NCBI GenBank assembly: GCA_045580045.1 | Contig: JAZNNC010000025.1 | Coordinates: forward strand, 20,367 to 84,366 | Length of the DNA: 64,000 nt | Direction of reading: 5' to 3' | Source: Tidjanibacter sp. | GTDB lineage: Bacteria > Bacteroidota > Bacteroidia > Bacteroidales > Rikenellaceae | Shown: positions 1 through 64,000 of the stretch, piece after piece | Numbering within the stretch: position 1 is the stretch's first letter | Layout of the letters: the number at the start of each line of letters is the position of its first letter | Made by a program: the position numbers and the translations under genes | The notes under the pieces: model-generated | What the model was told of the DNA's origin: nothing | Database searches by the model: none | Seen by the model: the letters and a program-made list of their open reading frames with translations, nothing else

Positions 1-679
1 CCGCCACAACAAATTGGTGTTCGGGAAACTCTTTCGCAAGAGCCGTCATAAAAGCCAGATTGCGCCTAACCTCGCTGGTGCGACTACCCGCCAACAGTGC
101 CACGATGGGCCTGTCCGCGAGTCCGTTAAGCCTGCAAAACTCCTCCCTCGGAGGCACCACGGCAAGCGTCTGGGCTATGGAGTCCATAATAGGGTTGCCC
201 TCATAGACAGCCTCTATTCCTTTGCCCTTGAAATAGTCAATCTCAAAGGGGAAAATAACAAATAGCTTATCGACATATTTGCGAATACGCTCCACCCTGC
301 GCTCCTTCCACGCCCACACTTTGGGTGAGATGTAGTAGAAGGTGCGGAGGCCTCTCTTGTGGGCAAACTTTGCCACCTTGAAGTTAAAGCCGGGGTAGTC
401 GATACAGATGAGCACATCGGGCGCAAAGGCAATCAAATCGCGCTTACACTCATCGAGTTGGCTGAAAATGGTGGGCAGATTACGCAACACCTCCGTAACC
501 CCAAAGAAAGAGGTTTTTTTGTAGTGTTTGACAAGGTTTTCTGCACCTCCCACCTCGGCCATACGGTCGCCACCCCAGAAGCGGAATTGCGCCTCAGGGT
601 CGGCTTTGAGGATGCCTTTCATAAGGTTGGAGCCGTGCAGGTCGCCACTCGCCTCTCCTGCAATAATGTAGTATTTCAT
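1..679 (-). CDS. lpxB: Lipid-A-disaccharide synthase (C-terminal part lies outside the window)
   Basis: Not in the ORF track because it runs off the edge. My translation from ATG at 679 reads MKYYIIAGEASGDLHGSNLMKGIL...IDYPGFN...YYISPKVWAWK...IFPFE...GNP...LLAGSR, the LpxB signature blocks. Confidence 0.95.
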   Translation of the reverse strand, partial: MKYYIIAGEASGDLHGSNLMKGILKADPEAQFRFWGGDRMAEVGGAENLVKHYKKTSFFGVTEVLRNLPTIFSQLDECKRDLIAFAPDVLICIDYPGFNFKVAKFAHKRGLRTFYYISPKVWAWKERRVERIRKYVDKLFVIFPFEIDYFKGKGIEAVYEGNPIMDSIAQTLAVVPPREEFCRLNGLADRPIVALLAGSRTSEVRRNLAFMTALAKEFPEHQFVVA

Positions 680-694
680 TTGAATAGTGCGGTT

Positions 695-1372
695 CTATTT
701 ATCCAACAAGTCGGGGCGGAGTCTTTTGGTGCGCTCATAGGCTTGTTCCTCCTTCCACGCCTCAATCTTGGCAAAGTTGCCACTCGTCAGCACCTCGGGC
801 ACCTTCCAGCCATTGAACTCGGCGGGGCGGGTGTAGATGGGCGGAGCGAGCAGGTTGTCCTGAAACGAGTCCGTCAGGGCCGACTCCTCGTCGCCAATGG
901 CCCCCGGCAGCAGGCGCACCACACTGTCGGCAATAATCGCAGCAGCCAACTCGCCTCCCGTCAACACATAGTCGCCAACGGAAATCTCCTTGGTAATGAG
1001 GTGTTCGCGGATGCGGTAGTCGATGCCCTTGTAGTGGCCACAGAGGATTATGATGTTCTCCATTGTGGATAGGTGGTTGGCCTCCTGCTGATTGTAGGTT
1101 GCACCATCGGGCGAAGTGAAGATAATCTCGTCGTAGTGTCGCTCGCTTTTGAGTTTCTCAATGAGGCGATAGACGGGCTCAATCATCATCACCATACCGG
1201 CCTCGCCACCAAAGGGGTAGTCGTCCACCTGACCGTGTTTGGAGGTGGTGTAGTCGCGGATGTTGTGTACCACAATCTCTGCCAACCCCTTCTCCTGCGC
1301 CCTGCGAAGAATAGACTCATTGAGGGGTGAGGTAAGAAGGTCCGGAACAACCGTGAGAATATCGATGCGCAT
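695..1372 (-). CDS. trmD: tRNA (guanine-N1)-methyltransferase
   Basis: [43 protein letters not shown] and YTRP motifs. Confidence 0.97.
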
Positions 1373-1384
1373 AGTCTGTTGTGT

Positions 1385-2059
1385 TTATTCGTTGTAGGGT
1401 TTATTGAAGCCCCCGTCGAGGACTTCGGTAATGAACGGGTTGGTGTTAAGTTCCTGTGCAATGGTGGTTTCTCGTCCGTGTCCGGGCAACACCCGCACAC
1501 CTCCTCCGAGGGGCAACACCTTCTCTATGAGGCTCTCCATAAGTTTGTCGTAGTCGCCGCCGGGCAGGTCGGTACGACCAATGCTGCCCGCAAAGAGGGT
1601 ATCACCACTAATCAACACACCCTGCGAAGGCAGATAGAGGCAGACGCACCCCTGCGAGTGGCCCGGAGTGTGGATAATTTCCACCCTCTCTCCGCCAAGC
1701 TCAATGTATGGTTTCTCGGCAAGGTCCACATCGGCCGTCTGCGGCTCAATCGAGAAGCCGAACATCAAGCCGTGGATGTGCACTTGCGCAAGAAGCTCGC
1801 TATCGGCCGAGTGGAGCGCAAGGGGAATATTGTAGTGCTGTTTTGCCCGCGCAGCACCAACCGCGTGGTCGGGATGTGCGTGTGTAAGGAGCGACAGTAT
1901 GGGTTTCAAATTGTGGTCGGCAATGTAGTCGGCAAGCCTTTTCTGCTCTGCATCGTTGTAGCAACCGGCATCCACAATCACACACTCACCGTCCTCGGCA
2001 ATTAGGAGGTATGTATTCTCACCCAAAGGATTGAAGGTAAATCGTGCAATCTTTATCAT
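1385..2059 (-). CDS. MBL-fold metallo-hydrolase (glyoxalase II/YcbL-like)
   Basis: THAHPDH (HxHxDH), HTPGHS, GDTLFAGSIGRTDLPGG, PGHG. Confidence 0.9.
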   Translation of the reverse strand: MIKIARFTFNPLGENTYLLIAEDGECVIVDAGCYNDAEQKRLADYIADHNLKPILSLLTHAHPDHAVGAARAKQHYNIPLALHSADSELLAQVHIHGLMFGFSIEPQTADVDLAEKPYIELGGERVEIIHTPGHSQGCVCLYLPSQGVLISGDTLFAGSIGRTDLPGGDYDKLMESLIEKVLPLGGGVRVLPGHGRETTIAQELNTNPFITEVLDGGFNKPYNE

Positions 2060-2146
2060 ATAAAAATGTTGTAATTTCCTACAAATGTAGGAAGTTTTTT
2101 TGAGATTTTATGTATCTTTGTTTCATAATTGGATAATTATGTTTTT

Positions 2147-3553
2147 ATGGCAAGAAACAGACACCCCAGAATTGAGGGACTCGAAATAACCTCTTTGGCT
2201 GCCGAAGGCAATGCCATGGGTAAGTGGAACGACATTGTGGTATTTGTGCCGATGGCCGTACCGGGCGATGTTGTAAACGTACAGATTCGCACCAAGCGCA
2301 GGCGTTATATGGAGGGCTACGTTACGGAATACATCAAGCGTTCGCCCCTGCGTGTGGAGCCATTTTGTGGCCACTTTGGCGTGTGTGGCGGTTGCAAGTG
2401 GCAGAGCATACCATACAGCGAGCAGCTCGCCTTCAAGCAGCAGCAGGTGGCCGACCAGCTCACCCGCATCGGACACGTGGAGATTCCTCCCATCAGCCCA
2501 ATCCTCGGCTCGGCCAAGACCGACCATTACCGCAACAAACTCGAATTTACCTTTGCGCCCAAGAGGTGGAAAACCTACGAGGAGGTGGCTCGTGGCGAGG
2601 AGATTGGCGATAGGCCCGCACTCGGCTTCCACATCCCCGGAATGTTCGACAAGGTGCTCGACATCGACTACTGCCACCTGCAAGCCGAGCCATCCAACGC
2701 CATACGCAACGAGTTGCGCCGCTACTGCACCGAGCACGAGGGGTATGAGTTCTACGACATCCGTCAACACTCGGGCCTGATGCGTAACGTGGTAATCCGC
2801 ACCGCCTCCACAGGTGAGGTTATGGTCATTGTGGTCTTTGCCCAAGACAAGCCCGAACTTATCACCCCCCTGATGGAGCACCTCAAAACGACCTTCCCCG
2901 AAATCACCTCGTTGGTCTATATGATTAACGACAAACTCAACGACTCGCTCGGCGATAGGGAGCCCATCCTCTATGCGGGCCGCGACCACATCTTCGAGCA
3001 GATGGAGGGGCTTCGCTTCAAGGTTGGCCCTAAGTCGTTCTACCAGACCAACTCGGAGCAGGCCTACGAACTCTACAAGGTGGCTCGCTCGTTTGCCGAC
3101 CTGACGGGAGAAGAGGTGGTCTATGACCTCTACACCGGCACCGGCACCATTGCCAACTTTGTGGCCTCGAAGGCCAAGAGTGTGGTGGGTGTGGAGTATG
3201 TGGAGGAGGCCATTGAGGATGCCAAAGTGAACTCCGCCCTCAACGGCATTGGCAACACCACATTCTATGCCGGCGATATGAAAGACGTGATGAACGATGC
3301 CTTTGTGGAGGCCAACGGAAGGCCCGACGTGGTCATCTTGGACCCTCCGAGGGCTGGTGTACACGAGGATGTGATTGCCACCATCCTCCGAGCAGCCCCC
3401 GAAAGAATTGTCTATGTGAGTTGCAACCCTGCCACGCAGGCTCGCGACCTTGCACTGATGGACGCACAATACAAAGTGGTGGCGGTGCAGCCGGTGGATA
3501 TGTTCCCCCACACCCACCACGTTGAGAATGTAGTAAAACTAGTAAGGCGATGA
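2147..3553 (+). CDS. rlmD: 23S rRNA (uracil-1939-C5)-methyltransferase
   Basis: TRAM N-terminus, CGHFGVCGGCKWQ Fe-S motif, SFYQTN, DLYTGTGTI, DPPRAG, YVSCNPATQARD, VDMFPHTHHVE. An alternative TTG start lies at 2129. Confidence 0.95.
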   Translation: MARNRHPRIEGLEITSLAAEGNAMGKWNDIVVFVPMAVPGDVVNVQIRTKRRRYMEGYVTEYIKRSPLRVEPFCGHFGVCGGCKWQSIPYSEQLAFKQQQVADQLTRIGHVEIPPISPILGSAKTDHYRNKLEFTFAPKRWKTYEEVARGEEIGDRPALGFHIPGMFDKVLDIDYCHLQAEPSNAIRNELRRYCTEHEGYEFYDIRQHSGLMRNVVIRTASTGEVMVIVVFAQDKPELITPLMEHLKTTFPEITSLVYMINDKLNDSLGDREPILYAGRDHIFEQMEGLRFKVGPKSFYQTNSEQAYELYKVARSFADLTGEEVVYDLYTGTGTIANFVASKAKSVVGVEYVEEAIEDAKVNSALNGIGNTTFYAGDMKDVMNDAFVEANGRPDVVILDPPRAGVHEDVIATILRAAPERIVYVSCNPATQARDLALMDAQYKVVAVQPVDMFPHTHHVENVVKLVRR

Positions 3554-4167
3554 AAAGATTGTTTGCAACCATAGTGGCCACGTTGTGTGGCCTGTGGGCC
3601 CTCTCGGCCCAACTTACCGTGGTGGAGGCCCCCGAAACCGACGCTGTCTATCGCATCCCCTTGAAGAAGGGCGTGGTTGTACAAGCCGAAAGACTCTCAC
3701 CCTTGCAGTGTGGTATGGCACAGCACCTCAACCTCGTGGATTTCTGCACTTGGAAGTTCACCACCAAAGAGCCCTCGGAGGTGTATGCTGCGAGGGATGG
3801 TGTGGTTGTCGAAACGTCGAGGGACAAGGTGCGCCTGCTCCACAAGGAGGGTATCTACACCGACTATTTGGGCATTTCCAACGTGAAGGTGGCGCAGGGA
3901 GAAAAAGTAAAGGCCGGTACACCCATCGCATCGGCACGAGTGAGCGACTCCAACAAGCCCGACTTGTGCAGGTGGAGTGTGGTGGTAATGACATTCCACT
4001 TCCGCACCAACCCACAGTATGGACAATTTGCCCTCAATGGAGCCTACGAGCACCTGATGCAATTCGTTGACCCCATATTCACCATCCGTGGGGAGTGTAA
4101 GACACATCTTACGGATGGTGGAGCCTACACGGTGCGCACCCGCACGTGGTGTTGGCCTTGGGAGTAG
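3550..4167 (+). CDS. Secreted protein with a degenerate M23-peptidase-like (duplicated hybrid) domain
   Basis: Signal peptide MKRLFATIVATLCGLWALSAQ; VYAARDGVVV...H.EGIYTDY...VKVAQGEKVKAGTPIA resembles M23, but the Zn-ligand His motifs are absent. ATGA overlap with rlmD. Confidence 0.6.
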   Translation: MKRLFATIVATLCGLWALSAQLTVVEAPETDAVYRIPLKKGVVVQAERLSPLQCGMAQHLNLVDFCTWKFTTKEPSEVYAARDGVVVETSRDKVRLLHKEGIYTDYLGISNVKVAQGEKVKAGTPIASARVSDSNKPDLCRWSVVVMTFHFRTNPQYGQFALNGAYEHLMQFVDPIFTIRGECKTHLTDGGAYTVRTRTWCWPWE

Positions 4168-4238
4168 GGAAAGTGGGCACGCTATTTGTCCCAACCCCTC
4201 ACATACAACAAGAAAAAGAACCTAAATTCATAACCACT

Positions 4239-4694
4239 ATGAAACAGCAACTAACACTCAACTACCTCCACTACGAGGCCATAGAGGAGATGCCTGCCGA
4301 AGAGCAGGAGCTCGTGCGTGCTGCCGAGCAGGCTTGCGGCAAGGCCATCGCCTCCTATTCCCACTTCCACGTTGGAGCAGCGGCAAGGCTCGCAAGTGGA
4401 CGCATCATCACAGGTAGTAACATCGAGAGTGAGGTCTATCCCGCAGGCCTTTGTGCCGAGCGCACCCTCCTCTACCACCACCAAGCCACCACCCCCGAGG
4501 ACAAAATCGTGGCCCTCGCCATAGCCTCCGTGCCCAGCCACAGGGAGTGCTATCCGTGTGGTCAGTGCCGTCAGGTGTTGCACGATGTGGAGAAACGCCA
4601 AGGGGCCGATTTCAAGGTCATTATGAGTGGTGCAGGCACCGCCACAGTGGTCGAGAAGGCCAGCGACCTGCTGCCATTTACATTCATACTCTGA
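4239..4694 (+). CDS. cdd: Cytidine deaminase
   Basis: YSHFHVGAA, GLCAER, PCGQCRQ zinc motifs. ATG at 4239 chosen over the upstream track start. Confidence 0.92.
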   Translation: MKQQLTLNYLHYEAIEEMPAEEQELVRAAEQACGKAIASYSHFHVGAAARLASGRIITGSNIESEVYPAGLCAERTLLYHHQATTPEDKIVALAIASVPSHRECYPCGQCRQVLHDVEKRQGADFKVIMSGAGTATVVEKASDLLPFTFIL

Positions 4695-4728
4695 CACTCA
4701 CAAACAAAACCATAAGACAACCCAAGCG

Positions 4729-5421
4729 ATGTTCAACAAACACGACATACTCTACGAAGACAACCATCTGCTGGCGGTCAACAAACACGCCGGCGACCTT
4801 GTGCAGTCCGACACCGAGGGAACGCTCGGTTTGGAGGACCACATCAAGGAGTATATAAAAATCAGGGACGAGAAACCCGGCGATGTGTTCCTCGGTGTGG
4901 TACACCGCATCGACCGCCCCGTCAGTGGCGTGGTGCTCTTTGCCAAGACCAGCAAGGCCCTTGTGAGGCTCAACGAGATGGTGCGCAACCGCAACATAGA
5001 CAAGCGTTATTGGGCCATCACGGAGGAGGCTCCCGAGGAGTTGGAGGGTACATTGGTGCACTACATCAGCCGAGATGGTAAGACCAACAAAGCCTCGGCC
5101 TACAACTCCCAAAAGGGCGATGCCAAGAGGGCCGAGTTGCGCTACAAACTCCTCGGTGGCAGCAAGAACTACAAGCTCCTCGAAGTGGAACTCATCACAG
5201 GTCGTCATCACCAAATACGTTGCCAACTCTCCAAGGTGGGTTGCCCCATCAAGGGCGACCTGAAATATGGTGCCAAGCGCAGCAACGTGGGCGGTGGCAT
5301 TTCGCTCCACTCGCGCAGTGTGGAGTTCCTCCACCCCGTAAGGAAGGAGCCCATCAAAATCGTTGCCCCCGTACCCGAGGGCGATGCTCTGTGGCAGTTC
5401 TTTGAGGAGAGCCAAGGGTAG
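4729..5421 (+). CDS. RluA-family RNA pseudouridine synthase
   Basis: ILYEDNHLLAVNK, VHRIDRPVSG (catalytic Asp), ITGRHHQIR, GDLKYG. Confidence 0.92.
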   Translation: MFNKHDILYEDNHLLAVNKHAGDLVQSDTEGTLGLEDHIKEYIKIRDEKPGDVFLGVVHRIDRPVSGVVLFAKTSKALVRLNEMVRNRNIDKRYWAITEEAPEELEGTLVHYISRDGKTNKASAYNSQKGDAKRAELRYKLLGGSKNYKLLEVELITGRHHQIRCQLSKVGCPIKGDLKYGAKRSNVGGGISLHSRSVEFLHPVRKEPIKIVAPVPEGDALWQFFEESQG

Positions 5422-5426
5422 GGATG

Positions 5427-5447
5427 AAAATTCAAAATTCAAAATTC
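5427..5447 (+). repeat. Heptamer tandem array (AAAATTC)x3
   Basis: Read directly; starts 6 nt after the rluA stop. Confidence 0.85.
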
Positions 5448-5469
5448 TTCACTAATTACTCTTTATCTT

Positions 5470-5910
5470 ATGAAGCGCAGTGTAAAGAACATACTATTGA
5501 GTATGTTGGGTTTTTCGGCAGCACCCATTCTGACTGCCTGCTATGGTATGCCCGAACCTGGTCCAGACCAATATTGGGACAAGGATTTCAAAGGCAAAGT
5601 TACCGACACATCGGGAAATCCCATTGAGGGAGTGAAGGTCTATGTGGGCCAGAGGGATTATGCCTTCCCAGACTACATATACACCCCCGTTGCAGGCCAC
5701 AACCCCACAATGACCAATGCCGAGGGTAACTTCACAATACACGTTGGCACCGTGCCACACGAAACATACTTCGTGGCCGAAGATGTGGATGGGCTTGACA
5801 ATGGGCACTACCACACTACCGAAGAGTGGCTGATGCACTTTGACGGCGTAATTGAGATGCAGGAGGTTATCTCCGACAACGAAGAAGAAACAGTCGCCCC
5901 CACCGAATAA
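5470..5910 (+). CDS. Radical-SAM-associated lipoprotein (TIGR04134-like), paralog 1
   Basis: Signal MKRSVKNILLSMLGFSAAPILTAC (lipobox Cys24) followed by YGMP; GNPIEGVKV, TNAEGNF and EDVDGLDNGHY; directly upstream of the rSAM/SPASM gene. Confidence 0.85.
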   Translation: MKRSVKNILLSMLGFSAAPILTACYGMPEPGPDQYWDKDFKGKVTDTSGNPIEGVKVYVGQRDYAFPDYIYTPVAGHNPTMTNAEGNFTIHVGTVPHETYFVAEDVDGLDNGHYHTTEEWLMHFDGVIEMQEVISDNEEETVAPTE

Positions 5911-5920
5911 GTTCTATCAA

Positions 5921-7042
5921 ATGAAAAAGGCAAAAAAGATAGGCCTGCGCAAGCGACTTGCGCTCAATCTCTTTGCAAGTATCAAAAAGGAACTCGCAAA
6001 GGAGCACGAGTTACGCGAGATTTTCTGGGAGTGTACGCTGCGTTGCAACCTCAACTGCGGGCACTGCGGTAGCGATTGTCGCAGTAGTGCCACCGTGCCC
6101 GATATGCCTGCCGAGGACTTCCTGCGAGCCATCGACCAAATCACCCCACACGTGAACCCCAACAGGGTGATGGTGGTCATCACCGGTGGCGAGGCACTCT
6201 GCCGTAAGGACCTTGAAGCGGTGGGGCGTGAACTCTACAAGAGGGGCTATCCGTGGGGTATTGTCACCAACGGTATGTTGCTCACTCGTGAGCGTATGGA
6301 GTCGCTCGTGAGGGCCGGCCTACGCTCCATAACCCTTTCGCTCGATGGCTTTGAAGATGTACACAACGCCATACGTCGCCACCCACACAGTTGGCGCAAC
6401 GCTGTGAGGGCACTGGATGCCATTGTCGCCACCGAAGGCATTGCCTACGACGTGGTTACCTGCGTGGGGCCACACAACTACGCCTCCCTGCCCGAACTGC
6501 GAGATTGGCTCATTGAGCGAGGGTGCAAGGCGTGGAGGCTCTTTACGATATTCCCCGTGGGCAGGGCTGCCGACAACGATGAGTTGCAACTCTCGTCGGA
6601 GGAGTACCGAGGGCTGATGGAGTTCATCATCGCCACCCGCAAGGAGGGACGCATCAAGTGCGACTACGCCTGTGAGGGTTTCCTCGGAGGCTACGAGGCC
6701 GAGGTGAGGGATAGGTTCTTCGGCTGTATGGCGGGAGTGAGCATTTGCGGCATAAAGATAGACGGCGCCATCAGTGCCTGCACAAGCATACGCGCAGGAT
6801 TTGACCAAGGCAACATCTACACCGACAACATCTGGGAGGTGTGGAACACCCGCTTTGAGCCCTATCGCAACCGCGAGTGGGCACGCAAGGGGGAGTGTAA
6901 GGATTGCAAGGTGTGGAAGTTCTGTCAGGGCAACGGTATGCACCTCTACGACAACGACCACAACCTGCTACACTGCAACTATAAGAGAATTCAGAATTCA
7001 GAATTCAGAATTCAGAATTCAAAATTCAAAATTCAAAATTGA
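5921..7042 (+). CDS. Radical SAM/SPASM enzyme (TIGR04133-like, rSAM/lipoprotein system)
   Basis: WECTLRCNLNCGHCGSDC (CxxxCxxC), ITGGE, SPASM-type CMAG...AC...GNI...CKDCKVWKFCQGNGMH. ATG at 5921 (MKKAKKIG). Confidence 0.9.
   Translation: MKKAKKIGLRKRLALNLFASIKKELAKEHELREIFWECTLRCNLNCGHCGSDCRSSATVPDMPAEDFLRAIDQITPHVNPNRVMVVITGGEALCRKDLEAVGRELYKRGYPWGIVTNGMLLTRERMESLVRAGLRSITLSLDGFEDVHNAIRRHPHSWRNAVRALDAIVATEGIAYDVVTCVGPHNYASLPELRDWLIERGCKAWRLFTIFPVGRAADNDELQLSSEEYRGLMEFIIATRKEGRIKCDYACEGFLGGYEAEVRDRFFGCMAGVSICGIKIDGAISACTSIRAGFDQGNIYTDNIWEVWNTRFEPYRNREWARKGECKDCKVWKFCQGNGMHLYDNDHNLLHCNYKRIQNSEFRIQNSKFKIQN
6986..7041 (+). repeat. Heptamer tandem array (AGAATTC)x5 (AAAATTC)x2 AAAATTG
   Basis: Eight units read directly; the array lies inside the last codons of the rSAM CDS. 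Confidence 0.97.
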
Positions 7043-7045
7043 CAG

Positions 7046-7085
7046 ACCCCTCCGCCTAACGGCACCTCCCCTATTAGGGGAGGAG
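7046..7085. repeat. REP-like two-hairpin palindrome
   Basis: CCCCTCC-GCC-TAAC-GGC-AC-CTCCCCT-ATT-AGGGGAG, between convergent genes. Single copy in the window. Confidence 0.55.
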
Positions 7086-7123
7086 CGGTAGGAAGGGCTG
7101 CAAAGAGCAAAAAGAGCAGAAAG

Positions 7124-7144
7124 GAATTGAGAATTGAGAATTAG
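7124..7144 (+). repeat. Heptamer tandem array (GAATTGA)x2 GAATTAG
   Basis: Read directly. Confidence 0.75.
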
Positions 7145-7153
7145 GGGAAAATC

Positions 7154-8185
7154 CTAAAAATTCTTGGGAAAATACTTCTTGCGGCCGAGCGCATAGCGGG
7201 CCACTATCCAGCCGTGCCAAATGGTGTGCGGCTCACGCACAACCGACTCTCGCCACAACTCTGTGCGTTTGATGTCCAACATTGGGCGCATCGTGCGGTA
7301 GTCCTTGTGGGCCCTTGCTACCTGCTCGGCAAGCTCCCTCCTACCACTCAAACGATAGACCAACCACGAAGCCCAATCCATCCATTTGCGCACCCTCAGG
7401 CGCCACAACTCACTCTCGGGCAGGCACTTGTGCAGCATACAGAGCGAATTGCGGAAGTTGAGATAAATCTTTCGTGGCGAGTTGTTGGGCAGAGTTCCTC
7501 CCCCGACGTGGAGCACCTCGCCCTCGGGCACCACCGCCACCTTCCAGCCACGCAATTGCAACCTCCAACAGAGGTCTATCTCCTCCATATGGGCAAAGAA
7601 ATCACCATCCAACCCACCCACACTGCGGTAGGCTTCGGCCCTGATGACCATACACGCACCGCTGGTCCAAAAGACCTCCCTTGTGTCGTCATACTGTCCA
7701 CAATCCTTTTCGGTGGTCTGCATAATGCGACCACGGCAGAAGGGGTAGCCATAGCGATCCACAAAGCCACCAGCCGCACCTGCATATTCAAAGTGGTCGG
7801 GATGGTCATAAGACAGTATTTTGGGTTGCACAGCCGCCACGTCGGGGTGTTCATCGAGGTAGTCCAGCAGAGGAGTAAGCCACCCGTTGCGAGGCTTCAC
7901 GTCGCTATTGAGCAGTACAAACACATCGGCCTCTACTCTCGCAAGCGCCCTATTATATCCCTCGGCAAAGCCAAAGTTCTCACCCAGCGGCAACCACTCC
8001 ACACTCTTTTTCTCGGTCGGGATGGCGGAATTCACCTCCTCCACCACCTTCGCGGAGCCATCGGTGGAGCCATTATCGGCCACCACAACGCCCACCTCTG
8101 TCGGTATTGTGGCAACAACCGAGGGGAGAAATTTGCTCAAAAACTTCTCTCCGTTCCAATTGAGTATTACAACTTTGGTTGTCAT
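7154..8185 (-). CDS. Glycosyltransferase family 2 protein
   Basis: VVILNWNG, ADNGSTDGS, NFGFAEGYN, LLNSD, WTSGAC, FFAHMEEIDLCWR, HVGGGT. Confidence 0.93.
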   Translation of the reverse strand: MTTKVVILNWNGEKFLSKFLPSVVATIPTEVGVVVADNGSTDGSAKVVEEVNSAIPTEKKSVEWLPLGENFGFAEGYNRALARVEADVFVLLNSDVKPRNGWLTPLLDYLDEHPDVAAVQPKILSYDHPDHFEYAGAAGGFVDRYGYPFCRGRIMQTTEKDCGQYDDTREVFWTSGACMVIRAEAYRSVGGLDGDFFAHMEEIDLCWRLQLRGWKVAVVPEGEVLHVGGGTLPNNSPRKIYLNFRNSLCMLHKCLPESELWRLRVRKWMDWASWLVYRLSGRRELAEQVARAHKDYRTMRPMLDIKRTELWRESVVREPHTIWHGWIVARYALGRKKYFPKNF

Positions 8186-8217
8186 TCCTATTGTTGCGTT
8201 CAGCTTTTAGCCGTTGG

Positions 8218-9150
8218 CTAATATATCACCGCATCCTTCGGGGGTTTCACTTTCCAGCGTTTGTGCGACCACAGCCACAGTTCGGGCTTGCGGCGTATCA
8301 TCTCCTCCAATTTGGCCACATAGCGATCCATAATCTCCGTTTCGGGGATATCCTCCACCCCATCGTAGATTTTCACAAAGCGGCAGGTGTAGTAGGACGG
8401 TTTGCGTTCATCTATTTCAAGAAAATAGACCGGCATACCAAACCTCTTGGCATAGTGGCCCATACCTCCGAAGAACAAGGCAGGCTGATTGAGGAACGTG
8501 CGCCACTTGTGGTCGCTGGTATTCTCATAGGCACTCTGGTCGGCAATCAAGCCCAGAGCCATCTGTTCACCCGCTCTCTTACACTGCAACACCCTCCTAC
8601 CCAAACCAAACATAGGCACCACCTCCATTCCGAGGCGCGTGCGCAGGTGTATCATAAAACTATCCATAACCTTATTCTTCAACGGGTGATAGACTCCGAG
8701 GTTGTGGTAGGGGTGGTCTATGGCAAAGACCGAGAAATATTCCCACTCGCCGTAGTGTGCCAAAGCTGCCACCCAATCCTTTGTCCCCACCTCGCGGTCG
8801 AACTCTTCAAGGTTTTCGATGTGCATACGTCGTTTGAGTTGGCGGCGGGTGATGCTGGTCATATCCACCACATCCACAAAGACCTCCGAGAGGTGCTTGT
8901 AGAACCTACGCTCAATCTCCCACCTCTCCTCTTCGCTCTTCTCGGGGAAAGCATTTGCGAGGTTCTCTCGCACAACCTTCACACGATAACGCAACACCCA
9001 ATAGAGGAAGAAATAGATGATTGGTGCCAACATATAGTAGAGCACCACATAGGGCAACAAACCAATAAGTTTGCACACACCCAACAGCAACCAATAGAGA
9101 ATCTTCTGCCCGAAGTTAAGATTTTTGGTCAGCGATGTATTTTCTGCCAT
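8218..9150 (-). CDS. Lipid A biosynthesis acyltransferase (LpxL/HtrB family)
   Basis: RVKVVRENLANAFPE, AHYGEWE, LIADQ, IRRKPELWLWSHKRWK. Confidence 0.88.
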   Translation of the reverse strand: MAENTSLTKNLNFGQKILYWLLLGVCKLIGLLPYVVLYYMLAPIIYFFLYWVLRYRVKVVRENLANAFPEKSEEERWEIERRFYKHLSEVFVDVVDMTSITRRQLKRRMHIENLEEFDREVGTKDWVAALAHYGEWEYFSVFAIDHPYHNLGVYHPLKNKVMDSFMIHLRTRLGMEVVPMFGLGRRVLQCKRAGEQMALGLIADQSAYENTSDHKWRTFLNQPALFFGGMGHYAKRFGMPVYFLEIDERKPSYYTCRFVKIYDGVEDIPETEIMDRYVAKLEEMIRRKPELWLWSHKRWKVKPPKDAVIY

Positions 9151-9206
9151 AACAAAACGAGTTACAACGTGTTACAATAAATACGGTATTAGCAAAAGTC
9201 GGCATC

Positions 9207-10664
9207 CTACCTATCTTCAATCACCCTCACATCGACACTCTTGGTCCTCACCGAAAGCCACAGTTTTATGCGTTCAAGGTCGAGCGGACGGAGCGTATCG
9301 ATGGGCTTTACTACCGCCACAACATAGGTTTCACTCGGCTTACCATTGGCATAGGCAGTGTGTTTGGACAGCGACACCGCTGCCACATTATCCACCACGT
9401 GTGCCATCTCGCGCGAGATGTCGGCCGACGAAAGAGTGTCGGCGGGAGTTACAGCCGCAAGGCGTTTTTCCAACCTGCTAATAACTTTATTTTTCTCCTC
9501 TATGATGTCGGCATAGCTCTTCTGCAAGCGACTAATATCGAGTTTACCATCATTCTCGGCCTGCTTCACAATAAGTTCGGTATTGTGCAAGCCATAGTCG
9601 GCCATCTGAGCGCGCGCATTGTCAATCACATCCTGCGACAAAGGCTCACCCACAAGTCGTATCTCCACCTTTGAGTTTTTACCCTCGTAGTGAAAATCCT
9701 TCACATAGTCCACAATCATCGTCTTGTTGAACTGGAACACCTTGCTCACATACCTATCCACACTCTCTTCAAAGGCTGTACGACGCACAATGTGGGCACC
9801 AAACAGAATACTCGGAACACCCACAAGGACAACGATTAGTGTCATATAGCGGGTGTGTTTCTTCTGCTGCACAGGGTCCAATATGGTCTTTTTCTCATAG
9901 CGCAACAGCAAGACCACAATGTAGGTTGCCAGAGCAATAAAGACAGCGTTGATGGTGAACAGATAGAGCGCACCGAAGAAAAACTGTGCATTAGCCGTAG
10001 CAAGTCCGAAACCTGCCGTACACAACGGAGGCATCAGGGCGGTGGCAATGGCCACACCCGACACTACCGTTACGGCTTTGTCCTTACGAGTCTGGGCCAC
10101 CATACCCGCCAAACCGCCAAAGAAGGCTATCAGCACATCGTAGGTGGTGGGATTGGTGCGGGCCAAAAGTTCGCTCTGCGCCGTAGAGATTGGCGAAAGC
10201 AGAAAATAGACGGTGCTGGTAACAAGGCTCACACCCACCATCAGAAGGAAGTTGCGCCAAGCCGATTTGAGCATATCGAAATCATTGATACCCAGCGACA
10301 GACCAATACCCGTAATTGGGCCCATAAGGGGCGACACCAACATCGCACCGATGATTACAGCCGTGGAGTTGACATTCAGGCCCAACGAAGCGATGAATAC
10401 CGCAAACATCAACACCCATAGGTTTGTTCCCTTGAAGTCGATACCCTTACGCACACCCTCGACAACCTCCACTTGGGGTGCGCTACCCTCTTTAAGGTCG
10501 AAGCGTCCCTTCATAAAGTTGCGAACATTATGCCACAAAGTGCGCACCACAGCCGTCAGGCTGAATCGTTTTTTATCGGTGTGGGCATCCTCCTTTACAT
10601 CCACCACAACGGGAGTAGCCTCTGTGGTTTTGTCATCAACCACTCTATCTCTCTGTTCTTCCAT
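9207..10664 (-). CDS. DUF389 (TIGR00341-like) membrane protein
   Basis: IASLGLNVNSTAVIIGAMLVSPLMGPI, ELLART, GVAIATALMPPLCTAGFGLA; multiple TM segments. Confidence 0.88.
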   Translation of the reverse strand: MEEQRDRVVDDKTTEATPVVVDVKEDAHTDKKRFSLTAVVRTLWHNVRNFMKGRFDLKEGSAPQVEVVEGVRKGIDFKGTNLWVLMFAVFIASLGLNVNSTAVIIGAMLVSPLMGPITGIGLSLGINDFDMLKSAWRNFLLMVGVSLVTSTVYFLLSPISTAQSELLARTNPTTYDVLIAFFGGLAGMVAQTRKDKAVTVVSGVAIATALMPPLCTAGFGLATANAQFFFGALYLFTINAVFIALATYIVVLLLRYEKKTILDPVQQKKHTRYMTLIVVLVGVPSILFGAHIVRRTAFEESVDRYVSKVFQFNKTMIVDYVKDFHYEGKNSKVEIRLVGEPLSQDVIDNARAQMADYGLHNTELIVKQAENDGKLDISRLQKSYADIIEEKNKVISRLEKRLAAVTPADTLSSADISREMAHVVDNVAAVSLSKHTAYANGKPSETYVVAVVKPIDTLRPLDLERIKLWLSVRTKSVDVRVIEDR

Positions 10665-10670
10665 AGTGTA

Positions 10671-11384
10671 TTAGTTTTCCTCTACATCTTCCGTATTATC
10701 TCTGCCATCCCTACCGGCAGCACCCTCCACAACCATCACAAACTCACCCTTCGGCGGGTGGGCCTCAAAGTGGGCTATAACCTCGGCGATGGTACCACGT
10801 ACGGTCTGTTCAAATTTCTTGGACAGCTCTCTCGACACGCTCACTCTGCGCTCCATACCAAAGACCTCGCCGAACTCGCCCAATGCTTTGAGTACGCGGA
10901 AGGGCGACTCATAGAAAATCATTGTTCTGGGTTCGTTGGCCAGAGAAGCAAGGCGTTTTTTACGTCCTTTCTTTTGGGGCAAAAAGCCCTCAAAACAGAA
11001 CTTATCGCACGGAAAACCACTCTGCACCAATGCCGGCACAAAGGCAGTGGCTCCGGGCAGGGTTTCCACCTCAATATCGTGCTCCAAGCAGGTGCGCACC
11101 AACAAAAATCCCGGGTCGGAAATTCCGGGTGTACCGGCATCCGAGATGAGAGCCACACTCCTACCGGCCTCTATCTGTCGGGCCACCTCCTCTGCCGAGG
11201 CGTGTTCGTTGAATTTGTGGTGAGCATACAGTTTGCGCTCTATTCCGTAGTGTTTCAACAGCACTTGCGAGGTGCGTGTGTCCTCGGCCAGCACCATATC
11301 CACCTCGCCGAGCAATCGCACTGCTCGGTAGGTCATATCCTCCAAGTTCCCGATGGGGGTAGGTATGATATATAATTTAGGCAT
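10671..11384 (-). CDS. rsmI: 16S rRNA (cytidine-1402-2'-O)-methyltransferase
   Basis: LYIIPTPIGNLEDMTYRA, AEDTR, SDAGTPGISDPG, FEGFLP, FYESP, RELSKKFE, KGEFV. Confidence 0.97.
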   Translation of the reverse strand: MPKLYIIPTPIGNLEDMTYRAVRLLGEVDMVLAEDTRTSQVLLKHYGIERKLYAHHKFNEHASAEEVARQIEAGRSVALISDAGTPGISDPGFLLVRTCLEHDIEVETLPGATAFVPALVQSGFPCDKFCFEGFLPQKKGRKKRLASLANEPRTMIFYESPFRVLKALGEFGEVFGMERRVSVSRELSKKFEQTVRGTIAEVIAHFEAHPPKGEFVMVVEGAAGRDGRDNTEDVEEN

Positions 11385-11408
11385 AGTTGCTATCTACAAA
11401 CAAGTGAG

Positions 11409-12461
11409 CTACAAAAGTTTACGCATCAGCAAATCCACCAACAGTTTAGCACCCTCGCTGTTGGGATTCCAATCGAAGTTGTCATAGATAAAGAGCATAG
11501 CCTCATCCAGACTCTCATAGGAATCCAACACCTCCATCGCCTGCTCATACAAAGCACCATTGCCCGCAAACAGGTCCCGTGTGAGAAGCACCCTATCGTT
11601 GATACTCACCGACTTCATCAGCGACATTGCAGCGGCTGACGCAACGGTTGCCACGTCGGAAATCTGCGTGGTCGCCATCGTGTCGGCAATGGTGGTCTGC
11701 TCGCCACCCAACACATCGGCCAACACCACCGTATTGGCAGTTTCCACATCAGGTGCAAAATTTTTCTCGGCAATTGGCTCACGTTCCTCCTGTACTACAA
11801 CCTCCTCTTCAACCTCCTCTTCAATTACAAAATCAATCACGGGAGTCTCCATTTCAAGTTCCTCAACCACCTCTTGGGGCTCCTCGGAAGGCTCCTCTTC
11901 GCACGTTTCGGCAGACTCCTCCTCTTCGTCGTCATAGAGAGAGAGCACCTTTTTGTGGTCAATCCTACCCTTTGGCACAACGACCTCCTCTGTGGATTCA
12001 CTCTCCTGCTCTTCGACGGTCTCATCCGCCTGCTCCTCCGAGGACTCTTCATCTGCACCAACAGACTCATTTACAGGCTCCGTTGCCATCTCCTCTTCGG
12101 CTTCCTCTTCCACCTCTTCGGCAGACTCCTCGGCAATCGCTTCCTCAACCTCTTCGGCAACCTCATCATCTTCCTCTTCGGGCAGTTGCTCAACCTCATC
12201 AATGATATCCTCAATGAGCTCGATAACCGACTCCTCCACGGGTTCCTCGGCAAGCACACCCACAATGGGTGCCACCACAGCAGGTGCGTCCAAATCGTCT
12301 GTTTCCTCTTCGGGGACAACGAGGTCGGCCATAAGAACTTTTTCATAGAGTGAACGCATCTTTTCGAGCAGGATATCACGTTCGATGGTCGAGAACTCTT
12401 CGGGGTTGAGTTGGGCCAACTGCTGCTCCAACCGATTGATAGTGGCTATGATATTTTTCAT
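11409..12461 (-). CDS. Hypothetical protein with a long Glu-rich low-complexity linker and a folded C-terminal domain
   Basis: N-terminal helix, about 200 aa acidic region, C-terminal SINDRVLLTRDLFAGN...W..NSEG...L..LL.RKL. ATG at 12461 preferred. Confidence 0.75.
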   Translation of the reverse strand: MKNIIATINRLEQQLAQLNPEEFSTIERDILLEKMRSLYEKVLMADLVVPEEETDDLDAPAVVAPIVGVLAEEPVEESVIELIEDIIDEVEQLPEEEDDEVAEEVEEAIAEESAEEVEEEAEEEMATEPVNESVGADEESSEEQADETVEEQESESTEEVVVPKGRIDHKKVLSLYDDEEEESAETCEEEPSEEPQEVVEELEMETPVIDFVIEEEVEEEVVVQEEREPIAEKNFAPDVETANTVVLADVLGGEQTTIADTMATTQISDVATVASAAAMSLMKSVSINDRVLLTRDLFAGNGALYEQAMEVLDSYESLDEAMLFIYDNFDWNPNSEGAKLLVDLLMRKLL

Positions 12462-12581
12462 ACTGAACGATATTTTTCGCATTAAAACCATTTCTAACCT
12501 TCAAAAATACAATTTTTGATTTAAGAAAGCAAATTTATTACGTATCTTTGCGCCATAATCTGTAAAAACGACTATTTTCTT

Positions 12582-13682
12582 ATGGCATTACAATGCGGCA
12601 TAGTGGGCCTGCCCAACGTGGGCAAGAGCACCCTTTTCAACTGCCTCTCCAACGCAAAGGCACAGGCAGCAAACTTCCCTTTCTGCACCATCGACCCCAA
12701 TGTGGGCGTAATCACCGTACCCGACCAGAGGCTTACCAAACTGGCCGAGATTGACAACCCCAAGCGAGTCATCCCCACAACCATCGAGATTGTGGACATC
12801 GCAGGCCTCGTTAAGGGCGCATCAAAGGGCGAAGGTTTGGGTAATAAGTTCTTGGCAAACATTCGCAACACGGATGCTATCATCCACGTCCTGCGTTGTT
12901 TCGACGACGAGAACATTACCCACGTTGACGGCACCGTTAACCCTGTGAGGGACAAGGAAATCATCGACACCGAACTCCTCCTCAAAGACCTCGAAACAAT
13001 CGAAGGTCGCATCGGCAAGGTACAGAAGCAGGCAGCCATTGGAGAGAAAGCCGCCAAGCGTCAGTATGAGATTTTGTGCCGCTACAAGGAGGCCATCGAG
13101 GGCGGTAAGGCTGCACGCACTGTGGAAATTGACAACAAGGAGGACGCCAAGTGGGTGCAGGAGCTCTGCCTGCTGACCAACAAACCCGTGCTCTATGTTT
13201 GCAACGTGGACGAGGCAAGCATCACAAGTGGCAACGCCTATGTGGATGCTGTGCGTGAGGCCATCAAGGAGGAGAATGCCGAATTGCTCGTTGTGGCCGC
13301 AGCCACCGAGGCCGACATTGCCGAGTTGGATAGTTACGAGGAGCGTCAGATTTTCCTCGAAGAGTTGGGTATTGAGGAGTCGGGCGTGAGCCGCCTTATC
13401 AAGGCCGCCTATGCGTTGCTGGGACTTGAAACATTCTTCACCACCGGTGCCGACGAGTCGAGGGCGTGGACCTACACTCGTGGCTACAAAGCCCCACAAG
13501 CCGCTGGTGTTATCCACAGCGACTTTGAGCGTGGTTTCATCCGTGCCGAGGTAATCAAATATGACGACTACGTTGCGCTCGGTAGCGAGAAAGCTTGTCG
13601 CGAGGCGGGCAAAATAGGCATCGAAGGCAAGGAGTACATCGTGCAGGATGGCGACATTATGCACTTCCTGTTCAACGTCTAA
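12582..13682 (+). CDS. ychF: Redox-regulated ATPase YchF (Obg family)
   Basis: GIVGLPNVGKST, NFPFCTIDPN, DIAGLVKGASKGEGLGNKFL, GVIHSDFERGFIRAE, YIVQDGD. Confidence 0.98.
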   Translation: MALQCGIVGLPNVGKSTLFNCLSNAKAQAANFPFCTIDPNVGVITVPDQRLTKLAEIDNPKRVIPTTIEIVDIAGLVKGASKGEGLGNKFLANIRNTDAIIHVLRCFDDENITHVDGTVNPVRDKEIIDTELLLKDLETIEGRIGKVQKQAAIGEKAAKRQYEILCRYKEAIEGGKAARTVEIDNKEDAKWVQELCLLTNKPVLYVCNVDEASITSGNAYVDAVREAIKEENAELLVVAAATEADIAELDSYEERQIFLEELGIEESGVSRLIKAAYALLGLETFFTTGADESRAWTYTRGYKAPQAAGVIHSDFERGFIRAEVIKYDDYVALGSEKACREAGKIGIEGKEYIVQDGDIMHFLFNV

Positions 13683-13684
13683 TT

Positions 13685-13713
13685 CAAACTGCAAAATATC
13701 AAAATTCAAAATT
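13685..13713 (+). repeat. Degenerate heptamer array (CAAAATT-type)
   Basis: caaactg caaaata t caaaatt caaaatt directly after the ychF stop. Confidence 0.55.
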
Positions 13714-13721
13714 ATAATCCT

Positions 13722-15254
13722 ATGGATAGAAAAGTAAGGGTTAGGTTTGCACCCTCGCCCACCGGCGCACTTCACATTGGCGGTGTTCGTACCGCACTCT
13801 ACAACTACCTCTTTGCCCGCCAAAGGGGTGGCGACTTCATCCTCCGCATTGAGGATACCGCCTCCACACGTTATGTTCCCGGAGCCGAAGAGTATATTAT
13901 GGAGTCGCTCGAATGGTGCGGCATCAAGATTGACGAGGGAGTACGCGAGGGAGGCCCCCACGCACCCTATCGTCAGAGTGAGCGTAAGGAGATTTACCTC
14001 AAATATGCACTGCAACTCGTGGAGAGCGGCAATGCCTACTACGCATTCGACACCCCCGAGGAGCTCAACGCCCTACGTAGCGATTTGGAGGCCAAAGGCG
14101 AAACATTCTGCTACAACTATGCCGTGAGGGAGCAGCTTGCCACCTCGCTGCGTCTGTCGGCCGAGGAGGTCGAGGAGCGCAAAGCTCGTGGCGACCAATG
14201 GGTTATCCGTTTCAAAATGCCCGAGAACGAGGTAGTGAAGATGGACGACCTCATTCGTGGCCACGTGGAGATGAACACCTCCACCCTCGACGACAAGGTG
14301 CTCTACAAGTCGGCCGACCAACTCCCCACCTACCACTTGGCCAACATCGTGGATGACCACCTGATGGAAATCAGCCACGTTATTCGTGGCGAGGAGTGGT
14401 TGCCCTCGTTGCCCCTGCACTACCTGCTCTACCGTGCCTTCGGTTGGGAGGAGAGCCGCCCCGAGTTTGCACACCTTCCCCTCTTGCTCAAACCCACCGG
14501 TCAGGGCAAGTTGAGCAAGCGCGATGGCGACAAGTTGGGCTTCCCTGTATTCCCATTGAAGTTTGTTGCCCCCAGCGGTGAGGTTTCGAGGGGCTACCGT
14601 GAGGATGGCTATTTCCCTGAGGCATTTATCAATATGCTCGCACTCTTGGGCTGGAATCCCGGCACCGAGCAGGAGATTTTCTCTATGGAGGAGTTGATTG
14701 AGGCATTCTCGTTGGAGCGTGTAGGCAAGTCGGGCGCACGATTCAGCCCCGACAAGGCACACTGGTTCAACGCACAGTATATGCACACGCGCGACAATGA
14801 GGAGTTGGCCGACATCTACACCGCACAACTAGCCGAGCGCGGCATCAATATCGAGCGCGAGAAGGCACTCCGCATCGTGGCCCAAATCAAGATGAGGGCT
14901 ACCTTCCCCGAGGAGTTTTGGTCGCTCTCTTCGTTCCTCTTTGAGGCCCCCACAGCCTACGATGAGAAGGCCACCAAGAAGTATTGGAAACCCGATGCTC
15001 CACGCATTATGGGCGAGTTGAAGGCTCTCTTGGAGGGCATTGAGGAGTTCACCACCGAGAATTTGGAGAAAGTGTGTGGCGAGTGGATTGCCGCCAACCA
15101 GATTGGTATGGGCCTTGTGATGAACGCTTGGAGGCTCTGTATCGTTGGCGAGCCCAAAGGCTTTGGTATGTATGATATGTGTGCCGTGTTGGGCAAGGAG
15201 GAGACTCTCCGCCGCCTGAATAGCGCACTTGCAGTGTTGCCTTCGGCCTTGTAG
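13722..15254 (+). CDS. gltX: Glutamate--tRNA ligase
   Basis: [14 protein letters not shown] (HIGH), [30 protein letters not shown] (KMSKS). Confidence 0.98.
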
Positions 15255-15282
15255 GTGAGGATAGTAGAGATAGATTTTTTGC

Positions 15283-15314
15283 AAAAAAGTTGCACCGAGA
15301 AGTGCAACTTTTTT
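15283..15314 (+). terminator. Intrinsic terminator after gltX (bidirectional shape)
   Basis: aaaaaagttgcac-cgagaa-gtgcaactttttt. Confidence 0.75.
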
Positions 15315-15334
15315 GTTATCGTGCAACTTTTGAG

Positions 15335-15342
15335 TACATTTG
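15335..15342 (+). promoter_or_regulatory. Bacteroidetes -7 promoter box for lipoprotein paralog 2
   Basis: TACATTTG matches TAnnTTTG, 30 nt before the ATG at 15372. Confidence 0.55.
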
Positions 15343-15371
15343 TGCATCATAGTCATAAAAACCATAATGTT

Positions 15372-15869
15372 ATGAAGGCTAAAACTACCGCAAAATTGCT
15401 CGCCCTGCTGGGCTTTTCCACTGCGGCCAACTCGTGTGAAGCACTCAATGAAATTGGTGGCGGAGGAGGTTTGGTTATGTATGGTTCGCCAAGCGCATCC
15501 TATGAGTTTAATATTGATGTGGAGGACGTAAACGACGGAAAACCCATCGAGGGTATCCGAGTCAGTTTATTGGAGCGAGGCTACTACCACAACAGCACCA
15601 CGCAGGAGAGAGAGGAACACATTGACACCCTCGCCAAAGGTTTGACCAACGCACAAGGCAAGGTGGTTCTGAAACACGGAGGTTCACCCATCAACTACGA
15701 CACTCCCGAGTTTGCTGCCGACGATGTAGATGGTAGTGAGAATGGCGAATACAATTCCAACAACGTGGAAATCAAAATCGACCGAAATGAGTTTGTTGAT
15801 GACGACGACAACTCGTGGTCTTGGGGCAAGGTAACAAAGGATATAACACTCAAACTTACGAAGAAATAG
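15372..15869 (+). CDS. Radical-SAM-associated lipoprotein (TIGR04134-like), paralog 2
   Basis: MKAKTTAKLLALLGFSTAANSC lipobox, VMYGSP, GKPIEGIRV, TNAQG and DDVDGSENGEY match the blocks in 5470-5910. Confidence 0.85.
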   Translation: MKAKTTAKLLALLGFSTAANSCEALNEIGGGGGLVMYGSPSASYEFNIDVEDVNDGKPIEGIRVSLLERGYYHNSTTQEREEHIDTLAKGLTNAQGKVVLKHGGSPINYDTPEFAADDVDGSENGEYNSNNVEIKIDRNEFVDDDDNSWSWGKVTKDITLKLTKK

Positions 15870-15871
15870 CG

Positions 15872-15906
15872 AAAAAAAGTCCGGCATTTCTGCCGGACTT
15901 TTTTTT
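15872..15906 (+). terminator. Intrinsic terminator after paralog 2
   Basis: aaaaaaagtccggca-tttc-tgccggacttttttt. Confidence 0.85.
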
Positions 15907-16000
15907 ATTGGAACACAATGTGAACACTCAATGATTTTTTCGCATACTGTGAAACATTCGGGCTTGTGCTTGCGTAATAAATAAGAAAGCACATAACCCT

Positions 16001-16486
16001 ATGAAGACTAAATTGATATATAGAATTCTCACCCTGCTGGGTTTTGCAACCGCTGCAACCGGATGCGAGATTGGCAAAGTAATGTATGGCTCCCCCGTTA
16101 TCGTTCCGGGGCCCGATATGTATGGTTGTCCATTTGCTGAATATGTGGCTAACATCGACGTTACCGACAAAGAGAACACCCCTCTTGCCGGCATCAGAGT
16201 TGGACAAGTAGTAACATATAAAACAAAGGACCAGACCATTACCGACACTCTTATAATGGGTGCTACCAATTACAACGGTCGTTTCACTCTGCAAGGAGGA
16301 GATACCTCACTTCCAACATTGCAGTTAGTTATTGAAGATGTAGATGGTGAGGAAAATGGCGGAGAGTTTGCTCCCGCCGACACCACCATAGTCTTCGACG
16401 AAGAGGATTATGTCGGTGGTGGTGATGGCGATTGGAATTTGGGCCAATACGTCAAGAACGTGAAAATAGAACTCGAAAAGCAATAG
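16001..16486 (+). CDS. Radical-SAM-associated lipoprotein (TIGR04134-like), paralog 3, with a duplicated MYG-x-P motif
   Basis: MKTKLIYRILTLLGFATAATGC lipobox; VMYGSPVIVPGPDMYGCP; TPLAGIRV, TNYNGRF, EDVDGEENGGEF. Confidence 0.87.
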   Translation: MKTKLIYRILTLLGFATAATGCEIGKVMYGSPVIVPGPDMYGCPFAEYVANIDVTDKENTPLAGIRVGQVVTYKTKDQTITDTLIMGATNYNGRFTLQGGDTSLPTLQLVIEDVDGEENGGEFAPADTTIVFDEEDYVGGGDGDWNLGQYVKNVKIELEKQ

Positions 16487-16527
16487 ACAAAAAAGTCCGG
16501 CAGGTGCCGGACTTTTTTGTCTATTGC
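16480..16527. terminator. Bidirectional terminator, perfect 23-bp inverted repeat
   Basis: gcaatagacaaaaaagtccggca-gg-tgccggacttttttgtctattgc between convergent paralog 3 and cinA. Confidence 0.88.
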
Positions 16528-16532
16528 TACTA

Positions 16533-17774
16533 CTAACGCTCCAACAAATAGAGCCTCAAGAGGTTGATGGCAGCCGAGGCAGCTCGGTCGATGTTCTGCG
16601 CACGCAGGCGGCCGTGTACTTTCTTTTGCGCCACCGTACCATCGGGGCCCGCAACTGCCGTCCACACCGTACCAACGGGTTTCTCCTCGCTACCACCCGA
16701 AGGGCCTGCAATACCTGTGGTGGCCACACCGTAGGTGGTACCGCACACTCGGCGCACACCCTCGGCCATCTGTCGGGCCACCTGTTCGCTCACGGCTCCA
16801 TATTGTTCCAAGTCGCTGTGGCTCACGCCAAGCACGTTTTCCTTAACACTATTGTCGTAGGACACCACTGCTCCCCAGAAGTAGTTCGAAGCGCCACTCA
16901 TAGCCGTAAACTTGGCACTCAACGCACCTCCGGTGCACGACTCGGCAACTGCAAGGGTTTCGCCCCTTGTGGTGAGCATTTCGGCCACCACACTCTGCAA
17001 GGTATCACTCTCCCACCCCACAAAATATTGGCCCAACAGAGGCATCAGGGCCTCAAAACGGGCATCAATCTCACGGGCAGCCTGCTCGGCATCCACATCG
17101 TAGGCCGAAAGGCGCAGGCGCAACTGTGAGGGCGAGGGTAGATAGGCAAGGTGAAGGTGGTCGGGCAATGCATCCTCCCACTCTGCAATGTGCTCGGCCA
17201 TCATACTCTCGGCCAGACCATAGGTTATGGCTGTGCGGTGAACAACCGATTGAAGATTAAAGTGGGCTTTCAGGCGCGGCAGAACACTCTCCGTCATAAG
17301 GTGTTCCATCTCGAAAGGAACACCGGGAAGCGACACCACAACCCTACCCTCACGCTCGAACCACATACCCGGAGCAGTGCCTTTGTGGTTTGGAAGAACA
17401 ACACAGCACTCCGGCACAAGTGCCTGACTTTTATTGAGTTCGTTAAACTCTATACCCCTTGCGGTCATCATTCTCTCCACGCGCTCGTAGGTTTCCTCGT
17501 GGCGCACAAGAGTAGAGTGGAAAATATCGGCCAGCACCTTCTTTGTGATATCGTCTTTGGTGGGGCCGAGTCCGCCCGTAATGAGCACCACCTCGGAGGC
17601 CTTCAACGACTCCTCCACAGCACTCACAATCTCCTCTCTGCGGTCGCCAATGGAGTATTTTCGGCGCACCGAAAGGCCAATCTCACCCAACCTCTGGGCC
17701 ATCCACACGGAGTTGGTATCAACAATCTGGCCGATGAGAATCTCATCGCCAATGGTTATGATGTCTGCTTTCAT
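16533..17774 (-). CDS. cinA: CinA family protein (MocF-like domain fused to NMN deamidase PncC)
   Basis: IITIGDEILIGQIVDTNS, TGGLGPTKDD, GTAPG, LPGVP, AESCTGG, TTGIAGPSGG...KPVGTV. Confidence 0.93.
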   Translation of the reverse strand: MKADIITIGDEILIGQIVDTNSVWMAQRLGEIGLSVRRKYSIGDRREEIVSAVEESLKASEVVLITGGLGPTKDDITKKVLADIFHSTLVRHEETYERVERMMTARGIEFNELNKSQALVPECCVVLPNHKGTAPGMWFEREGRVVVSLPGVPFEMEHLMTESVLPRLKAHFNLQSVVHRTAITYGLAESMMAEHIAEWEDALPDHLHLAYLPSPSQLRLRLSAYDVDAEQAAREIDARFEALMPLLGQYFVGWESDTLQSVVAEMLTTRGETLAVAESCTGGALSAKFTAMSGASNYFWGAVVSYDNSVKENVLGVSHSDLEQYGAVSEQVARQMAEGVRRVCGTTYGVATTGIAGPSGGSEEKPVGTVWTAVAGPDGTVAQKKVHGRLRAQNIDRAASAAINLLRLYLLER

Positions 17775-17807
17775 TTCGGGGAAACTGAAACTTTACTACA
17801 CAACAAG

Positions 17808-18872
17808 TTACGCCTGCTGATTGGCTGTCGCATTTGCCGATAGTTTGCGACACACACGGCCCGCAAATCCGGGGCCCTCATAGACCACAGCCGAGTAGCA
17901 CTGAACAAGGCTCGCACCGGCAGCAAGGAGTCGTTCCACATCCTCGGCCTTCATCACACCACCGACGGCAATCACAGGGTAGCGATACTCCATTTTGCGA
18001 CACACATAGTCCACCAACTCCACCGTGCGCTCCAACAGCGGAGCACCGGAGAGCAGACCACCACTCATTCGTGCAAGTCGGCGCTCGCTCATACGCCCAC
18101 CAAGTCGGGTGGAGCCTCCTGCCACAACAAGACCATCCAGAGGGGTGTCTATGAGAATATCGACCATATCGTCAATCTGCTCCCTACTCCAATCGGGCGA
18201 CACTTTGAGCAGTATGGGGCGGTATTGGTTTTGGCCCCTGCGGAAGTCGAACAGAGCATCCAGCACCTCCCTAACTTTGGCCTTATCCACCTCCGAGTAG
18301 CGTTCGGCATCACTCACAAGTACCGACACATTGACCGTAAAGTACTCCACATATTGATAGAGGTTGCGGAAAAGGCGAAGATAGTCGGCCGTGAACTTGT
18401 CGGGCGAGGTAATGTTGCCTGCCGCAATGTTGGCTCCCACCACCACTTTTTGACCGTGGGCCCTACGGCGCAGACGCTCAATGGCCTTTTCTAGTCCGCA
18501 ATTGGGGTTTTCCATACGCTCCACAATGGCCCTATCGCGCTGAATGGCAAACATTCGGGGCTTGGGCGCACCCGATTGAGGCTTTGGAGTAAGCGAACCT
18601 ATCTCCACAAAACCATAGCCGAGGGCTCCCCACTGTCGATAGAGTTTGGCATTGGTATCAAGGCCTGCCGCTATGCCCAAAGGATTGGGAAATTTCACAC
18701 CAAAGACCTCCCTCTGCAACGAGGGCGAACGCCACGCAAAGAGTTTTTTCAGCACCCACTGACCGAAGGAGCCTCTTCCAACCACCCCCAGCAACCACAA
18801 AGCAACATTGTGCACCCTCTCCAACGGGAAAAGAAGCAGCAGAGGACGAGTTATGTTAGTGTAGAAAGACAT
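17808..18872 (-). CDS. Class 2 dihydroorotate dehydrogenase-like protein with a degenerate active site
   Basis: PyrD scaffold (NPLGIAAGLD, GFVEIGS, KVSPD, LSGAP, VGGV, GASLVQ.Y...YEGP), but NISSPNT reads NVSVLVS, NRMGFNN reads ERMENPN and TNT reads AGG. ATG at 18872 preferred. Confidence 0.8.
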   Translation of the reverse strand: MSFYTNITRPLLLLFPLERVHNVALWLLGVVGRGSFGQWVLKKLFAWRSPSLQREVFGVKFPNPLGIAAGLDTNAKLYRQWGALGYGFVEIGSLTPKPQSGAPKPRMFAIQRDRAIVERMENPNCGLEKAIERLRRRAHGQKVVVGANIAAGNITSPDKFTADYLRLFRNLYQYVEYFTVNVSVLVSDAERYSEVDKAKVREVLDALFDFRRGQNQYRPILLKVSPDWSREQIDDMVDILIDTPLDGLVVAGGSTRLGGRMSERRLARMSGGLLSGAPLLERTVELVDYVCRKMEYRYPVIAVGGVMKAEDVERLLAAGASLVQCYSAVVYEGPGFAGRVCRKLSANATANQQA

Positions 18873-19009
18873 TTTGTATCGTCTGTTTTTAATCAAAAAT
18901 TTTACAAATATAGCCAAACATTTGGGACCTTGCCCCCATTAGGTACTTTTTTTGCACATTTTGGCTTTTCGGTTTGTGGCTTTGGGAAGGAAAACGTATC
19001 TTTGAGGAT

Positions 19010-20044
19010 ATGAAAATCGTTATCGACAAATTTGTACCCTATCTGGCCGAAGTCCTCGCCCCCTACGCAGAGGTAGTGGAGATAGACGGCAGGGAGTTCC
19101 CCAAGGAGATACTCGACGATGCCGATGGGCTTGTGGTGCGCACTCGCACGAGGTGCAATGAGGCTCTGCTCGGAGGTGCCTGCAAGTTGCGCTTTGTGGG
19201 CACTGCCACCATTGGCTATGACCACATCGACCGAGAGTGGCTCGCCTCACAGGGCATCTCTTTCACAAGCGCCGCAGGTTGCAACGCACGAGCTGTCCTT
19301 CAATGGGTTGCAGGTGCGTTGGCTCACCTTGCCAAAAGGGATGGGTGGAGTCCGCAGGAGCGCACGCTGGGTGTCATTGGCATAGGGCACGTTGGCTCGC
19401 TTGTGGCCGACTATGCCAAAAGTTGGGGTTTCAGGGTACTGTGTAGCGACCCGCCACGCGAACAGGCCGAAGGGCTCGGTAGGGACGAAGGTTTTGTCCC
19501 TCTGGAAGAGTTGCTCTCGCAGAGCGACATCGTTACGCTCCACACGCCACTCCTGCGCGCAGGAGAGAACCAAACATTCCACCTCGCCAATGACGACTTC
19601 CTCGCACGATTGCACGACGGAGCTGCGTTTCTGAACGCATCTCGTGGAGAGGTGGCCGACACCTCTGCCCTACTTGCCCACGCACATCGTCTTACCCTCT
19701 GCATCGACACTTGGGAAGGAGAGCCTGACGGCATCAACAGAGAGCTCTTGAAGGTGGCCGAGATTGCCACCCCACACATTGCCGGCTATTCGGCACAAGG
19801 TAAGGCCAACGCCTCGGCCATAGTGGTGCGTGCAATGGCAAAAACATTGGGTTTAGATGCCCTTGAAGAGTGGTACCCCCGAGGGGTTCGTCCGTCGTGC
19901 CCAAGCCCCATCGGTTGGGAGGATATGTGCGCACGCATAGAGGATTATTGCCACCTCACAGAGGAGAGTCGAAGGATGAAAACACACCCCGACGATTTCG
20001 AACATAGGCGCAACACCTACCCCCTCAGAGAGGAGTTTTTCTGA
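19010..20044 (+). CDS. pdxB: Erythronate-4-phosphate dehydrogenase
   Basis: LVVRTRT, TATIGYDHID, AAGCNA, GVIGIGHVG, LHTPL, NASRG, IDTWEGEP, TPHIAGYSAQGK. Confidence 0.92.
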   Translation: MKIVIDKFVPYLAEVLAPYAEVVEIDGREFPKEILDDADGLVVRTRTRCNEALLGGACKLRFVGTATIGYDHIDREWLASQGISFTSAAGCNARAVLQWVAGALAHLAKRDGWSPQERTLGVIGIGHVGSLVADYAKSWGFRVLCSDPPREQAEGLGRDEGFVPLEELLSQSDIVTLHTPLLRAGENQTFHLANDDFLARLHDGAAFLNASRGEVADTSALLAHAHRLTLCIDTWEGEPDGINRELLKVAEIATPHIAGYSAQGKANASAIVVRAMAKTLGLDALEEWYPRGVRPSCPSPIGWEDMCARIEDYCHLTEESRRMKTHPDDFEHRRNTYPLREEFF

Positions 20045-20199
20045 TGGAAAAGAGTCGTTCCGGGGGTAAAATTTGGTTGATTGGGAAATTTTACTTATAT
20101 TCGCAGGCTATATTAAAACGAGTTAACCTTATCACAAGACCGAATACAAATTTAATTCACAACAAATAACACACATTTTTACAAAAAACAATTCACTTT

Positions 20200-22929
20200 A
20201 TGGCAAACGTAAAAAGAGTTTACACCTTTGGTGATAGGAAAGCCGAAGGTAATGGCAAAATGAGGGAGTTGCTTGGCGGTAAAGGTGCTAACCTTGCAGA
20301 GATGAACCTGCTGGGTATGCCCGTGCCTCCCGGATTTACCATCACAACCGATGTATGTACCGAGTACTACAAAGAGGGTGAGGCGAAGGTTATTGAGCTT
20401 ATCAAAGCAGAGGTAGAGGCCGCTATCAAGATGATTGAGGAGTCAACCGGTATGAAGTTCGGTGGCGAGGTTTCGCCCCTCTTGTTGTCGGTTCGTTCGG
20501 GTGCTCGTGCTTCGATGCCCGGTATGATGGATACCATTCTTAACCTCGGTATGAACGACAAGGCTGTTGAGGCTGTGGCTGCTCGCTCGGGCAACGACCG
20601 CTTCGCTTGGGACTCCTACCGCCGTTTCGTACAGATGTACGGCGACGTGGTTTTGGAGATGAAACCCGCTTCGAAACAGGACATCGACCCCTTCGAGGCT
20701 ATCATTGAGGAGGTTAAGGAGGAGAAAGGCGTGAAGAACGACGCCGAGTTGACCGCCGAGGACTTCAAAGAGTTGGTTGCACGCTTCAAGAAGGCTGTGA
20801 AAGAGCAGACCGGCAAGGACTTCCCCGTTGACCCCTGGGAGCAGCTTTGGGGTGCTATCTGCGCTGTGTTCCGCAGCTGGATGAACGAGAGGGCTATCCT
20901 CTACCGCAAACTCAACAACATTCCTCAGGAGTGGGGTACCGCAGTGAGCGTTATGGCAATGGTGTTCGGTAACATGGGCGACAACTCGGCTACCGGTGTT
21001 TGCTTCTCGCGCGACGCTGCCACCGGTGAGAACATCTTCAACGGTGAGTACCTCGTAAACGCACAGGGTGAGGACGTTGTTGCAGGTATCCGTACTCCCC
21101 AGCAGATTACCCTCGAAGGCTCGCGCAGGTGGGCTAAAGCTCAGAACATTGACGAGGCTACCCGTGCTGCTCAGTTCCCCTCGTTGGAGGAGGTTATGCC
21201 TGAGGTTTACAAAGAGCTCTGCGACATCAAAGAGCACTTGGAGAGCTACTTCAAAGATATGCAGGATATGGAGTTCACCATTCAGGACGGCAAACTCTGG
21301 ATGTTGCAAACCCGTAACGGTAAGCGTACCGGTGCCGCTATGGTGAAAATCGCAATGGATATGTTGGAGGAGGGCCTCATCGACGAGCAGACCGCTGTTC
21401 TCCGTCAGGAGCCCGAGAAACTCGACGAGCTGTTGCACCCCGTATTTGACAAACAGGCCATCAAGAGCGCCAAGGTTATCACCAAGGGTCTGCCCGCCAG
21501 CCCCGGTGCTGCTACCGGTCCCGTTGTGTTCTTCGCAGAGGATGCAGAGAAATATTTCCAAGAGCACGGTGTAAAGGCTGTGTTGGTACGTATCGAGACC
21601 TCGCCTGAGGACTTGAAGGGTATGTTGGACGCTGCCGGTATCCTCACCGCAAGGGGTGGTATGACCTCGCACGCTGCTGTGGTTGCTCGTGGTATGGGTA
21701 AGTGCTGCGTTTCGGGTGCAGGCGAGCTCAAAATTGACTACAAGACCCGCACTATCGAGATTGACGGCTTGGTAATCAACGAGCACGACTGGATTTCGCT
21801 CAACGGTTCTACCGGTGAGGTTTACCTCGGTCAGGTTGCAACCAAAGAGGCAGAGCTCAGTGGCGACTTCGGCAAGCTGATGGACCTCACCACCAAGTAT
21901 GCTCGTCTGAAAGTGCGCACCAACGCCGACTCGCCCCGCGATGCAAAGCAGGCTGTAAGCTTTGGCGCACAGGGTATCGGTTTGTGCCGTACGGAGCATA
22001 TGTTCTTCGAGGGCGACCGTATCTTGGCCGTTAGGGAGATGATTTTGGCTGACGATGAGGCCGGCCGTAGGGTTGCTTTGGCAAAACTGTTGCCTATGCA
22101 GCGTGAGGACTTCGAGGGTATCTTCGAGGCTATGCAGGGCCTGCCCGTAACCGTTCGTCTTTTGGATCCCCCATTGCACGAGTTCGCACCCCACACCGAG
22201 AAAGAGCAGGCCGAGTTGGCTGAGGTTATCGGCGTGAGCGTTGAGAAGATTGCTGCCAAAGTGGAGGCTTTGGCCGAGGTTAACCCCATGTTGGGCCACC
22301 GTGGTTGCCGTCTGGGTAACACCTATCCCGAGATTACCGAGATGCAGACAAGGGCTATCTTGGAGGCTGCGATGAACGTGAGGGAGAAAGGCGTGCCCGT
22401 GAAGGTTGAGATTATGGTTCCCCTTGTTGGTAACCACAAGGAGTTGCGCTACCAGAAGAATATCATTGACCGCGTTGCCGGCGAGATTTTCGCAGAGCGT
22501 AACGACAAGATTGACTATATGGTAGGTACTATGATCGAGATTCCTCGTGCTGCTGTTACTGCCGACCAGATTGCAGAGGTTGCTGAGTTCTTCTCGTTTG
22601 GTACCAACGACCTTACCCAGATGACTCTCGGTTTCTCGCGTGATGACATCGGTAAGTTCTTGCCCATCTACTTGGAGAAGAACATTTTGAAGGCTGACCC
22701 CTTCAAGATTTTGGACCGCAATGGTGTAGGCCGCCTCGTGCGCGAGGGCGTAACCAAGGGCCGTACTACCCGCAACAACCTCAAATGTGGTATTTGTGGT
22801 GAGCACGGTGGCGAGCCTTCGAGCGTTGAGTTCTGCCACTCGGCCGGTTTGGACTATGTGAGCTGTTCGCCTTTCCGTGTGCCCATCGCACGTTTGGCCG
22901 CTGCTCAGGCTGCTCTCAAACAGGATTAA
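20200..22929 (+). CDS. ppdK: Pyruvate, phosphate dikinase
   Basis: LLGGKGANLAEM, SVRSGARASMPGMMDT, GGMTSHAAVVARG (phospho-His), GLCRTEHMF, SFGTNDLTQ, GICGEHGG. Confidence 0.99.
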   Translation: MANVKRVYTFGDRKAEGNGKMRELLGGKGANLAEMNLLGMPVPPGFTITTDVCTEYYKEGEAKVIELIKAEVEAAIKMIEESTGMKFGGEVSPLLLSVRSGARASMPGMMDTILNLGMNDKAVEAVAARSGNDRFAWDSYRRFVQMYGDVVLEMKPASKQDIDPFEAIIEEVKEEKGVKNDAELTAEDFKELVARFKKAVKEQTGKDFPVDPWEQLWGAICAVFRSWMNERAILYRKLNNIPQEWGTAVSVMAMVFGNMGDNSATGVCFSRDAATGENIFNGEYLVNAQGEDVVAGIRTPQQITLEGSRRWAKAQNIDEATRAAQFPSLEEVMPEVYKELCDIKEHLESYFKDMQDMEFTIQDGKLWMLQTRNGKRTGAAMVKIAMDMLEEGLIDEQTAVLRQEPEKLDELLHPVFDKQAIKSAKVITKGLPASPGAATGPVVFFAEDAEKYFQEHGVKAVLVRIETSPEDLKGMLDAAGILTARGGMTSHAAVVARGMGKCCVSGAGELKIDYKTRTIEIDGLVINEHDWISLNGSTGEVYLGQVATKEAELSGDFGKLMDLTTKYARLKVRTNADSPRDAKQAVSFGAQGIGLCRTEHMFFEGDRILAVREMILADDEAGRRVALAKLLPMQREDFEGIFEAMQGLPVTVRLLDPPLHEFAPHTEKEQAELAEVIGVSVEKIAAKVEALAEVNPMLGHRGCRLGNTYPEITEMQTRAILEAAMNVREKGVPVKVEIMVPLVGNHKELRYQKNIIDRVAGEIFAERNDKIDYMVGTMIEIPRAAVTADQIAEVAEFFSFGTNDLTQMTLGFSRDDIGKFLPIYLEKNILKADPFKILDRNGVGRLVREGVTKGRTTRNNLKCGICGEHGGEPSSVEFCHSAGLDYVSCSPFRVPIARLAAAQAALKQD

Positions 22930-22958
22930 TTTCCAAAGAGGGTTTTACATATTTAATG

Positions 22959-22999
22959 CAGAGCCTGTCTAACGCTGTTAGACAGGCTCTGTTTGTTTT
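22959..22999 (+). terminator. ppdK intrinsic terminator
   Basis: 15-bp stem cagagcctgtctaac/gttagacaggctctg followed by tttgtttt. Confidence 0.85.
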
Positions 23000-23040
23000 G
23001 GAACGTCGAAAGCAGAACACCCCAAATGGCATTTACTCAC

Positions 23041-23085
23041 AAAAACAAACGTAGCCTGCCCTGACGCAAGGTCGGGCAGGCTACG
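23041..23085 (-). terminator. Terminator of the pectate lyase gene
   Basis: cgtagcctgccc...gggcaggctacg stem preceded by aaaaacaaa, which gives a U-tract on the minus strand. Confidence 0.7.
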
Positions 23086-23123
23086 CAAAAGTATGGTCGT
23101 GTGGCTATTGTGTTCTCCTCACA

Positions 23124-25358
23124 CTACTTAAATCCGTAGGCGGTACCACCAATGGTGAAGTTCTCAAACACTGCCGTAGCGGTCTTGCTATTGTCGCCAC
23201 TGCTCACGCAAAGGCCCACATAGACCTCGTTGGGCAGGCCGGTGAACGAATCACTCTTGATGTCGGCGAAGGTCGCTCCCCCGTCGGTCGATACGGAGGC
23301 GGTAAACTTCTCTCCCTCGCGCACGAGTTTCAACACCGCATTATCGCCCACTGCACTCGTCGCACCGGCTTTCTTTCCGGAATTGGCAGCAGCAGCCAAG
23401 CGGTAGTGGCTGTAATAGGCCGTAGTAATCACACCCGAAGTTGCATAGAGCAGCTCGGTACCCGAGGCGGTAATGTCGCCCGCAAGCATAATGCCTGCCG
23501 CACTCTGGTTTCCGCCCTTCTCGGAGGTGTAGGAGCGCAGGCGCACGGTGGCCTCAAAATCGCCACTCACCTTCCTCCACACATAGCCAAACTTCTGTGC
23601 TCCGCTCTCGAACTTACCGAGTGCTGTGAGCGTCAGTGCGCCATCCTCGGCCACCGAGCAGGTTGCCTGCGAGTCGTTCACCGAGGTAAGAGTCCAACCG
23701 CCACCAATCTCGCTACCCGAAGGCTCCGAAGGGGTGTCGGGAGTCGTGGGGGTGTCGCCACCACTCTCGCCACCATCACCGCTGCCACCATCGCCAGAGC
23801 TCATACCGCCATTATCCACAGCCACGGGAGCCTCGGCATAGCCCGTAAGGCGGCCCACACCTGCGCCCGTGGTAACAATCTCGGGCACTCGGTCGGCTGC
23901 ATCCACAACGTAGTCGTAGGAGGGTTTGAAGTCCTCGTAGGTGAGCGGAGTGGAGAGTTTGGAGCCACCATAGGAGGTGTACTCCACATTGGTAAAGGGA
24001 TAGGGGTCGGAGGCATCGGCAGGGATGTTGGTGTAGTGGTTTTCGTAGGCGTAGGCATAGCCCGCAACACTACCCGTGAGGTTCGACACCCAACTGCTAC
24101 CGCTCTTCTTGGCGGGATAGGTGCAGATGTCGATGGGCAACCTCACACCATCGAACGAGTTGTGCTCCACAAGCACCATTGCGCCATAGGCACTACCAAC
24201 GCCATAGGTGCTCACGTTGTCGTAGAAGTTGTTGAACACGTGGGCCTTACCAAACCTCACCCTCGGGTGGCGCGAGTTGCTGTCCTCGAACCAATTGTGG
24301 TGCATAGTGATAGTGATATCCTTGTCGGCCGACGCACTATTGGAGTGGCCCACAAGGCTACTCTTTTGGGTGCGGATGTAGTGGCACCACGAGATGGTTA
24401 CTCCGCTGGTGGCGTGGGTTACATCGCACGAGCCATCCTCGTAGTCCTTCTCCGAGTTGACACTCTCAAAGGTGCAGTGGTCCACCCACACATTGTGGCT
24501 CTCCTGCATAGAGATACCGTCGGCGCCATTATCGGCTTTGGGCTGCACTATGTAGATGTTGCGAATGATAATATTTGTGGCCTCGTTAAGGAAGAAACCC
24601 ACATTCTGCATACGGAACGAGTCGGTACCATAGAAGGTGATGTTGGAGGTGCGTTTCACATCGAACCACGGGCTACCCGTATCCCTACCGTCATTTTTTG
24701 TGAAAGTGCCACTAAGCCATACCACCGCAGGCTCGGTGCTCTTGTTTTTCTCCCTCAGTTTGAGCCAATCGCGCAGTGCGGTGCCGCTATTGAAGTGATA
24801 GACCTTGCCGCCTACGCCACCCGTAGTTTGTGCTCCGTAGCCGATAAGTGCATCCAATGGGACATTGCCCACCACGGGAGGAGCAATGGGTTCGCTCGGC
24901 TCGGTGGGGGTGTCGGGCACATCGGGCTCGGGATTATCAGGGGTGTCCGGATTCTCCGGCTCTTCGGGGTTTATGGGATTATCGGGGGTGTCGGGCTCTT
25001 CGGGCTCCTCCTCCACAGCCAAAGTTGTGGCCACAACATAAGCAGACCAATCGCTCACACTATCGTCCCTTGTGGCCCTAACGGCAAACTGATATTCACT
25101 CTCAGGGGTAAGTTCATCGAAGCGGGCCGAGCACTCGGCAGATTTGCCCGAAGTGTAGCTCTCGCCCATCTTGCAACGCCACTCATAGCCTTGCGCATCC
25201 TTTACAGCGCTCCAAGTGAGCGTGAGCGAAGTTGACGCAAGGTCGCTAACCTTCACATCCGCAGGCACATCCAACTTCAACACAACGGGAGGTTTCTCGG
25301 CACAAGCCGTCAGTAGTAGGCCAAAGAACAAGGTGGCCAAAATCGACAATCGTTTCAT
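23124..25358 (-). CDS. Modular lipoprotein pectate lyase (FN3, Pro/Glu linker, PL1 domain, Gly/Pro linker, C-terminal beta-sandwich)
   Basis: Lipobox LLLTAC; FN3 with W/Y pattern; PL1 motifs NIIIRN, DGISM, NVWVDHC (vWiDH), DGSCD and RHPRVRFG (RxPxxR). The C-terminal domain resembles DUF1349/ConA-like folds (inference). Confidence 0.88.
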   Translation of the reverse strand: MKRLSILATLFFGLLLTACAEKPPVVLKLDVPADVKVSDLASTSLTLTWSAVKDAQGYEWRCKMGESYTSGKSAECSARFDELTPESEYQFAVRATRDDSVSDWSAYVVATTLAVEEEPEEPDTPDNPINPEEPENPDTPDNPEPDVPDTPTEPSEPIAPPVVGNVPLDALIGYGAQTTGGVGGKVYHFNSGTALRDWLKLREKNKSTEPAVVWLSGTFTKNDGRDTGSPWFDVKRTSNITFYGTDSFRMQNVGFFLNEATNIIIRNIYIVQPKADNGADGISMQESHNVWVDHCTFESVNSEKDYEDGSCDVTHATSGVTISWCHYIRTQKSSLVGHSNSASADKDITITMHHNWFEDSNSRHPRVRFGKAHVFNNFYDNVSTYGVGSAYGAMVLVEHNSFDGVRLPIDICTYPAKKSGSSWVSNLTGSVAGYAYAYENHYTNIPADASDPYPFTNVEYTSYGGSKLSTPLTYEDFKPSYDYVVDAADRVPEIVTTGAGVGRLTGYAEAPVAVDNGGMSSGDGGSGDGGESGGDTPTTPDTPSEPSGSEIGGGWTLTSVNDSQATCSVAEDGALTLTALGKFESGAQKFGYVWRKVSGDFEATVRLRSYTSEKGGNQSAAGIMLAGDITASGTELLYATSGVITTAYYSHYRLAAAANSGKKAGATSAVGDNAVLKLVREGEKFTASVSTDGGATFADIKSDSFTGLPNEVYVGLCVSSGDNSKTATAVFENFTIGGTAYGFK

Positions 25359-25445
25359 ATTCAACAGAAAAATAGGTGTATAGTCTGCCGCAAAGATAGA
25401 GTTTTTCGTCTATCCTCACCACGAAAATTTATCTTAAAGATATGA

Positions 25446-26654
25446 TTATTTGTTTTTCTTGTTCGGCCACACCACCTTGGGCAACACTCCTTGCAGGTGG
25501 GCAATGGCAATGCCATAGTTGGTCATAGGCACTCCCTGTGAGGCGGCACTTGCGAGCCTCGACAGCACGTGGCGGCGGTTGAACATACACGCTCCGCAGT
25601 GTATCACAAGGTCGTAGGCGCTCAAATCGGCAGGGAAATCATCGCCACCAACAACATACACACTCAGCCCTTCGCCCACCCTCTTACGTAGCAGTCGAGG
25701 TAGTTTGACACGACCAATGTCCTCACTTGCAGGTGCGTGGGTGCAAGCCTCGGCAATCAACACGCGCGACTGCTCGGTGAGCGCATCAATGACTTTTGCA
25801 CCCTCCATAAAGGCCACACCATCACCCTTGTAGCAGGCCATAAGCACCGAGAATGACGTCAGAGGCACTCCCTCGGGCAGCACCTCGGCCACTCTGTCAA
25901 AGACCTGCGAATCGGTGATTACAAGTTGGGGAGGTTCGGCAAGCGATGATAGCGTGTGGGCCAACTCGTCAGTCTGGCAACACAAAGCCACACATCCCCT
26001 ATCAAGCAGTTCACGCAAAGTCTGCACCTGTGGTAAAATTATGCGCCCTTTGGGAGCCTGCTCGTCCTGCGGCATCACAAGCACCACCCTATCGCCACTC
26101 TTCACCAAATCACCAACAATGCTCCTCTCTTCACTCTTCACCTCTCCTGCTGCCTTGGCTATCTCTTCCAACAGAACATCCACACCAATACCTTCGGCAG
26201 CACTCACAAGCAGAGGCTCACGTCCGAGTTGGTCGCTGATGGTGCGTGCCGTATTCGTAGCCGACACCAACATATCGCACTTGCCCAAAACCACAACAAC
26301 GGGGACTTTTCGCTGGGCAAACATCGCCAGCCACTCTTTCTCCATCGTGTAGTCGGCTTGCGCACCGCACACCAACACCGCAACATCACTTCTGTCGGCA
26401 GCCCTCACCGCCTGTTCCCTGCGTGCATCGCCAAGTGCACTGTGGTCATCAAAGCCTGCTGTGTCGATGAGTGCACACGGGCCCAAAAGACCAATCTCCA
26501 TACTCTTAACTACGGGGTCGGTCGTTGTGCCCGCAACATCGCTCACAATCACAACATTTTGTCCACTGATGGCATTTATCAGCGAAGATTTGCCCGCATT
26601 ACAGCGACCAAAGAAGCCAATGTGCAGGCGTAGTGCTCTGGGTGTGGTATTCAT
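25446..26654 (-). CDS. hydF: [FeFe]-hydrogenase H-cluster maturation GTPase
   Basis: LHIGFFGRCNAGKSSLIN, DVAGTTTDPV, DTAGFDD, PKGRIILPQ, EACTH...EDIG...IHCGACM. Confidence 0.95.
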   Translation of the reverse strand: MNTTPRALRLHIGFFGRCNAGKSSLINAISGQNVVIVSDVAGTTTDPVVKSMEIGLLGPCALIDTAGFDDHSALGDARREQAVRAADRSDVAVLVCGAQADYTMEKEWLAMFAQRKVPVVVVLGKCDMLVSATNTARTISDQLGREPLLVSAAEGIGVDVLLEEIAKAAGEVKSEERSIVGDLVKSGDRVVLVMPQDEQAPKGRIILPQVQTLRELLDRGCVALCCQTDELAHTLSSLAEPPQLVITDSQVFDRVAEVLPEGVPLTSFSVLMACYKGDGVAFMEGAKVIDALTEQSRVLIAEACTHAPASEDIGRVKLPRLLRKRVGEGLSVYVVGGDDFPADLSAYDLVIHCGACMFNRRHVLSRLASAASQGVPMTNYGIAIAHLQGVLPKVVWPNKKNK

Positions 26655-26710
26655 AATTGCTTGTGTTATTTGTGATTTATTACATAGGTAATCAACAGGA
26701 AACCTCGTGG

Positions 26711-28132
26711 TTAAAATCTGAAATCACGCTCGCCTTGCTCAATCTTCACAAGGTTTTCCTCCGCAATGCGCCTCACGTTCGGATGTGGCACACGGTCAAG
26801 TTCGTCTGCGATAAGCCTCAATCCGGCCCTCATTGTTTCGGGCGATGCATAGTCCACAAGATACTCCTTCAAGGTCATCAGTGCATTGGGTTGGCAACAG
26901 TTGGCAATTTGTCCATTCTTCACCAAAGTCATAAATCTATCGCCCGTGCGTCCCTCGCGGTAACAAGCCGTACAAAAACTCGGCACATAACCCCCCTCCA
27001 ACAACCAGCGCACAATCTCGTCCAACGTGCGGGTGTCGCTCACATCAAACTGTGCGGTGGAGTGTGCATCCTCCTTCTCACCCTCGACATAGCCACCAAC
27101 GCCCGTAGAAGAGCCGCCACTAATCTGCGACACACCCAATTCCAAAGCCCTCTCACGAGATGCCCTACTCTCCCTCGTGGAGATAATCATACCCGTATAG
27201 GGCACAGCAAGGCGCAGAACGGCCACTATCTTGTGGAACACTTCGTCGGGCACAGCGTCCTTGTAGTCGGCCACATCCACCCCGTCGGCTGGACAAATTC
27301 GGGGTACGCTGATGGTGTGGGGACCAACTCCCCACGCTGCTTCGAGATGTTCGGCGTACATCACAAGGCCCACAAAATCGTAGCGGTAGCCCTCCAAGCC
27401 AAACAATACACCAATGCCCACATCGTCAATTCCACCCTCCATAGCCCTATCCATAGCCTCGGTGTGCCATACATAGTCGCTCTTGGGGCCTCGTGGATGG
27501 AGCTTTTCGTAGCGAGCCCTATTGTATGTCTCCTGAAAAAGAATATAGGTACCGATACCCGCATCCTTCAATCGGCGGTAGTTCTCCACGGTGGTTGCCG
27601 CAATGTTCACATTCACCCTGCGAATGGCTCCGTTGCGGTGGTGAGTGGAGTAGATGGTTTGTATGCTCTCCAAAATATATTCGATGGGGTTGTTCAAGGG
27701 GTCCTCGCCCGCCTCCAACGCCAACCTCTTGTGTCCCATATCCTGCAAGGCCACCACCTCACGCTCAATCTCCTGTTGGGTGAGTCGGCGGCGAGGGATG
27801 CTCCTATTGGCAATATGATAGGGGCAATAGGTGCAGCTATTGACGCAGTAGTTCGACAAGTAGAGAGGCGCAAACATAACGATACGCCTACCATAGAAAC
27901 GCTCCTTAACCTCCTTCGCAAGTGCATAGATGCGCTCATTGAGGTCCTCCTGCTCACACTCCAACAGCACTGCTGCCTCCCTGTGGGTTAGTCCGCCACA
28001 CTCGGCCGCCTTGGCAATCAGCCCCTCAATCAACGGGCGGTTGTTCCTATTCTCAGCGGCATACTCCATCGTGGCCACAATCTCCTCGTGGTCAATAAAC
28101 TCCTCTACCCTATGTGATTTTACGTTATACAT
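26711..28132 (-). CDS. hydG: [FeFe]-hydrogenase H-cluster radical SAM maturase
   Basis: LYLSNYCVNSCTYC, LEAGED, LFQETY, GPHTISVPR, C-terminal SFCTACYR...NCCQPNA second-cluster motif. Confidence 0.95.
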   Translation of the reverse strand: MYNVKSHRVEEFIDHEEIVATMEYAAENRNNRPLIEGLIAKAAECGGLTHREAAVLLECEQEDLNERIYALAKEVKERFYGRRIVMFAPLYLSNYCVNSCTYCPYHIANRSIPRRRLTQQEIEREVVALQDMGHKRLALEAGEDPLNNPIEYILESIQTIYSTHHRNGAIRRVNVNIAATTVENYRRLKDAGIGTYILFQETYNRARYEKLHPRGPKSDYVWHTEAMDRAMEGGIDDVGIGVLFGLEGYRYDFVGLVMYAEHLEAAWGVGPHTISVPRICPADGVDVADYKDAVPDEVFHKIVAVLRLAVPYTGMIISTRESRASRERALELGVSQISGGSSTGVGGYVEGEKEDAHSTAQFDVSDTRTLDEIVRWLLEGGYVPSFCTACYREGRTGDRFMTLVKNGQIANCCQPNALMTLKEYLVDYASPETMRAGLRLIADELDRVPHPNVRRIAEENLVKIEQGERDFRF

Positions 28133-28161
28133 TTTTCTATATCTTATTGCTCGGGAAATTC

Positions 28162-29190
28162 CTATTTTCCCAAATATATTTCATAATCAATGGTTTGAAG
28201 GTCGGCCCGAAGTCGGTCTATTCCCTCGGCAGCCTCACTACCACTGTTCTTCTTGTTGTCATAAATGGCATAGCGGCTCCTATACCTCCGGGGGGTTACG
28301 TTGGGCATAACCACGTTGGCTCCCGCCAACAAGCCCCTCAATGTTCCTTCGCCATCGGCCGAAGCAAGTGCCGTGGTGGCCGGTATCATAGCCGTTGGCA
28401 GCAACAGGCGCACCAGAGCAACCATCAACAGCGTTTTCTCCACACTGCCCCTCGGCCACTCTCCAAGCGGCGTGTCGCTCTGGGGCATAAATGGGCCAAT
28501 GCCAACCATCTCAGGCCGTAGTTCGCGCAGGTAGTGCAGGTCGGCCACCAAGTCTTCCGACCTCTGCCACGGGCTGCCCACCATCATACCAGCGCCCACC
28601 CAATAGCCCAACTCTTTGAGCCAACCGAGGCACTCTCGGCGGTGGTGGAAATTCATACGCTCTGGGTGCAAGAGTCCATAATGCTCCTCCGAGGCTGTCT
28701 CGTGGCGCAGCAGGTAGCGATCGGCACCAACCCTACGCCACCTCTCATAGACCTCTCTCGGTTGCTCGCCCAGCGACAACGTAACAGCCGCATCGGGAAA
28801 TTCTGATTTGAGGGTACGGACTACCCCCTCAACCATCTCCGCCCTATCTCTCACCTGACCACCCTGCAATACAAAGGTGCGCAGTCCCAAGCGGTAGGCC
28901 TCACGGCAAGCATCAACAATCTCCTCGGAGGTCATCTCATAGCGGCAGAGTTCACGATTTTCGGCCATCAGGCCACAATAGCGACATCCACCCTCGCACC
29001 TCGACCACACCTCCACAAGTCCACGCAGCCACACTCTTCTTCCGAAGTGCTCCTCGCTCGTGGCCCTTGCTGCCCTGCACACCCTTTCGACACTCTCCCC
29101 ACTATACTCCTCAATGAGTTCGACAAGGAGTTGGTCGGAGGGCCACTCACCACGCCTTAAAGAGTCTATTATATGGTTGATATAATCCAA
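28162..29190 (-). CDS. hydE: [FeFe]-hydrogenase H-cluster radical SAM maturase
   Basis: LRGLVE..RCEGGCRYCGL, TFVLQGG, YLLRHETA, GAGMMVGSP, GIGPF...TP, PATTAL, GANVVMPN; TTG start; in line with hydG and hydF. Confidence 0.92.
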   Translation of the reverse strand: MDYINHIIDSLRRGEWPSDQLLVELIEEYSGESVERVCRAARATSEEHFGRRVWLRGLVEVWSRCEGGCRYCGLMAENRELCRYEMTSEEIVDACREAYRLGLRTFVLQGGQVRDRAEMVEGVVRTLKSEFPDAAVTLSLGEQPREVYERWRRVGADRYLLRHETASEEHYGLLHPERMNFHHRRECLGWLKELGYWVGAGMMVGSPWQRSEDLVADLHYLRELRPEMVGIGPFMPQSDTPLGEWPRGSVEKTLLMVALVRLLLPTAMIPATTALASADGEGTLRGLLAGANVVMPNVTPRRYRSRYAIYDNKKNSGSEAAEGIDRLRADLQTIDYEIYLGK

Positions 29191-29205
29191 ATGTCAAACT
29201 CTCAC

Positions 29206-30084
29206 TTACACAAAAAACATCACAATACCCAGCACCGCAACCGCCATTCCCATCCACTGCACCTTCGAAAGGCGTTCCTTGAAAACCACTGTTCCCACGA
29301 CTGCCACAAGAGCCACAATGGTCGTGTGGTAGAGTGGAAAAAAGGTACTCGATGGCACTTCGGCCAATCCTCGCAACATTCCCCACGTTACAAAAAAGTT
29401 GGCCACTCCGAGGGCCACACCTCCGAGCGCACTCTTCGGCTCCGGCCTCCACCCAACACCATCCCTAATCAGCAGCGCACCAAAGCCAAACAGCGCGGCA
29501 AAGGCAAATATCACTGCGCTGAACATTGCCGACTCCTGCGGTGCAATGAGAGTGGTTTGGGCCACCTTCAATCCAAAATTGTTCACTCCAAACAGCACCC
29601 ACACCCCAAGCGGGTAGAGCACCATTGCCACAGCACTATGCCCTCGTTTTTCTGTTCGCTCCCCTTCGCTACCGTTCTTTGTGGGCGCAAACATCAGTAC
29701 CAAAGCGAACAGAATGGTGGCAATCGCTCCCCAACGGGGCACATCGCCCTCCGGAAAAAGCAAGTAGCTACACACCACAGGCAACACCAATGACACCCTC
29801 GATGCAACGGTCGTGAGCGTAACACCACAGCGCACCGTGGAGCGAGCCATCATCACAAAAGCACCCACGAATGTCGCACCCAACACAACAGCCGCCACCC
29901 ACGAGGCAAACCCCACAGGCAGCACGCTCCCACTCTCCGACATCCCCACAATCAATCCCAACCCCAAAGCGGTCAGGTAATTGAAAGCAATCGCTTGCAA
30001 AGAGTCCAACCCTCTGCAAGCGAATAACTTAAAGAATACCGAATAGAGCGTTCCGCAAACTATTGCAAGGAGTAGGTATAACAT
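29206..30084 (-). CDS. EamA/DMT family transporter
   Basis: About 10 hydrophobic segments in two repeats; C-terminal FKERLSKVQWMG. Confidence 0.85.
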   Translation of the reverse strand: MLYLLLAIVCGTLYSVFFKLFACRGLDSLQAIAFNYLTALGLGLIVGMSESGSVLPVGFASWVAAVVLGATFVGAFVMMARSTVRCGVTLTTVASRVSLVLPVVCSYLLFPEGDVPRWGAIATILFALVLMFAPTKNGSEGERTEKRGHSAVAMVLYPLGVWVLFGVNNFGLKVAQTTLIAPQESAMFSAVIFAFAALFGFGALLIRDGVGWRPEPKSALGGVALGVANFFVTWGMLRGLAEVPSSTFFPLYHTTIVALVAVVGTVVFKERLSKVQWMGMAVAVLGIVMFFV

Positions 30085-31181
30085 CTACGGCGTTTGTGAT
30101 TCTTATGTTCAAATGCCTTCCATTGGCTCTGCACCTCCACATTTGTTTCAAGTTCAGGACCGGTTTCGGCAATCTTCATTCCGTTCTTAATGGCACCGGC
30201 AAGGCCCTCACGCAACAAAATTGCGTTCACACCCTTGCCCTGATACTCTGGTTTTACACCAATACTATAAAAGTCAAGTGTCTTGCTCTTCTTCAAATCC
30301 CTGAAAATGCGGAATACTCCAAAGGGAAACAGGCGGCCCTTCGACTCCCTTACAGCCTTGCTAATCGAAGGAGCCATAAAGCTGTAACCAATGATGTTGT
30401 CGTTCTTGTCGGTAACCACCGCAACATAGTCGGGGTTACCCACCAGCATAATCAGTTTCGAGAAGTCGAGAAGTTGTTTCTCGCTCAACCACACCACGCC
30501 AAACAGTTTGGCAAATGCCTCGTTGAGAATTTGCAGCGCAGGAATGATGTAGGGCTTGATGTCCTTAATCTTCTTGAACTTCAACACTTTATATCCATAC
30601 CTCTCAATGGCCATATTAGCCAACCTGTCGAGCCTTTCGTTCATCACCTCGGGAATGGTAATCTGGAACTCCATCCAATCCACCTTCTTGGTCATACCGA
30701 GTCGCTCGAAGTGGGTAACATAGTAGGGATAGTTATATGGAGTAACATACATATCCTCCTCCTCAAAACCCTCAATCACGAGGCCTTGTTTGTCGAGGTC
30801 CGAGAAACCAATGGGACCGATAATCTCGTTCATACCGCACTCCTTGGCATACTCCACCACCTTGGCAAACAGAGCATCCACAACCTCGGCATCGTCCACA
30901 AAGTCGAACCTCGTGAAGCGCATCTGCTTAACGTCCATCTTCTCGTTGTAGGCCTTGTTGAGCACACCCGCAGCGCGACCAACAACCTTGCCATCCCTCA
31001 GTGCAATCCACATCTTGCACTCGGCATAGACAAATGCACCGTTCTGTTTGGGGTCAAATTCGCTATCCTCGTCCATATAGAGTGCCGGCACAAAGTAGGG
31101 GCAATCCTTATAGAGCCAGATGGGAAATTTGATAAACCTCTTCTTATCCCTTTTGTTTTTTACTTCCCTTATTTCCAACAT
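30060..31181 (-). CDS. GNAT-family N-acetyltransferase (two-domain Bacteroidetes type)
   Basis: KRFIKFP..LY, VVGRAAG, RFTRFDF, YNYPYY, GVKPEYQGKG acetyl-CoA motif A, LETN, RRCY. Confidence 0.8.
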   Translation of the reverse strand: MLEIREVKNKRDKKRFIKFPIWLYKDCPYFVPALYMDEDSEFDPKQNGAFVYAECKMWIALRDGKVVGRAAGVLNKAYNEKMDVKQMRFTRFDFVDDAEVVDALFAKVVEYAKECGMNEIIGPIGFSDLDKQGLVIEGFEEEDMYVTPYNYPYYVTHFERLGMTKKVDWMEFQITIPEVMNERLDRLANMAIERYGYKVLKFKKIKDIKPYIIPALQILNEAFAKLFGVVWLSEKQLLDFSKLIMLVGNPDYVAVVTDKNDNIIGYSFMAPSISKAVRESKGRLFPFGVFRIFRDLKKSKTLDFYSIGVKPEYQGKGVNAILLREGLAGAIKNGMKIAETGPELETNVEVQSQWKAFEHKNHKRRRCYTYSLQ

Positions 31182-31254
31182 AAGTTCACGTGTGTTTTGG
31201 TTAATATTTTCGTGTATTTCTCCCTTTTTTCCCTCTCAATCATCATCGGCCCGA

Positions 31255-31872
31255 CTATCGGCCAATGAGCGACTTGATGTTCTCAATCAGCATTGTAACA
31301 GCCACCGAATTGAAGCCACCCTCGGGAATAATCACATCGGCATACTTCTTCGAAGGCTCCACAAACTCCTCGTGCATAGGCTTAACGGTGGTGGTGTATT
31401 GGGTGATGACCGACTCCATAGAGCGGCCCCTCTCCTTCACATCACGCAAAATCCTGCGAGCCAAGCGCACATCGGCATCGGTGTCCACAAATACCTTGAT
31501 GTCCATCAAATCCCTCAACTCCTTGTTCTCAAAGATGAGGATACCGTCCACGATGATAACCTTGGATGGTTTGACGGGCACCTTCTCGTCGGTGCGTGCG
31601 TGCTCCACAAAGGAATAGACGGGCCTCTCGATGGCCACACCCTCTTTGAGGGCCTTGATATGCTCCACCATCATTGACGTATCAAATGACTGCGGGTGGT
31701 CGTAGTTGAGTTTGGTTCGCTCCTCGTATGTCAAGTGGGGGAACGACTTGTAGTAGTAGTCGTGGCAGATTGTCGCCACATCATCACCTGCGAAAGCCTC
31801 CTGCAATCGCTTTACAAGCGTACTCTTACCGCTACCGGTACCGCCTGCAACTCCAATGATAGTTACATTCAT
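31255..31872 (-). CDS. udk: Uridine kinase
   Basis: IIGVAGGTGSGKST, DYYY, NYDHPQSFD, DADVRLARRILRD, EFVEPSKKYADVIIP. Confidence 0.97.
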   Translation of the reverse strand: MNVTIIGVAGGTGSGKSTLVKRLQEAFAGDDVATICHDYYYKSFPHLTYEERTKLNYDHPQSFDTSMMVEHIKALKEGVAIERPVYSFVEHARTDEKVPVKPSKVIIVDGILIFENKELRDLMDIKVFVDTDADVRLARRILRDVKERGRSMESVITQYTTTVKPMHEEFVEPSKKYADVIIPEGGFNSVAVTMLIENIKSLIGR

Positions 31873-31900
31873 ATTTTTTGAGTTATCAGTTTCTTTTTTT

Positions 31901-31935
31901 AGCCATTAGCCATTAGCCGTTGACCATTAGCTGTT
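31901..31935. repeat. Heptamer array AGCCATT AGCCATT AGCCGTT GACCATT AGCTGTT
   Basis: Five units read directly upstream of udk. Confidence 0.85.
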
Positions 31936-31949
31936 ACCGTCAATGTCCG

Positions 31950-32290
31950 AGCGTAACGCATTTCATTCCCTTCTATCCTCCGATAGCACCACGCAAAAGC
32001 GATAGAATCGAGGAAATTCAAGGCCTGCGAAGCGCATTGCCACCTCATCGCACCTCCTGCGCTTGGATAGAACGGAGGGATTTCAAGGCTTGGTTGTTGG
32101 TTGGGCCCGCAGTTTACTACGGTAAATGAGGAGCCCAAACAACAAGCGTAACGCATTTCACCCCCTTTTATTATCCTCCGACAGCACCACCGCAAAAGCG
32201 ATAGAATCGAGGAAATTCAAGGCCTGTGAAGCGCAAGAAACCGCAGTTTGCTGACGCAAATGAGGATTTCGAGCGCAAGCATAACGCAGA
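31950..32290. repeat. Tandemly repeated structured (REP/MITE- or ncRNA-like) element
   Basis: About 90-bp direct repeats at 31950-32036 and 32145-32235; hairpin core CCGCAGTTTRC-N4-GYAAATGAGGA at 32107-32132 and 32241-32266 with compensatory changes. Confidence 0.85.
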
Positions 32291-32315
32291 ATTTACCGAT
32301 TATCTCGCTTTTGCA

Positions 32316-34271
32316 CTATGCGTCGATTTTCGCATACTTGGCATGCTTCTCAATAAACTCACGGCGAGGACCTACCTCATCACCCATAAGCATCGAGAAA
32401 ATCCTGTCGGCCTCGGCTGCGTTCTCAATCGACACCTGCTTCAAAATGCGGGTTGCGGGATCCATAGTGGTCTCCCACAGCTGGTGCTCGTTCATCTCAC
32501 CAAGACCTTTGTACCTCTGTACGGTAACACCCTTGGTGCCCAACTCGGCGGTAATCTTTGCCCTCTCCTCGTCGGTCCAGCAGTAGTGTTTGGCGTTGCC
32601 CTTCTTAACAAGGTAGAGAGGAGGCATCGCAATATAGACGTGGCCCTGCTCGATGAGCTCCTTCATCTTGCGGAAGAAGAAGGTCAGCATCAGAGTTGCA
32701 ATGTGGCTACCATCCACATCCGCATCGGTCATGATGATAATCTTGTCGTAGCGGAGTTTTTCGAGGTTGAGTGCTTTGGGGTCCTCCTCGGTACCGATGG
32801 TTACACCCAACGCAGTGAACATATTCTTAATCTCCTGATTCTCCCACATACGGTGCTCCTGCACTTTCTCGATGTTGAGAATCTTACCCCTCAAAGGCAT
32901 AATGGCCTGATACTCGCGGTTGCGGCCCTGCTTTGCAGTACCGCCTGCCGAATCACCCTCGACGAAGAAAATCTCCGCTTTGCTCCTATCCCTTGTGGCA
33001 CAGTCGGCCAACTTACCGGGAAGGCCCGAACCGGACAACACAGTCTTACGCTGCACAAGCTCCCTTGCGTGGCGGGCAGCGTGGCGGGCGGTTGCGGCCA
33101 ACACAACTTTATCTACAATGGCCTTTGCATCCTTCGGGTGCTCTTCGAGGTAGTTGGTCAGGGCCTGCGAGATGGCTTGGTCCACAGCCGCTGCAACCTC
33201 GTCATTACCGAGTTTGGTCTTGGTCTGTCCCTCAAACTGAGGCTCGGCAACCTTAACCGACACAACAGCAGTGAGGCCCTCGCGGAAGTCGTCGCCCGAG
33301 ATGTCGAACTTAATCTTCGAGAGCATACCGTTCTCCTCGGCATATTTTTTCATCGTGCGGGTGAGAGCCCTGCGGAAACCGGTCAGGTGGGTACCACCCT
33401 CGATGGTGTTGATATTGTTAACGTAGGAGTGCACATTCTCCGAGAAGCTATCGTTGTACTGCATAGCCACCTCAACGGGAGTGCCGTTTTTCTCGGTGTC
33501 GATGTAGATGATGTCGTCGATAATCTTCTGGCCACGGCTCTCGTCCAAGTACTCCACAAAGCCTTTCAGACCATTGTCCGAGTAGAAGTGCTCGTGGAGG
33601 TAGTTACCCTCCTCGTCTTTCTCCCTACGGTCGGTAATATCGAGGTTGATGCCCTTGTTGAGGAATGCCAACTCGCGCAACCTTGTGGCCAAAATCTCAT
33701 AGCGATAGGTTGTAGCGGTGAAGATATCGCCATCGGGCTTAAATTTGATGGTTGTACCCGTACGATCCGTTTCGCCGATAATCTTCAACTCCGAGGTCGT
33801 TACACCACGGCTGAAAGTCATCTGGTGAATCTTACCGTCCCTGCACACCGTAGCAACAAGCTCGGTCGAAAGCGCGTTCACACACGACACACCCACACCG
33901 TGCAAACCACCCGACACCTTGTAGGAGTCTTTGCTGAACTTACCGCCGGCGTGAAGAATGGTCAACACCACCTCCAAAGCCGACTTACCCTCCTGCTCGT
34001 GCATACCCACAGGGATACCACGGCCGTTATCCTCAACGGTGATGGAGTTGTCCTCGTTGATGGTTACTTTGATGTCGGTACAATAGCCTGCCAGAGCCTC
34101 GTCGATGGAGTTGTCCACCACCTCATAAACCAAGTGGTGCAAACCCCTCTCGCCAATATCTCCGATATACATTGCAGGACGTTTGCGAACTGCTTCGAGG
34201 CCCTCCAACACCTGAATACTTGATGCGGAATACTCCTCCTGTGCTACTTTTTTCTCTTCGATGTTCTCCAT
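32316..34271 (-). CDS. gyrB: DNA gyrase subunit B
   Basis: LEGLEAVRKRPAMYIG, EVVDNSIDE, GGLHGVG, FEGQTK, EGDSAGG, PLRGK, MTDADVDG, RYKGLGEM. Confidence 0.97.
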   Translation of the reverse strand: MENIEEKKVAQEEYSASSIQVLEGLEAVRKRPAMYIGDIGERGLHHLVYEVVDNSIDEALAGYCTDIKVTINEDNSITVEDNGRGIPVGMHEQEGKSALEVVLTILHAGGKFSKDSYKVSGGLHGVGVSCVNALSTELVATVCRDGKIHQMTFSRGVTTSELKIIGETDRTGTTIKFKPDGDIFTATTYRYEILATRLRELAFLNKGINLDITDRREKDEEGNYLHEHFYSDNGLKGFVEYLDESRGQKIIDDIIYIDTEKNGTPVEVAMQYNDSFSENVHSYVNNINTIEGGTHLTGFRRALTRTMKKYAEENGMLSKIKFDISGDDFREGLTAVVSVKVAEPQFEGQTKTKLGNDEVAAAVDQAISQALTNYLEEHPKDAKAIVDKVVLAATARHAARHARELVQRKTVLSGSGLPGKLADCATRDRSKAEIFFVEGDSAGGTAKQGRNREYQAIMPLRGKILNIEKVQEHRMWENQEIKNMFTALGVTIGTEEDPKALNLEKLRYDKIIIMTDADVDGSHIATLMLTFFFRKMKELIEQGHVYIAMPPLYLVKKGNAKHYCWTDEERAKITAELGTKGVTVQRYKGLGEMNEHQLWETTMDPATRILKQVSIENAAEADRIFSMLMGDEVGPRREFIEKHAKYAKIDA

Positions 34272-34359
34272 TTTTGTTTTTTAGTGTTATTTCTTTTGTT
34301 TACGTTTCTTCTTGTTATATCCGTGCAAGGAGACTTCCACATCCCCACACAATGGCCGA

Positions 34360-35085
34360 CTAACCCAAAAGGGCCTTAATGTCAACCTCCTCAACTCGGC
34401 CCTTCGCAAAACGGAACGTGCGCGAAGGATATTGTTCTATGTTGGAAATATTGTGGGTTGACATCACAATCGAGCAACCACTCTCCACAATCCTACGGAA
34501 CAAGGCCATAATCTCGTCCGCCGCTTTGGGGTCCAGATTACCGGTGGGTTCGTCGGCAAGAATAATCTTCGGCCCGTTGACCAGCGCTCTGGCTATCACA
34601 AGCCTCTGCTGTTCGCCACCGGAGAGTTCAAAAGGCATTTTGTACTCCTTGTTGCGGAGCCCCACAACACCCAGCACCTCTTCGATGCGGGCAGCAATTT
34701 CGCCCTCGTTTTTCCATCCCGTGGCACGCATCACAAAGCGCAGGTTGTCATAGACATTGCGGTCGGTGAGCAGTTGATAGTCCTGAAAAACGATGCCAAT
34801 CTTGCGGCGCAATTTATAGACATCCCTGCGGCGCAACTCACGCAAATCGAACCCCGCAATCTCACCTTCACCCTCCAACAGAGGAAGTTCGGCATAGAGG
34901 ATTTTCAGCAGCGAGCTCTTACCGCTACCCACACGGCCGATAAAATAGACCATCTCCCCTTGTCCAACTGCGATATTCACTCCCGACAACACCTGTTGGG
35001 CATCCTTCCACGAAAGCCTGCCGGCGTCATCATCGGGTTGATAAACAACCACATCTTTGAGCTCTATCACATTTGCCTTAGTCAT
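34360..35085 (-). CDS. ftsE: FtsE-like ABC ATP-binding protein
   Basis: GRVGSGKSS, GIVFQDYQLL, LSGGEQQR, ILADEPTGNLD. No ftsX adjacent. Confidence 0.75.
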   Translation of the reverse strand: MTKANVIELKDVVVYQPDDDAGRLSWKDAQQVLSGVNIAVGQGEMVYFIGRVGSGKSSLLKILYAELPLLEGEGEIAGFDLRELRRRDVYKLRRKIGIVFQDYQLLTDRNVYDNLRFVMRATGWKNEGEIAARIEEVLGVVGLRNKEYKMPFELSGGEQQRLVIARALVNGPKIILADEPTGNLDPKAADEIMALFRRIVESGCSIVMSTHNISNIEQYPSRTFRFAKGRVEEVDIKALLG

Positions 35086-35116
35086 AGGGTAAAAAAATCT
35101 GTTTGTTAAAAACAAA

Positions 35117-35124
35117 CAAAGGTA
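35117..35124 (-). promoter_or_regulatory. -7 promoter box of the ftsE-like gene
   Basis: Reverse complement TACCTTTG. Confidence 0.6.
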
Positions 35125-35130
35125 CAAAGA

Positions 35131-35158
35131 AAAATTGAAAATTGAAAACGGAGAATTG
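35131..35158. repeat. Heptamer array AAAATTG AAAATTG AAAACGG AGAATTG
   Basis: Read directly; inverted relative to 35221-35255. Confidence 0.75.
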
Positions 35159-35220
35159 AGATTTTATAAAAAACAACCACTTTTTTCACCCTCAAATAGG
35201 CATTTTATCGCCTTTTTCTA

Positions 35221-35255
35221 CAATTTTCAATCTTCAATTTTCAATTTTCAATTTT
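35221..35255. repeat. Heptamer array of five CAATTTT-type units (one CAATCTT)
   Basis: Read directly; ends 7 nt before the ssrA -7 box. Confidence 0.9.
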
Positions 35256-35262
35256 TATGCAC

Positions 35263-35270
35263 TATTTTTG
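35263..35270 (+). promoter_or_regulatory. -7 promoter box of ssrA
   Basis: TATTTTTG, 17 nt before the tmRNA 5' end. Confidence 0.65.
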
Positions 35271-35286
35271 TACCCACTTTTCCAAC

Positions 35287-35690
35287 GGGGTTGACCGGTT
35301 TTGACAGCAGGATATGCAGGTTGGTAAGCACGTCGAGCTTTGTGTGGGGGCTCGTTAATCTCAACGCTCAAACAATTAAATGGCAATAATAGCTACGCAC
35401 TCGCTGCTTAATTAACCGAGTTAATTGGCTTAATTTCTGCGCCCAAGGCTGGTGCGGAAACGAGTACTCCGCCACACCCTCCCGCTTCTTGTGGGCGTGG
35501 CTAACGGAGTATCATCAATGAGAAGATAGCCCGAGGGGTGTTCCGACCACAGGGCGAAACCAAACCGGAACTGGGGCTGTGATATGGTTGCCACCCACCG
35601 CATTGCAGCAGGAGGATTAAGCAGTGGATAAGCGTGTAGAAAACTTTCAGGCAGACTGTTTGGACGGGGGTTCGACTCCCCCCAGCTCCA
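35287..35690 (+). ncRNA. ssrA: tmRNA (transfer-messenger RNA), tag (A)GNNSYALAA*
   Basis: 5' GGGGTTG pairs with 3' CAGCTCC-A including a G3-U pair; T-arm GGGGGTTCGACTCCCCC; tag ORF ggc aat aat agc tac gca ctc gct gct taa at 35382-35411. Confidence 0.97.
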
Positions 35691-35693
35691 CAC

Positions 35694-35737
35694 AAAAAAA
35701 AGAGCGTTGGTTCACATACCGAATCACGCTCTTTTTT
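35694..35737 (+). terminator. Terminator after ssrA
   Basis: aaaaaaagagcg...cgctctttttt. Confidence 0.75.
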
Positions 35738-35874
35738 CGTTGTAATGGCAGACATATTTCGTCTTGCCAAATAAAAAACGGCATTTTTTTTGGTTTGGTA
35801 GAACAACAATCAAGAAAAAGAGATACCTTTGTGGCAACATACTGAATATACATTTTTTATCATCATTCAAGACA

Positions 35875-37308
35875 ATGAAGACAACAGATTTCCCCGTGAG
35901 GGCACACTCTGAAAGCGAAGAGAGCTACAAGACTTTCACCAAAGACAAACGCAGTCGCACTTCCAGACCACAGGCACTCTATTCCACCTCATCCTACAAT
36001 CGCGCCCCAAAGAGCGAGGAGAGTGTTGAGCGCCGTTCGTTCAACCCCAACTTCACACGCGACAACCGACTAATCGACCGCAACAGGTCATCCTATGGCC
36101 GCTCGGAACGTAGCGAAGGAGGCTACAACCGCGAGGAGAGGCACTCGTTCAACCGCGAGCGCAATTTCAACCGTGAGGAGAGGCCTTCGTTCGGCCGCGA
36201 GCGCAGTTTCAATCGCGAGGAGGGTTACAACCGAGAGGAGAGGCCCTCGTTCAACCGCGAGCGCAACTTCAACCGTGAGGAGAGGCCTTCCTTCAAACGC
36301 GAACGCAATTTCAATCGCGAGGAGGGCTACAACCGAGAGGAAAGGCCTTCGTTCAACCGCGAGCGAAATTTCAACCGAGAGAACAATCAAGAGGGAGGTT
36401 TCCGTCCTCGTCATAATAAGTTTGGCAGCAAGCCGTCATTCGGCCACGACAAGGGTGGTTTTGCGCCCAAGAAGAGCAGCGGTAAGTTCCACTCCGAGCG
36501 TGCGCCCAAAGAGCCCAAACCTTTTGTAAACACAGCCAATACCTATACGTTGGAGAACTACCCCTCCTATGCAGCACCCAAAATTGAGGGCGAGATTCGT
36601 CTGAACCGCTATATCTCTATGTCGGGCATCTGCTCTCGCAGGGAGGCCGACGAGTATATCACCTCCGGACAAATCACCGTCAATGGAGAGGTCGTTACCG
36701 AGTTGGGTTCGAAGGTACACCAGAACGACGTTGTATGCTACAACGGCAAACAGATACACAACGAGAAGAAGGTCTATATTGTGATGAACAAACCCAAAGG
36801 TTTTGTTACCACTCTCGACGACCCACACGCCGATAAGAGTGTGATGGACCTCGTGAAGAACGCCTGTACGGAACGCATCTACCCTGTGGGGCGTTTGGAC
36901 AAAAACAGCGTGGGCGTGTTGTTGCTGACCAACGATGGCGACCTTGCAAAAAAGCTCACTCACCCCACCTATGAGAAGAAAAAAATCTATCAGGTGAGTC
37001 TTGACAAACGTCTGGCAAGGGCCGATTTGGAGCGTCTGATTATGGGTATCACCCTCGAAGATGGCGACATTGCCGCCGACGACGTTTGCTACGTTGACGA
37101 CCCCACTTGTAAGAATGCTGTCGGCATCGAGATTCACTCGGGCCGTAACCGTATTGTAAGGCGTATGTTTGAGCACGTCGGCTATCGTGTCGGCAAGCTC
37201 GACAGGGTGTATTTTGCAGGTCTGACGAAGCAAAAACTCAAACGTGGCGAGTGGCGATTCCTGACCGAAAAAGAGGTCTCGATGCTCAAATCGGGCAACT
37301 ACGAGTAG
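35875..37308 (+). CDS. RsuA/RluB/RluF-family pseudouridine synthase with an S4 domain and a long repetitive N-terminus
   Basis: IRLNRYIS..GICSRREAD (S4), NKPKG, RIYPVGRLDKNS, GRNRIVRRMF, LDRV. ATG at 35875. Confidence 0.93.
   Translation: MKTTDFPVRAHSESEESYKTFTKDKRSRTSRPQALYSTSSYNRAPKSEESVERRSFNPNFTRDNRLIDRNRSSYGRSERSEGGYNREERHSFNRERNFNREERPSFGRERSFNREEGYNREERPSFNRERNFNREERPSFKRERNFNREEGYNREERPSFNRERNFNRENNQEGGFRPRHNKFGSKPSFGHDKGGFAPKKSSGKFHSERAPKEPKPFVNTANTYTLENYPSYAAPKIEGEIRLNRYISMSGICSRREADEYITSGQITVNGEVVTELGSKVHQNDVVCYNGKQIHNEKKVYIVMNKPKGFVTTLDDPHADKSVMDLVKNACTERIYPVGRLDKNSVGVLLLTNDGDLAKKLTHPTYEKKKIYQVSLDKRLARADLERLIMGITLEDGDIAADDVCYVDDPTCKNAVGIEIHSGRNRIVRRMFEHVGYRVGKLDRVYFAGLTKQKLKRGEWRFLTEKEVSMLKSGNYE
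36115..36381 (+). repeat. Coding tandem repeats (REERPSFN / RERNFN / REEGYN)
   Basis: Visible in both the DNA and the protein. Confidence 0.9.
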
Positions 37309-37352
37309 ATCTTTGGTCAAACATCAACAGTTTCGAACTCTTGACAGAAAGA

Positions 37353-37394
37353 GGACGTTGGACGTTAGACGTTGGACGTTGGACATTAGACAAT
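37353..37394 (+). repeat. Heptamer array GGACGTT GGACGTT AGACGTT GGACGTT GGACATT AGACAAT
   Basis: Six units read directly between the pseudouridine synthase and patatin genes. Confidence 0.9.
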
Positions 37395-37403
37395 AGTTAG
37401 CAA

Positions 37404-39653
37404 ATGAAACGTATTGGTAAGGTTGTGTTGGCCGCAATGGTGTTTGCGGTTGTGGTGTTGGCACCCTGCACTTTGGGCGCCAGCCCGAAGGTTGTTGATG
37501 ACCCTGCGGCTCCCGGTCGTAAGCGTGTGGGATTGGTGCTGAGTGGCGGTGGTGCCAAAGGTGCTGCCCAGCTGCGCATCATCAAAGCCATAGAAGAGGC
37601 AGGCATCCCCATTGACTACATTGCCGGCACCAGCATCGGTTCCATCATTGGAGGACTCTACTCGGTGGGCTACACTGTGGAGGAAATAGAGGAGCTCTTT
37701 ACGTCGATGAATTGGTTCAACATCTTCACCGACCGCAACGAACGCTCCAAACAACTCCTCAGAGATAAACACAAGGACGATGCCTATATGTTTGATGCCA
37801 TACTTTCGGCCGACGACATATCGTTGCCGAGTGGCATTGTCAGGGGCGACAAGTTTATGGACCAACTGAGCGAACTGCTGCTCGGCTACCAACAAATCGA
37901 CTCCTTCGACAACCTCCCCATCCCCTTTGCCAGCGTGTCGTATGATATGAACACCGGCAGCGAGTATGTGGCTCGCGGTGGCAGCCTGCCAATTGCCATC
38001 AGGGCGAGTATGTCAATTCCGGGTGTCTTCAAACCTGTAAGATACAAGAATATGCTATTGGTTGATGGCGGCGTTTACAACAACTTCCCCGTGGATGTGG
38101 TTAGGGATATGGGTGCCGAGATTGTCATTGGTATAGATCTCGCCGATGGAATACGCACCGACGACGATTTGGCCAATATGGTGCTCATCTTCGAGCAGCT
38201 CACCACCTTCCTCGGCAGGGATAAGTATGAGGCAAACCTCGCCTCGTGCGACTACTATATGCATCCCGAAGTTGCCCCCTACACTGCTGCAAGTTTCAAC
38301 GCAGAGGCTGTTGATTCGCTAATTATGCGTGGTCAAGTGGAGGCCGACAAACATCGTGTCGGGTTACAGGAGCTGCGCAAAAAGATTGGTCTGCCCGAAG
38401 GTTATATGCCGCCTAAGCGACAAAAACACTATTCGAGCGACACAAAACTCTACATCGGCCCCATCCGATTCCGAGGATTCAACAAGTCGGAACAGGCGCT
38501 CATCAACCGCTATCTCAACCTGCGCCCCTACACAACCGTAACACGCAAGGAGTTCAACCAGCACATCGAAGATGTGCGCAACTTGGGTGGCTTCGACTTT
38601 GTACGATACAGCCTCAACAACCGTGCACCCTACGAGTTGACCATTGGTGTAAACGAGAAGGAAAATGCCTCGGTTCACGTCGGTTTTCGTTTCGATTCTC
38701 AGGAATTAGCCTCGCTGTTGTTGGCAACGGAGATGACTATGCACGGCAACTATTTCAAGCCCAAGTTCGCGCTCAAAACCCGTTTGAGCCAGAGTCCCTA
38801 TGTTCAGTTGAGCGCATCCAGCAGCAGGGTTTTCTTTGGCGACTTTACGTTTGCATACAAATATCAGTATCACGACTTTACGTTCTACAAAAACGAAATA
38901 AGGCAGAATGCTGTTTGTTTCAACGAACATAGTCTGTCGATGCGTTTTTCGGACATATACCTGCGCAATTTCAATATGAGTCTGGGGGTGGAATATGACT
39001 TCTTCGACTTCCGCCACTCGCTCTACCACACCCCTTCGGGCACTCTCGCCGAGGCCAAGCCGGAGGGCTATCTGAACTACATCATCAACGGCCACTACGA
39101 GAGCCTCGACGATTTCTATATGCCACGCAAGGGTTGGTCCATTGAGGCCAATTACACAATCCACACAACCAATGGTTTGGAGGTTAATGGAGGTGCACCT
39201 TTCACCGCGTTGCAGTATGATGTCAAGAGGGTTCTCACCCCCTTCAAAGGCCAGCTCACACTCATAGGCTCACTCTATGGGCGCACACTCATCGGCCCAA
39301 GATCTACCTACCCCTACCAAAACTCTATGGGTGGAATACTGCCGGGCAGGCATATGGTGCAACAGATGCCTTTTGTCGGTATTCAGCACATCGAATTGTG
39401 CGATAATTCCGTGATGGTTGGTGCCATTGAGGCCAGATATGAGTTCATTAAGAACCACACCATTTCGGCCGTTGCCAACTATGCCTTGCAGAACGACAAT
39501 TTTTGGGAGATGTTCGGCGGAGAGCAGTCGCTATTGGGTTTTGGAGTGAAATATACCTACCACACCTCGCTGGGCCCCCTGGCAGTATTGGCAAGCGGTA
39601 CGAACGACAACCCTCTGGGAGGTCTTTACGTTAGTTTCGGTAAGAATTTTTAG
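37404..39653 (+). CDS. Patatin-like phospholipase fused to a POTRA-like segment and an outer-membrane beta-barrel (PlpD/type Vd-like)
   Basis: Signal peptide; GGGAKG, GTSIG, DGGVYNN; alternating beta-strands and a C-terminal YVSFGKNF. Confidence 0.88.
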   Translation: MKRIGKVVLAAMVFAVVVLAPCTLGASPKVVDDPAAPGRKRVGLVLSGGGAKGAAQLRIIKAIEEAGIPIDYIAGTSIGSIIGGLYSVGYTVEEIEELFTSMNWFNIFTDRNERSKQLLRDKHKDDAYMFDAILSADDISLPSGIVRGDKFMDQLSELLLGYQQIDSFDNLPIPFASVSYDMNTGSEYVARGGSLPIAIRASMSIPGVFKPVRYKNMLLVDGGVYNNFPVDVVRDMGAEIVIGIDLADGIRTDDDLANMVLIFEQLTTFLGRDKYEANLASCDYYMHPEVAPYTAASFNAEAVDSLIMRGQVEADKHRVGLQELRKKIGLPEGYMPPKRQKHYSSDTKLYIGPIRFRGFNKSEQALINRYLNLRPYTTVTRKEFNQHIEDVRNLGGFDFVRYSLNNRAPYELTIGVNEKENASVHVGFRFDSQELASLLLATEMTMHGNYFKPKFALKTRLSQSPYVQLSASSSRVFFGDFTFAYKYQYHDFTFYKNEIRQNAVCFNEHSLSMRFSDIYLRNFNMSLGVEYDFFDFRHSLYHTPSGTLAEAKPEGYLNYIINGHYESLDDFYMPRKGWSIEANYTIHTTNGLEVNGGAPFTALQYDVKRVLTPFKGQLTLIGSLYGRTLIGPRSTYPYQNSMGGILPGRHMVQQMPFVGIQHIELCDNSVMVGAIEARYEFIKNHTISAVANYALQNDNFWEMFGGEQSLLGFGVKYTYHTSLGPLAVLASGTNDNPLGGLYVSFGKNF

Positions 39654-39680
39654 CACATCACGGAAAACATTGCCACAACA

Positions 39681-39719
39681 AAAAAACGGCTTACGTTTGA
39701 CCAACGTAAGCCGTTTTTT
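39681..39719. terminator. Bidirectional terminator between patatin and rlmI
   Basis: aaaaaacggcttacgtt-tgacc-aacgtaagccgtttttt. Confidence 0.88.
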
Positions 39720-39736
39720 GTTGCTCATATCACCCT

Positions 39737-40924
39737 CTACTCCACATAGAGCACCAAGCCTTTGAGGTACTCGCCCTCCGGGTGGTAGATGTTGATTGGG
39801 TGGTCGGTGGGTTGAGTCAGCTGGTGAAGGATACGCACCTTACGGCCCGCAATGGCCGCAGCCGAAAAGACCGCCAATCGGAATTGCTCCTTGCTCACAG
39901 CCTGCGAGCAACTGAATGTGAACAATATACCCCCCTTTGCAATCTTTTCCATAGCCCTTGCATTGAGCCTCTTGTAGCCCTGCAAAGCGTTACCAAGCAC
40001 CTTGTGGTGTTTGGCAAATGCGGGAGGGTCCAGAATAACCATATCATACTCGCCTTCCTTCACTGTGCGGAGGAAGTCGAAGGTATCCATCGCTGCGCTC
40101 TTATGTGGCGCGCCCTCGGGGAAGTTGAGTACCACGTTGCGCTCGACGAGTTCCACCGCCAGCGCACTGCTATCCACACTCGTAACGCTCCTTGCGCCAC
40201 CCGCAAGGCCGTAAATCGAAAAGCCACCCGTGTAGCAAAACGTATTCAACAAGTTACGTCCCTCGGCATATCGGCCCACCAATTCGCGGTTGGCCCTCTG
40301 GTCAATGAAAAATCCCGTCTTTTGGCCCTTAGCCCAATTAACGGCAAACTTGTGGCCGCCTTCCAACACCACCTCCTCGCCCTTGCCGTGGCCCCAAAGG
40401 TAGCCATCTTCGGCTCCGAGGTCGGCCTTGTAGGGGAGCGTCTGGGCGCTCTTGTCATAGACAGCCGTCAATCGCTCGCCATAGCAAGCCCTCAGTGCAT
40501 CCACAATAGCCTCCCTCGAAAGGTACATACCCACGCTATGGCACTGAATCACAGCCGTTGAGCCATAGATATCCACAACCAAACCGGGAAGATTATCGCC
40601 CTCGCCGTGTACCAATCGGTAGCAGGTGGTCTTCTCGTTGTCCGTCAGCCCGAGTGCCTTACGCACCGCATAGGCCGACTCTATACGCCTTGTCCACCAA
40701 GCCCCATCAATCTCCTCCTGCTCGAAGGTCAGTACCCTCACTGCGATAGAGCCGACCTGACAGTGGCCCCTTGCGATAAACTCCTTGTCGTGGGAGTAGA
40801 TGTCAACAATCTCACCCTCCTCCAAAGGTTGGTCGGCCGAGTGAATTGCTCCCGAGAACACCCAGGGGTGGTGGCGCATCAAGGACTCCTCCTTGCCACG
40901 TTTGAGAATAATTTTTTTAATCAT
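39737..40924 (-). CDS. rlmI: RlmI-family class I SAM-dependent rRNA methyltransferase
   Basis: PUA N-terminus HPWVFSGAI, RLVHGEGDNLPGLVVD, GQKTGFFIDQR, LNTFCYTGGFS, LDPPAF, HP...EGEYLK. Confidence 0.9.
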   Translation of the reverse strand: MIKKIILKRGKEESLMRHHPWVFSGAIHSADQPLEEGEIVDIYSHDKEFIARGHCQVGSIAVRVLTFEQEEIDGAWWTRRIESAYAVRKALGLTDNEKTTCYRLVHGEGDNLPGLVVDIYGSTAVIQCHSVGMYLSREAIVDALRACYGERLTAVYDKSAQTLPYKADLGAEDGYLWGHGKGEEVVLEGGHKFAVNWAKGQKTGFFIDQRANRELVGRYAEGRNLLNTFCYTGGFSIYGLAGGARSVTSVDSSALAVELVERNVVLNFPEGAPHKSAAMDTFDFLRTVKEGEYDMVILDPPAFAKHHKVLGNALQGYKRLNARAMEKIAKGGILFTFSCSQAVSKEQFRLAVFSAAAIAGRKVRILHQLTQPTDHPINIYHPEGEYLKGLVLYVE

Positions 40925-41684
40925 TGTCGGGTTGTGTCTGTTTTACTCTTTTGCGGTTACGATGTGGTCTGCGGCGTTTACGGAGAGAGGGTTTTTCCTC
41001 ATCGCTCGCCGGTTTCACGCTCTTTGGAGCCTCAACTTTGGGCTGTGGGAACACATCCGCTTTGGGGCTGTGGGTTCCATCGCCAAAGAGCTTTCTGTAC
41101 ATTGCGAGGCACACCCACGCATCCGTCGCAGCATAGCGCAGCTGTGCCGAGGTCATCTCCTTGGCTTCCCAATTACTCAACCTCTGGGCCTTGCTCACCC
41201 CAACACCGAGAATTATTGCCGCCATCTTACGCAGGCTCTTGTCCTCAATACCAAAGGCTCCCACCTCTTGTTGCAACTCCACAAAACCCCCTGCTCGGAA
41301 GTGGCGCAGTTTGCACAAGTTGCGAATGTCGCCCACAACGTCCACGCCCACCTTCAAGACCTCCTTGCTCTCCAACAATTTCAGGAGAGGTTTCTCCATC
41401 CTCATCGAGCAGAGCCTCACAAGGTAGCACACCTTGTCGGTAGAGAGTTGCACCAGCGACACGTTGTAGCTCACGCCCGCCTTGAACGAGGGGCGGGTTT
41501 CGGTGTCGAATCCCACCACATCGCACTGCATCAACACCTCGCACGCCTTGACAAGTTTTTCGGGCGTATCGACAATCTCAATACGTCCCTCAAACCCAAC
41601 CACAGGCAGTTCCTTTATCTCGTCGGGTGTTATGCTGCTTTGATACTTTTTCACGGCCACAAAATTATCTATTCTTCTTGACAA
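40917..41684 (-). CDS. 3'-5' exonuclease (DEDDy, RNase D/WRN-like)
   Basis: VGFDTET (ExoI), LVQLS, SLRKM, LSNW, YAATDA (ExoIII). Confidence 0.9.
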   Translation of the reverse strand: MSRRIDNFVAVKKYQSSITPDEIKELPVVGFEGRIEIVDTPEKLVKACEVLMQCDVVGFDTETRPSFKAGVSYNVSLVQLSTDKVCYLVRLCSMRMEKPLLKLLESKEVLKVGVDVVGDIRNLCKLRHFRAGGFVELQQEVGAFGIEDKSLRKMAAIILGVGVSKAQRLSNWEAKEMTSAQLRYAATDAWVCLAMYRKLFGDGTHSPKADVFPQPKVEAPKSVKPASDEEKPSLRKRRRPHRNRKRVKQTQPDND

Positions 41685-43590
41685 AACCGCCCCCTAAGCT
41701 ACAAATTTCTCCCTCGGCGGTGAGTTTTTCCACCACGCGGGCAATATCCATCGGAGGAACATTCAGTTTGCGGACCAATGTGTGAGCCTCCACACTACCC
41801 TCTCTCTCAATCTCTTCCATAATGGTTTTGGCAATTCGTTCCTCCTGCGAAGGCGTTGGTACCCCTCCTCGCTTACGCTCAATACACAAGTCGCACACTC
41901 CGCACTCCACAGCATCGTTCTCGCCAAAATATTGTTGCAGAAAGCGGCTACGGCATCCGTTGCTCTCCTGTGAGGCGTAGTCCAACATAGCCTCCATCCT
42001 CTCGCGAGCCGCCTCCTTGCGCATACGATAGACCTCCGGACTGATACAGACATCCCTCATCGGCACCCTATCGCACAGAAATTGCACCATCGGCGAAGTG
42101 CTCCTCGGGCGGTACTCCACGATGTGTTTGCGCCACAACATACGCAGCACCTCCACCACCCTACTCTCTTCGCAGTGGGCGTGGAAGGCAATGTTCTCAA
42201 TATCTATCGGGCGGAAGTCGGTAAATACACCCTCGCACTGTCTTAGCACAGCCAACAACACCTCCTCCACCTCTCGGTTCTGTTCGCGAAAGTTGTAGAG
42301 GTCCTCACGGCTCACCACAAACCTCAGGCGTGCCGAGTGGTCGCTATCCTCCGTAAGAAGAACATATCCACTCTGGGCCAGCAGTTTGAAGCAGTTGCGC
42401 ACAGCCGACACACTCATACGGTGGTGCTCGGCAAACTTATACTCGTTGAAGACAAACGACACGCCCGCTCCCTCGCCATAGGCCACCATAAGGTGCGAGC
42501 AGACCTTGTCATAAAACTCCTTTACGGCAGGAATCGAGGGAAAAGCACCCTCCAAGCGTTTGAGCGCATTGGCCTTCTCGTAGCTATCCATCAGCAGCAC
42601 AGCATAGCTACGCACTCCATCACGACCTGCACGGCCTGCCTCCTGATAATAGGCCTCGGGGCTATCGCACATATCGTAGTGAATCACAGCCCTCACGTTG
42701 CCCTTGTTGATACCCATACCGAAGGCGTTGGTTGCCACCATCACCCTGACCTTCTCCTTCTGCCAATCGTCCTGTCGTAGAGCACGTTCCGTGTGGCTCA
42801 GCCCTGCGTGGTAGAACTCCGCCGCAAATCCCCTTTTCTTCAACTCCTCGGCCACCTTCTCGCACTTCTCCCTCAGGCGCACATAGACGATGGCACTACC
42901 CTCCACACCCGACAGTACCCTACACATCTGTTCCATCTTGTCGTCCACCCTGCGCACCACATACGAGAGATTAGGGCGTACAAGTCCACGTCTGATAATG
43001 TTTGGTTCGGCAAAGGCCAAGTGGTGCATAACATCCTCGGCAACCCTCTCCGTAGCCGTGGCCGTGAGGGCCAACACAGGCGCATCGGGCACCAGACGAC
43101 GTATCTCGGCAATTCGCAGGTAGGAGGGCCTAAAATCGTAGCCCCATTGGGATATGCAGTGGGCCTCGTCAACGGCCAGCAGCGACACCTTCATTTTGGC
43201 CACCCTCGCACGGAAAATCTCGCTCGCAAGCCTCTCCGGAGCCACATACAGAAACTTAACATCGCCATAGACACAGTTGTCCAAAGCGATGTCTATCTTG
43301 CGTGGCGAAAGACCGCTGTGGATGGCCACAGCGTTAATGCCCCTATCTCGCAGCGAATCTACTTGGTCTTTCATCAGCGACACCAACGGAGTAACCACCA
43401 CACACACTCCCTCGCGCATCATCGTAGGGGTCTGATAGAGAATGGATTTACCACCACCCGTGGGCATCAACACAAGGGTATCACGTCCCGCAAGGACACT
43501 CTCGATAACCTCTTGTTGTCCTTGACGCAACTCCTTATAGCCCCACCATCGGGCAAGTGTGGAGAGTATTTCCTCTCTATGATTTGTCAT
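41665..43590 (-). CDS. RecQ-family ATP-dependent DNA helicase (second paralog)
   Basis: PTGGGKS, VDEAHCISQWG.DFRPSY, LTATA, ATNAFGMG, YYQEAGRAGRDG, C-terminal CR...CGVCD.C zinc motif. Start uncertain (43590 or 43596). Confidence 0.92.
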   Translation of the reverse strand: MTNHREEILSTLARWWGYKELRQGQQEVIESVLAGRDTLVLMPTGGGKSILYQTPTMMREGVCVVVTPLVSLMKDQVDSLRDRGINAVAIHSGLSPRKIDIALDNCVYGDVKFLYVAPERLASEIFRARVAKMKVSLLAVDEAHCISQWGYDFRPSYLRIAEIRRLVPDAPVLALTATATERVAEDVMHHLAFAEPNIIRRGLVRPNLSYVVRRVDDKMEQMCRVLSGVEGSAIVYVRLREKCEKVAEELKKRGFAAEFYHAGLSHTERALRQDDWQKEKVRVMVATNAFGMGINKGNVRAVIHYDMCDSPEAYYQEAGRAGRDGVRSYAVLLMDSYEKANALKRLEGAFPSIPAVKEFYDKVCSHLMVAYGEGAGVSFVFNEYKFAEHHRMSVSAVRNCFKLLAQSGYVLLTEDSDHSARLRFVVSREDLYNFREQNREVEEVLLAVLRQCEGVFTDFRPIDIENIAFHAHCEESRVVEVLRMLWRKHIVEYRPRSTSPMVQFLCDRVPMRDVCISPEVYRMRKEAARERMEAMLDYASQESNGCRSRFLQQYFGENDAVECGVCDLCIERKRGGVPTPSQEERIAKTIMEEIEREGSVEAHTLVRKLNVPPMDIARVVEKLTAEGEICSLGGGFVKKNR

Positions 43591-43597
43591 AAACATT

Positions 43598-46417
43598 CTA
43601 ACCAAGCACCTCTCGGAGGAAAGCACCCGTGTAGCTCTCTTCCACCTGTGCCACCTGTTCGGGTGTGCCTGTGGCTACCACATAACCACCTGCTTTTCCT
43701 CCCTCGGGGCCCATATCCACAATCCAATCGGCACACTTAATCACATCCAGATTGTGCTCGATTATTATCACGCTATTACCCCTTTCAACAAGTTTGTTGA
43801 ACACAGCCAGCAGTTGGCGGATATCCTCGAAATGAAGGCCCGTAGTCGGTTCGTCGAAGATATACAAAGTGCGCCCCGTATCCCTCTTGGCCAGCTCCGA
43901 AGAGAGTTTTATTCGTTGGCTCTCACCGCCCGACAATGTGGTACAACTCTGGCCCAATTTGAGGTAACCAAGTCCCACATCCCTGATGGCCGCAAGTTTG
44001 GTCTTAATGGATGGAATGTTCTCGAAGAACTCAACCGCCTGATTGATTGTCATATTGAGCACATCGTTGATATTCTTGCCCTTATATTTCACTTCGAGCG
44101 TTTGGCGATTGTAGCGGTGGCCACCACAAGCCTTGCAGGTTACATATACATCCGGCAGGAAGTTCATCTCGATAGTCTGCACGCCCGCACCCTTACACTC
44201 CTCGCATCTTCCCCCCTTTACATTAAACGAGAAGCGACTCGCACCGAAGCCCCTAATCTGCGCATCGGGGGTTTTCTCAAAGAGCTTACGGATGTCGGCA
44301 AAGACATTGGAGTAGGTTGCGGGGTTGCTCCTCGGAGTGCGTCCGATAGGCGATTGGTCCACAACCACAATCTTGTCTATATGCTCCACACCCTCCAAGC
44401 CGTCAAACGGAAGATATTGGTCGAAGGAGCGATAGAATTTGCGTGTAAGATAGGGACGCAGGGTTTCGTTGATTAGCGAGCTTTTGCCACTTCCGCTCAC
44501 ACCCGTAACGCACACCATCACGCCCAGAGGTATCTCCACCGTAACATTTTTGAGATTATTGCCCCTTGCACCCACAATACGCAGACTCTCTGTCCACTCT
44601 CTTCTCTTCTCCGGCACCTCAATACGGCGGCGGCCTGCAAGGTAGTCGGCAGTGAGCGAATCGGCCTTCACAATGTCGTCATAGGTACCCTCGGCAACCA
44701 CCTCGCCACCCTTACGGCCTGCCAGCGGGCCAATATCCACTATCCAATCGGCCGAGCGCATCATCTCCTCATCGTGCTCCACCACAATCACCGAGTTACC
44801 CTCATCTCGGAGGTTTTCCAGCGAGCGAATAAGTTTGCGGTTATCCCTCTGGTGCAGGCCAATACTCGGCTCATCGAGTATGTAGAGCACATTCACAAGT
44901 TTGCTACCCACCTGCGTTGCCAGCCTGATACGTTGGCTCTCGCCACCCGAAAGGCTCCTCGAAGCCCTGCTCAGCGACAAATAGCCCAAGCCAACGTCGC
45001 ACAGAAAGCCCAAACGTTCGCTAATCTCCTTTATAATCTCCCTTGCAATGGTGCGCTCCTTGGCGGTCATCTGCTCAGGCACCGTGGCTATCCACTCCCT
45101 GAGCTCCTCAATGCTCATATCGCACACCTCGGCAATATTCTTGCCCGCGATGCGGAAGTAGAGCGCATCGCCTTTGAGCCTCGTACCTCCGCACACACTA
45201 CACGGCCTGTGTTCGATGAATTGGCCGAGCCATTTGGCACCCGTACCCCGTGTGCTCTCTTCGGTGTTGTTCTCGATATATTGTGTGATACCCTGCCAAG
45301 AAATCATCCTCACACCGCCCCCTCCATAGAGTCCGCTAACGGCCAAAGGCTCTGCATCGCCATTGATGATGGCCGAGAGGGCCTCTTCGGACAGCGTACT
45401 CACCGGATCGTTGATAGTAAAGTCGTAGCGGTGGCCCAAAGCCGACATCATCGTCAAAAACCACTGGGAACGCAATTTGTAGAGAGGAGCAATAGCTCCG
45501 TCGGCAATACTCATACTTCCATCCGGAAGGAGTTTTTCCCTATCGAAGACAGCCTCCTCGCCCAAGCCGCCGCAGTGGGGGCAGGCTCCTTGTGGGGAGT
45601 TGAACGAGAAGGTGTGGGGTGCGGGCTCGTCGAACGATACACCCGTGGTGGGGCACATCAGGTGGCGCGAATAGTAGCGTGCCACATCGGCCTCAAAGTC
45701 ATAGACCGAGATTGTGCCCTTACCCTGCCTCATTGCCTCTTTGAGGCTCTTAACAAGGCGGTCCCCGCTGCTCTCGCCCACAATAAGTCTATCCACAACG
45801 AGTTCGATGGTGTGGGTTTTGTAGCGGTCGAGCCTCATTCCGGAGGTAATCTCCTGCACCACGCCATCCACTCTCACGTGCAGAAAGCCACGTTTGGCGA
45901 AGCCCTCAAAGAGTTCCCTATAATGGCCCTTACGTCCCTTGACCACCGGAGTCAGCAGGGCGATTTTGTGGCCCGCAAAGTTCTCCTCAATCAGGGCTAT
46001 AATCTGTTCATCGGTGTAGTGGATCATCTCCTCACCGGTGTTGGGCGAGTAGGCCCTCGAAGCACGTGCATAGAGAAGGCGCAGGAAGTCGTTAATCTCC
46101 GTAACGGTGCCCACCGTCGAGCGTGGGTTCTTGTTGGTGGTCTTTTGCTCGATGGCCACCACAGGGCTAAGCCCCTCTATCTTGTCCACATCGGGCCTCT
46201 CCATCGTGCCGATAAACTGGCGCGCATAGGCCGACAGAGTCTCCATATACCTCCTCTGTCCCTCGGCATAGATGGTGTCGAAGGCCAGCGAACTCTTGCC
46301 ACTACCCGAAAGGCCCGTGATGACCACAAGGCTCTCGCGAGGCATCTCCAAACTCACATTTTTCAGGTTGTTAACCCTCGCACCCGTGATGACTATTTTT
46401 TCCTGTTCCTTTGTCAT
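43598..46417 (-). CDS. uvrA: Excinuclease ABC subunit A
   Basis: Two ABC modules (GLSGSGKSS, GVSGSGKSS, two LSGGESQRI), zinc fingers, ILDEPSIGLHQRD, IFDEPTTGLH. ATG at 46417 preferred. Confidence 0.98.
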   Translation of the reverse strand: MTKEQEKIVITGARVNNLKNVSLEMPRESLVVITGLSGSGKSSLAFDTIYAEGQRRYMETLSAYARQFIGTMERPDVDKIEGLSPVVAIEQKTTNKNPRSTVGTVTEINDFLRLLYARASRAYSPNTGEEMIHYTDEQIIALIEENFAGHKIALLTPVVKGRKGHYRELFEGFAKRGFLHVRVDGVVQEITSGMRLDRYKTHTIELVVDRLIVGESSGDRLVKSLKEAMRQGKGTISVYDFEADVARYYSRHLMCPTTGVSFDEPAPHTFSFNSPQGACPHCGGLGEEAVFDREKLLPDGSMSIADGAIAPLYKLRSQWFLTMMSALGHRYDFTINDPVSTLSEEALSAIINGDAEPLAVSGLYGGGGVRMISWQGITQYIENNTEESTRGTGAKWLGQFIEHRPCSVCGGTRLKGDALYFRIAGKNIAEVCDMSIEELREWIATVPEQMTAKERTIAREIIKEISERLGFLCDVGLGYLSLSRASRSLSGGESQRIRLATQVGSKLVNVLYILDEPSIGLHQRDNRKLIRSLENLRDEGNSVIVVEHDEEMMRSADWIVDIGPLAGRKGGEVVAEGTYDDIVKADSLTADYLAGRRRIEVPEKRREWTESLRIVGARGNNLKNVTVEIPLGVMVCVTGVSGSGKSSLINETLRPYLTRKFYRSFDQYLPFDGLEGVEHIDKIVVVDQSPIGRTPRSNPATYSNVFADIRKLFEKTPDAQIRGFGASRFSFNVKGGRCEECKGAGVQTIEMNFLPDVYVTCKACGGHRYNRQTLEVKYKGKNINDVLNMTINQAVEFFENIPSIKTKLAAIRDVGLGYLKLGQSCTTLSGGESQRIKLSSELAKRDTGRTLYIFDEPTTGLHFEDIRQLLAVFNKLVERGNSVIIIEHNLDVIKCADWIVDMGPEGGKAGGYVVATGTPEQVAQVEESYTGAFLREVLG

Positions 46418-46530
46418 AAACGAAAAAACGGTGCAGACCACCGAGGCCCGCATTTTTTTATCTGACAAAAATAGTGATTTTCTCGCATTAAAACCATACA
46501 TTTGCACAAAATATCACACACAAAAGAGTT

Positions 46531-47367
46531 ATGATTGTTGCGGGAGAGTACCAAACCCTACGCATCGGCCGCATCGCTGAGCCGGGCATATATCTCACAG
46601 ACGAGCAGGAGCAGGAAGTGTTGCTCCCCAATCGCTATGTGCACATCGACGACAAGATGGGCAACCTTGTGGAGGTATTCATCTACCACGACTCCGAAAA
46701 CCGACTCATCGCCACCCGCGAGAGGCCACTCGCTGTGGTGGGTGAAGCTGCCGTATTGAAAGCTGTGGACCGCAACGCACACGGCGTGTTCCTCGATTGG
46801 GGCATCACCGCCAAAGACCTCTTCCTACCCAACCGCAACGTGCCATTTGAGGTGGAGATTGGTCGCAAGTATCTTGTGTGGCTCTACCGCGACAACCTCA
46901 CCGGTCGTGTGGTGGCAACCACCAAGCTCAACCCTTATGTGAACAATACCGACATCTGCGTAAGGCCCAAAGAGCAGGTGGATATTTTGGTGGCCCGCCG
47001 TATGGAGGCAGGTTTCCGAGTGGTGGTCAACAACCGCAACTGGGGTATGATTTACAGCAACCAGATTTTCACTCCCGTAGCCGTTGGCGACCGACTCACT
47101 GCCTACGTTCACCGCATCAGCGAGGATGGGCGTATCGACCTGATGTTGCAGCAGGAGGGTAAGGATCAGACCGACAGCGCAGCCACAAAACTCCTTGAAT
47201 TGTTGCGCAGCCACAAGGGCGCACTTCCCATTGGCGACAAGTCCTCGCCCGAGGAGATTGCCACCCTCACGGGATTGAGCAAGAAGAACTTCAAGCGTGC
47301 CGCAGGTGCCCTCTACAAGCAGCACCTCATCACCATTGGCGACACCACAACCACCCTCAACAAATAG
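46531..47367 (+). CDS. CvfB/YitL-family S1 RNA-binding protein
   Basis: Repeated S1 motifs (EVFIYHDSENRLIAT, GVFLDWG..KDL), C-terminal winged helix SKKNFKRA.G.LYK. Confidence 0.88.
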   Translation: MIVAGEYQTLRIGRIAEPGIYLTDEQEQEVLLPNRYVHIDDKMGNLVEVFIYHDSENRLIATRERPLAVVGEAAVLKAVDRNAHGVFLDWGITAKDLFLPNRNVPFEVEIGRKYLVWLYRDNLTGRVVATTKLNPYVNNTDICVRPKEQVDILVARRMEAGFRVVVNNRNWGMIYSNQIFTPVAVGDRLTAYVHRISEDGRIDLMLQQEGKDQTDSAATKLLELLRSHKGALPIGDKSSPEEIATLTGLSKKNFKRAAGALYKQHLITIGDTTTTLNK

Positions 47368-47375
47368 GACCGATT

Positions 47376-48149
47376 ATGAGCAAACCACACACCGCCGAGC
47401 GAGTATCGCAAAGGGACACCTCCGACAACTACGTCTTTCAGCGTTCCCTGCTGGCCTATGTCTATGCCGCAGGAAGGGTAAAGGGAAGGGTGTTGGAGAT
47501 TGGCACCGGCAGTGGCTACGGCATTGAGCAGGTGGCCCCCGCAGCCGACCACTTCATCACCATAGACAAACACGTGCCCACAGCCGAACTGCTCACCGCC
47601 TACCCCAACGTGGAGTTCCGACAGCAGACCGTCCCCCCGCTCGCAGGCATTGCCGATGGGAGCGTCGATTGTGTCATCTCGTTCCAAGTGATTGAGCACA
47701 TCAAGAGGGATGCGGAGTTTGTGGCCGAGGTGGCGAGGGTGCTCAAAAAGGGAGGCATTTTCATCTGCTCCACCCCCAACCGACCGATGTCGCTCACACG
47801 CAATCCGTGGCACGTGAGGGAGTACACCGCCGAGGAATTTTCGGCCCTGCTGGGACGTGAATTCGGCTCGGTGGAGGCCCTTGGCGTGGAGGGTAATACG
47901 AAGGTGTGGGACTACTATGAGCGCAACCGTCAGAGCGTGGCCCGCATAGCCCGCTTCGACATACTCGACTTCCAGCACCGCCTGCCGAGGTGGATACTGC
48001 AACTCCCCTACGACATTCTCAATCGCCTCAACCGCAAGAAGTTGCTGCGCCAAAACACCTCTCTCACGGAGGGTATCACAATGGACGACTACGCCGTTGT
48101 CCCCGTCCACAAAAAGTGCTTCGATTTGCTCTACGTGGCAACAAAATAG
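47376..48149 (+). CDS. Class I SAM-dependent methyltransferase
   Basis: VLEIGTGSGYG, D.VISFQVIEH, STPN, NPWHVREY. Confidence 0.9.
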   Translation: MSKPHTAERVSQRDTSDNYVFQRSLLAYVYAAGRVKGRVLEIGTGSGYGIEQVAPAADHFITIDKHVPTAELLTAYPNVEFRQQTVPPLAGIADGSVDCVISFQVIEHIKRDAEFVAEVARVLKKGGIFICSTPNRPMSLTRNPWHVREYTAEEFSALLGREFGSVEALGVEGNTKVWDYYERNRQSVARIARFDILDFQHRLPRWILQLPYDILNRLNRKKLLRQNTSLTEGITMDDYAVVPVHKKCFDLLYVATK

Positions 48150-48154
48150 CACTA

Positions 48155-48185
48155 AAAAAAGCGATGCTAATTGCATCGCTTTTTT
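48155..48185. terminator. Bidirectional terminator
   Basis: aaaaaagcgatgc-taatt-gcatcgctttttt. Confidence 0.8.
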
Positions 48186-48216
48186 CATAGGGAGGTTAGG
48201 GAATTTAGGTAAACCC

Positions 48217-48262
48217 ATTCTGAATTCTGAATTCTGAATTTTGAATTTTGAATTTTCAACTT
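48217..48262 (-). repeat. Heptamer array (minus strand AAAGTTG (AAAATTC)x3 (AGAATTC)x2)
   Basis: tgaattc/tgaattt units read directly; immediately downstream of the stop of 48264-48821. Confidence 0.92.
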
Positions 48263-48263
48263 T

Positions 48264-48821
48264 CTACTCCCAGAATGGAACGGCACAGTCCCTCAACATA
48301 TGGGCGATGACCACATCGTCAAGTGAGGAGTTGATGGCTCCCCACACAAAGTTCTGCACCGAGCCAAACACATTGTCCACACCATTTGCCAAGCACATAT
48401 AGTACTCCTTCTGCTGGTGGGTGGTCATCCCTGCGGGCAGCACCCCTGCACTAACAAGGCTTTCGTAGGGAAATAGGTAGCGCATATTGTGTGCGTTGGC
48501 CTTGATGTCGTTCGCAATGGTCGCAACAACCACCACCTCAACACTGTCGCCCACCATTGGCATCTCGATAAACTCCACATAGGAGGGCCAACGCTCTTCC
48601 AATATGTCGGCCACCTCGGCACTAAACATCTCAAACTCTGCCTCGGTGAGAGCATTAAGGTAGGCTATCTCCCGCCACTCGCGCAACATTTCACGAGCCT
48701 CCTTGCGCTGTTTCTCGTTCCACTTCTTCTGTGGCGAGCAGCTGCTAACACACAAACACACCGCCCCCACAACGACGAAGGTAGCCAATGTAACCACCGA
48801 TTTCAAAAAATTCTTACGCAT
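48264..48821 (-). CDS. Hypothetical lipoprotein
   Basis: MRKNFLKSVVTLATFVVVGAVCLCVSSC lipobox-like signal; no family recognised. Confidence 0.7.
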   Translation of the reverse strand: MRKNFLKSVVTLATFVVVGAVCLCVSSCSPQKKWNEKQRKEAREMLREWREIAYLNALTEAEFEMFSAEVADILEERWPSYVEFIEMPMVGDSVEVVVVATIANDIKANAHNMRYLFPYESLVSAGVLPAGMTTHQQKEYYMCLANGVDNVFGSVQNFVWGAINSSLDDVVIAHMLRDCAVPFWE

Positions 48822-49003
48822 AATTTCTTTCTGGTTTTGGTAAAAAAATATTAAAAACACCACCACAACCACTGCGCAAATTTCGGGCCACAAAGGAATT
48901 TTTAGTTAGTGGAGAGCAGAAAGAGCAGAAAAAATAGGAAGGGATGGAAGGGCAGAGGTGTTATCTTGCTTGGCCCCACACAAAAAAAAGATGGAGAGTC
49001 TGT

Positions 49004-49882
49004 CTAACCCTCCATCTTGTCGTGCACCCAATTTGTGAGTGCCACATAGTCCTGCACCGACAGTGCCTCCGCTCGCAACGAGAAGAATTCGTGCTCCTCG
49101 CCTCCAAAGTCGCCAAAGGTCGCCTTCAAAGGGGTTTTGAGCATCTTGCGCCTCTGGCTGAATGCCGCCTTCACCACCTTCACAAAGAGTGCCTCGTCGC
49201 ATCCCAAGTCGTGCACCCCGTTGCGCCTCATTCGCACCACCGCACTCTTTACCTTCGGGGGCGGATTGAAGACATTTTCGTGCACCGTGAAGAGGTACTC
49301 AATGTCGTACCACGCCTGCATCAACACACTCAGTATGCCGTAGTCGCGGTTGCCTGCGGGGGATGCAATCCTCAGCGCAACCTCCCTCTGTACCATACCC
49401 ACCACTTCGGGTATCAAATCCTTGTAGTCGAGCACTTTGAAAAATATCTGTGAGGAGATATTGTAGGGGAAATTACCTATGACTTTGAGTCCATTGGGGA
49501 ACATTTCGTCCAACGGCATATTCAGGAAGTCGCCAAAAATCAAGCGGGGTGTGAAATCGGGATAGTGGCGATGGAGGTAGTCAACACTCTCGCCGTCCAC
49601 CTCGGCACCCCACGTGCGTATATCACCTCTTGCGAGCAGGAATTGGGTGAGCACACCCGTACCACAACCCACCTCCAACACATCGCCGCCCTCGCTCATT
49701 GCATCCGCAATGGCTCGTGCGATGTTCATATCGGTAAGGAAGTGCTGCCCGAGAGCCTTCTTGGGCTTCACATAATTGGGGTTGGAGCTTTGTGCCGAAC
49801 GGCCCCCACCCTGCTGTCCACCTCTCGCGGAGTGCGACCTACTGCTGTTGTATCGTTTCGTTGCCAATGTTGTATTTCGCAT
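49004..49882 (-). CDS. rsmA: 16S rRNA (adenine-1518/1519-N6)-dimethyltransferase
   Basis: KKALGQHFL, VLEVGCGTGVLT, GNFPYNISS, F.PPPKVKSAV, QRRKML. Start codon uncertain. Confidence 0.96.
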   Translation of the reverse strand: MRNTTLATKRYNSSRSHSARGGQQGGGRSAQSSNPNYVKPKKALGQHFLTDMNIARAIADAMSEGGDVLEVGCGTGVLTQFLLARGDIRTWGAEVDGESVDYLHRHYPDFTPRLIFGDFLNMPLDEMFPNGLKVIGNFPYNISSQIFFKVLDYKDLIPEVVGMVQREVALRIASPAGNRDYGILSVLMQAWYDIEYLFTVHENVFNPPPKVKSAVVRMRRNGVHDLGCDEALFVKVVKAAFSQRRKMLKTPLKATFGDFGGEEHEFFSLRAEALSVQDYVALTNWVHDKMEG

Positions 49883-49884
49883 TT

Positions 49885-52083
49885 TTAGTTACCCTGCTCG
49901 CACAAAAACTTGATACGCACCAAACGAATCTCCTCCTCCGTGTAGTCGCCACCAAGTTCCTCCACCGCCTCGTCAAGACTATCACTCTCGGCATCCTCTT
50001 TGAAATAGAGGTAGATATCCTCGGCCTTATCCTCGTCAACCACTTGGTTGATATAGTAGTCTATGTTGAGCCTCGTACCCGAATAGACAATGGATTCTAT
50101 CTCGCCCAGCAGTTCGTCCATCTCCATATGTTTGGCACCAGCAATGTCCTCGAAGTCCATCTTACGGTCGATACTCTGGATGATAAAGACCTTGTTGCCA
50201 CTCTTGTTCACCACGCTCTTCACAACCATATCCTGCGGGCGGATGATATCCTTCTCCTCCACATAGGCCTTGATGAGAGCCACAAACTCGGCACCAAACT
50301 TCTTAGCCTTGCCCGCTCCCACACCACTGATGTTCTGCAACTCCTCGATGGTGATGGGGTACTGCACCGACATATCCTCCAACGAAGGGTCTTGGAAGAT
50401 GACAAACGGTGGCAGGTCGTGGCGTTTGGCCACCTTACGACGGAGGTCTTTCAGCATAGCGAAGAGCTCCTCGTCGGCAGCTCCGCCACCCTTGCCAAGA
50501 TTGACAGTCGCAGCGTCCTCCTCCTGCATCTCGTCGTAGTTGTGGTCGAGAGTTACAGTTACAGGATAGGGCTTATTGAGGTAGGCTTCTCCCTTAGGAC
50601 TAATAGACAGCAGGCCATAGTTTTCGATATTCTTGTCGATGAGTCCCTCAATCTGGCCCTTGCGAATGACTGCACCCCAGAACTTATCGTCCTGCTCGGC
50701 TCCAATGCCAAACCACTCGCTCTTGTGGTGGTTGTAGGACTTAATCAGCGCATTGTTCCGGCCCAACAACAGCGACACAATATAGTCGCTCTTGAACTTG
50801 CCACCCACGCCTTCCAGCACTTCCAGAATGGTACACATAGCCTTCTGAGCGTTGATTTTGGGTTTGGGATTGAGGCAGTTGTCGCAAGCTCCGCAATTCT
50901 CCTCGCCATACTCCTCACCAAAGTAGTGAAGGAGCGACTTACGACGGCAGATGGAGCTCTCGGCATAAGAGACCGTTTCGAGCAACAACAGTCGGCCAAT
51001 CTCCTGCTCGGCCACGGGCTTGCCCTGCATAAACTTCTCCAACTTCTGGATGTCCTTATAACTATAAAAGGTAATGCACCTACCCTCGCCACCATCGCGG
51101 CCCGCACGGCCCGTCTCCTGATAGTAGCCTTCGAGGCTCTTGGGTATGTCGTAGTGGATGACATAGCGCACATCGGGCTTGTCGATACCCATACCGAAGG
51201 CTATGGTTGCCACAATCACATCGGCCTTTTCCATCAAAAAGGCGTCCTGATTGGCTGCCCTCGTAGCGGCATCCATACCCGCGTGGTAAGGCAGGGCCTT
51301 GATGTTGTTGGCCACCAACAACTCGGCCAACTCCTCCACCTTCTTACGCGAGAGGCAGTAGATGATGCCACTCTTGCCTTCGTTTTGTTTCACATAGCGG
51401 ATGATATCGCGGTTTACGTCGTGCTTGGGGCGCAATTCGTAGTAGAGATTGGGACGGTTGAAGGAGGACTTGAAGACCTTTGCGTCCATCATACCGAGGT
51501 TTTTCTGGATGTCGAGTTGCACCTTCGGTGTAGCCGTAGCCGTGAGAGCAATGATTGGGGCACGGCCGATGTCGTTAACAATGGGACGTATGCGCCTATA
51601 CTCAGGGCGGAAGTCGTGGCCCCACTCGGAGATACAGTGTGCCTCATCAATGGCATAGAACGAAATTTTGATTTTGCGCAAAAACGACACGTTCTCCTCT
51701 TTGGTAAGCGATTCGGGAGCAAAATAGAGAAGTTTTGTTTTGCCGGCCAGCACGTCGTTCTTCACCTGTGCAACAGCCGCCTTGTTGAGCGAAGAGTTTA
51801 AGAAGTGAGCAATGCCCTCCTCCATACTGAATGTACGCATCGCATCGACCTGATTCTTCATCAGTGCGATGAGCGGCGAGATGATAATGGCAACACCATC
51901 CATCATCAGTGCCGGCAGCTGATAGCAAAGGCTCTTACCTCCGCCCGTGGGCATTAATACAAAGGTATCGCCTCCTTCGAGCACATTTCGGATAACGCCC
52001 TCCTGATTTCCCTTGAAAGACGAAAAGCCGAAATACTCCTTTAACTTACTCAATAACAAGTCCTCTCGTACTCCCTTTTCCAT
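49885..52083 (-). CDS. recQ: ATP-dependent DNA helicase RecQ
   Basis: MPTGGGKSLCYQLPAL, DEAHCISEWGHDFRPEY, ATIAFGMGIDKPDVR, CRRK..CGACDNC, RQC and HRDC domains. Confidence 0.97.
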   Translation of the reverse strand: MEKGVREDLLLSKLKEYFGFSSFKGNQEGVIRNVLEGGDTFVLMPTGGGKSLCYQLPALMMDGVAIIISPLIALMKNQVDAMRTFSMEEGIAHFLNSSLNKAAVAQVKNDVLAGKTKLLYFAPESLTKEENVSFLRKIKISFYAIDEAHCISEWGHDFRPEYRRIRPIVNDIGRAPIIALTATATPKVQLDIQKNLGMMDAKVFKSSFNRPNLYYELRPKHDVNRDIIRYVKQNEGKSGIIYCLSRKKVEELAELLVANNIKALPYHAGMDAATRAANQDAFLMEKADVIVATIAFGMGIDKPDVRYVIHYDIPKSLEGYYQETGRAGRDGGEGRCITFYSYKDIQKLEKFMQGKPVAEQEIGRLLLLETVSYAESSICRRKSLLHYFGEEYGEENCGACDNCLNPKPKINAQKAMCTILEVLEGVGGKFKSDYIVSLLLGRNNALIKSYNHHKSEWFGIGAEQDDKFWGAVIRKGQIEGLIDKNIENYGLLSISPKGEAYLNKPYPVTVTLDHNYDEMQEEDAATVNLGKGGGAADEELFAMLKDLRRKVAKRHDLPPFVIFQDPSLEDMSVQYPITIEELQNISGVGAGKAKKFGAEFVALIKAYVEEKDIIRPQDMVVKSVVNKSGNKVFIIQSIDRKMDFEDIAGAKHMEMDELLGEIESIVYSGTRLNIDYYINQVVDEDKAEDIYLYFKEDAESDSLDEAVEELGGDYTEEEIRLVRIKFLCEQGN

Positions 52084-52173
52084 ATTCAAAATCACTTACT
52101 TACGCAAATTGCAATATAAAGGTACTATTTTTTTCGGAAAATACACTAACTTTGTGGAAAATTTTTTGAAAAA

Positions 52174-52911
52174 ATGAGATTATACACTTCCGAACTGGTC
52201 AAGAAATACAAGAGTCGCACGGTGGTAAACCACGTCTCCATCGACGTAAATCAGGGTGAGATTGTAGGTTTGCTGGGCCCCAACGGTGCAGGCAAAACCA
52301 CCACCTTTTATATGATAGTAGGACTCGTCAAACCCAACGACGGACAAATCTTTGTGGAGGAGAACGGCGTCGCTACCGAGATTACCAAACTGCCCGTTTT
52401 CAAACGCGCTCAAATGGGACTCGGCTACCTGCCACAGGAGGCTTCGGTGTTCCGTGGTATGACCGTGGAGGAGAACCTCAAAGCCGTGTTGGAGATGACC
52501 AACTACTCGAAGGAGTATCAGAGAGAGAGGGTGGAAAATCTGATTGAGGAGTTCCGCTTGCAGAAGGTACGTAAGAATAAAGGTATCCAACTGTCGGGTG
52601 GCGAGAGAAGGCGCACGGAGATTGCACGCGCGGTGGCCATAAACCCCAAGTTTATCCTGCTCGACGAGCCATTCGCAGGTGTGGACCCCATTGCTGTTGA
52701 GGATATTCAGAGCATTGTGGCCACGCTGAAAGACAAGAACATCGGGGTAATCATCACCGACCACAACGTACACGAAACACTCTCCATCACCGACCGCACC
52801 TACCTGCTCTTTGAGGGCAAGGTGCTCAAAGCAGGTAGCGCACAAGACCTCGCCGAGGACGAAGAGGTTAGGCGTGTCTATCTCGGTCAGGACTTCAAAC
52901 TCGACCGATAA
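52174..52911 (+). CDS. lptB: LPS export ABC transporter ATP-binding protein
   Basis: GPNGAGKTTTFYM, GYLPQEASVF, LSGGERRRTEIAR, DEPFAGVDP, TDHNVHETL, YLG. Confidence 0.96.
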   Translation: MRLYTSELVKKYKSRTVVNHVSIDVNQGEIVGLLGPNGAGKTTTFYMIVGLVKPNDGQIFVEENGVATEITKLPVFKRAQMGLGYLPQEASVFRGMTVEENLKAVLEMTNYSKEYQRERVENLIEEFRLQKVRKNKGIQLSGGERRRTEIARAVAINPKFILLDEPFAGVDPIAVEDIQSIVATLKDKNIGVIITDHNVHETLSITDRTYLLFEGKVLKAGSAQDLAEDEEVRRVYLGQDFKLDR

Positions 52912-52937
52912 GTGCTACAAAAGTGCAATTTTGCTCG

Positions 52938-52972
52938 CAATTTTGAACTTTGAGTTTTGAGTTTTGAATTTT
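52938..52972. repeat. Heptamer array CAATTTT GAACTTT GAGTTTT GAGTTTT GAATTTT
   Basis: Read directly; ends 5 nt before the -7 box TATATTTG at 52978-52985. Confidence 0.8.
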
Positions 52973-53005
52973 ATTCGTATATTTGCGGGCTAATTTACGG
53001 CACTT

Positions 53006-53560
53006 ATGAGCACAAACAAAGACTACGTCATCCCCTTTAAGGGCTACAAGACGGGCGTTTATGAGTTGGAGTTTCCGATTGATAACGCGCTTTTGGAGTC
53101 GGTGGGCGACGAGGAAATGATTGGAGCCGAGGCTGTTGCAAAGGTTACAATGACAAAGGGTGCAAGTTTGCTAACTTTGGATGGAACGGTCAGCGGCGAG
53201 GTTACGGTTGAGTGTGATAGGTGCTTGGACCCTCTCCGACTGCCGGTGGAGATTGAAGATTCTCTGGTGGTTAAGTTCAGTGAGGACGAGGAGGGATTCG
53301 ACGGCGAAGTGATGTGGCTCAACCCCGCAGATGCCGAGCTCGATATGAGAGATTGGCTCTACGAAACGGTGTTGTTGGCACTCCCCTACCAGAGGGTGCA
53401 CGAGTCGATTGAGGAGTGTAACCCGGAGATGGTCAAGAGGTTCAAAATCGTCAGCGAAGAGGAGTTCGACAGATTGGCAGAGCCCAAGAGCACCATTGCC
53501 GAGGGCGATACGGCGGATAAGTTGGCAGGACTTAAACGCCGTTTGGAAGAGAATAGTTAA
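53006..53560 (+). CDS. yceD: DUF177/YceD large ribosomal RNA subunit accumulation protein
   Basis: ECDRCLD, LALP..RVH; canonical position upstream of rpmF. Confidence 0.9.
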   Translation: MSTNKDYVIPFKGYKTGVYELEFPIDNALLESVGDEEMIGAEAVAKVTMTKGASLLTLDGTVSGEVTVECDRCLDPLRLPVEIEDSLVVKFSEDEEGFDGEVMWLNPADAELDMRDWLYETVLLALPYQRVHESIEECNPEMVKRFKIVSEEEFDRLAEPKSTIAEGDTADKLAGLKRRLEENS

Positions 53561-53593
53561 GATTATAAACATACAAAAAAGTAAAACAGAGTT

Positions 53594-53776
53594 ATGGCAC
53601 ATCCTAAACACAAGGTTTCGTCCACCAGAAGAGACAAGCGTAGGACTCACTACGTAGCAGCAGTTCCCACCGTAGCAGTTTGCTCGAACTGTGGTTCGCC
53701 CGTTCAGTACCACCGTGTATGCCCCGAGTGCGGTTTCTACCGTGGCAAATTGGCTATCGAGAAAAAAGCCGAGTAA
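53594..53776 (+). CDS. rpmF: 50S ribosomal protein L32
   Basis: MAHPKHKVS..RRDKRRTH...CSNCG...HRVCPECGFYRG (zinc-binding C+ form). Confidence 0.98.
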   Translation: MAHPKHKVSSTRRDKRRTHYVAAVPTVAVCSNCGSPVQYHRVCPECGFYRGKLAIEKKAE

Positions 53777-53786
53777 ATTCTGAACG

Positions 53787-54749
53787 ATGCGTAATCTGCG
53801 CATAGGCATAGATGCAATGGGTGGCGACTTCGCCCCCGACGCTGTTGTCAAGGGAGTGGTTGAGTCCATCGACCTGCTCCAAGCGACAACACAGGTGGTT
53901 TTGTTCGGTGACAAGGAGCGCATTGAGTCGCTCTTGAAGGCCGAAGGTTACGAGGGTGACCGCATTGAGATTGTCCCCACGACCGAGGTTATCACTATGG
54001 GCGACCACCCTGCAAAAGCATTCCAGACCAAGCCCGATTCGAGTATCCGTAGGGGTTTTGAGTATTTGAAGGCCGGTAAGATTGACGGCTTTGCAAGTGC
54101 AGGCTCAACGGGTGCTATGATGGCAGGAGCGATGCTGACGGTTGGTGTTACCGAAGGCGTTATCCGCCCCGCAGTTTCGGCCGCAATCGCCAACGTAAGA
54201 GGTGGTTACACCCTACTGTTGGATGTGGGCCTGAATGTGGACTGCAAGCCCGAGGTACTTGCTCAGTATGGTCTGATGGGTAGCATCTATGCAAAAGACC
54301 TTTGGGGACTCGAAAATCCCAAGGTCGGCCTTCTCAACATTGGCGAGGAGGAGAGCAAAGGCAATGCGGCAAGCAAGGCAGCCTACCAGATGTTGGCCGA
54401 GACGGAGGGCATCAACTTCGTGGGCAACATTGAGGGTAAGGACTACTTCACAGGCAAGGCAGATGTGATTGTTTGTGATGGTTTTATGGGCAACGTCTTG
54501 TTGAAGATGTCGGAGAGCCTGCGCTACATTGCCAAGGCGAGGAAGATTGAGGACGAGTTCCTCGACAACCTCAACTACGAGATTAAGGGTGGCACCCCTG
54601 CGCTGGGAGTGAATAGTGTTGTGATTGTCGGCCACGGCAGTTCAACGGTGTTGGCACTACGCAATATGGTTCACCAGACGGAGTTGAGCATCCAAGCCGG
54701 TTATGCGGAGGATATCCGCAAAGCTTTCGCTCCCGCAGAGGAGGCATAA
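53787..54749 (+). CDS. plsX: Phosphate acyltransferase
   Basis: IDAMGGDFAP, SAGSTGA, LDVGLNVD, GLLNIGEEESKG, GNIEG, VCDGFMGNVLLK, HGSS. Confidence 0.95.
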   Translation: MRNLRIGIDAMGGDFAPDAVVKGVVESIDLLQATTQVVLFGDKERIESLLKAEGYEGDRIEIVPTTEVITMGDHPAKAFQTKPDSSIRRGFEYLKAGKIDGFASAGSTGAMMAGAMLTVGVTEGVIRPAVSAAIANVRGGYTLLLDVGLNVDCKPEVLAQYGLMGSIYAKDLWGLENPKVGLLNIGEEESKGNAASKAAYQMLAETEGINFVGNIEGKDYFTGKADVIVCDGFMGNVLLKMSESLRYIAKARKIEDEFLDNLNYEIKGGTPALGVNSVVIVGHGSSTVLALRNMVHQTELSIQAGYAEDIRKAFAPAEEA

Positions 54750-54775
54750 GAAAAAATAGGGCCGCAAGGCCGATT

Positions 54776-54847
54776 GGTTCCATAGTTCAACGGATAGAAC
54801 GACAGTTTCCTAAACTGTAAATCTGGGTTCGATTCCCGGTGGGACTA
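54776..54847 (+). tRNA. tRNA-Arg(CCU)
   Basis: Acceptor GGTTCCA/TGGGACT, anticodon arm ACAGT-TTCCTAA-ACTGT, T-loop TTCGATT. Confidence 0.96.
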
Positions 54848-54848
54848 C

Positions 54849-54883
54849 AAGAGCGACTTATCTGCAAAGGTAGGTCGCTTTTG
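54849..54883 (+). terminator. Terminator after tRNA-Arg
   Basis: aagagcgactta...taggtcgctttt. Confidence 0.7.
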
Positions 54884-54893
54884 TTATATTGGC

Positions 54894-54921
54894 GACGGTT
54901 GACGGTCGACGGTCGACATTG
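54894..54921 (+). repeat. Heptamer array GACGGTT GACGGTC GACGGTC GACATTG
   Basis: Read directly. Confidence 0.75.
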
Positions 54922-55049
54922 TATTTTGGCACAAAGTTTGTTACTCAAAACAAAAAAAATAAACACCCACACACAATATGAGTACCAATCTTGCGTTTTG
55001 TAGGCAAACGGCACGAAAGCCGACAAATCAACAACCTAAAATAGTGAGT

Positions 55050-55745
55050 ATGGGCAAAGAGCAGGCCGCACGAATACAAACATCAATTCTCAATGCGGCA
55101 GAAAAAAAGGCACTCACCTGGCTCGCCAAGAGGCAACCGGTGTGGATGACATCGGACATTCTGACCTATATCGGAGTGGCCGGTGCGCTCATTTGTGCGG
55201 TGGGTTTCGCACTATCGAGCATCAATATCAATTTCCTATGGCTATCATCATTCGGACTTGTTGTGAATTGGTATGGCGATAGTTTGGATGGAACACTTGC
55301 AAGGGTTAGGGGCACCCAAAGGCCCACCTACGGTTTCTTCATCGACCACACCATTGATGCACTGACCATTACGGCTATGTGTGTGGGCGCAGGTCTATCT
55401 CCAATGTTGCGCCTCGAAGTGGCACTCTTTGTGCTTGTTGCCTACCTAATCCTCTCCATCTACACCTACATCTGCACCCTCGTCAAGGAGGAGTTCCGAC
55501 TGACCTACGGAAAACTCGGCCCCACCGAGTTCCGACTGATTGTCATCATCATAAACACCCTCTTCATCTACACCCCGTGGCGTTACCACACCTACGAAAT
55601 CGGTGGCGAGCTATTTGGCATTTTCGACATCATCGGCACCGTCATAGCTGTCGTTATCTTCGTAATGCACCTTGTGCAGTGGTTCAAAGACCGCAAAGAA
55701 CTATCGCTCAAAGACCCTGCAAAACCCTACAAACCAATCAAGTAG
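55050..55745 (+). CDS. CDP-alcohol phosphatidyltransferase family protein
   Basis: GDSLDGTLAR...YGFFIDHTID matches the DxxDGxxAR...GxxxDxxxD signature; membrane protein. ATG at 55050 preferred. Confidence 0.93.
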   Translation: MGKEQAARIQTSILNAAEKKALTWLAKRQPVWMTSDILTYIGVAGALICAVGFALSSININFLWLSSFGLVVNWYGDSLDGTLARVRGTQRPTYGFFIDHTIDALTITAMCVGAGLSPMLRLEVALFVLVAYLILSIYTYICTLVKEEFRLTYGKLGPTEFRLIVIIINTLFIYTPWRYHTYEIGGELFGIFDIIGTVIAVVIFVMHLVQWFKDRKELSLKDPAKPYKPIK

Positions 55746-55789
55746 GTGCATCCCAAACGAAATGAAAATAAGGAAGAAACGTCCGTAGA

Positions 55790-57085
55790 TTGATAGTTGC
55801 AGAGGTGGTGGTAAAGTATCTGAAATTTGTAGCCAGCAGGGGTATCGGCACCGTTGTTGATACGCTTGTGCTGTGGATTTGTTCCCACTTCATATTCGGT
55901 GGCGGCTATTGGGCCACCTATGTCATCTCGCCACTCATATCGTTTGAGTTTGCGGTGATGAGCAACTTCCTCTGCTCCTACTTTTGGATATGGAGCAGCC
56001 GAGTATCCCAAAAGAATAAGTCCTCATTTTGGCGACACTTTGTGGCCTTTAACCTCTCCTCCGTGGCGGGGTTTGTGGTCAAGATGTGTTTCCTGCTCTT
56101 GTTTGAGCGCATCTTCGGGTGGCACGTTGTGGTGTGTAACCTCGCAGCGTTGGCCATCTCGGGAGTGCTCAACTACTTCCTCTCCGAGTCGGTGGTGTTC
56201 CGCAAAACATCCCCACGCCCTGCGCACGAGCTACTATCCATTGAGGAGTTGGCCAATATGGCCCCCATCTTTCGTGGCACTATGGGGCAACTCTTCGGGC
56301 GTTTTGCTATGTGGGTGTGCGGCGTTGGCCGACTCAACCGCCTCTATGACAACATCTACCCTCACAAGGGTCCCGACTGCGCCACCGCAGCCCTTGACTA
56401 CCTCGGCTGCGACTACCTCGTGGGTAACCCCGAGAGGCTCAACAATCTCCCCGAGGGAGCATTCATCACCATAAGCAACCACCCCTACGGGGCCATTGAT
56501 GGGGTGATTGTGCTCGATATGGTGGGCCACCGCCGCCCCGACCTCAAAATTATGGTCAACCAAATTCTCACCCGAGTGGAGCCTATGAGAGAAAACTTCA
56601 TTGCCGTAACTCCCACGGGAACAGAGCGTAAGAAGGCCGATGCAGCCACCCTTGCCGGAGTGCGCACCTCGCTTGGCCACCTACGTCAAGGACACCCTAT
56701 GTCGTTCTTCCCCTCGGGTGCGGTGTCGGACCTCCACCCCCTGCGTGGCGACATCAGCGACAGGCCTTGGCAAGAGCCGCTTGTGAGGCTCATCCAGAGG
56801 GCCGAGGTACCCATTGTGCCCATCCGATTTGTGGACCGCAACTCGATGTTCTACTACCTGCTAGGGGTGATTGATTGGCGCATCAGACTCCTACGCCTGC
56901 CACGCGAGGTGTTCAACAAAGGGCGTGGCAAGCACCGAGTGGTGGTCGGCGAGCCCATCAGCGTGGAGCAACAGAGGGCGTGCAAAAGCGTGGAGGAACT
57001 CACCGCCCTGTTGCGTGGTGCGGTCTATGATATGCCCATTCCTGACGAGTTTACCCCATCGAGCGAGTTGCGCAATAGGCTTTGA
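55790..57085 (+). CDS. GtrA-like membrane domain fused to a lysophospholipid acyltransferase domain
   Basis: N-terminal 4-TM GtrA pattern (KFVASRGIGTVVD...SNF..SYFWIW...LNYF.S...VFR); C-terminal NHPYGAIDG and FPSGAVS acyltransferase motifs. TTG start. Confidence 0.82.
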   Translation: MIVAEVVVKYLKFVASRGIGTVVDTLVLWICSHFIFGGGYWATYVISPLISFEFAVMSNFLCSYFWIWSSRVSQKNKSSFWRHFVAFNLSSVAGFVVKMCFLLLFERIFGWHVVVCNLAALAISGVLNYFLSESVVFRKTSPRPAHELLSIEELANMAPIFRGTMGQLFGRFAMWVCGVGRLNRLYDNIYPHKGPDCATAALDYLGCDYLVGNPERLNNLPEGAFITISNHPYGAIDGVIVLDMVGHRRPDLKIMVNQILTRVEPMRENFIAVTPTGTERKKADAATLAGVRTSLGHLRQGHPMSFFPSGAVSDLHPLRGDISDRPWQEPLVRLIQRAEVPIVPIRFVDRNSMFYYLLGVIDWRIRLLRLPREVFNKGRGKHRVVVGEPISVEQQRACKSVEELTALLRGAVYDMPIPDEFTPSSELRNRL

Positions 57086-57260
57086 GCGCAGGAATAATCA
57101 CACCATCTAACGTGTTGTAGATACAGCAATTAGCCCACTTTTATCACAAGTTGGGCATCATATTTTTCTGCACCCACCGGCACACCTTTTAGCCATTATT
57201 TATACCTTTGTGAGGTTGAAACAAAAGCAACACAAACACACACAAACAAAAAGATTGAAT

Positions 57261-57653
57261 ATGAAAAAACTTATTCTTTCGCTGGCAATGGTGCTGATGG
57301 GCGCAGTTGCAGCATTCGGTCAGGCCGACAAATTTGTTGGCGAGTGGAAAACCATTGACGACAAAACCAACGAGCCCGCAGGCCTTGTGAACATCTATCA
57401 AGGTGAGGACGGCCTCTACTATGGCAAACTCGTTGGCGTGTTCGGTGAGGACAAGAGCAGCGTGGGCACTATGATCGTAAGGGGTATGAAGTATGAGGAC
57501 GGCAAACTTGTGGGTGGCCGTGTTTACGATCCCGATGCCGACAAGCTCTACTACTGCACCATCAAGTACGATGCAGCCAAAAATGTGCTCAACCTCCGTG
57601 GCTCGCTCGACAAGAAGGGCCTTCTGGGCCGCACCCAAACTTGGGTGAAATAG
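57261..57653 (+). CDS. DUF2147 domain-containing secreted protein
   Basis: Signal peptide; GEWKTIDD, G.VYDP...K.YYC, LRGS...LLGRTQTW. Confidence 0.85.
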   Translation: MKKLILSLAMVLMGAVAAFGQADKFVGEWKTIDDKTNEPAGLVNIYQGEDGLYYGKLVGVFGEDKSSVGTMIVRGMKYEDGKLVGGRVYDPDADKLYYCTIKYDAAKNVLNLRGSLDKKGLLGRTQTWVK

Positions 57654-57679
57654 TTGAGCATCAGACTACTTGGGAAAAG

Positions 57680-57713
57680 AAAAACGCACCGACACATTCG
57701 TCGGTGCGTTTTT
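57680..57713. terminator. Bidirectional terminator between the DUF2147 gene and yajC
   Basis: aaaaacgcaccgac-acattc-gtcggtgcgttttt. Confidence 0.85.
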
Positions 57714-57737
57714 GCTATCGGCAACAGAGTTGTCGGA

Positions 57738-58046
57738 CTACTGGCGGGGGTCGCGCATAATGGCGGTTTTGTCAACGCGAAGTGTTACGTTGCCATCAAC
57801 CTCCATAAGGATATCACGCTCGTTCACCTCCTTAACAACGCCGTAGATACCACCTGCGGTAACAACCTTCTGGCCCTTTGCAAGGCCGTTGCGGAAGTTG
57901 TCGAGTTCTTTCTGCTGTTTGCGCTGGGGACGAATCATAAAGAAATACATCACCACGAAGAGCATCACAATCATAATAATCGAGCTCATCATACTACCCT
58001 GTGCTGCGGGAGCAGCTGCGCCTGCTTGAAGCAATACATTCATCAT
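57738..58046 (-). CDS. yajC: Preprotein translocase subunit YajC
   Basis: MYFFMIRPQRKQQK, GQKVVTAGGIYG. Exact start uncertain. Confidence 0.96.
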   Translation of the reverse strand: MMNVLLQAGAAAPAAQGSMMSSIIMIVMLFVVMYFFMIRPQRKQQKELDNFRNGLAKGQKVVTAGGIYGVVKEVNERDILMEVDGNVTLRVDKTAIMRDPRQ

Positions 58047-58127
58047 AATTTTCACTTATATTAAAATTGTTACGGTTTTGTTTCTGACCTACAAATGTAC
58101 TATTTTCCACCAATATAACAAATTCCC

Positions 58128-58640
58128 CTACTCCATTGTGGCCACAATCACAAGTTTTTTGGCCCTTTCGGAGAGGTTTGTCGTAATGTAGAACGCTCGG
58201 GGAACAAAATAAGTATATCCGGCCGAGTCAAAATTCATCTCCACAGCCACGCTCTCGCCTGCGCCCACGCTGCGGTCCTTCTCATAGTCTAACCACAGGC
58301 AGCCACACGAAGTGCTCGTGGAGGCCACCACCATCGGGCGTTGGGCTCCATTGTGCAGTGCAAAGGTGCGACTCAACACCTCGCCCTCCTTCACTCGGCC
58401 AAAGTCGATGGTGTCCACCGTGGCAGTATCGCTCACATCCACGCTCTGCAACGCCCCGATGTTAACCCCCTTCTCGGCCACACCCGCACTCCGGCCACTC
58501 CTCCGGCCACCACAACCCACACACAAAAGGCAGGCCACAAGTAGTGCCATCATAACCATCGTGGGCACACTGCAAAAACGGCCCGCCATCAGTGCAGCAG
58601 GCCGTTTTGTGTTGTTGTATGTTGGTTTTTCAACCCTCAT
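58128..58640 (-). CDS. DUF1573 domain-containing (lipo)protein
   Basis: DFGRVKEG...F.LHN...PMVV..TSTSCGC; the usual nusB-DUF1573-yajC order in Bacteroidetes. Confidence 0.8.
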   Translation of the reverse strand: MRVEKPTYNNTKRPAALMAGRFCSVPTMVMMALLVACLLCVGCGGRRSGRSAGVAEKGVNIGALQSVDVSDTATVDTIDFGRVKEGEVLSRTFALHNGAQRPMVVASTSTSCGCLWLDYEKDRSVGAGESVAVEMNFDSAGYTYFVPRAFYITTNLSERAKKLVIVATME

Positions 58641-58652
58641 TCGTCCTTGGCT

Positions 58653-59597
58653 CTAAATCTCCACCAATCCTCGGCCGCTCTTGTTAATCTTACCCTCGGC
58701 AGTGAATTTCTCCACAATCTTGTCCAAAATGCCGTTGATGAAGGTGCTGCTACCCGTAGTACTGTAATACTTGGCAATCTCAATATACTCGTCGAGAGTA
58801 ACCTTTACGGGAATGGAGTCGAAGTTCTGCAACTCGGCAAGTGCGGTGGTCATAATCACGTTGTCCATAACTGCGATGCGCTCAATGTCCCAATTTTTGG
58901 TAAACTGCTCAACAATGTCGAGATTCTCCTTGTAGCCAACCACAGCCTCGGCAAACAGACGCTTCACAAAGGCCCTATCCTCATCGCCCTTGAATTGGGG
59001 TTGGAGGGGCAATTTATCCTGCGAAGGCTTCATTCCACCCAAAGTGCGCAACACCATAATCAGCACAAAATCAATGGCATCACCCCAAGTGAGGCTGTTC
59101 TCTTCGAGGATACCGCACAACATCTCGTCATCCTGCACTGTCTGGATGTAGAACTCCTCCACCAAGCGCCTGTCCTCCGCAAAGGAGTTCTTCTCGGAAG
59201 CCATATACTCCTTGTAGTACTCCGACTCGGTCATCTTCACGTAGAGGTGCTTGACGAGTTCGGGATAGGCAGCCCAACCGAGTTTTTTCACGGCCAAAAT
59301 GTGGTCCAACTCCGCATCGGCCTCGATGCGTGCAACAACCTCATTGTGAACAAATTTCAGATTGGGATTGAGATCCTCCGCAGTGGGAAGATGTTTGTTA
59401 CGAGCAATCTCAATACGTTCCTCGGCATAGCGTTTCACCTCGGCAATCAGCGAGAGGATGTAGTGATAAAGGTCATAGTCCTTATCGAGGCCTTTGAGGA
59501 GTTCTTTCTCCTCGATGGCGACAGTATCGGCGGCACCGGTCTGGTGCGCATAGAGTGCTTTGACAACCTTAATTCTCAAAAATCTTCTGCTGAACAT
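58653..59597 (-). CDS. nusB: Transcription antitermination factor NusB (Bacteroidetes long form)
   Basis: MFSRRFLRIKVVKALYA, NWDIERIAVMD, IPVKVTLDEYIEIAKYYST..S..FINGILD. Confidence 0.96.
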   Translation of the reverse strand: MFSRRFLRIKVVKALYAHQTGAADTVAIEEKELLKGLDKDYDLYHYILSLIAEVKRYAEERIEIARNKHLPTAEDLNPNLKFVHNEVVARIEADAELDHILAVKKLGWAAYPELVKHLYVKMTESEYYKEYMASEKNSFAEDRRLVEEFYIQTVQDDEMLCGILEENSLTWGDAIDFVLIMVLRTLGGMKPSQDKLPLQPQFKGDEDRAFVKRLFAEAVVGYKENLDIVEQFTKNWDIERIAVMDNVIMTTALAELQNFDSIPVKVTLDEYIEIAKYYSTTGSSTFINGILDKIVEKFTAEGKINKSGRGLVEI

Positions 59598-59642
59598 AGT
59601 ATAGAACGTATTTATTTCGGCCGCAAAGATACAATGTAAATT

Positions 59643-59671
59643 TGAGATTGGAAAATTGAAAATGGAAAATT
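59643..59671. repeat. Degenerate heptamer array (GAAAATT-type) upstream of the nusB -7 box (59624-59631, minus strand)
   Basis: tgagatt ggaaaatt gaaaatg gaaaatt. Confidence 0.6.
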
Positions 59672-59744
59672 ATTCGGCATTTGCCGCAGCCTTTCGACAT
59701 ATTACTTCAAAAATAAATGTTTATTTTTGATAAATCTCTTTCAC

Positions 59745-59765
59745 CAATTCCCAATTCTCGATTTT
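59745..59765. repeat. Heptamer array CAATTCC CAATTCT CGATTTT upstream of the -7 box TACTTTTG (59772-59779)
   Basis: Read directly; inverted relative to 59643-59671. Confidence 0.6.
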
Positions 59766-59787
59766 TATAGATACTTTTGTGGCACTT

Positions 59788-61053
59788 ATGGAAATCAAAG
59801 AATACGACGTGGTAGTCATCGGCGGCGGTGCCGCAGGACTTATGGCCGCAGGAACGGCCGCCATCAACGGTAAACGAGTATTGCTGCTCGAAAAAATGGA
59901 GAAAACCGGACGCAAGGTGCGCATCTCCGGCAAAGGACGTTGCAACCTTACGAATATGTGTACCGACGAGGAGTTCTTCGCCAAAATACAAAACGGCGCA
60001 GGGTTCTTCAACTTCGCCTACACCCAATTCACAAACCGTGCTCTGGTACGATTCATGGAGCGCAAAGGAGTGAAACTTACCACAGAGAGGGGTGGCCGAG
60101 TTTTCCCCACCAGCGGCAAGGCTTGGGACATCGCACAAGCACTCGTGGACTGGTGTCGCGAAGAGGGCGTTGTGGTCGAATGTAACGCCAAAGTGGAGGC
60201 TCTCAACATCATAGCTGGCAAAGTTCGCAGCGTGGTCTATACCAACGCGCGAGGTTATAGGCGCAAGGTGGAAACCCCTGCCGTGATTCTCGCTACGGGT
60301 GGTGCATCCTACCCCGCAACCGGCTCCACCGGCGACGGCTACAAACTCGCTCACTCCGCAGGACACAACATCGTCCCCGTGCGTCCTTCGCTCGTACCAC
60401 TCGAAACATCCTACGAGGAGGCCAAATTTATGGCAGGCTTATTGCTCAAAAACGTACAAGTGCAGTTGCTCGTTGAGGACGAGGTTGTACAGAGCGAGTT
60501 TGGCGAGATGCTCTTCTCCAAGCGAGGAGTGGAGGGTGCAGTGATATTGCGTATGAGTCGCAAGGCTGTCGATGCACTCATTGACGAAAAGCGTGTGGAA
60601 CTCGAAATCGACCTCAAACACGCTATGAACCACGACGAACTCCGCGAGCGTATCCAGCGAGAGATTGCCGAACAACCCAACACACTCACCGTGGGCGAGC
60701 TGCTGCGTAAGATTATGCCACGCGAGCTCGTTGTACCTATGGCCAAAGCCATCGGTGCACACGCAAAACACTCAATGGGCGAACTCAAAGAGGAAAAGGT
60801 GGAGCGACTGACCAACACGCTCAAAGCGTTCCGTATCCCAATTAGCGACTACCGCCCATTCGAGGAAGCTATCGTTACGGCCGGAGGTGTGGACCTTGCA
60901 GAGATTAACCCACACACCCTCGAATCCACCCTTGTCAAGGGCCTCTATTTTGCAGGCGAGGTTATGGACTTGGACGCCAATACGGGTGGTTATAACCTCC
61001 AAATAGCCTTCTCAACGGGCCGATTGGCAGGACAGTTGAGAGGTGAGAATTAA
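59788..61053 (+). CDS. HI0933/YhiN (BaiN-like) NAD(P)/FAD-dependent oxidoreductase
   Basis: VIGGGAAGLMAA, GRKVRISGKGRCNLTN, GRVFP, ATGGASYPATGSTGDGY, VTAGGV, GEVMDLDANTGGYNLQ.AFSTG. Confidence 0.92.
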   Translation: MEIKEYDVVVIGGGAAGLMAAGTAAINGKRVLLLEKMEKTGRKVRISGKGRCNLTNMCTDEEFFAKIQNGAGFFNFAYTQFTNRALVRFMERKGVKLTTERGGRVFPTSGKAWDIAQALVDWCREEGVVVECNAKVEALNIIAGKVRSVVYTNARGYRRKVETPAVILATGGASYPATGSTGDGYKLAHSAGHNIVPVRPSLVPLETSYEEAKFMAGLLLKNVQVQLLVEDEVVQSEFGEMLFSKRGVEGAVILRMSRKAVDALIDEKRVELEIDLKHAMNHDELRERIQREIAEQPNTLTVGELLRKIMPRELVVPMAKAIGAHAKHSMGELKEEKVERLTNTLKAFRIPISDYRPFEEAIVTAGGVDLAEINPHTLESTLVKGLYFAGEVMDLDANTGGYNLQIAFSTGRLAGQLRGEN

Positions 61054-61068
61054 AAAAAAGGTTGAAAG

Positions 61069-61545
61069 TTGAAATTAGAGAAGAGGTTTAGGCACAGTAG
61101 GGGCTATGGAGTACACTCCCCGTTTCTCTACAAGGTGGTGCGAGAGGCTATGATGCCACGCAGGGTGGCAGCTGCCGACACGAGGCTCTTTGAGGATCTG
61201 GTGGCGGTGGGAGTTGATAGGCGCACGGCCGTAAGACTCCAAAACTACCTCTCTCTTGTGGGACACACACATTGGGCCATCAACAAAGCCGAAGGCGTTG
61301 CGGAGGATACACTGTTTGTTGCAACCACCGATTGCAGGCAGGAGGTGATAGAACTGATGAGTGATATTTGTGGAAAGGATGATACTACGATGGCAACTCT
61401 GTGCGTTATCCATCACAGAGGTAGGAGGGGTAAAGTGTGGCGTCGTGAGCTTGTTGACAGCCACAAGGGAATGAGTGCCGAGAAGCCTCGCTTCACGCTT
61501 CTCTTTTTCAACCCTGCACTGCCCAAGCAACACATTATAATATAG
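61069..61545 (+). CDS. Hypothetical protein (N-terminal RHSRGYGVHSPF motif)
   Basis: Open frame between two co-oriented genes; TTG start inside a short AAAGTTG heptamer pair. The N-terminal motif recalls Bacteroidetes methyltransferase-like proteins. Confidence 0.65.
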   Translation: MKLEKRFRHSRGYGVHSPFLYKVVREAMMPRRVAAADTRLFEDLVAVGVDRRTAVRLQNYLSLVGHTHWAINKAEGVAEDTLFVATTDCRQEVIELMSDICGKDDTTMATLCVIHHRGRRGKVWRRELVDSHKGMSAEKPRFTLLFFNPALPKQHIII

Positions 61546-61613
61546 GTGCGGGAATGATGTGTGCATTAGGGCCCGCACGAAATGTTTAGACACACAAGAC
61601 AAGAGTAAACAAT

Positions 61614-62165
61614 ATGGCAAAGATTTACACTCGCTGCGGCGACAGCGGCACCACAGCTTTGATTGGTGGCGAGAGAGTGGACAAATACGACTCCCGAGTG
61701 GAGGCCTATGGCACTGTTGATGAACTCGGCGCACACGTTGCCCTGCTCACCGACTTGGCAGCCGAGGAGGGCCACACCGACACGGTTGTTTTTCTGGACG
61801 AGGTGGCTGTGAGGCTTATGATTATCGAATCGCAACTCGCTGTGGGACTCGGCTTCAAGGGCACACTCTCAAAGATTGGCGCAGACGATGTGGAACATTT
61901 GGAGCGGGAGATTGACCGCCTGACGGCAACACTGCCACCAATGAGGTGTTTCACCATTCCGGGTGGTGCGATGCTTGTGTCGCAATGCCACGTCTGTCGC
62001 ACGGTGTGCCGTAGGGCCGAGAGGGAGTCCCTGAAAGTGAGGGCCGACCATAGCGTGGACGAGGCTCTATTGTGCTACCTGAACCGCCTCTCGGACTATT
62101 TCTATACCCTCGGTCGCAGCGCAGCACAAAGGCTCGGTGTGAAGGAAAAAGAGTGGAATGGGTAG
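61614..62165 (+). CDS. ATP:cob(I)alamin adenosyltransferase (PduO type)
   Basis: KIYTRCGDSGTT, RVEAYGTVDEL, CRTVCRRAER, YLNRLSDYFY. Confidence 0.93.
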   Translation: MAKIYTRCGDSGTTALIGGERVDKYDSRVEAYGTVDELGAHVALLTDLAAEEGHTDTVVFLDEVAVRLMIIESQLAVGLGFKGTLSKIGADDVEHLEREIDRLTATLPPMRCFTIPGGAMLVSQCHVCRTVCRRAERESLKVRADHSVDEALLCYLNRLSDYFYTLGRSAAQRLGVKEKEWNG

Positions 62166-62251
62166 ATTTTTTTGGTGATATTGTATTTTTTTATACTTTT
62201 GCAACCTAAATAGAACTAATATAAACGCAAACAACTAATTTACAGAGAATT

Positions 62252-62473
62252 ATGTATTGGACACTTGAATTAGCCTCAAAACTCGAAGATGCTCCGTGGC
62301 CTGCAACCAAGGAGGAGTTGATTGACTACGCTGTACGTTCGGGCCTTCCTTTGGAGGTTATTGAGAACTTGGAGGAGATTGAGGACGAGGGCGACATCTA
62401 CGAGACCATCGAGGACGTGTGGCCCGACTACCCCAGCAAGGACGATTTTCTGTTTAACGAGGACGAATATTAG
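62252..62473 (+). CDS. DUF2795 domain-containing protein
   Basis: MYWTLELASKLEDAPWPATKEELIDYA.RSG...DDFLFNEDEY. Confidence 0.9.
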   Translation: MYWTLELASKLEDAPWPATKEELIDYAVRSGLPLEVIENLEEIEDEGDIYETIEDVWPDYPSKDDFLFNEDEY

Positions 62474-62520
62474 TCCCCTGCGCAGAGTCCCTGCTCACAA
62501 GTGATTGCATCACCACCCAC

Positions 62521-62557
62521 ACAACAGCCCCACCACAATGGGGCTGTTGTTTTGTTT
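62521..62557 (+). terminator. Intrinsic terminator
   Basis: acaacagcccca-ccacaa-tggggctgttgt-tttgttt. Confidence 0.8.
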
Positions 62558-62746
62558 GGTAGCGAAGAACTCTTGGGGATGGTGTCAAATAATTAATTCT
62601 ATATCGAGTGCCCCTTCAATTTTCGCATATTAGAGTAAGCGAGAACAAAGAGTACGTGGAGGCTTTGCCGTGCGGGAGAATTTTGGAAAAAACTTTTGTA
62701 TTTTCAATTTTATTCGTATCTTTGCACCCGCTCGGATGAGCACCAT

Positions 62747-62817
62747 TGAGCCATGGTGTAATGGTAACACTGCAGATTTTGGTTCTGTCATTCTGAGTTC
62801 GAGTCTCGGTGGCTCAA
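62747..62817 (+). tRNA. tRNA-Gln(UUG)
   Basis: Acceptor TGAGCCA/TGGCTCA, anticodon arm GCAGA-TTTTGGT-TCTGT, T-loop TTCGAGT; -7 box TATCTTTG at 62717-62724. Confidence 0.96.
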
Positions 62818-62820
62818 CAG

Positions 62821-62857
62821 TAGAGGAAATTCCGCAAAGAATTTCCTCTATTTTTTT
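62821..62857 (+). terminator. Terminator after tRNA-Gln
   Basis: tagaggaaattc-cgcaaa-gaatttcctcta-ttttttt. Confidence 0.88.
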
Positions 62858-62896
62858 GTTTCTCCGAAAATATTTCCTATCTTTGTCAAAACGGAT

Positions 62897-62980
62897 ATGG
62901 TGAATTGCACTCGTACATATCGTCTTTGGTGGCGCTTCTTACAACCCAACACGGTCGTAAGCAGCCAGACGTTTGTGTAG
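62897..62980 (+). CDS. trpL: trp operon leader peptide MVNCTRTYRLWWRFLQPNTVVSSQTFV
   Basis: 27-codon ORF with tandem TGG TGG, downstream of the -7 box TATCTTTG (62878-62885) and upstream of a terminator and trpB. Not in the ORF track. Confidence 0.85.
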   Translation: MVNCTRTYRLWWRFLQPNTVVSSQTFV

Positions 62981-63046
62981 TTTTACCATCAAAAAAACAA
63001 TCATTGCAACACACAAGTCCTGCCCTCTTACGGCAGGGCTTTTTTT
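62930..63046 (+). promoter_or_regulatory. Ribosome-mediated transcription attenuator of the trp operon
   Basis: Pause-type stem gcttcttac...gtaagcagc; ttgtgt/acacaa alternative pairing; terminator agtcctgcc-ctcttac-ggcagggct-tttttt at 63016-63046. Confidence 0.8.
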
Positions 63047-63088
63047 ATTCTCACCGCAAATCTTTAACCAACAAAACAACATAACACT

Positions 63089-64000
63089 ATGAAATCCTAC
63101 AACATTGACCACAACGGCTTCTATGGTGAGTTCGGTGGTGTTTACATCACAAATGAGATGCAAGCCTGCATAGACGAACTTGCAAGCATCTACCTCCCTA
63201 TCATCAATTCGCCCCAATTTCAGCAGGAATTTCACACACTGCTGAGGGACTATGTGGGACGTCCGAGCCCTCTCTACCTCGCACGCAATCTCTCGCAACG
63301 ATATGGTTGTAAGATATACCTCAAACGTGAGGACCTCAACCACACGGGAGCCCACAAAATAAACAACGCACTTGGGCAGATTCTCATAGCACAAAAGATG
63401 GGCAAAAAGCGTATCATTGCCGAAACAGGAGCCGGACAACACGGTGTGGCAGTAGCCACGGTGTGTGCGCTGATGGGTATGGAGTGCGAAATATTTATGG
63501 GTGCCACCGACATTGAGCGTCAGGAAATCAACGTAAAGAAGATGAGGATGTTGGGAGCAAAGGTGAGGGCCGTAACCGAAGGCAACCAAACCCTGACCGA
63601 AGCGTGTGATGCGGCAATCAAAGAGTGGTGTGAACATCCACACGACACCTACTATCTGATTGGCTCCGCAGTGGGACCACACCCCTACCCCGACATTGTG
63701 GCCAAATTACAGTCGGTCATAAGTGCCGAGATAAAGGAGCAGTTGGTTGCCCACGAAGGGCGAGACTACCCCGACAAACTCGTGGCCTGTGTGGGAGGAG
63801 GTAGCAATGCCGCAGGAACTGTCTATCACTACCTCGATGATGAACGGGTTGAAATCATACTCGCCGAAGCCGCAGGTAAAGGGGTTGATAGCGGACAGAC
63901 GGCCGCATCGCTATCGGTGGGCAAACGAGGCATAATCCACGGATTCAGCACATTAACACTACAAGACGAGCAAGGAAAACCGATGGAAGCATACTCCATT
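63089..64000 (+). CDS. trpB: Tryptophan synthase beta chain (truncated by the window end)
   Basis: Not in the track. My translation gives GFYGEFGG, YVGRPSPLY, LKREDLNHTGAHKINN (PLP Lys), IAETGAGQHG, GSAVGPHPYP, ACVGGGSNA. Confidence 0.97.
   Translation, partial: MKSYNIDHNGFYGEFGGVYITNEMQACIDELASIYLPIINSPQFQQEFHTLLRDYVGRPSPLYLARNLSQRYGCKIYLKREDLNHTGAHKINNALGQILIAQKMGKKRIIAETGAGQHGVAVATVCALMGMECEIFMGATDIERQEINVKKMRMLGAKVRAVTEGNQTLTEACDAAIKEWCEHPHDTYYLIGSAVGPHPYPDIVAKLQSVISAEIKEQLVAHEGRDYPDKLVACVGGGSNAAGTVYHYLDDERVEIILAEAAGKGVDSGQTAASLSVGKRGIIHGFSTLTLQDEQGKPMEAYSI

Follow-up and report, generated by a model that had tools for sequence, protein, structure and literature searches.

The tandem arrays in the window, by which we mean the whole 64,000-nt stretch of DNA analyzed here, are best explained as slippage-driven long simple-sequence repeats with heptanucleotide and, less often, nonanucleotide units, which are locally filtered and sometimes co-opted; we put the probability of this explanation at about 0.6. 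The period excess in Tidjanibacter is far beyond chance, a second preferred period is 9, and the arrays grow, shrink and are replaced quickly between close relatives.

Period Spectrum and Lineage Distribution

The window spans housekeeping genes of a ruminant-gut Tidjanibacter sp. (Rikenellaceae). Tandem Repeats Finder (TRF) called period-7 arrays at 12 sites within it (Table 1), and ~8.6% of its intergenic bases fall in arrays of this period. Six perfect arrays have period 7, and none has period 5, 6 or 8–15. The 4.3 kb of window intergenic DNA contains 10 lag-7 runs of at least 10 matches, as compared to a mean of 0.15 in shuffled sequence (maximum of 2 in 300 shuffles), with one such run at lag 9 and none at the remaining lags. 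Lag 7 therefore stands far above the other lags, and the TRF calls together with the 10 runs uphold the period-7 arrays of the first-pass annotation for the main set. Two of its sites, 59745 and 61058, are marginal, as each has three imperfect units and lacks a period-7 call by TRF.

These two are weak enough to be chance matches, and 61058 behaves as ordinary conserved sequence since it is kept in 10 strains of a sister species. A chance or artefactual origin of the main set is refuted by the shuffles, in which the observed counts were never reached, and by the presence of like arrays in dozens of assemblies made independently by separate studies, leaving this explanation a negligible share overall.

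The proposal of a single shared period is not borne out. The window also contains three period-9 arrays, and in the intergenic DNA of relatives there are 47 period-7 and 25 period-9 arrays, with at most 4 of any other period. Across Tidjanibacter intergenic DNA (54 kb), the enrichment over Markov expectation is 6.8-fold at lag 7, 29-fold at lag 9 and 4-fold at lag 8, with lags 5 and 6 at ~1 to 1.8-fold. Per kb, the window has 0.22 period-7 arrays, close relatives 0.12 and Alistipes 0.056, relative to a background of 0.04; the window and several Tidjanibacter species show a strong excess, Alistipes a weaker one and other Bacteroidota none above background, and one sister species (L161–170) has no period-7 arrays over 21 kb. 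The shared period and the lineage specificity therefore argue for a common generating process, as had been suggested, and against unrelated accidents.

Table 1. Tandem arrays and an adjoining palindromic unit in the window (positions in window coordinates)
Position	Strand	Feature	Call	Context
5427–5447	.	(AAAATTC)x3	TRF	A-rich in sense strand
6986–7040	+	(AGAATTC)x5 (AAAATTC)x3	TRF	C-terminal tail of TIGR04133-type radical SAM/SPASM gene; TGA at 7040–7042
7043–7100	.	GC-rich palindromic (REP-like) unit CCCCTCCGCC...CTCCCCTATTAGGGGAG		DNA fold -15.7 kcal/mol, z = -2.9
7102–7123	.	9-mer (AAAGAGCAA)x2.4	TRF	
7124–7142	.	(GAATTGA)x2.7	TRF	
13681–13713	.	imperfect CAAAATT-type, 4.6 units	TRF	A-rich in sense strand
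31899–31931	.	AGCCATT/AGCCGTT/GACCATT, 4.7 units	TRF	
35131–35159	.	array, inverted pair with 35221	TRF	T-rich in gene's sense strand
35221–35255	.	(CAATTTT)x5	TRF	7 nt upstream of tmRNA promoter -7 box TATTTTTG (35263–35270)
37353–37391	.	(GGACGTT/AGACGTT)x5.4	TRF	between rluB-like and patatin/Omp85 genes
48188–48209	.	9-mer TAGGGAGGT/TAGGGAATT, 2.4 units	TRF	adjoins 48217 7-mer array
48217–48254	.	(ATTCTGA)x3 (ATTTTGA)x2.4	TRF	A-rich in sense strand of 48264–48893 gene
48913–48931	.	9-mer (AGAGCAGAA)x2.1	TRF	upstream of gene 48264–48893
52939–52972	.	AATTTTG/GAGTTTT, 4.9 units	TRF	T-rich in sense strand
54893–54917	.	(GACGGTT)(GACGGTC)x2.6	TRF	between tRNA-Arg terminator hairpin and CDP-alcohol phosphatidyltransferase promoter
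59651–59671	.	(GAAAATT)x3, looser units from 59633	TRF	T-rich in nusB-like gene's sense strand
59745–59765	.	marginal CAATTCC CAATTCT CGATTTT	no TRF call	inverted pair with 59651
61058–61078	.	marginal AAGGTTG AAAGTTG AAATTAG		directly after HI0933-like flavoprotein stop

Growth in Place and Copy Number

The arrays had been described as intergenic, which holds for most of them but not for 6986, which forms the 3′ end of a radical SAM/SPASM gene and is read in frame. The window gene end exceeds that of the closest relative by six units (42 nt, 14 aa). In L182, whose protein is 97% identical, the array has two units, the gene ends in AAG AGAATTC AGAATTGA and the protein in ...KRIQN*; in the window there are eight units and the protein ends in ...KRIQNSEFRIQNSKFKIQN*, with the TGA common to both. 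On the L182 contig, (GAGAATT)x5 follows this gene before the contig stops, as compared to the 2.7 units at 7124, an array 11 nt from the stop of a minus-strand glycosyltransferase gene (7154–8185). The 13681 array fills the ychF–gltX spacer, overlapping the ychF stop and ending 8 nt before the gltX ATG, and the sister-species spacer aligns with it as non-repeated TTCAACTGCAAGTTCAAAAAAAA. In the ABC–yceD spacer, the sister species keeps the promoter and has non-repeated CTTTTGTTTTTTCAATTTT in place of the 52939 array. The radical SAM array thus grew in place, as did the latter two, which align to non-repeated A/T tracts.

Copy number changes by whole units between strains, a polymorphism that the first-pass annotation had proposed looking for. 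In a closely related species, among strains whose HI0933-like proteins are identical, TACCGTC is present in 6 versus 4 copies, GACGGTY in 4.6 versus 8 versus at least 17, and AATTTTC in 5 versus 4. The 35221 array has 4 units in L023 versus 5 in the window, and the 35131 array is identical in L001 and of the same length with substitutions in L023.

Replacement at Fixed Sites

The 443-nt gyrB–udk spacer has the 31899 array at its edge, 26 nt ahead of the udk start. L003 has 3 units here versus ~5 (4.7) in the window, and other relatives have GAAAATT, GAAAGTT, GTCTAAC or 9-mers instead, so that species with GyrB 98–99% identical carry unrelated units in this spacer. Similarly, L182 has the 9-mer arrays TTTAGGGGC, TTTAAGGAC and ACTGGGAAA between conserved flanks matching those of the 5427 array, which begins 5 nt past the stop of a pseudouridine synthase gene (4627–5421) and ends 22 nt before an ATG at 5470. 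The 37353 array, which stops 12 nt before the ATG at 37404, was not found at the corresponding site in L003 and L023. The idea of a protein that reads a 7-nt lattice is not supported by the unrelated gyrB–udk units, and is countered further by copy-number variation in conspecific strains and by array-free orthologous promoters in sister species; nor is it supported that the arrays are one motif family read by one protein.

Alternatively, the arrays could be termini, target sites or scars of DNA that moves or recombines and would mark rearrangement sites, with mosaic palindromic elements or small gene cassettes inserting at or between arrays and inter-array recombination deleting or inverting sequence. 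Where the window has the single 54893 array, GACGGTY arrays in the sister species (4, 6, 8 or at least 17 copies, either orientation) bracket a 430–680 nt mosaic made up of palindromic units together with 7- and 9-mer arrays; in some strains the left array has the opposite orientation (TACCGTC versus GACGGTC). L050 and L059 have, between lpxB and trmD, a 122-aa gene flanked by inverted (AATTCAC)n arrays, judged from its sequence to be four-helix-bundle or 23S rRNA intervening-sequence-like; the corresponding window spacer is 19 nt and lacks it. The window lacks yhhN between its nusB-like and HI0933-like genes and has an inverted array pair there, and sister species have yhhN and no arrays at the 59745 site. 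A two-gene lipoprotein/radical SAM unit (5470–7042) lies between direct AAAATTC arrays, the gyrB–udk hot spot has arrays only where a 170–440 nt insert is present, and assemblies break at arrays. Many gut-metagenome contigs with other flanks begin or end in the ATTCTGA/ATTTTGA unit of 48217. However, no transposase or integrase adjoins any window array, array lengths vary, and neither a fixed terminal sequence nor a target duplication is seen. The three arrays that grew in place are accounted for by expansion of local sequence without insertion; the radical SAM pair is found conserved throughout Rikenellaceae, and 6986 expanded out of the end of its own gene. We consider it improbable that the arrays stem from or mark mobile or recombining DNA.

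Unit Families

A shared RTT anchor had also been proposed. NNNNRTT phasing is literally possible in 10 of 11 window arrays, but RTT occurs on a given strand within 30–34% of heptamers, whether random or taken from real intergenic DNA, and on either strand within 52–57%. Because about half of random heptamers phase in this way, and because the arrays fall in a few families of which three (GACGGTC, CAGCTGT-like and AGCGAGG) lack RTT, the register is uninformative. An AATT-core family, whose core is self-reverse-complementary, accounts for 8 of the 11 arrays.

The GC-rich arrays adjoin palindromic repeat elements. The unit at 7043 is a member of a dispersed family that adjoins arrays in relatives, with related units at several non-orthologous loci. 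The 9-mer at 48188 belongs to the TTTAGGGAG family, known in L002, L005, L007 and L021, and resembles the half-site CTCCCCTAA of palindromic units; the 7102 9-mer family reaches 8 copies in L004 and is found at window 48913 as well. Heptamers likewise recur at non-orthologous loci, also across genomes: GGACGTT/AGACGTT at other loci in L012, L014, L019 (AGACGTT at three loci), L045 and L055, and GACGGTY at three loci in L173. Units with palindromic cores are predicted to form slipped hairpins (z = -5.3 and -3.75), and stabilization of slipped intermediates by such hairpins is established for repeat expansion.

Arrays near Promoters and Gene Ends

The AT-rich arrays lie directly upstream of promoter -7 boxes, where the sense strand is T-rich. 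The 52939 array is 5 nt upstream of TATATTTG (52978–52985) of the yceD-rpmF-plsX operon, 59651 is ~20 nt upstream of the minus-strand box (59624–59631) of the nusB-like gene, and 59745 is 6 nt upstream of TACTTTTG (59772–59779). These positions suggest that AT-rich arrays may be functional promoter elements, tandem A/T tracts at ~-15 to -60 with a 7-bp lattice under selection, whether as UP elements or reiterated -33 or -7-like boxes that serve the Bacteroidota primary sigma factor or RNA polymerase alpha, or as nucleoid-protein sites. Each of the five promoter-proximal window arrays precedes a TAnnTTTG box by 5–20 nt and has a T-rich sense strand, while five of six stop-codon-proximal arrays are A-rich (Fisher p = 0.015); one of the arrays near stops, 48217, is 9 nt past the stop of the minus-strand gene 48264–48893. 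Further, four Alistipes species share a (GAATTTT)n array ahead of one and the same promoter, six strains keep a promoter-upstream (AATTTTC)x5 unchanged, a single mismatch separates the unit GAATTTTG from the -7 consensus TAnnTTTG, and CAAAATT-type arrays recur at distant Bacteroidota loci (L098, L080, L117). Against this, the sister-species orthologous promoters of yceD and the HI0933-like gene lack arrays, a pooled orientation count over relatives (with crude gene calls) is without bias, and array-free promoters show T peaks at ~-23, -15 and -3 rather than a 7-nt lattice. The GC-rich arrays, the 9-mers and the arrays between convergent genes are also left unaddressed by this reading. A promoter role is thus a minority possibility, and one compatible with a slippage origin, as co-option.

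Action at the RNA level is considerably more doubtful. The arrays would serve as unstructured A-rich leaders aiding translation start, or as tandem sites for single-strand RNA-binding proteins of cold-shock or S1 type (~7 nt per protein), as proposed for TAACTGA repeats. Shine–Dalgarno pairing is seldom used in Bacteroidota. The 5427 and 13681 arrays are 22 and 8 nt upstream of starts in likely operons, with an A-rich sense strand, and no structure is predicted for CAAUUUU-type arrays. CAATTTT arrays are present in RNA contigs that have low depth and different flanks, which is weak support as DNA carry-over is possible; the matching RNA contig spans 35295–35683, placing the 35221 array outside. 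An RNA-binding model is discussed for TAACTGA repeats by MacGregor 2015 (PMC4679880). However, many arrays precede promoters or lie between convergent genes, several are predicted to fold as hairpins and so would not be unstructured, and different units occupy the same site.

Proposed Origin and Relation to Known Heptamer Repeats

In the slippage model, a short local sequence would be tandemly duplicated in place, and whole units would then be gained or lost via slipped-strand mispairing or unequal recombination, in spacers of a Tidjanibacter lineage that also gather GC-rich palindromic (REP-like) units. We infer slippage as the molecular step from the changes described above. The local seed would set the unit: A/T tracts near promoters and stop and start codons may give the dominant [C/G]A[A/G]AATT family, and dispersed palindromic mosaics the GC-rich families (GACGGTY, AGACGTT/AGCCRTT) and 9-mers. 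Most arrays would be nearly neutral, with local function filtering survivors toward a T-rich sense strand just upstream of -7 boxes and an A-rich one at stop codons and in short co-directional spacers; an array in a gene end would be held in frame.

Several observations weigh against slippage. Simple slippage would not be expected to enrich periods 7 and 9 but not 5, 6, 8 and 10, and the preference for these periods remains unexplained by it. GC-rich units that recur at non-orthologous loci need seeds that are themselves dispersed, and unrelated units alongside 99% identical GyrB look like replacement rather than stepwise drift. The stability of some promoter-proximal AT-rich arrays in the six strains and four Alistipes species hints at constraint.

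Heptanucleotide repeats are the most abundant long simple-sequence class in many prokaryotes, and polymerase slippage is the cause given for their excess (Mrazek 2007, as cited in PMC4679880 and PMC4692102). In Xanthomonas, GGGAATC arrays occur between the same genes and differ in both length and sequence from one close species to another (PMC4692102); the Tidjanibacter arrays likewise lie between the same genes and vary between close species. The earlier comparison with cyanobacterial STRRs is sound as an analogy but not as shared sequence, since no STRR unit is found in tandem here, nor is TAACTGA or GGGAATC. On our best reading, the arrays are of the same class as the heptamer excess of Mrazek 2007, the cyanobacterial STRRs and Xanthomonas GGGAATC. 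The Tidjanibacter arrays are thus a new example of the known, unexplained excess of heptamer repeats in bacteria.

Heptamer arrays in a housekeeping region

The window, from a species of Tidjanibacter (Rikenellaceae, Bacteroidales), covers a chromosomal region of housekeeping genes, and its GyrB is 98–99% identical to those of Tidjanibacter MAGs from the ruminant gut. Genes were mapped with a self-trained codon-usage caller and named from Pfam, and the intergenic share of the 64 kb comes to about 4.3–4.9 kb. Tandem Repeats Finder reports period-7 arrays at 12 sites listed in the first-pass annotation, with 2.7–7.9 copies each; two further sites (59745 and 61058, arrays being named by their start) are marginal at three imperfect units each. 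The arrays are head-to-tail tandem repeats, as are long simple-sequence repeats (SSRs; unit of 5–11 nt, at least three copies), and they occupy about 8.6% of the intergenic bases. The same program finds 9-mer arrays at 7102, 48188 and 48913. The neighbouring genes include gltX, ychF, tmRNA, gyrB/udk, yceD-rpmF-plsX, a nusB-like gene and pseudouridine synthases. The arrays had been described as intergenic, which holds for most of them, but array 6986 is coding, translated in frame as the C-terminus of a TIGR04133-type radical SAM/SPASM gene product. A known RNA family was rejected as the identity of the arrays: Rfam matches in the window are the tmRNA (tag GNNSYALAA) and two tRNAs only, and the array-rich loci of relatives have none.

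Two further coding features lie in the window. Between yceD and plsX lies a small gene under the ORF length cut-off, starting MAHPKHK..., which is probably that of ribosomal protein L32 (rpmF), and because of it this apparent spacer counts as coding. In the rluB-like pseudouridine synthase gene, the N-terminal coding part contains repeats nested at 42, 60 and 102 nt (units CAACCGCGAGGAGAGGC...), a low-complexity stretch that precedes the S4 domain. Coordinates are collected in the table.

Positions of genes, repeats and structured elements in the window and in compared loci
Feature	Locus	Position	Strand	Remark
Palindromic (REP-like) unit copy	window	7043-7100		between array 6986 and the 9-mer/7-mer pair 7102/7124
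Palindromic (REP-like) unit copies	L173	4218-4360		array-bearing sister species
Palindromic (REP-like) unit copies	L176	4088-4345		
Palindromic (REP-like) unit copies	L172	20880-21240		
Palindromic (REP-like) unit copies	L178	13040-13900		
gyrB-udk spacer	window	31873-32315		
Hairpin copies	window	32057-32155, 32190-32288	minus	within gyrB-udk spacer
gyrB	window	32316-34271	minus	
tmRNA	window	35287-35691		
rluB-like pseudouridine synthase gene	window	35764-37308		
Nested coding repeats	window	36117-36386		within rluB-like gene
Probable rpmF	window	53594-53780		between yceD and plsX
Site without yhhN	window	59598-59778		
tRNA-Gln promoter region	window	62690-62740		
yceD-rpmF-plsX promoter region	L173	2240-2302		array-bearing sister species
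Defence-island-like gene block	L172	1-7140		some sister-species strains
122-residue gene	L050	1721-2089	minus	between lpxB and trmD
122-residue gene	L059	about 1810-2170		between lpxB and trmD

Period preference and unit families

Perfect arrays in the window number six at period 7 and none at periods 5, 6 and 8–15. When intergenic runs of at least ten matches are counted instead, there are ten at lag 7, one at lag 9 and none at other lags, and 300 shuffles gave a mean of 0.15 and a maximum of 2 at lag 7. The window arrays thus exceed what composition yields by chance, as those of the heptanucleotide long SSR class do, and the array family is real and statistically strong. The predicted excess of period 7 over 5, 6 and 8 holds in the window and in relatives, but period 9 is preferred as well.

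The first-pass annotation had also phased the units to a shared NNNNRTT register and proposed either a common mechanism or a protein that reads a 7-nt lattice. RTT is present in 30–34% of random or real intergenic heptamers per strand, and in 52–57% when either strand is allowed, so that the register is uninformative. One family, with an AATT core that is its own reverse complement, accounts for eight of the 11 window arrays, and the GACGGTC, CAGCTGT-like and AGCGAGG families lack RTT among the 58 intergenic period-7 arrays of the Tidjanibacter loci. The RTT-lattice interpretation is therefore not supported, while a common, lineage-specific generating process is.

Most of these 58 arrays (40) have the AATT core, [C/G]A[A/G]AATT, and ten fall in the one-step series AGACGTT–AGCCGTT–AGCCATT; the units of the few that remain are GACGGTC, CAGCTGT-like or others. 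Non-orthologous loci share GC-rich units: AGACGTT lies at three loci in L019, from a relative, and GACGGTY at three loci in L173, from an array-bearing sister species. The 9-mer families are TTTAGGGAG, AAAAGAGCA, TTAAGGGCY, CCTAGTRGC and TATAGGAGT. Outside the genus, CAAAATT-type arrays are found again in Alistipes and in distant Bacteroidota. Exact three-unit arrays of the GC-rich units occur in viral contigs, five each for (AGACGTT)3 and (GACGGTC)3, but shuffled-unit controls are found in 14 and 3, and the idea that these units are special outside the genus was rejected. Finally, arrays whose units have a palindromic core are predicted to fold as slipped hairpins (z=-5.3 for GAATTC plus one base, z=-3.75 for the ACGT core), the arrays of GTCGAC plus one base do so more weakly (z=-1.7), and folding prediction gives no hairpin for CAATTTT arrays.

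Growth, copy number and replacement

The coding array offers a comparison between two states of one gene. In L182, a relative carrying the same radical SAM/SPASM gene with a protein 97% identical to that of the window, the gene ends AAG AGAATTC AGAATTGA and the protein KRIQN, with two units; the window gene has eight units up to the same TGA, and its protein ends KRIQNSEFRIQNSKFKIQN. The six additional units amount to 42 nt, or 14 residues, and the pair is a direct snapshot of array birth by growth in place at a gene end, from two to eight units. Where the window has arrays in the ychF-gltX and ABC-yceD spacers, the aligned A/T-tract sequence of sister species is without repetition, and the adjoining promoter is kept.

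Copy-number polymorphism, which had been suggested as a check, was sought among strains of one closely related species whose HI0933-like proteins are identical; one of the loci, L174, shares its assembly with L055, whose partial GyrB (residues 148–651) is 99% identical to that of the window. TACCGTC is present in 6 or 4 copies, GACGGTY in 4.6, 8 or at least 17, and AATTTTC in 5 or 4, and one site has TACCGTC in some strains and the near-complement GACGGTC in others. Promoter-adjacent AT-rich arrays are stable, as evidenced by an (AATTTTC)x5 array that is the same in six strains. Arrays change by whole units, as long SSRs do, both among strains of the sister species and between species.

Between species, the gyrB-udk spacer is a hot spot, with arrays in 13 of 24 relatives; the six neighbouring spacers have them in at most about 23% of relatives, mostly under 15%. 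AGCCRTT units number five in the window, three in L003 and four in L002 (both loci of relatives), the spacer has GAAAATT in L001 and L023, whose GyrB is 99% identical, and other relatives have GAAAGTT, GTCTAAC or 9-mers. Stepwise drift of one ancestral array is ruled out, since the units of the species are not single steps apart on the same strand. Arrays occur here only where the spacer is 173–443 nt long; four species have 16–38 nt.

The same spacer contains two copies of a hairpin of about 60 nt, UGCGUUAYGCU - stem - CUCAUUUAC..GUAAACUGCGG - stem'. It also lies just 3' of gyrB in twelve compared loci (L001–L004, L012, L013, L015, L016, L021, L023, L045 and L055), as part of a 100–200 nt module in 1–3 copies, and is absent where the spacer is 16–38 nt. 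Across 16 distinct copies, compensatory changes are seen at at least seven base pairs, one of which appears as CG, UA, GC and AU. The hairpin matched no Rfam family and is put forward as a candidate for a new structured element, either RNA or DNA.

Distribution among relatives

The comparison drew on the GyrB loci of 80 species-representative genomes, against a background of 80 distant metagenomic PlsX loci (relatives at up to 61% identity). Exact look-ups of two window proteins returned no record. The close Tidjanibacter relatives (469 kb, about 55 kb of it intergenic) contain 47 intergenic arrays of period 7 and 25 of period 9, and each remaining period from 5 to 15 is represented by at most four. 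Over a first-order Markov expectation, the enrichment is 6.8x at lag 7, 29x at lag 9 and 4x at lag 8, with lags 5 and 6 at about 1 to 1.8x. The period-7 excess is weaker in Alistipes and other Rikenellaceae, and is near background in Marinifilum and other Bacteroidota.

Density is uneven within Tidjanibacter as well, from six arrays in 22 kb at some loci to none at others. In ten strains of one sister species (HI0933-like protein 91% identical), period-7 and period-9 arrays are absent over up to 21 kb, a span that includes the orthologues of six array-bearing window spacers. In public DNA runs, the region is represented by contigs of relatives at about 90% identity; these contigs end at arrays, and the array units recur at many other loci. 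In a full-text literature search, no account of arrays of this kind emerged for Rikenellaceae or Tidjanibacter.

Position relative to genes and promoters

The window promoters carry the TAnnTTTG -7 box that is typical of Bacteroidota, and five AT-rich arrays (35131, 35221, 52939, 59651 and 59745) lie 5–20 nt upstream of such a box. In the sense strand of the following gene, the promoter-proximal arrays are T-rich in five of five cases; arrays abutting a stop codon are A-rich in the sense strand in five of six (5427, 6986, 13681, 48217 and 61058, the exception being 7124). In the window's small sample, this contrast gives a Fisher p = 0.015. The pattern is weakened because the pooled relatives, with crude gene calls, display no orientation bias and because array-free promoters reveal no clean 7-nt lattice. 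A global rule of array orientation relative to genes is thus unsupported by the pooled count, and the bias is confined to the window's small sample.

A 7-nt lattice inherent to Bacteroidota promoters would provide an alternative explanation for arrays at these sites. Among array-free promoters (sets of 156, 204 and 283), T frequency peaks near -23, -15 and -3, with weak autocorrelation at lag 7–8; such a lattice was rejected as a general explanation. An UP-element-like promoter module would be A/T-tract DNA in a fixed orientation ahead of the core promoter, bound by the C-terminal domain of RNA polymerase alpha and raising transcription; the five T-rich window arrays agree with that picture, whereas the unbiased pooled count and the lack of arrays at sister-species promoters do not. 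A (GAATTTT)n array ahead of one promoter is conserved across four Alistipes species. In metatranscriptome contigs, the tmRNA is covered from about 35295 on and the upstream array is left out. As a separate observation, the promoter regions of tRNA-Gln in the window (GGAAAAAACTTTTGTATTTTCAATTTTATTCGTATCTTTGC) and of yceD-rpmF-plsX in a sister species are nearly identical; this likeness looks like a promoter module common to strongly expressed genes.

Palindromic units, mosaics and gene insertions

At the site where the window has a single GACGGTY array (54893), the tRNA-Arg/CDP-alcohol phosphatidyltransferase spacer of the sister species contains a mosaic of 430–680 nt with GACGGTY arrays at both ends, composed of GC-rich palindromic units (e.g. 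CTCCCCTAAGTTAGGGGAG), 9-mer arrays and 7-mer arrays. Palindromic units such as CTCCCCTAAGTTAGGGGAG and CTCCCCCTCTGAGTTAGAGGGAG are dispersed over non-orthologous intergenic sites in Tidjanibacter, in modules of about 125 nt with 1–4 copies depending on the strain. The window has a copy of its own, and the 9-mer CTCCCTAAA is similar to the palindrome half-site. These neighbouring palindromic units, though not the arrays, are dispersed imperfect palindromes that cluster in spacers with strain-variable copy number, in the manner of REP/BIME mosaics. No RAYT (Y1) transposase was found among the genes scanned in the 64-kb window.

Inverted arrays also accompany differences in gene content. A 122-residue gene occupies the lpxB-trmD gap (19 nt in the window) of two Rikenellaceae loci, L050 and L059, and is bracketed by inverted (AATTCAC)n arrays; the product (..SIGANVREA..KLSIALKEASETEYWLELL..) is judged from its sequence to be a putative four-helix-bundle or 23S rRNA intervening-sequence-like protein. 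In two sister species (L161 and L173), yhhN lies between the nusB-like and HI0933-like genes; the window is without yhhN, and at its place is the inverted array pair 59651/59745. Some sister-species strains carry, in place of the recQ...DUF2147 segment upstream of yajC, a block of AbiEii, OLD-family nuclease/ATPase, UvrD-type helicase and HTH_17 genes (L172) that resembles a strain-specific defence island.

Comparison with known repeat systems

A heptanucleotide excess has been reported in prokaryotes, with polymerase slippage put forward as its cause and with other phyla listed among the genomes richest in such repeats (Mrazek, Guo and Shah 2007; Huang and Mrazek 2014; summarised in PMC4679880 and PMC4692102). 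Like that class, the Tidjanibacter arrays are tandem head-to-tail heptamers, mostly intergenic, patchy by lineage and strain-variable; they differ from it in the second period of 9, the association with palindromic units and the presence of close array-rich and array-free species side by side.

The cyanobacterial STRRs of Calothrix and Nostoc and the Nostoc GGGGAYT repeats likewise comprise several heptamers per genome, intergenic and in inverted pairs, but they belong to another phylum, have other units, and differ in G-quadruplex potential, which the window arrays lack. The STRR units are CCCCAGT (STRR1), TTGGTCA (STRR2) and CAACAGT (STRR3), and neither tandem STRR1–3 nor GGGGAYT copies occur in the window. 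Nor is the host a cyanobacterium, heterocystous or otherwise, as the Tidjanibacter GyrB match, the tmRNA tag GNNSYALAA and the Bacteroidota -7 boxes establish; the window arrays are thus not STRRs by either unit sequence or host.

The GGGAATC arrays of Xanthomonas stay in place from one close species to the next while their length and sequence vary (Rehm et al. 2015, PMC4692102). The present arrays similarly share gene intervals, vary in length and sequence, include some inverted pairs and have neighbours without a functional theme, but Xanthomonas has one dominant G-rich, quadruplex-prone unit, in contrast to the AT-rich AATT-core family and several GC-rich units here. TAACTGA direct repeats are known from Beggiatoaceae, Cyanobacteria and a few Bacteroidetes, some of which have other heptamers in the same spacers (MacGregor 2015, PMC4679880). 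These too are heptamer direct repeats near start codons and gene ends; unlike the window arrays, they consist of a single unit with stops in all frames and a fixed orientation to the start codon, and TAACTGA has zero occurrences on both strands of the window. The REP/BIME mosaics of enterobacteria and REPIN-type elements (PMC3116915, PMC3184786) resemble the present loci as intergenic hot spots, between convergent or co-directional genes, that mix short palindromic units with other motifs in strain-variable copy number. The heptamer arrays differ in being direct repeats rather than palindromes, and their relation to the palindromic units is one of adjacency only.

Contingency SSRs, which serve phase variation in host-adapted bacteria, usually have units of 1–5 nt, and their copy changes switch the reading frame or promoter spacing of surface or restriction-modification genes. 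The window arrays are likewise hypermutable tandem repeats near promoters and gene ends, but their neighbours are housekeeping genes. Because the arrays are distal to the -7 box, the number of units leaves core promoter spacing unaffected, and the lone coding array is in frame at the extreme C-terminus. The arrays therefore do not behave as phase-variation loci.

Origin and significance

The arrays fall in a known class together with the heptanucleotide excess of Mrazek, the cyanobacterial STRRs and the Xanthomonas GGGAATC arrays (PMC4679880, PMC4692102). The best-supported reading is that they are long SSRs. An array would be born when a local heptamer or nonamer is duplicated, and slipped-strand mispairing or unequal recombination would then expand, contract or remove it, arrays being concentrated in a lineage with a strong period-7 and period-9 bias. 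Seeds for the AT-rich family would lie near promoters and gene ends; the recurrence of GC-rich units at several loci would be explained if the dispersed palindromic mosaics carry their seeds. Orientation and frame would be filtered by local function, and some of those close to promoters may have been recruited as A/T-tract elements upstream of them. Transposon target-site duplication could be considered as the source of periods 7 and 9, but we set it aside given the absence of a transposase, arrays of 8 to at least 17 units and blocks of variant units. Long arrays with such blocks are typical of slippage.

We consider it unlikely that some Tidjanibacter species, and not their sisters, carry a specific generator or binder that builds and maintains both the palindromic units and the arrays of 7 and 9 nt. 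It could be a variant of the replisome or of repair, an enzyme of Y1/RAYT type, or a protein that recognises the 9-nt half-site CTCCCCTAA in DNA; this half-site is found in inverted form within the palindromes and as direct tandem copies in the CTCCCTAAA arrays. If such a factor exists, the heptamer preference could be tested by gene presence and absence between array-rich and array-free sister species.

In practical terms, the arrays break short-read assemblies and lengthen one protein by 14 residues, and in metagenome-assembled Rikenellaceae genomes they make spacers unreliable for strain typing and promoter prediction. The bacterial heptamer excess has been noted since 2007, and the cyanobacterial one since the 1980s, and to our knowledge it has no accepted cause or function. 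This lineage adds a gut Bacteroidales case with several unit families and a period of 9, along with snapshots of birth, within-species copy change and replacement. Its value is moderate and comes mostly from the natural contrast between sister species, since close species with and without arrays provide the comparison needed for seeking a genetic determinant.

Follow-up and report, generated by a model that had tools for sequence, protein, structure and literature searches.

What reaction might a radical SAM/SPASM enzyme carry out beside lipoprotein genes, and are the lipoproteins its substrates? This question is raised by a gene pair listed as 'hypothetical' for more than ten years, one copy of which occupies positions 5470-7042 of a 64,000-nucleotide stretch of DNA from Tidjanibacter sp. 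(hereafter, the window). All the features described here lie on the forward (+) strand. The preliminary description of this DNA had noticed an enzyme with a CxxxCxxC motif and a SPASM region directly downstream of a lipoprotein whose mature N-terminus reads C-YGMP, and had assigned the pair to the TIGR04133/TIGR04134 system. Translation and HMM searches bear this out. The enzyme (373 aa, 5921..7042) scores 572.5 bits on TIGR04133 (cutoff 425) over the full model (1-350/350), and the lipoprotein (146 aa, 5470..5910) scores 47.1 bits on TIGR04134, the 'radical SAM-associated putative lipoprotein' model (cutoff 39.8). The gap between the stop of the lipoprotein gene, which ends at 5910, and the ATG of the enzyme gene at 5921 is 10 nt. 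Both scores exceed the respective cutoffs and the two genes sit side by side in one orientation, which makes the locus a member of the TIGR04133/TIGR04134 rSAM/lipoprotein system.

With its CxxxCxxC motif and a C-terminal Cys-rich auxiliary-cluster domain, the enzyme belongs to the radical SAM/SPASM superfamily. The radical SAM [4Fe-4S] cluster motif CNLNCGHC (6044..6067), found inside the signature FWECTLRCNLNCGHCGSDC, is invariant in the alignment of enzymes, as are seven Cys residues (C251, C269, C287, C326, C329, C335 and C352) of the SPASM-type auxiliary cluster region (6671..6976). Pfam matches to Radical_SAM (PF04055, 72 bits) and SPASM (PF13186, 28.8 bits) were also obtained. A TTG start listed at 5852 is very likely spurious, because homologues start at the position of the ATG at 5921, which we take as the true start. 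Only about 35 residues precede CxxxCxxC, and hence there is no space for an RRE domain. At the other end of the gene, translation runs on into an array of 7-bp repeats (AGAATTC/AAAATTC, 6986..7042) and yields a C-terminal tail of 16 residues (QNSEFRIQNSKFKIQN), which the homologues lack and which is probably not functional protein sequence. The enzyme alone, modelled with AF2 on 14 aligned sequences, reaches a mean pLDDT of 56.8 and stays below 50 in the cluster and SPASM regions.

The window codes for three predicted bacterial lipoproteins of this family (putative signal peptidase II substrates), all with a lipobox Cys behind a hydrophobic h-region (L-T-A-C, N-S-C and T-G-C). The product of the gene adjacent to the enzyme starts with a signal peptide and a canonical lipobox (MKRSVKNILLSMLGFSAAPILTAC, 5470..5541) and continues as YGMPEP. 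Its Y-G-M-P (5542..5553) forms, with Cys24, the X-Y-G-x-P motif that we propose as the modification site, and C24, Y25, G26 and P28 are invariant in the homologue alignment. The two further paralogs previously noticed, with YG-x-P near the lipidated Cys, are also real; they are unlinked, lying 9-10 kb away. Paralog 1 (165 aa, 15372..15869; TIGR04134, 81.1 bits) has its lipobox Cys at 15435-15437, followed after a spacer of about 14 residues by MYGSP (15477-15491). Paralog 2 (161 aa, 16001..16486; 82.1 bits) has its lipobox Cys at 16064-16066, five residues ahead of MYGSP (16082-16096), and carries a second motif, MYGCP (16118-16132). Besides these three genes and the enzyme, no further family member was found within the window.

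The association between enzyme and lipoprotein extends to the whole family. Across 160 related loci, nothing is conserved beside the enzyme gene except one to five TIGR04134-type lipoprotein genes, which share its strand and mostly lie at a distance of 50 nt or less. In 80 loci from GTDB genomes, all 114 family ORFs lie on the strand of the enzyme, 99 of them upstream; the gap between lipoprotein and enzyme has a median of 6 nt and does not exceed 50 nt in 61/69. At least one lipobox ORF with x-Y-G is present in 80/80 of these loci, and any other neighbour recurs in at most 11/80. No RRE/PlpY-like partner gene was found in the neighbourhood, nor any Nif11/NHLP leader, in the same 80 loci. Altogether, the gene pair is present in at least 583 GTDB species-representative genomes. 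The TIGRFAMs/NCBIfam entry for the system is a 'hypothetical equivalog' without an assigned function. We found no report on the TIGR04133/TIGR04134 family in the open literature, a coverage that does not include the survey by Scott et al., Chem 2022 (8:2659), in which all rSAM-SPASM proteins were reportedly searched for YG-rich neighbours; the sole mention of 'TIGR04134' is a misprint, the model meant there being one for a T9SS C-terminal domain. The pairing of the two families is already catalogued; the present work adds the analysis of the motif, the short members without a domain and the connection with PlpX-like enzymes.

Conservation of YG across homologues had been put forward in the preliminary description as a test of its proposal. 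We found YG downstream of the lipobox Cys in 109/117 family proteins of a first sample and in 75/76 of an independent metagenome sample. The YG dipeptide occurs in neighbouring proteins at a background of 0.0027 per residue, and conservation of the motif is far beyond chance. The proposal withstood the test that it had set. It is near-invariant in Rikenellaceae, Parabacteroides, Bacteroides, Prevotella, Paludibacter, Azobacteroides and a Treponema plasmid. The residue X is M, E, C or K, the +2 position is biased to V/T/M/S, and Pro occupies +3 in 84/109 and 61/75 cases (about 80%); Cys and YG are 1 to 59 residues apart. A group of about 30 short members (66-110 aa) lacks a folded domain and consists only of a signal peptide and a (I/L/V)-x-(L/V)-MYG-(V/P)-(P/R)-x-P core. 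Because these members retain the motif, it is not simply part of a beta-sandwich. Nor did we retain the reading of YG-x-P as no more than the sandwich's first strand, given that in the AF2 model of the window protein at least 8 residues separate it from that strand.

In the same model of the adjacent lipoprotein, a beta-sandwich spans residues 33-129 with pLDDT values mostly above 90, and residues 1-30, including YG, form a low-confidence tether ahead of it (pLDDT below 52 at the YG site). The model places the YG motif in an apparently disordered tether. Domain and fold searches likened the sandwich to the SusC N-terminal extension and to carboxypeptidase-regulatory-like domains, a generic match (carboxypeptidase-regulatory / SusC-NTE-like) that gave no clue to function. 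The preliminary description had proposed folded lipoproteins as substrates, which our analysis does not support. The enzyme has no signal peptide, and the clusters of radical SAM enzymes are oxygen-labile; therefore, it must act before export, on the unfolded precursor. There is precedent for this order of events in anSME and QhpD, SPASM radical SAM enzymes that act on a full-length protein in the cytoplasm before export. The pre-export logic of these enzymes is the one proposed here, although they differ from the TIGR04133 enzyme in chemistry (Cys/Ser to formylglycine and Cys-Asp/Glu thioethers, respectively) and in motifs, and their sequence similarity to it is weak. Moreover, each of residues 1-24 of the adjacent lipoprotein is either invariant or conserved to more than 90% among homologues whose overall identity falls to 37-45%, and the LLxLLGF...C pattern of the signal peptide is retained across 160 loci. 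We infer that the conserved signal peptide serves as the recognition ('leader') element of the enzyme, in which case it could stand in for a helical leader.

Which reaction would follow is suggested by the relatives of the enzyme. PlpX-type spliceases are rSAM/SPASM enzymes that excise tyramine at X-Tyr-Gly and leave alpha-keto-beta-amino acids, as the preliminary description had stated correctly (PMC11414181, PMC10533398, PMC11626197). Proven splicease sites are MYG/LYG, and the PlpA tags read PIRP(L/M)YGLPI (PMC10533398, PMC11414181, PMC11626197); according to reviews, neither a native product of the spliceotide pathways nor a function in nature is known (PMC9811515, PMC8868522). PlpX/PcpX with PlpY, and the binary spliceases RhaX/RcsX/RasX (TIGR04103 / IPR026482), likewise combine a radical SAM domain with a SPASM-type C-terminal region, and some of these systems consist of enzyme and precursor only, like TIGR04133/TIGR04134. 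Their substrates share X-Tyr-Gly with TIGR04134 proteins, often with Pro at +3 (YGLP and YG[VTSM]P, respectively), and Met, which together with Leu is common at X in splicease sites, is also found at X in TIGR04134. In a 25-sequence sample, the WE-T-L-C-N-L-C-H-C-G-S cluster signature is common only to TIGR04133, PlpX-like and Agathobacter enzymes, and further motifs are shared as well. On the other hand, TIGR04134 proteins differ in starting with the signal peptide of a lipoprotein and in folding, for the most part, into a beta-sandwich, with no Nif11/NHLP leader and no PlpY/RRE.

The idea of a splicease-like enzyme stands in part. Neither HMM score nor tree places the enzyme in the PlpX-type splicease family. 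It scores 122.3 bits on TIGR04103, far from the cutoff of 725 and from the 853 bits that Nostoc C057, a true member, attains; its score on TIGR03913 is 121 bits. These values are no better than those on NirJ2 (TIGR04055, 140.5 bits) and AhbD (TIGR04545, 124.6 bits), both below cutoffs of 500. It is 26% identical to a TIGR04103 member. In a neighbour-joining tree of 25 sequences with limited outgroups, the PlpX-like clade (TIGR04103, TIGR03913 and Tropicibacter) has 100% bootstrap support and leaves TIGR04133 outside; a superclade of TIGR04133, Agathobacter, PlpX-like enzymes and one Clostridium enzyme has 70%, and TIGR04133 plus PlpX-like alone has 3%. The auxiliary Cys pattern also departs from that of PlpX-like enzymes: ACEGF contains an additional Cys, and the Cys of GGC is missing. 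What holds is the kinship: judged by sequence, the nearest non-family relatives of the enzyme are the PlpX-like clade (TIGR04103/TIGR03913). A plasmid collection yields, as the best match outside the family, a PlpX-like enzyme of Aureibacter (34% identity, 1e-41), for which TIGR04133 is in turn the third-best NCBIfam model (175 bits). In addition, YG peptides adjoin the enzymes in every branch of the superclade but Clostridium, and the Nostoc Nif11 precursor beside the TIGR04103 enzyme ends in IALYGLPPELF.

The closest non-family enzymes found are TIGR03913 maturases (29-34% identity to the window enzyme), which belong to GDL-motif peptide / DUF1843-DUF1842 systems of Azospirillum, Burkholderia, Ralstonia and Aureibacter, likened here by sequence. 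The peptides and proteins of about 200 aa encoded beside them contain MLYGG, KPYGV, AMYGV or PMYGV, with an occasional Y-A/Y-M, as in TIGR04134. Unlike TIGR04134 proteins, they are cytoplasmic, helical and devoid of signal peptides. The maturases themselves are longer (470-520 aa, with a C-terminal extension) and form a clade with TIGR04103, at 100% support, that excludes TIGR04133.

We propose that the TIGR04133 enzyme and the TIGR04134 pre-lipoproteins constitute a two-component, self-contained protein-maturation module. The cytoplasmic enzyme would work on newly made, unfolded pre-lipoproteins ahead of Sec export and lipidation, its targets being the product of the gene just upstream and, in trans, the two paralogs. 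It would recognize the conserved signal peptide (LLxLLGF...lipobox Cys), used in the role of a RiPP leader, and modify the Tyr of X-Y-G-x-P in the flexible tether that connects the beta-sandwich to the lipid-anchored Cys. The likeliest chemistry would be the splicease reaction, in which a tyramine equivalent (C8H9NO, -135.07 Da) is cut out by radical chemistry and the backbone is joined again, and the exported lipoprotein would then show an electrophilic keto-amide close to the membrane. That the enzyme acts on the X-Y-G motif is, in our view, likely. Tyramine excision as the reaction is a finely balanced suggestion that falls just on the doubtful side, and we hold with equal reserve the reading of the whole module as a splicease-like maturase acting on pre-lipoproteins before export. 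More tentative still is the broader proposition that, in Bacteroidales of the gut (at least 580 genomes at species level) and in some spirochaetes, a distant cousin of the spliceases excises tyramine from the X-Tyr-Gly sites of pre-lipoproteins, with the Sec/lipoprotein signal peptide doubling as a RiPP leader, so that full-size, lipid-anchored, possibly surface-exposed proteins and short tethered peptides bear an alpha-keto-amide. A role in protease inhibition or covalent capture is speculative, and our analysis lends no support to the ketoamide 'warhead' of the preliminary description.

Several observations count against splicing. Gly is replaced, solely by Ala, in a few members, and a YYVLYF subclass is devoid of the motif; the low scores on TIGR04103 and TIGR03913, the position outside the PlpX-like clade, the departures in auxiliary Cys pattern, and the missing RRE/PlpY-like partner and Nif11/NHLP leader weigh in the same direction. 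Moreover, X in the adjacent substrate of the window is the lipidated Cys itself. Splicing there would require Lgt and LspA to accept a keto-amide beside the lipobox Cys.

Some of this evidence would also suit an enzyme that targets the same X-Y-G-x-P with a different chemistry, an alternative that we consider somewhat unlikely. Candidate reactions include a Tyr-to-residue+2 cyclophane (triceptide-like), a C-C/C-O/C-S cross-link, epimerisation, and Tyr dehydrogenation or hydroxylation. SPASM enzymes carry out a wide variety of reactions on peptides, and the chemistry cannot be read off from the family to which an enzyme belongs; the position of the enzyme outside the PlpX-like clade and its different auxiliary Cys pattern point the same way, and the +2 bias and +3 Pro could also suit a Tyr-x-X3 cross-link. 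However, three-residue cyclophane motifs have a variable middle residue, which here is a near-invariant Gly, as in splice sites, and the enzyme has no room for the N-terminal RRE. A cross-link to X is unlikely because X varies at -1. Furthermore, the nearest relatives of the enzyme are PlpX-like, and not known cyclophane, sactipeptide or ranthipeptide synthases.

It is improbable, in our judgement, that the lipoproteins are not substrates and that the enzyme handles a small molecule or cofactor (tetrapyrrole-like or nucleoside-like), the lipoproteins being its partners (binders or carriers) and YG-x-P a structural, sorting or processing motif. NirJ2 and AhbD, the best non-self HMM matches, speak for such a role, as does the small-molecule enzyme BlsE (7vob, 4.5e-19), the closest solved structure by sequence in a PDB search that returned generic radical SAM matches only (BlsE, MoaA, SkfB, PqqE, CteB). 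Nevertheless, we do not take the AhbD/NirJ2 matches as indicating the type of substrate, because a bona fide PlpX-family peptide enzyme has the same secondary matches. Neither cofactor-pathway nor tetrapyrrole genes are conserved near the 80 loci, the domain-less short members leave nothing for ligand binding, and the signal peptide is conserved well beyond the needs of export.

Finally, modification of another pre-lipoprotein residue, with YG-x-P as a mere docking site, is very improbable: the lipobox Cys (by formylglycine-like oxidation or a thioether) would be a candidate alongside signal-peptide residues, as the other invariant residue, as the one directly before Tyr in a subclass that includes the adjacent gene of the window, and as the kind of residue (Cys/Ser) that anSME-type SPASM enzymes oxidise before export, but the wide range of Cys-YG spacing argues against a fixed Cys-Tyr relationship, Cys oxidation would abolish lipidation, and the anSME model lies outside the top 25 models for the enzyme.

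If pre-lipoproteins are spliced as we propose, backbone splicing would extend from cytoplasmic RiPP precursors to exported lipoproteins, the first natural case in proteins that leave the cytoplasm and are anchored in the membrane. A modification observed until now in heterologous expression alone would gain a native biological role. The signal peptide would be revealed as a maturase recognition element, and abundant gut bacteria would carry on their envelope a keto-amide that reacts with proteases, which bears on host and microbial protease biology. If the chemistry differs, the system would still offer a SPASM reaction that is new and acts on a well-defined motif of five residues. When RNA evidence was sought, matches came only from DNA metagenomes, of goat and other guts. 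Among the gut carriers of the gene pair are cultivable species, including Parabacteroides distasonis and Phocaeicola massiliensis.

The preliminary description had paired a radical SAM/SPASM enzyme with a YG-x-P lipoprotein and two paralogs, a claim borne out in every detail of ORFs, HMM scores and motifs, including the TIGR04133/TIGR04134 assignment that it had proposed to check. The lipoprotein gene (5470-5910, + strand) encodes 146 aa starting MKRSVKNILLSMLGFSAAPILTAC-YGMPEP and scores 47.1 bits on TIGR04134 (cutoff 39.8), the NCBIfam model entitled 'radical SAM-associated putative lipoprotein'. The enzyme gene (5921-7042, +; 373 aa) begins at an ATG 10 nt past the lipoprotein stop codon, scores 572.5 bits on TIGR04133 (cutoff 425) and matches Radical_SAM and SPASM in a Pfam search. 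Its translation contains CNLNCGHC (6044-6067, +), and alignment of homologs places seven further invariant cysteines at 6671-6976 (+). The ORF list offered a TTG start at 5852 for the enzyme, which overlaps the lipoprotein gene, is without counterpart in homologs and is very likely spurious. At 6986-7042, a heptamer array takes the place of the usual gene end, and read-through of this 7-bp tandem repeat yields 16 final residues (QNSEFRIQNSKFKIQN) found in no homolog. The paralogs (15372-15869 and 16001-16486, both +) score 81.1 and 82.1 bits; the former carries MYGSP and the latter both MYGSP and MYGCP, their MYG sites lying 5-17 residues past the lipobox Cys. A profile scan of the 64-kb window detected no further TIGR04134 member. 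The window derives from a Tidjanibacter-like bacterium of the Rikenellaceae. Its DNA is present in goat and other gut metagenomes, and the closest enzyme among the genome matches listed (97% identity) belongs to a sheep-colon Tidjanibacter MAG.

The enzyme and the lipoprotein form a genuine, self-contained pair. When one genome per GTDB species was scanned by pattern, at least 583 enzyme homologs were confirmed, and we analyzed the loci of the 80 closest among the matches listed (Rikenellaceae, Parabacteroides, Bacteroides, Prevotella, Paludibacter, Azobacteroides, Tannerella and others). TIGR04134-like ORFs were found with an iterated profile in 78 of these loci; the remaining two, both from Prevotella, have small lipobox ORFs beside the enzyme, reading ...FMACYGPAP... 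and ...RKVVYGPRP.... All 114 family ORFs share the strand of the enzyme and 99 lie upstream of it, with one to five lipoprotein copies at each locus and a median stop-to-start gap of 6 nt (≤50 nt in 61 of 69 gaps). Clustering of all flanking ORFs revealed no other conserved neighbour, the commonest next family occurring in 11 of the 80 loci, and no protease, transporter or RRE/PqqD gene was conserved among them. The pair is also found on the Treponema saccharophilum megaplasmid pTS1 (locus L081, 2797-5089), where the lipoprotein reads ...GTLTSCYGMPENYY. In this spirochaete the pair directly adjoins a gene annotated as 'master DNA invertase Mpi family serine-type recombinase', which is an invertase of the Bacteroides type. 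The arrangement points to horizontal acquisition from Bacteroidales and might also mean that expression is phase-variable; the spacer of this locus showed nothing beyond one imperfect inverted repeat (3539-3586).

The preliminary description had made its reading depend on conservation of YG across homologs, and the dipeptide is indeed kept. Residues 1-28 of the window lipoprotein hardly vary among its close homologs (C24, Y25, G26 and P28 not at all), even where overall identity falls to 37-45%. Across the 80 genome loci, YG follows the lipobox Cys in 109 of 117 family proteins, at a spacing of 1-59 residues (median 12). In these 109 proteins the residue before Tyr, X, is Met in 60, Glu in 26 and Cys in 15, position +2 is V, T, M or S, and Pro occupies +3 in 84. 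The background frequency of YG in unrelated neighbouring proteins is 0.0027 per residue. A second, independent sample of 80 metagenome loci, picked by closeness to the Treponema enzyme (46-77% identity), retains YG in 75 of 76 cases, with X being E (37), C (15), M (13) or K (6) and Pro at +3 in 61 of the 75. Departures from YG comprise Y-A (TCVACYAPYD, CYACPD) and, in one subclass, YYVLYF. We consider it quite probable that the enzyme acts on the X-Y-G-x-P motif.

PlpX-type spliceases are likewise radical SAM/SPASM enzymes (InterPro IPR026482, i.e. TIGR04103) with MYG and LYG as natural sites, and the splice tags of PlpA read PIRP(L/M)YGLPI (PMC10533398). In addition, a Nostoc plasmid encodes a Nif11 precursor ending ...IALYGLPPELF beside a TIGR04103 enzyme. 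Hence, the extended motif (M/L)-Y-G-x-P is common to spliceases and the TIGR04134 family. By sequence, the window enzyme is a relative of the spliceases that stands outside their family. It fails the TIGR04103 model (122 bits versus a cutoff of 725), and its secondary HMM matches spread over NirJ2, AhbD, TIGR04053, TIGR04103 and TIGR03913. A true PlpX-family enzyme gives the same AhbD/NirJ2 secondary matches, with TIGR04133 among them (152 bits), and a PlpX-like Aureibacter enzyme ranks TIGR04133 third (175 bits). The latter was also the best non-family match in a tblastn search of 72,556 plasmids (34% identity, BLASTP 1e-41); next came TIGR03913 'GDL-motif' maturases (28-30%) and then the Nostoc enzyme (26%). 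In a neighbour-joining tree of 25 sequences and 336 columns, a simple distance tree with few outgroups, TIGR04133 and the PlpX-like clade are each monophyletic (100%), and TIGR04133 is not nested within the splicease clade. Together with Agathobacter and one Clostridium enzyme they form a superclade (70% support) set against MftC, TIGR04053, TIGR04347, a Rhizobium heme-like enzyme and a Microbulbifer enzyme. Among the 25 sequences, W-E-x-T-L-x-C-N-L-x-C-x-H-C-G-S is common only to TIGR04133, Agathobacter and PlpX-like enzymes, to which DG(F/L)E..H(N/D), W(R/Q), G-x-YE and DG.I..C.S are also limited; the auxiliary Cys pattern differs among them. The structure model of the window enzyme was of poor quality. 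We tentatively propose that the reaction may be tyramine splicing. A different modification of that site (a cyclophane, some other cross-link or an oxidation) is less likely: the invariant Gly and the variable X argue against it, but the divergent SPASM region leaves room for it.

TIGR03913-type enzymes have as neighbours DUF1843 peptides containing MLYGG, KPYGV and QPYGA, with Y-A or Y-M variants, and two DUF1842/1843 proteins contain AMYGV and PMYGV. In these GDL-motif peptides and in the DUF1842/1843 proteins of about 200 aa, x-Y-G (or Y-A/Y-M) stands just ahead of an ...A(S/G)GDL helix, as in retrieved loci of a Burkholderia pseudomallei plasmid (L086, 123-1404), Azospirillum oryzae (L084, 1588-2303) and Aureibacter tunicatorum (L083, 2144-2857). 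Because of these sites, TIGR03913 systems resemble splicease systems whose substrates include peptides as well as proteins. An Agathobacter rectalis plasmid (L085) carries an unannotated 35-aa ORF at 2336-2443 (MFNLEELSLEFVKISELKTSKNLFGPVMYGTGVRM), ending ...GPVMYGTGVRM, just upstream of a radical SAM/SPASM gene (2525-3679) whose product groups with the PlpX-like clade (78% bootstrap). The two genes of this human gut Firmicute probably make up a splicease-type pair that has yet to be catalogued.

Of all the findings, the most instructive are some 30 short family members of 66-110 aa, mostly from Alistipes and other Rikenellaceae (retrieved loci including L010, L012, L013, L020, L026, L031, L041, L063 and L077), encoded directly upstream of the enzyme and found by a TIGR04134-type search only after profile iteration. 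They are devoid of the beta-sandwich and consist of a conserved signal peptide, a polar low-complexity linker, the sharply conserved core (I/L/V)-x-(L/V)-M-Y-G-(V/P)-(P/R)-x-P and an acidic tail. Visible constraint is confined to the signal peptide and the MYG core, and the architecture reads as that of a RiPP precursor. These domain-less members, and the lack of pathway genes nearby, make it unlikely that the enzyme works on a small molecule with the lipoproteins as partners. AlphaFold models residues 1-30 of the window lipoprotein with a pLDDT of 46-51 and residues 33-129 as a confident beta-sandwich that resembles SusC N-terminal extension and carboxypeptidase-regulatory domains; the motif is thereby predicted to lie in a flexible tether, outside the fold. 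The variable Cys-to-Tyr spacing makes it very improbable that the modified residue is another one, such as the lipobox Cys.

Since the enzyme is without a signal peptide and has oxygen-labile clusters, it would act in the cytoplasm on an unfolded pre-lipoprotein with its signal peptide still on. Sulfatases are treated likewise by anSME, in the cytoplasm, unfolded and with the signal peptide attached. Being so unusually conserved, the signal peptide could act as the helix that the enzyme recognises, much as the leader helix does in binary spliceases (PMC11414181). Tyramine would then be excised from the Tyr by radical chemistry, before the lipoprotein is exported by Sec, processed by Lgt/LspA and anchored. 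In the adjacent lipoprotein X is the lipidated Cys, which would put the keto-amide directly at the anchor; in the paralogs, the site would lie 14 and 5-17 residues out. Going by the activity of synthetic peptides derived from spliceotides (PMC9811515), we speculate that the keto-amide might trap Ser or Cys proteases in a covalent but reversible manner.

The gene pair itself is already catalogued; in the searchable literature we found no characterisation of it. Scott et al. (Chem 2022) reportedly screened rSAM-SPASM enzymes for YG-rich neighbours, with 27 tested and 939 predicted systems, and the TIGR04133 family may already have been flagged there. The sole mention of TIGR04134 that we found is in a review of type IX secretion, as a model for type B T9SS C-terminal domains (PMC11611037), where the accession is evidently wrong.

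A/T-rich 7-bp tandem arrays (AAAATTC, AGAATTC, GAATTGA, CAATTTT) occur between genes throughout the window, at 5427-5447, 6986-7040, 7124-7142, 13681-13713, 35131-35159, 35221-35255, 48217-48254, 52939-52972 and 59651-59671. A 19-nt version has 10 matches in the window versus 0 expected from shuffling, and the arrays may represent an intergenic repeat peculiar to this genome, or else an element associated with promoters or terminators. A pseudouridine-synthase-like ORF (35764-37308), with S4-like and catalytic parts, has a long N-terminal low-complexity region; tandem units of 42, 60 and 102 bp at 36117-36386 in this ORF code for FNRE(E)R(P/H)SFNRERN. Between a gltX-like gene (13722-15254) and the first unlinked lipoprotein paralog lies a perfect 14-nt inverted repeat with a 6-nt loop (15282-15315; CAAAAAAGTTGCAC / GTGCAACTTTTTTG), probably a terminator, so that the lipoprotein paralogs would have their own promoter.

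Follow-up and report, generated by a model that had tools for sequence, protein, structure and literature searches.

Between gyrB and udk of a Tidjanibacter genome lies a spacer of about 443-446 nt in which a hairpin-forming sequence recurs several times, and the locus raises the question of whether such a sequence regulates its two neighbours, constitutes a non-coding RNA in its own right, or is the remnant of a mobile element. The window analysed here is the whole stretch of 64,000 nt, and the spacer was compared with orthologous junctions, metagenome contigs and known repeat families. The preferred explanation, to which a probability of roughly 0.7 is assigned, is a new family of MITE-like repeats whose conserved, structured core is a module separable from its ends, and not a gyrB/udk-specific regulator.

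Layout of the cluster in the window

The first-pass annotation had described two full and two partial copies of a structured unit, and all of these pieces are present, with motif counts far above chance: the 5' box GATAGAANNGAGGNANTTCAAGGC occurs three times in the window (32001, 32066, 32200) against 0 expected, the core CCGCAGTTTRC-N4-GYAAATGAGGA occurs twice (32107, 32241) against 0.01 expected, and ends of the AGCGTAACGCA type are found at 31949, 32144 and 32277. Covariance model R1, which was built from relatives, matches in the 64 kb units B and C only, everything else scoring <=13 bits. The arrangement is not a head-to-tail tandem array; from left to right the order is copy 0, spacer, copy A, unit B, spacer, unit C (Table 1), with a duplication of ~197 nt inside the cluster, such that 31948-32036 resembles 32143-32235. 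The sole Tandem Repeats Finder match at the cluster is a heptamer repeat beside udk (31899-31931). Copy 0 consists of a 3' junction remnant, CGAGCGTAACGCA (31948-31960), followed by a B-type P1 3' arm (31961-31978), while copy A comprises at 31993-32036 a C-type P1 5' arm, the 5' junction and the start of P2, with 98% identity to 32191-32235, after which an unrelated hairpin, AAGCGCA...TGCGCTT (32030-32064), replaces P2 and P3. The copy A arrangement also occurs in two related loci, L001 and L003. The window site is a locally rearranged cluster of a small, hairpin-shaped mobile element, with two copies complete and two truncated.

Table 1. Features of the gyrB-udk region, in window coordinates
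Feature	Position	Strand	Details
udk (uridine kinase)	31255..31872	-	NCBIfam NF004018, 300.6 bits; downstream of cluster on - strand
Truncated copy 0	31948..31978	+	repeat families D1, D4
Spacer TCCGATAGCACCAC	31979..31992	+	repeat family D6; second copy at 32177-32191
Truncated copy A	31993..32064	+	repeat family D3
Unit B, complete, outer stem degenerate	32065..32176	+	covariance-model match 79.3 bits, E 7.2e-20
Unit B P1	32065-32083 with 32156-32176	+	
Unit B 5' junction	32084-32093	+	
Unit B P2	32094-32108 with 32130-32145	+	
Unit B P3	32113-32126	+	
Unit B 3' junction	32146-32155	+	GCGTAACGCA
Unit C, complete	32192..32314	+	covariance-model match 32199-32309, 84.2 bits, E 2.9e-21
Unit C outer stem P1	32192-32217 with 32289-32314	+	18-nt inverted repeat I2
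Unit C 5' junction	32218-32229	+	CAAGGCCTGTGA
Unit C P2	32230-32242 with 32264-32276	+	
Unit C internal loop		+	GCAG / TGA
Unit C P3 and loop	32247-32260	+	TTTGC-TGAC-GCAAA
Unit C 3' junction	32277-32291	+	AAGCATAACGCAGAA
gyrB	32316..34271	-	NCBIfam TIGR01059, 950.9 bits; ORF list; stop codon adjoins unit C

The unit as originally delimited is real but longer, at about 112-123 nt, its outer closing stem having been missed (P1 of unit C in Table 1), and the segment written as GATAGAA..GAGG is no loop but the 5' arm of that stem. Covariation of the inner hairpin was borne out, TTTAC/GTAAA standing in one unit against TTTGC/GCAAA in the other, as was the pairing of the mutually unrelated stems around it, with TTGTTGGTTGGGC/GCCCAAACAACAA forming around one G.A mismatch and GCGCAAGAAA/TTTCGAGCGC around a 2x2 AA/GA internal loop. 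The supposed invariance of CCGCAG and TGAGGA stands for the two window cores, both of which match, but part of these segments is a 2-bp helix that covaries across the family (GC...GC versus CC...GG). The end of unit C lies 1 nt away from the stop codon of gyrB; unit B has orthologues in L001, L003 and L005 that differ by compensatory changes. RNAfold gives unit C -46.1 kcal/mol on the + strand and -44.2 kcal/mol on the - strand, the folds of the spacer are more stable than those of shuffled sequence on both strands (z = -3.4 and -3.1), and over the whole 446-nt spacer the - strand, which is mRNA sense, reaches -148.7 versus -131.9 kcal/mol for the + strand. Target duplications are not detectable at the window copies.

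At gathering thresholds, Rfam (release 15) matched a tmRNA and tRNAs only in the window, and tRNAs only in seven loci with full copies; a permissive Rfam scan of 31800-32400 returned chance-level matches only. Scanning for promoters and terminators found no terminator-like site and only weak sigma-70-like matches, a consensus that is uninformative for Bacteroidetes. A small protein or leader peptide was rejected, as the 98-aa ORF in question (31899-32195, - strand) is not conserved across species that differ in copy number and covariation in P2 excludes coding; P2 varies and covaries in the family with no conserved peptide, and ORFs crossing the element are artefacts. A replication origin or DnaA-box array was likewise set aside, there being no GC-skew switch at the locus and a misfit of the boxes to TTATNCACA by eye.

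Orthologous junctions and the wider family

A scan for the 5' box covering one genome per species (596 Gb) matched seven Tidjanibacter MAG species and three species in other phyla. The non-Tidjanibacter matches (L004, L006, L010) were dismissed as chance, none containing a covariance-model match; by our own estimate, 20 fixed bases should recur by chance about once in 596 Gb. All seven Tidjanibacter matches lie at the gyrB-udk junction, in species whose gyrB and udk proteins are 93-99% and 92-99% identical to those of the window, respectively. Their spacers are 169 to 425 nt long, and the units or half-units in them, of three stem types, number from one to about four. Filled sites (1-4 units) are present in eight Tidjanibacter genomes, that of the window and those of L001-L003, L005 and L007-L009. 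Compensatory changes distinguish orthologous units, for example GAGGAGAAAA/TTTTCTCCTC against GAAGAGAAAA/TTTTCTCTTC, GCGC.../...GCGC against GCGT.../...ACGC, and TTGTTGTTTGGGC/GCCCAACCAACAA against TTTTAGTTTGGCA/TGCCAAACTAAAA in P2, and TGCGCT.../...AGCGCA against CGCAAA.../...TTTGCG in P1.

The comparison was widened through udk homologues taken with their surrounding DNA. For the window's own udk, an exact look-up gave no record. Synteny of ftsE-gyrB-udk is kept in Alistipes and in another Rikenellaceae lineage, where the spacer measures 85-86 nt and holds a plain hairpin; in a Tidjanibacter-like lineage with window-type synteny (L137-L142, including GCA_052837445.1), whose udk is 94% identical to that of the window and is followed by the same downstream genes, the spacer is an empty site of 33-35 nt. 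The covariance model finds no match at the 33-35-nt or 85-86-nt junctions. The presence/absence check proposed at the outset has yielded both filled and empty junctions, so that the element is an insertion which some lineages of the genus carry and others lack. Each Tidjanibacter species carries the lineage-specific box at one locus, the core model finds one locus in the 64 kb, and in community data the P1 arms are covered to the same depth as the single-copy flanks; with the element confined, as far as tested, to a single locus in Tidjanibacter, any mobility in this genome lies at best in the past. The element would have entered the short gyrB-udk spacer in one Tidjanibacter branch, where compensatory changes would have kept the pairing and unequal recombination or duplication between copies may have given rise to the 1-4 units that the different species carry. 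The most likely local effect is a passive one, that of a long-hairpin block at the 3' end of the gyrB mRNA that would separate gyrB from udk.

Beyond the genus, further homologues are plentiful. The core plus 3' junction pattern, which itself forces conservation of three core segments, matched at least 120 loci in metagenome contigs from termite gut, ruminant gut, peat/fen and sediments, and covariance model R1 identifies about 170 copies in the fetched loci (L001-L130). Contigs L048, L049 and L128 carry 4-7 copies in 12-13 kb, the maximum being 7 in 13 kb. Taxonomy of the family rests on two checks: the DnaG protein of a high-copy contig is closest to Bacteroidales MAG proteins, which fits the membership of Tidjanibacter in Rikenellaceae.

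All copies share one architecture, a rod-like imperfect palindrome of 109-126 nt. Its outer stem P1, of 15-26 bp, is unrelated in sequence between lineages, with arms that are nearly perfect in active-looking families and degenerate in unit B of the window. The core enclosed by P1 reads CAAGGCUUGCGA - P2 - SCGSAG - P3 hairpin - UGAGSA - P2' - RAGCGUAACGCAG, in which P2 is the variable stem and P3 a hairpin of 5-6 bp. In a 61-sequence alignment the 5' junction CAAGGCUUGCGA, which lies outside the search pattern, has an invariant AAGGC and an invariant G three positions on, the remainder being mostly >=90% conserved. The S-S positions of the internal loop SCGS-AG / UGA-GS-A pair and covary; inspection of predicted folds and the alignment allows the junction to be drawn as a short UGC/GCG helix beside a G.A / A.G mismatch pair, and in the predicted folds of many members a second G.A-type mismatch pair appears inside P2. 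A second subfamily on the same contigs keeps CAAGGC, CGCRG, YGAGGA and GCAACGCRG with a different P3 (AAUAC/GUAUU), and in some members an additional hairpin is inserted, either at a fixed site behind GCUUGCGA or within the apical loop. By eye, an internal block in some lineages only bears a loose resemblance to an IHF site (WATCAA-N3-TTG, not N4).

Every copy is intergenic, and its neighbours are unrelated housekeeping genes: 144 neighbouring genes yield 174 Pfam families, none recurring more than three times. Gene ends facing the element comprise 83 3' ends versus 42 5' ends, and 23 of the 83 but only two of the 42 lie within 10 nt of it. Divergent spacers are avoided (8, versus 23 convergent), whereas orientation is unbiased, both in tandem contexts (21 same versus 23 opposite) and at close 3' ends (12 versus 18). 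In families whose copies are nearly identical, perfect 4-bp A/T-rich direct repeats flank the insertions; they are present at 18 of 71 unique insertions, whereas permuted controls give 1.7 +/- 1.2 (at most 7 in 1000). In the GTGTCTG family, where the alignment of copies fixes the true ends, TAAT, TAAA or TATT duplications can be read from that alignment at eight of nine copies with a left extension. TAAW-type targets would explain the frequent start of elements immediately behind stop codons. In IMG/VR, a termite-gut contig (L194) carries a different MITE of 179 bp with a TATT duplication and an unrelated interior, whose terminal inverted repeats (TIRs), GGCAACCTCCGAAAAC...GTTTTCGGAGGTTGCC, exactly match those of the largest family. 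The same TIRs around an unrelated interior indicate that P1 is a transposition module from which the core is separable, and their identity in a second MITE implies a shared transposase. No recurrent protein, and no transposase or autonomous insertion sequence with the family's TIRs, was found among the neighbours or in 539 ORFs (~0.9 Mb of loci), and the solo TIRs of L061, L084 and L110 either have no partner or run on into genes of the host.

The earlier suggestion of a non-autonomous mobile element is thus supported in its MITE form, for which TIRs, 4-bp duplications, multicopy contigs, presence/absence polymorphism and TIRs common to an unrelated MITE all speak, but not in the form of a REP-like or HUH-transposase substrate, given the target duplications, the missing GTAG/CGTC tag and a length of ~115 nt. 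The TIRs, duplications, empty site and common TIRs are direct observations. As a mechanism, P1 would serve as the TIRs recognised by a putative transposase supplied in trans; insertion would duplicate a 4-bp A/T-rich target (TAAA, TAAT, TATT, TTTA and similar), and this choice of target would often place the element directly behind a stop codon.

Fold, strand and competing explanations

Structural conservation of the core is pronounced. In the model alignment, the paired fraction of cells is 94.6%, compared with 79.5% after shuffling and ~40% when the partner is slid, double-sided changes number 375 versus 102 +/- 8, and compensatory change occurs at 18 of 25 pairs, figures obtained on an alignment that had been fitted to the model, with copies inside a family not independent of one another. 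The arms of long DNA palindromes can moreover covary with no selection on a fold, if templates switch between the arms or if a single transposase is tracked by both TIRs. The non-redundant set contains 156 G.U versus 20 A.C pairs (59 versus 19 once two nearly fixed G.U pairs are removed), and in 52 of 52 non-redundant members the RNA folds more stably as + strand than as complement, by a mean of 8.5 kcal/mol, although the difference is only about 2-3 kcal/mol for the window units. The G.U excess and the uniform difference in stability together indicate that the fold is selected on the strand reading CAAGGC...GCGUAACGCAG, which in the window is the + strand and lies antisense to both genes. The selection on single-stranded structure proposed in the first-pass annotation is accordingly upheld: the core is under selection for one strand-specific rod with fixed purine-rich loops, suggesting that it serves the biology of the element itself, as RNA or as single-stranded DNA. 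As it folds best on one strand, the core most likely acts in single-stranded form, probably as RNA read from the strand of the element itself.

Near-invariant loops between covarying stems are also what a new class of small structured RNA would display, protein-binding or catalytic, encoded on the + strand and closed by the P1 helix, with mobility secondary and the RNA gene taken up between the TIRs of different transposon families. To the strand-specific fold and the excess of G.U over A.C such an explanation can add the G.A mismatch pairs seen by eye in predicted internal loops, extra hairpins at fixed sites, a second subfamily that keeps the junctions with another P3, the separability of core and TIRs apparent from L194, and the abundance of the element in metatranscriptome assemblies. 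The last of these, from termite gut, are unstranded contigs with many different flanks; depth peaks over the core are seen in RNA and DNA runs alike and so reflect copy number, and the signal could be multi-copy summation or DNA carry-over. Random orientation relative to host transcription means that such an RNA would need its own promoter, yet none of Bacteroidetes type, TAnnTTTG included, is apparent by eye within the element, nor is there a partner protein gene nearby or an Rfam match, and the explanation is judged somewhat unlikely. K-turn, hammerhead and twister motifs were each discarded on loop geometry by inspection and on the lack of an Rfam match. A cis-regulatory RNA, whether a udk leader or a gyrB 3'-UTR element sensing a metabolite or protein with tandem copies, would suit a stably folding sequence on a probably co-transcribed spacer between both genes, and one 5.3-kb metatranscriptome contig from a related strain does span gyrB to udk. 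This is nonetheless the least credible of the explanations and hardly tenable, for the better-folding strand is antisense to both genes, the element stands beside unrelated genes in both orientations, close relatives lack it at the orthologous junction (33-86-nt spacers), and species with 93-99% identical gyrB proteins carry anything from 1 to 4 copies. The gyrB/udk ncRNA or riboregulator originally envisaged is likewise not supported, in view of the diversity of neighbouring families, the indifference to orientation and the junctions without the element.

An imperfect palindrome with conserved asymmetries (bulges and mismatches), a strand-specific fold and BIME-like clustering in arrays, the window included, would be expected of a REP/REPIN-type or other single-stranded DNA element whose mobilisation would depend on a transposase of the HUH type (RAYT / IS200-IS605-like) or on a tyrosine recombinase recognising the imperfect hairpin on one DNA strand. 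The 4-bp target duplications make this very improbable, as insertion by HUH or tyrosine-recombinase enzymes is not known to make such duplications (IS200/IS605, integrons); by inspection there is no GTAG/CGTC tag and there are no attC R''/R' boxes (RYYYAAC/GTTRRRY), the unit is of ~115 nt and not 20-40 nt, orientation relative to gene direction, a rough proxy for replication direction, is unbiased, and neither a RAYT nor an integrase occurs among the recurrent neighbour families or protein clusters. An integron attC site in particular was rejected, with no R''/R' boxes at the ends, no cassette ORFs, no recurrent integrase neighbour and duplications present; a plasmid or phage origin was rejected, blastn against plasmids and phages having found nothing and IMG/VR lacking the core. 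Host-selected hairpins lacking mobility of their own, such as terminators, mRNA stabilisers or binding sites for nucleoid proteins or gyrase, spread by recombination, would account for the preference for positions just past stop codons and in convergent or tandem spacers, for the long hairpin formed in either orientation, and for the plain hairpin that outgroups have at that place after gyrB. They are distinctly unlikely all the same: U-tract terminators were not detected, a terminator needs no conserved asymmetric core, and the target duplications together with TIRs common to another MITE indicate transposition.

With a MITE-like family as the preferred explanation, a further proposal concerns its core. 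The ~70-nt segment (CAAGGC... / SCGSAG - hairpin - UGAGSA / ...GCGUAACGCAG) may, as a tentative possibility, be a functional single-stranded module of a new class, whether an RNA that is catalytic or binds a protein, or a DNA hairpin signal specific to one strand, that spreads in Bacteroidales between the terminal repeats of different transposons. In typical MITE families the TIRs are conserved and the interior drifts; the present family reverses this pattern, with a conserved core and lineage-specific TIRs.

Known repeat families and implications

The closest parallel in behaviour is bcr1 of the Bacillus cereus group, a MITE-like, dispersed, non-coding and intergenic repeat of about 155 bp with short direct repeats, the distribution of which differs between related strains, and which is transcribed and keeps its RNA structure through compensatory changes (PMC3184786). 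Both are small, non-coding, dispersed, intergenic, flanked by direct repeats and patchy in distribution, with structure kept by compensation; bcr1 nevertheless belongs to another phylum, is unrelated in sequence, and has 5-bp duplications and a two-stem-loop cruciform, as opposed to 4 bp and a single rod, and the present family differs further in a core conserved across lineages with completely different terminal repeats. Correia elements of Neisseria (CREE/NEMIS) and ERIC elements of enterobacteria are MITEs of ~100-160 bp with TIRs and target duplications that lie near genes and form long hairpins when transcribed, Correia elements also containing an internal IHF site and promoters (PMC3184786). 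Size, TIRs, target duplications, gene proximity and the long hairpin are likenesses; the TA duplication and family-conserved TIRs are differences, and there is no sequence similarity to the present family. REPs, at 20-40 bp with GTAG or CGTC tags (PMC3733652), resemble it as extragenic palindromes that form arrays downstream of genes (REP, BIME, REPIN) and for which a single-stranded hairpin role has been proposed, but the REP size, the tags, the lack of duplications and the dependence on RAYT are not seen here.

A survey of Bacteroidota detected 81,380 different MITEs by their TIR and duplication structure, in clusters that were mostly genus-specific, and described no family with a conserved structured core (PMC11602168). 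The present family may well be among these as an uncharacterised cluster, although it is set apart from the published description (PMC11602168) by a core that spans very different lineage-specific TIRs. Literature searches by sequence and keyword found no paper with the core sequences and no description of the family. The kind of element is therefore known, a MITE, while the family appears undescribed, and what is unusual about it is the combination of a conserved core, interchangeable ends and a strand-specific fold.

For annotation, the cluster is neither a gene nor a riboswitch, and it misleads gene callers, as with the 98-aa ORF in the window; at other loci ORFs begin at an ATG inside the element, and a database entry for a 'udk' protein of 349 aa may have arisen in this way too. 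If the core does nothing beyond hairpin formation, this is simply another bacterial MITE family; if the proposal of a core module is true, the MITE would be a vehicle only, and the core would give the element or its host a selectable function. The puzzle posed is whether a structured RNA or DNA module is hitch-hiking on transposon ends in Bacteroidales, an order whose gut members include culturable and genetically tractable bacteria. At the gyrB-udk junction, a copy number of 0 to about 4 among close Tidjanibacter lineages provides a strain marker beside a standard phylogenetic gene, and its variation constitutes a natural experiment on hairpin blocks and the expression of neighbouring genes.

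Structural variants of the element

The hairpin element exists in more than one form, and a second subfamily, which shares contigs with the first, has similar outer arms and junctions, with an inner hairpin (P3) of AAUAC/GUAUU and a 3' junction of GCAACGCRG. In the GTGTCTG family (loci L021, L048, L049, L088, L102 and L128), the left side carries the outer arm in two versions: that at the true left end is the perfect complement of the right arm, and ~42 nt inward lies a diverged copy whose pairing with the right arm involves G.U pairs and one G.A mismatch, so that the outer helix could form in either of two ways. Some members bear an extra hairpin directly after GCUUGCGA and others apical-loop insertions of 20-60 nt, the remainder of the element being intact in both cases; members with one or other addition include metagenome loci L028, L052, L101, L083, L094 and L126.

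Neighbouring and similar sequences

Immediately upstream of the udk start in the window lies a short array of 7-nt period, found at the equivalent position in six further Tidjanibacter gyrB-udk loci and absent from the empty-site lineage (33-35-nt spacer). Its unit varies by species: the window has TTAGCCA, L007 and L008 have ATTTTCA-like units, L001, L005 and L009 GTTAGAC-like ones, and L002 a CCCTAAN-like one. The window also holds a tmRNA gene and two tRNA genes.

A termite-gut IMG/VR contig (L194) carries a distinct 179-bp MITE whose terminal inverted repeats (GGCAACCTCCGAAAAC) are identical to those of the largest family of the element; it has a TATT duplication and an unrelated interior, and its two copies lie 3.2 kb apart. 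A plain hairpin, GGAGGTTATCGGC...GCCGGCAACCTCC, follows gyrB in Alistipes (L131); the termite-gut family's terminal repeat, GGCAACCTCC, has 10 nt in common with this hairpin, a match that is probably coincidental.

Reading frames and clustering

Spurious reading frames are a product of the element repeats. One spans the repeat cluster in the window; predicted genes at other loci begin at an ATG within the conserved AAAUGAG, generating N-termini of the form 'MSIL(S/D)R(K/E)RNAESGV...', and a 349-aa 'udk' protein in the protein database (P0001) may include a putative extension across a repeat cluster of this type.

Coordinates of the element variants and associated features
Feature	Sequence	Position	Strand	Remark
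Heptamer array	window	31899-31931
ORF	window	31899-32195	-	98 aa
tmRNA gene	window	35287-35693	+	145 bits; ~1 kb past gyrB and ftsE-like gene
tRNA gene	window	54776-54847	+
tRNA gene	window	62747-62817	+
Second subfamily	L102	9793-9903
Second subfamily	L048	6977-7087
Second subfamily	L049	9221-9331
Second subfamily	L128	9478-9588; 6012-6118
Extra hairpin or apical-loop insertion	L078	744-909
Extra hairpin or apical-loop insertion	L118	654-783
Extra hairpin or apical-loop insertion	L069	7174-7310
Gene start inside element	L084	127-852	-
Gene start inside element	L061	264-1637	-
179-bp MITE	L194	2628-2806; second copy from 5877
Post-gyrB hairpin	L131	~3425-3465
Clustered copies	L034	2332-2581
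Clustered copies	L100	3623-3968
Clustered copies	L113	821-1056
Clustered copies	L072	~40-196

Since neighbouring or tandem copies are seen at further loci, clustering of the kind present in the window is a general habit of the family.
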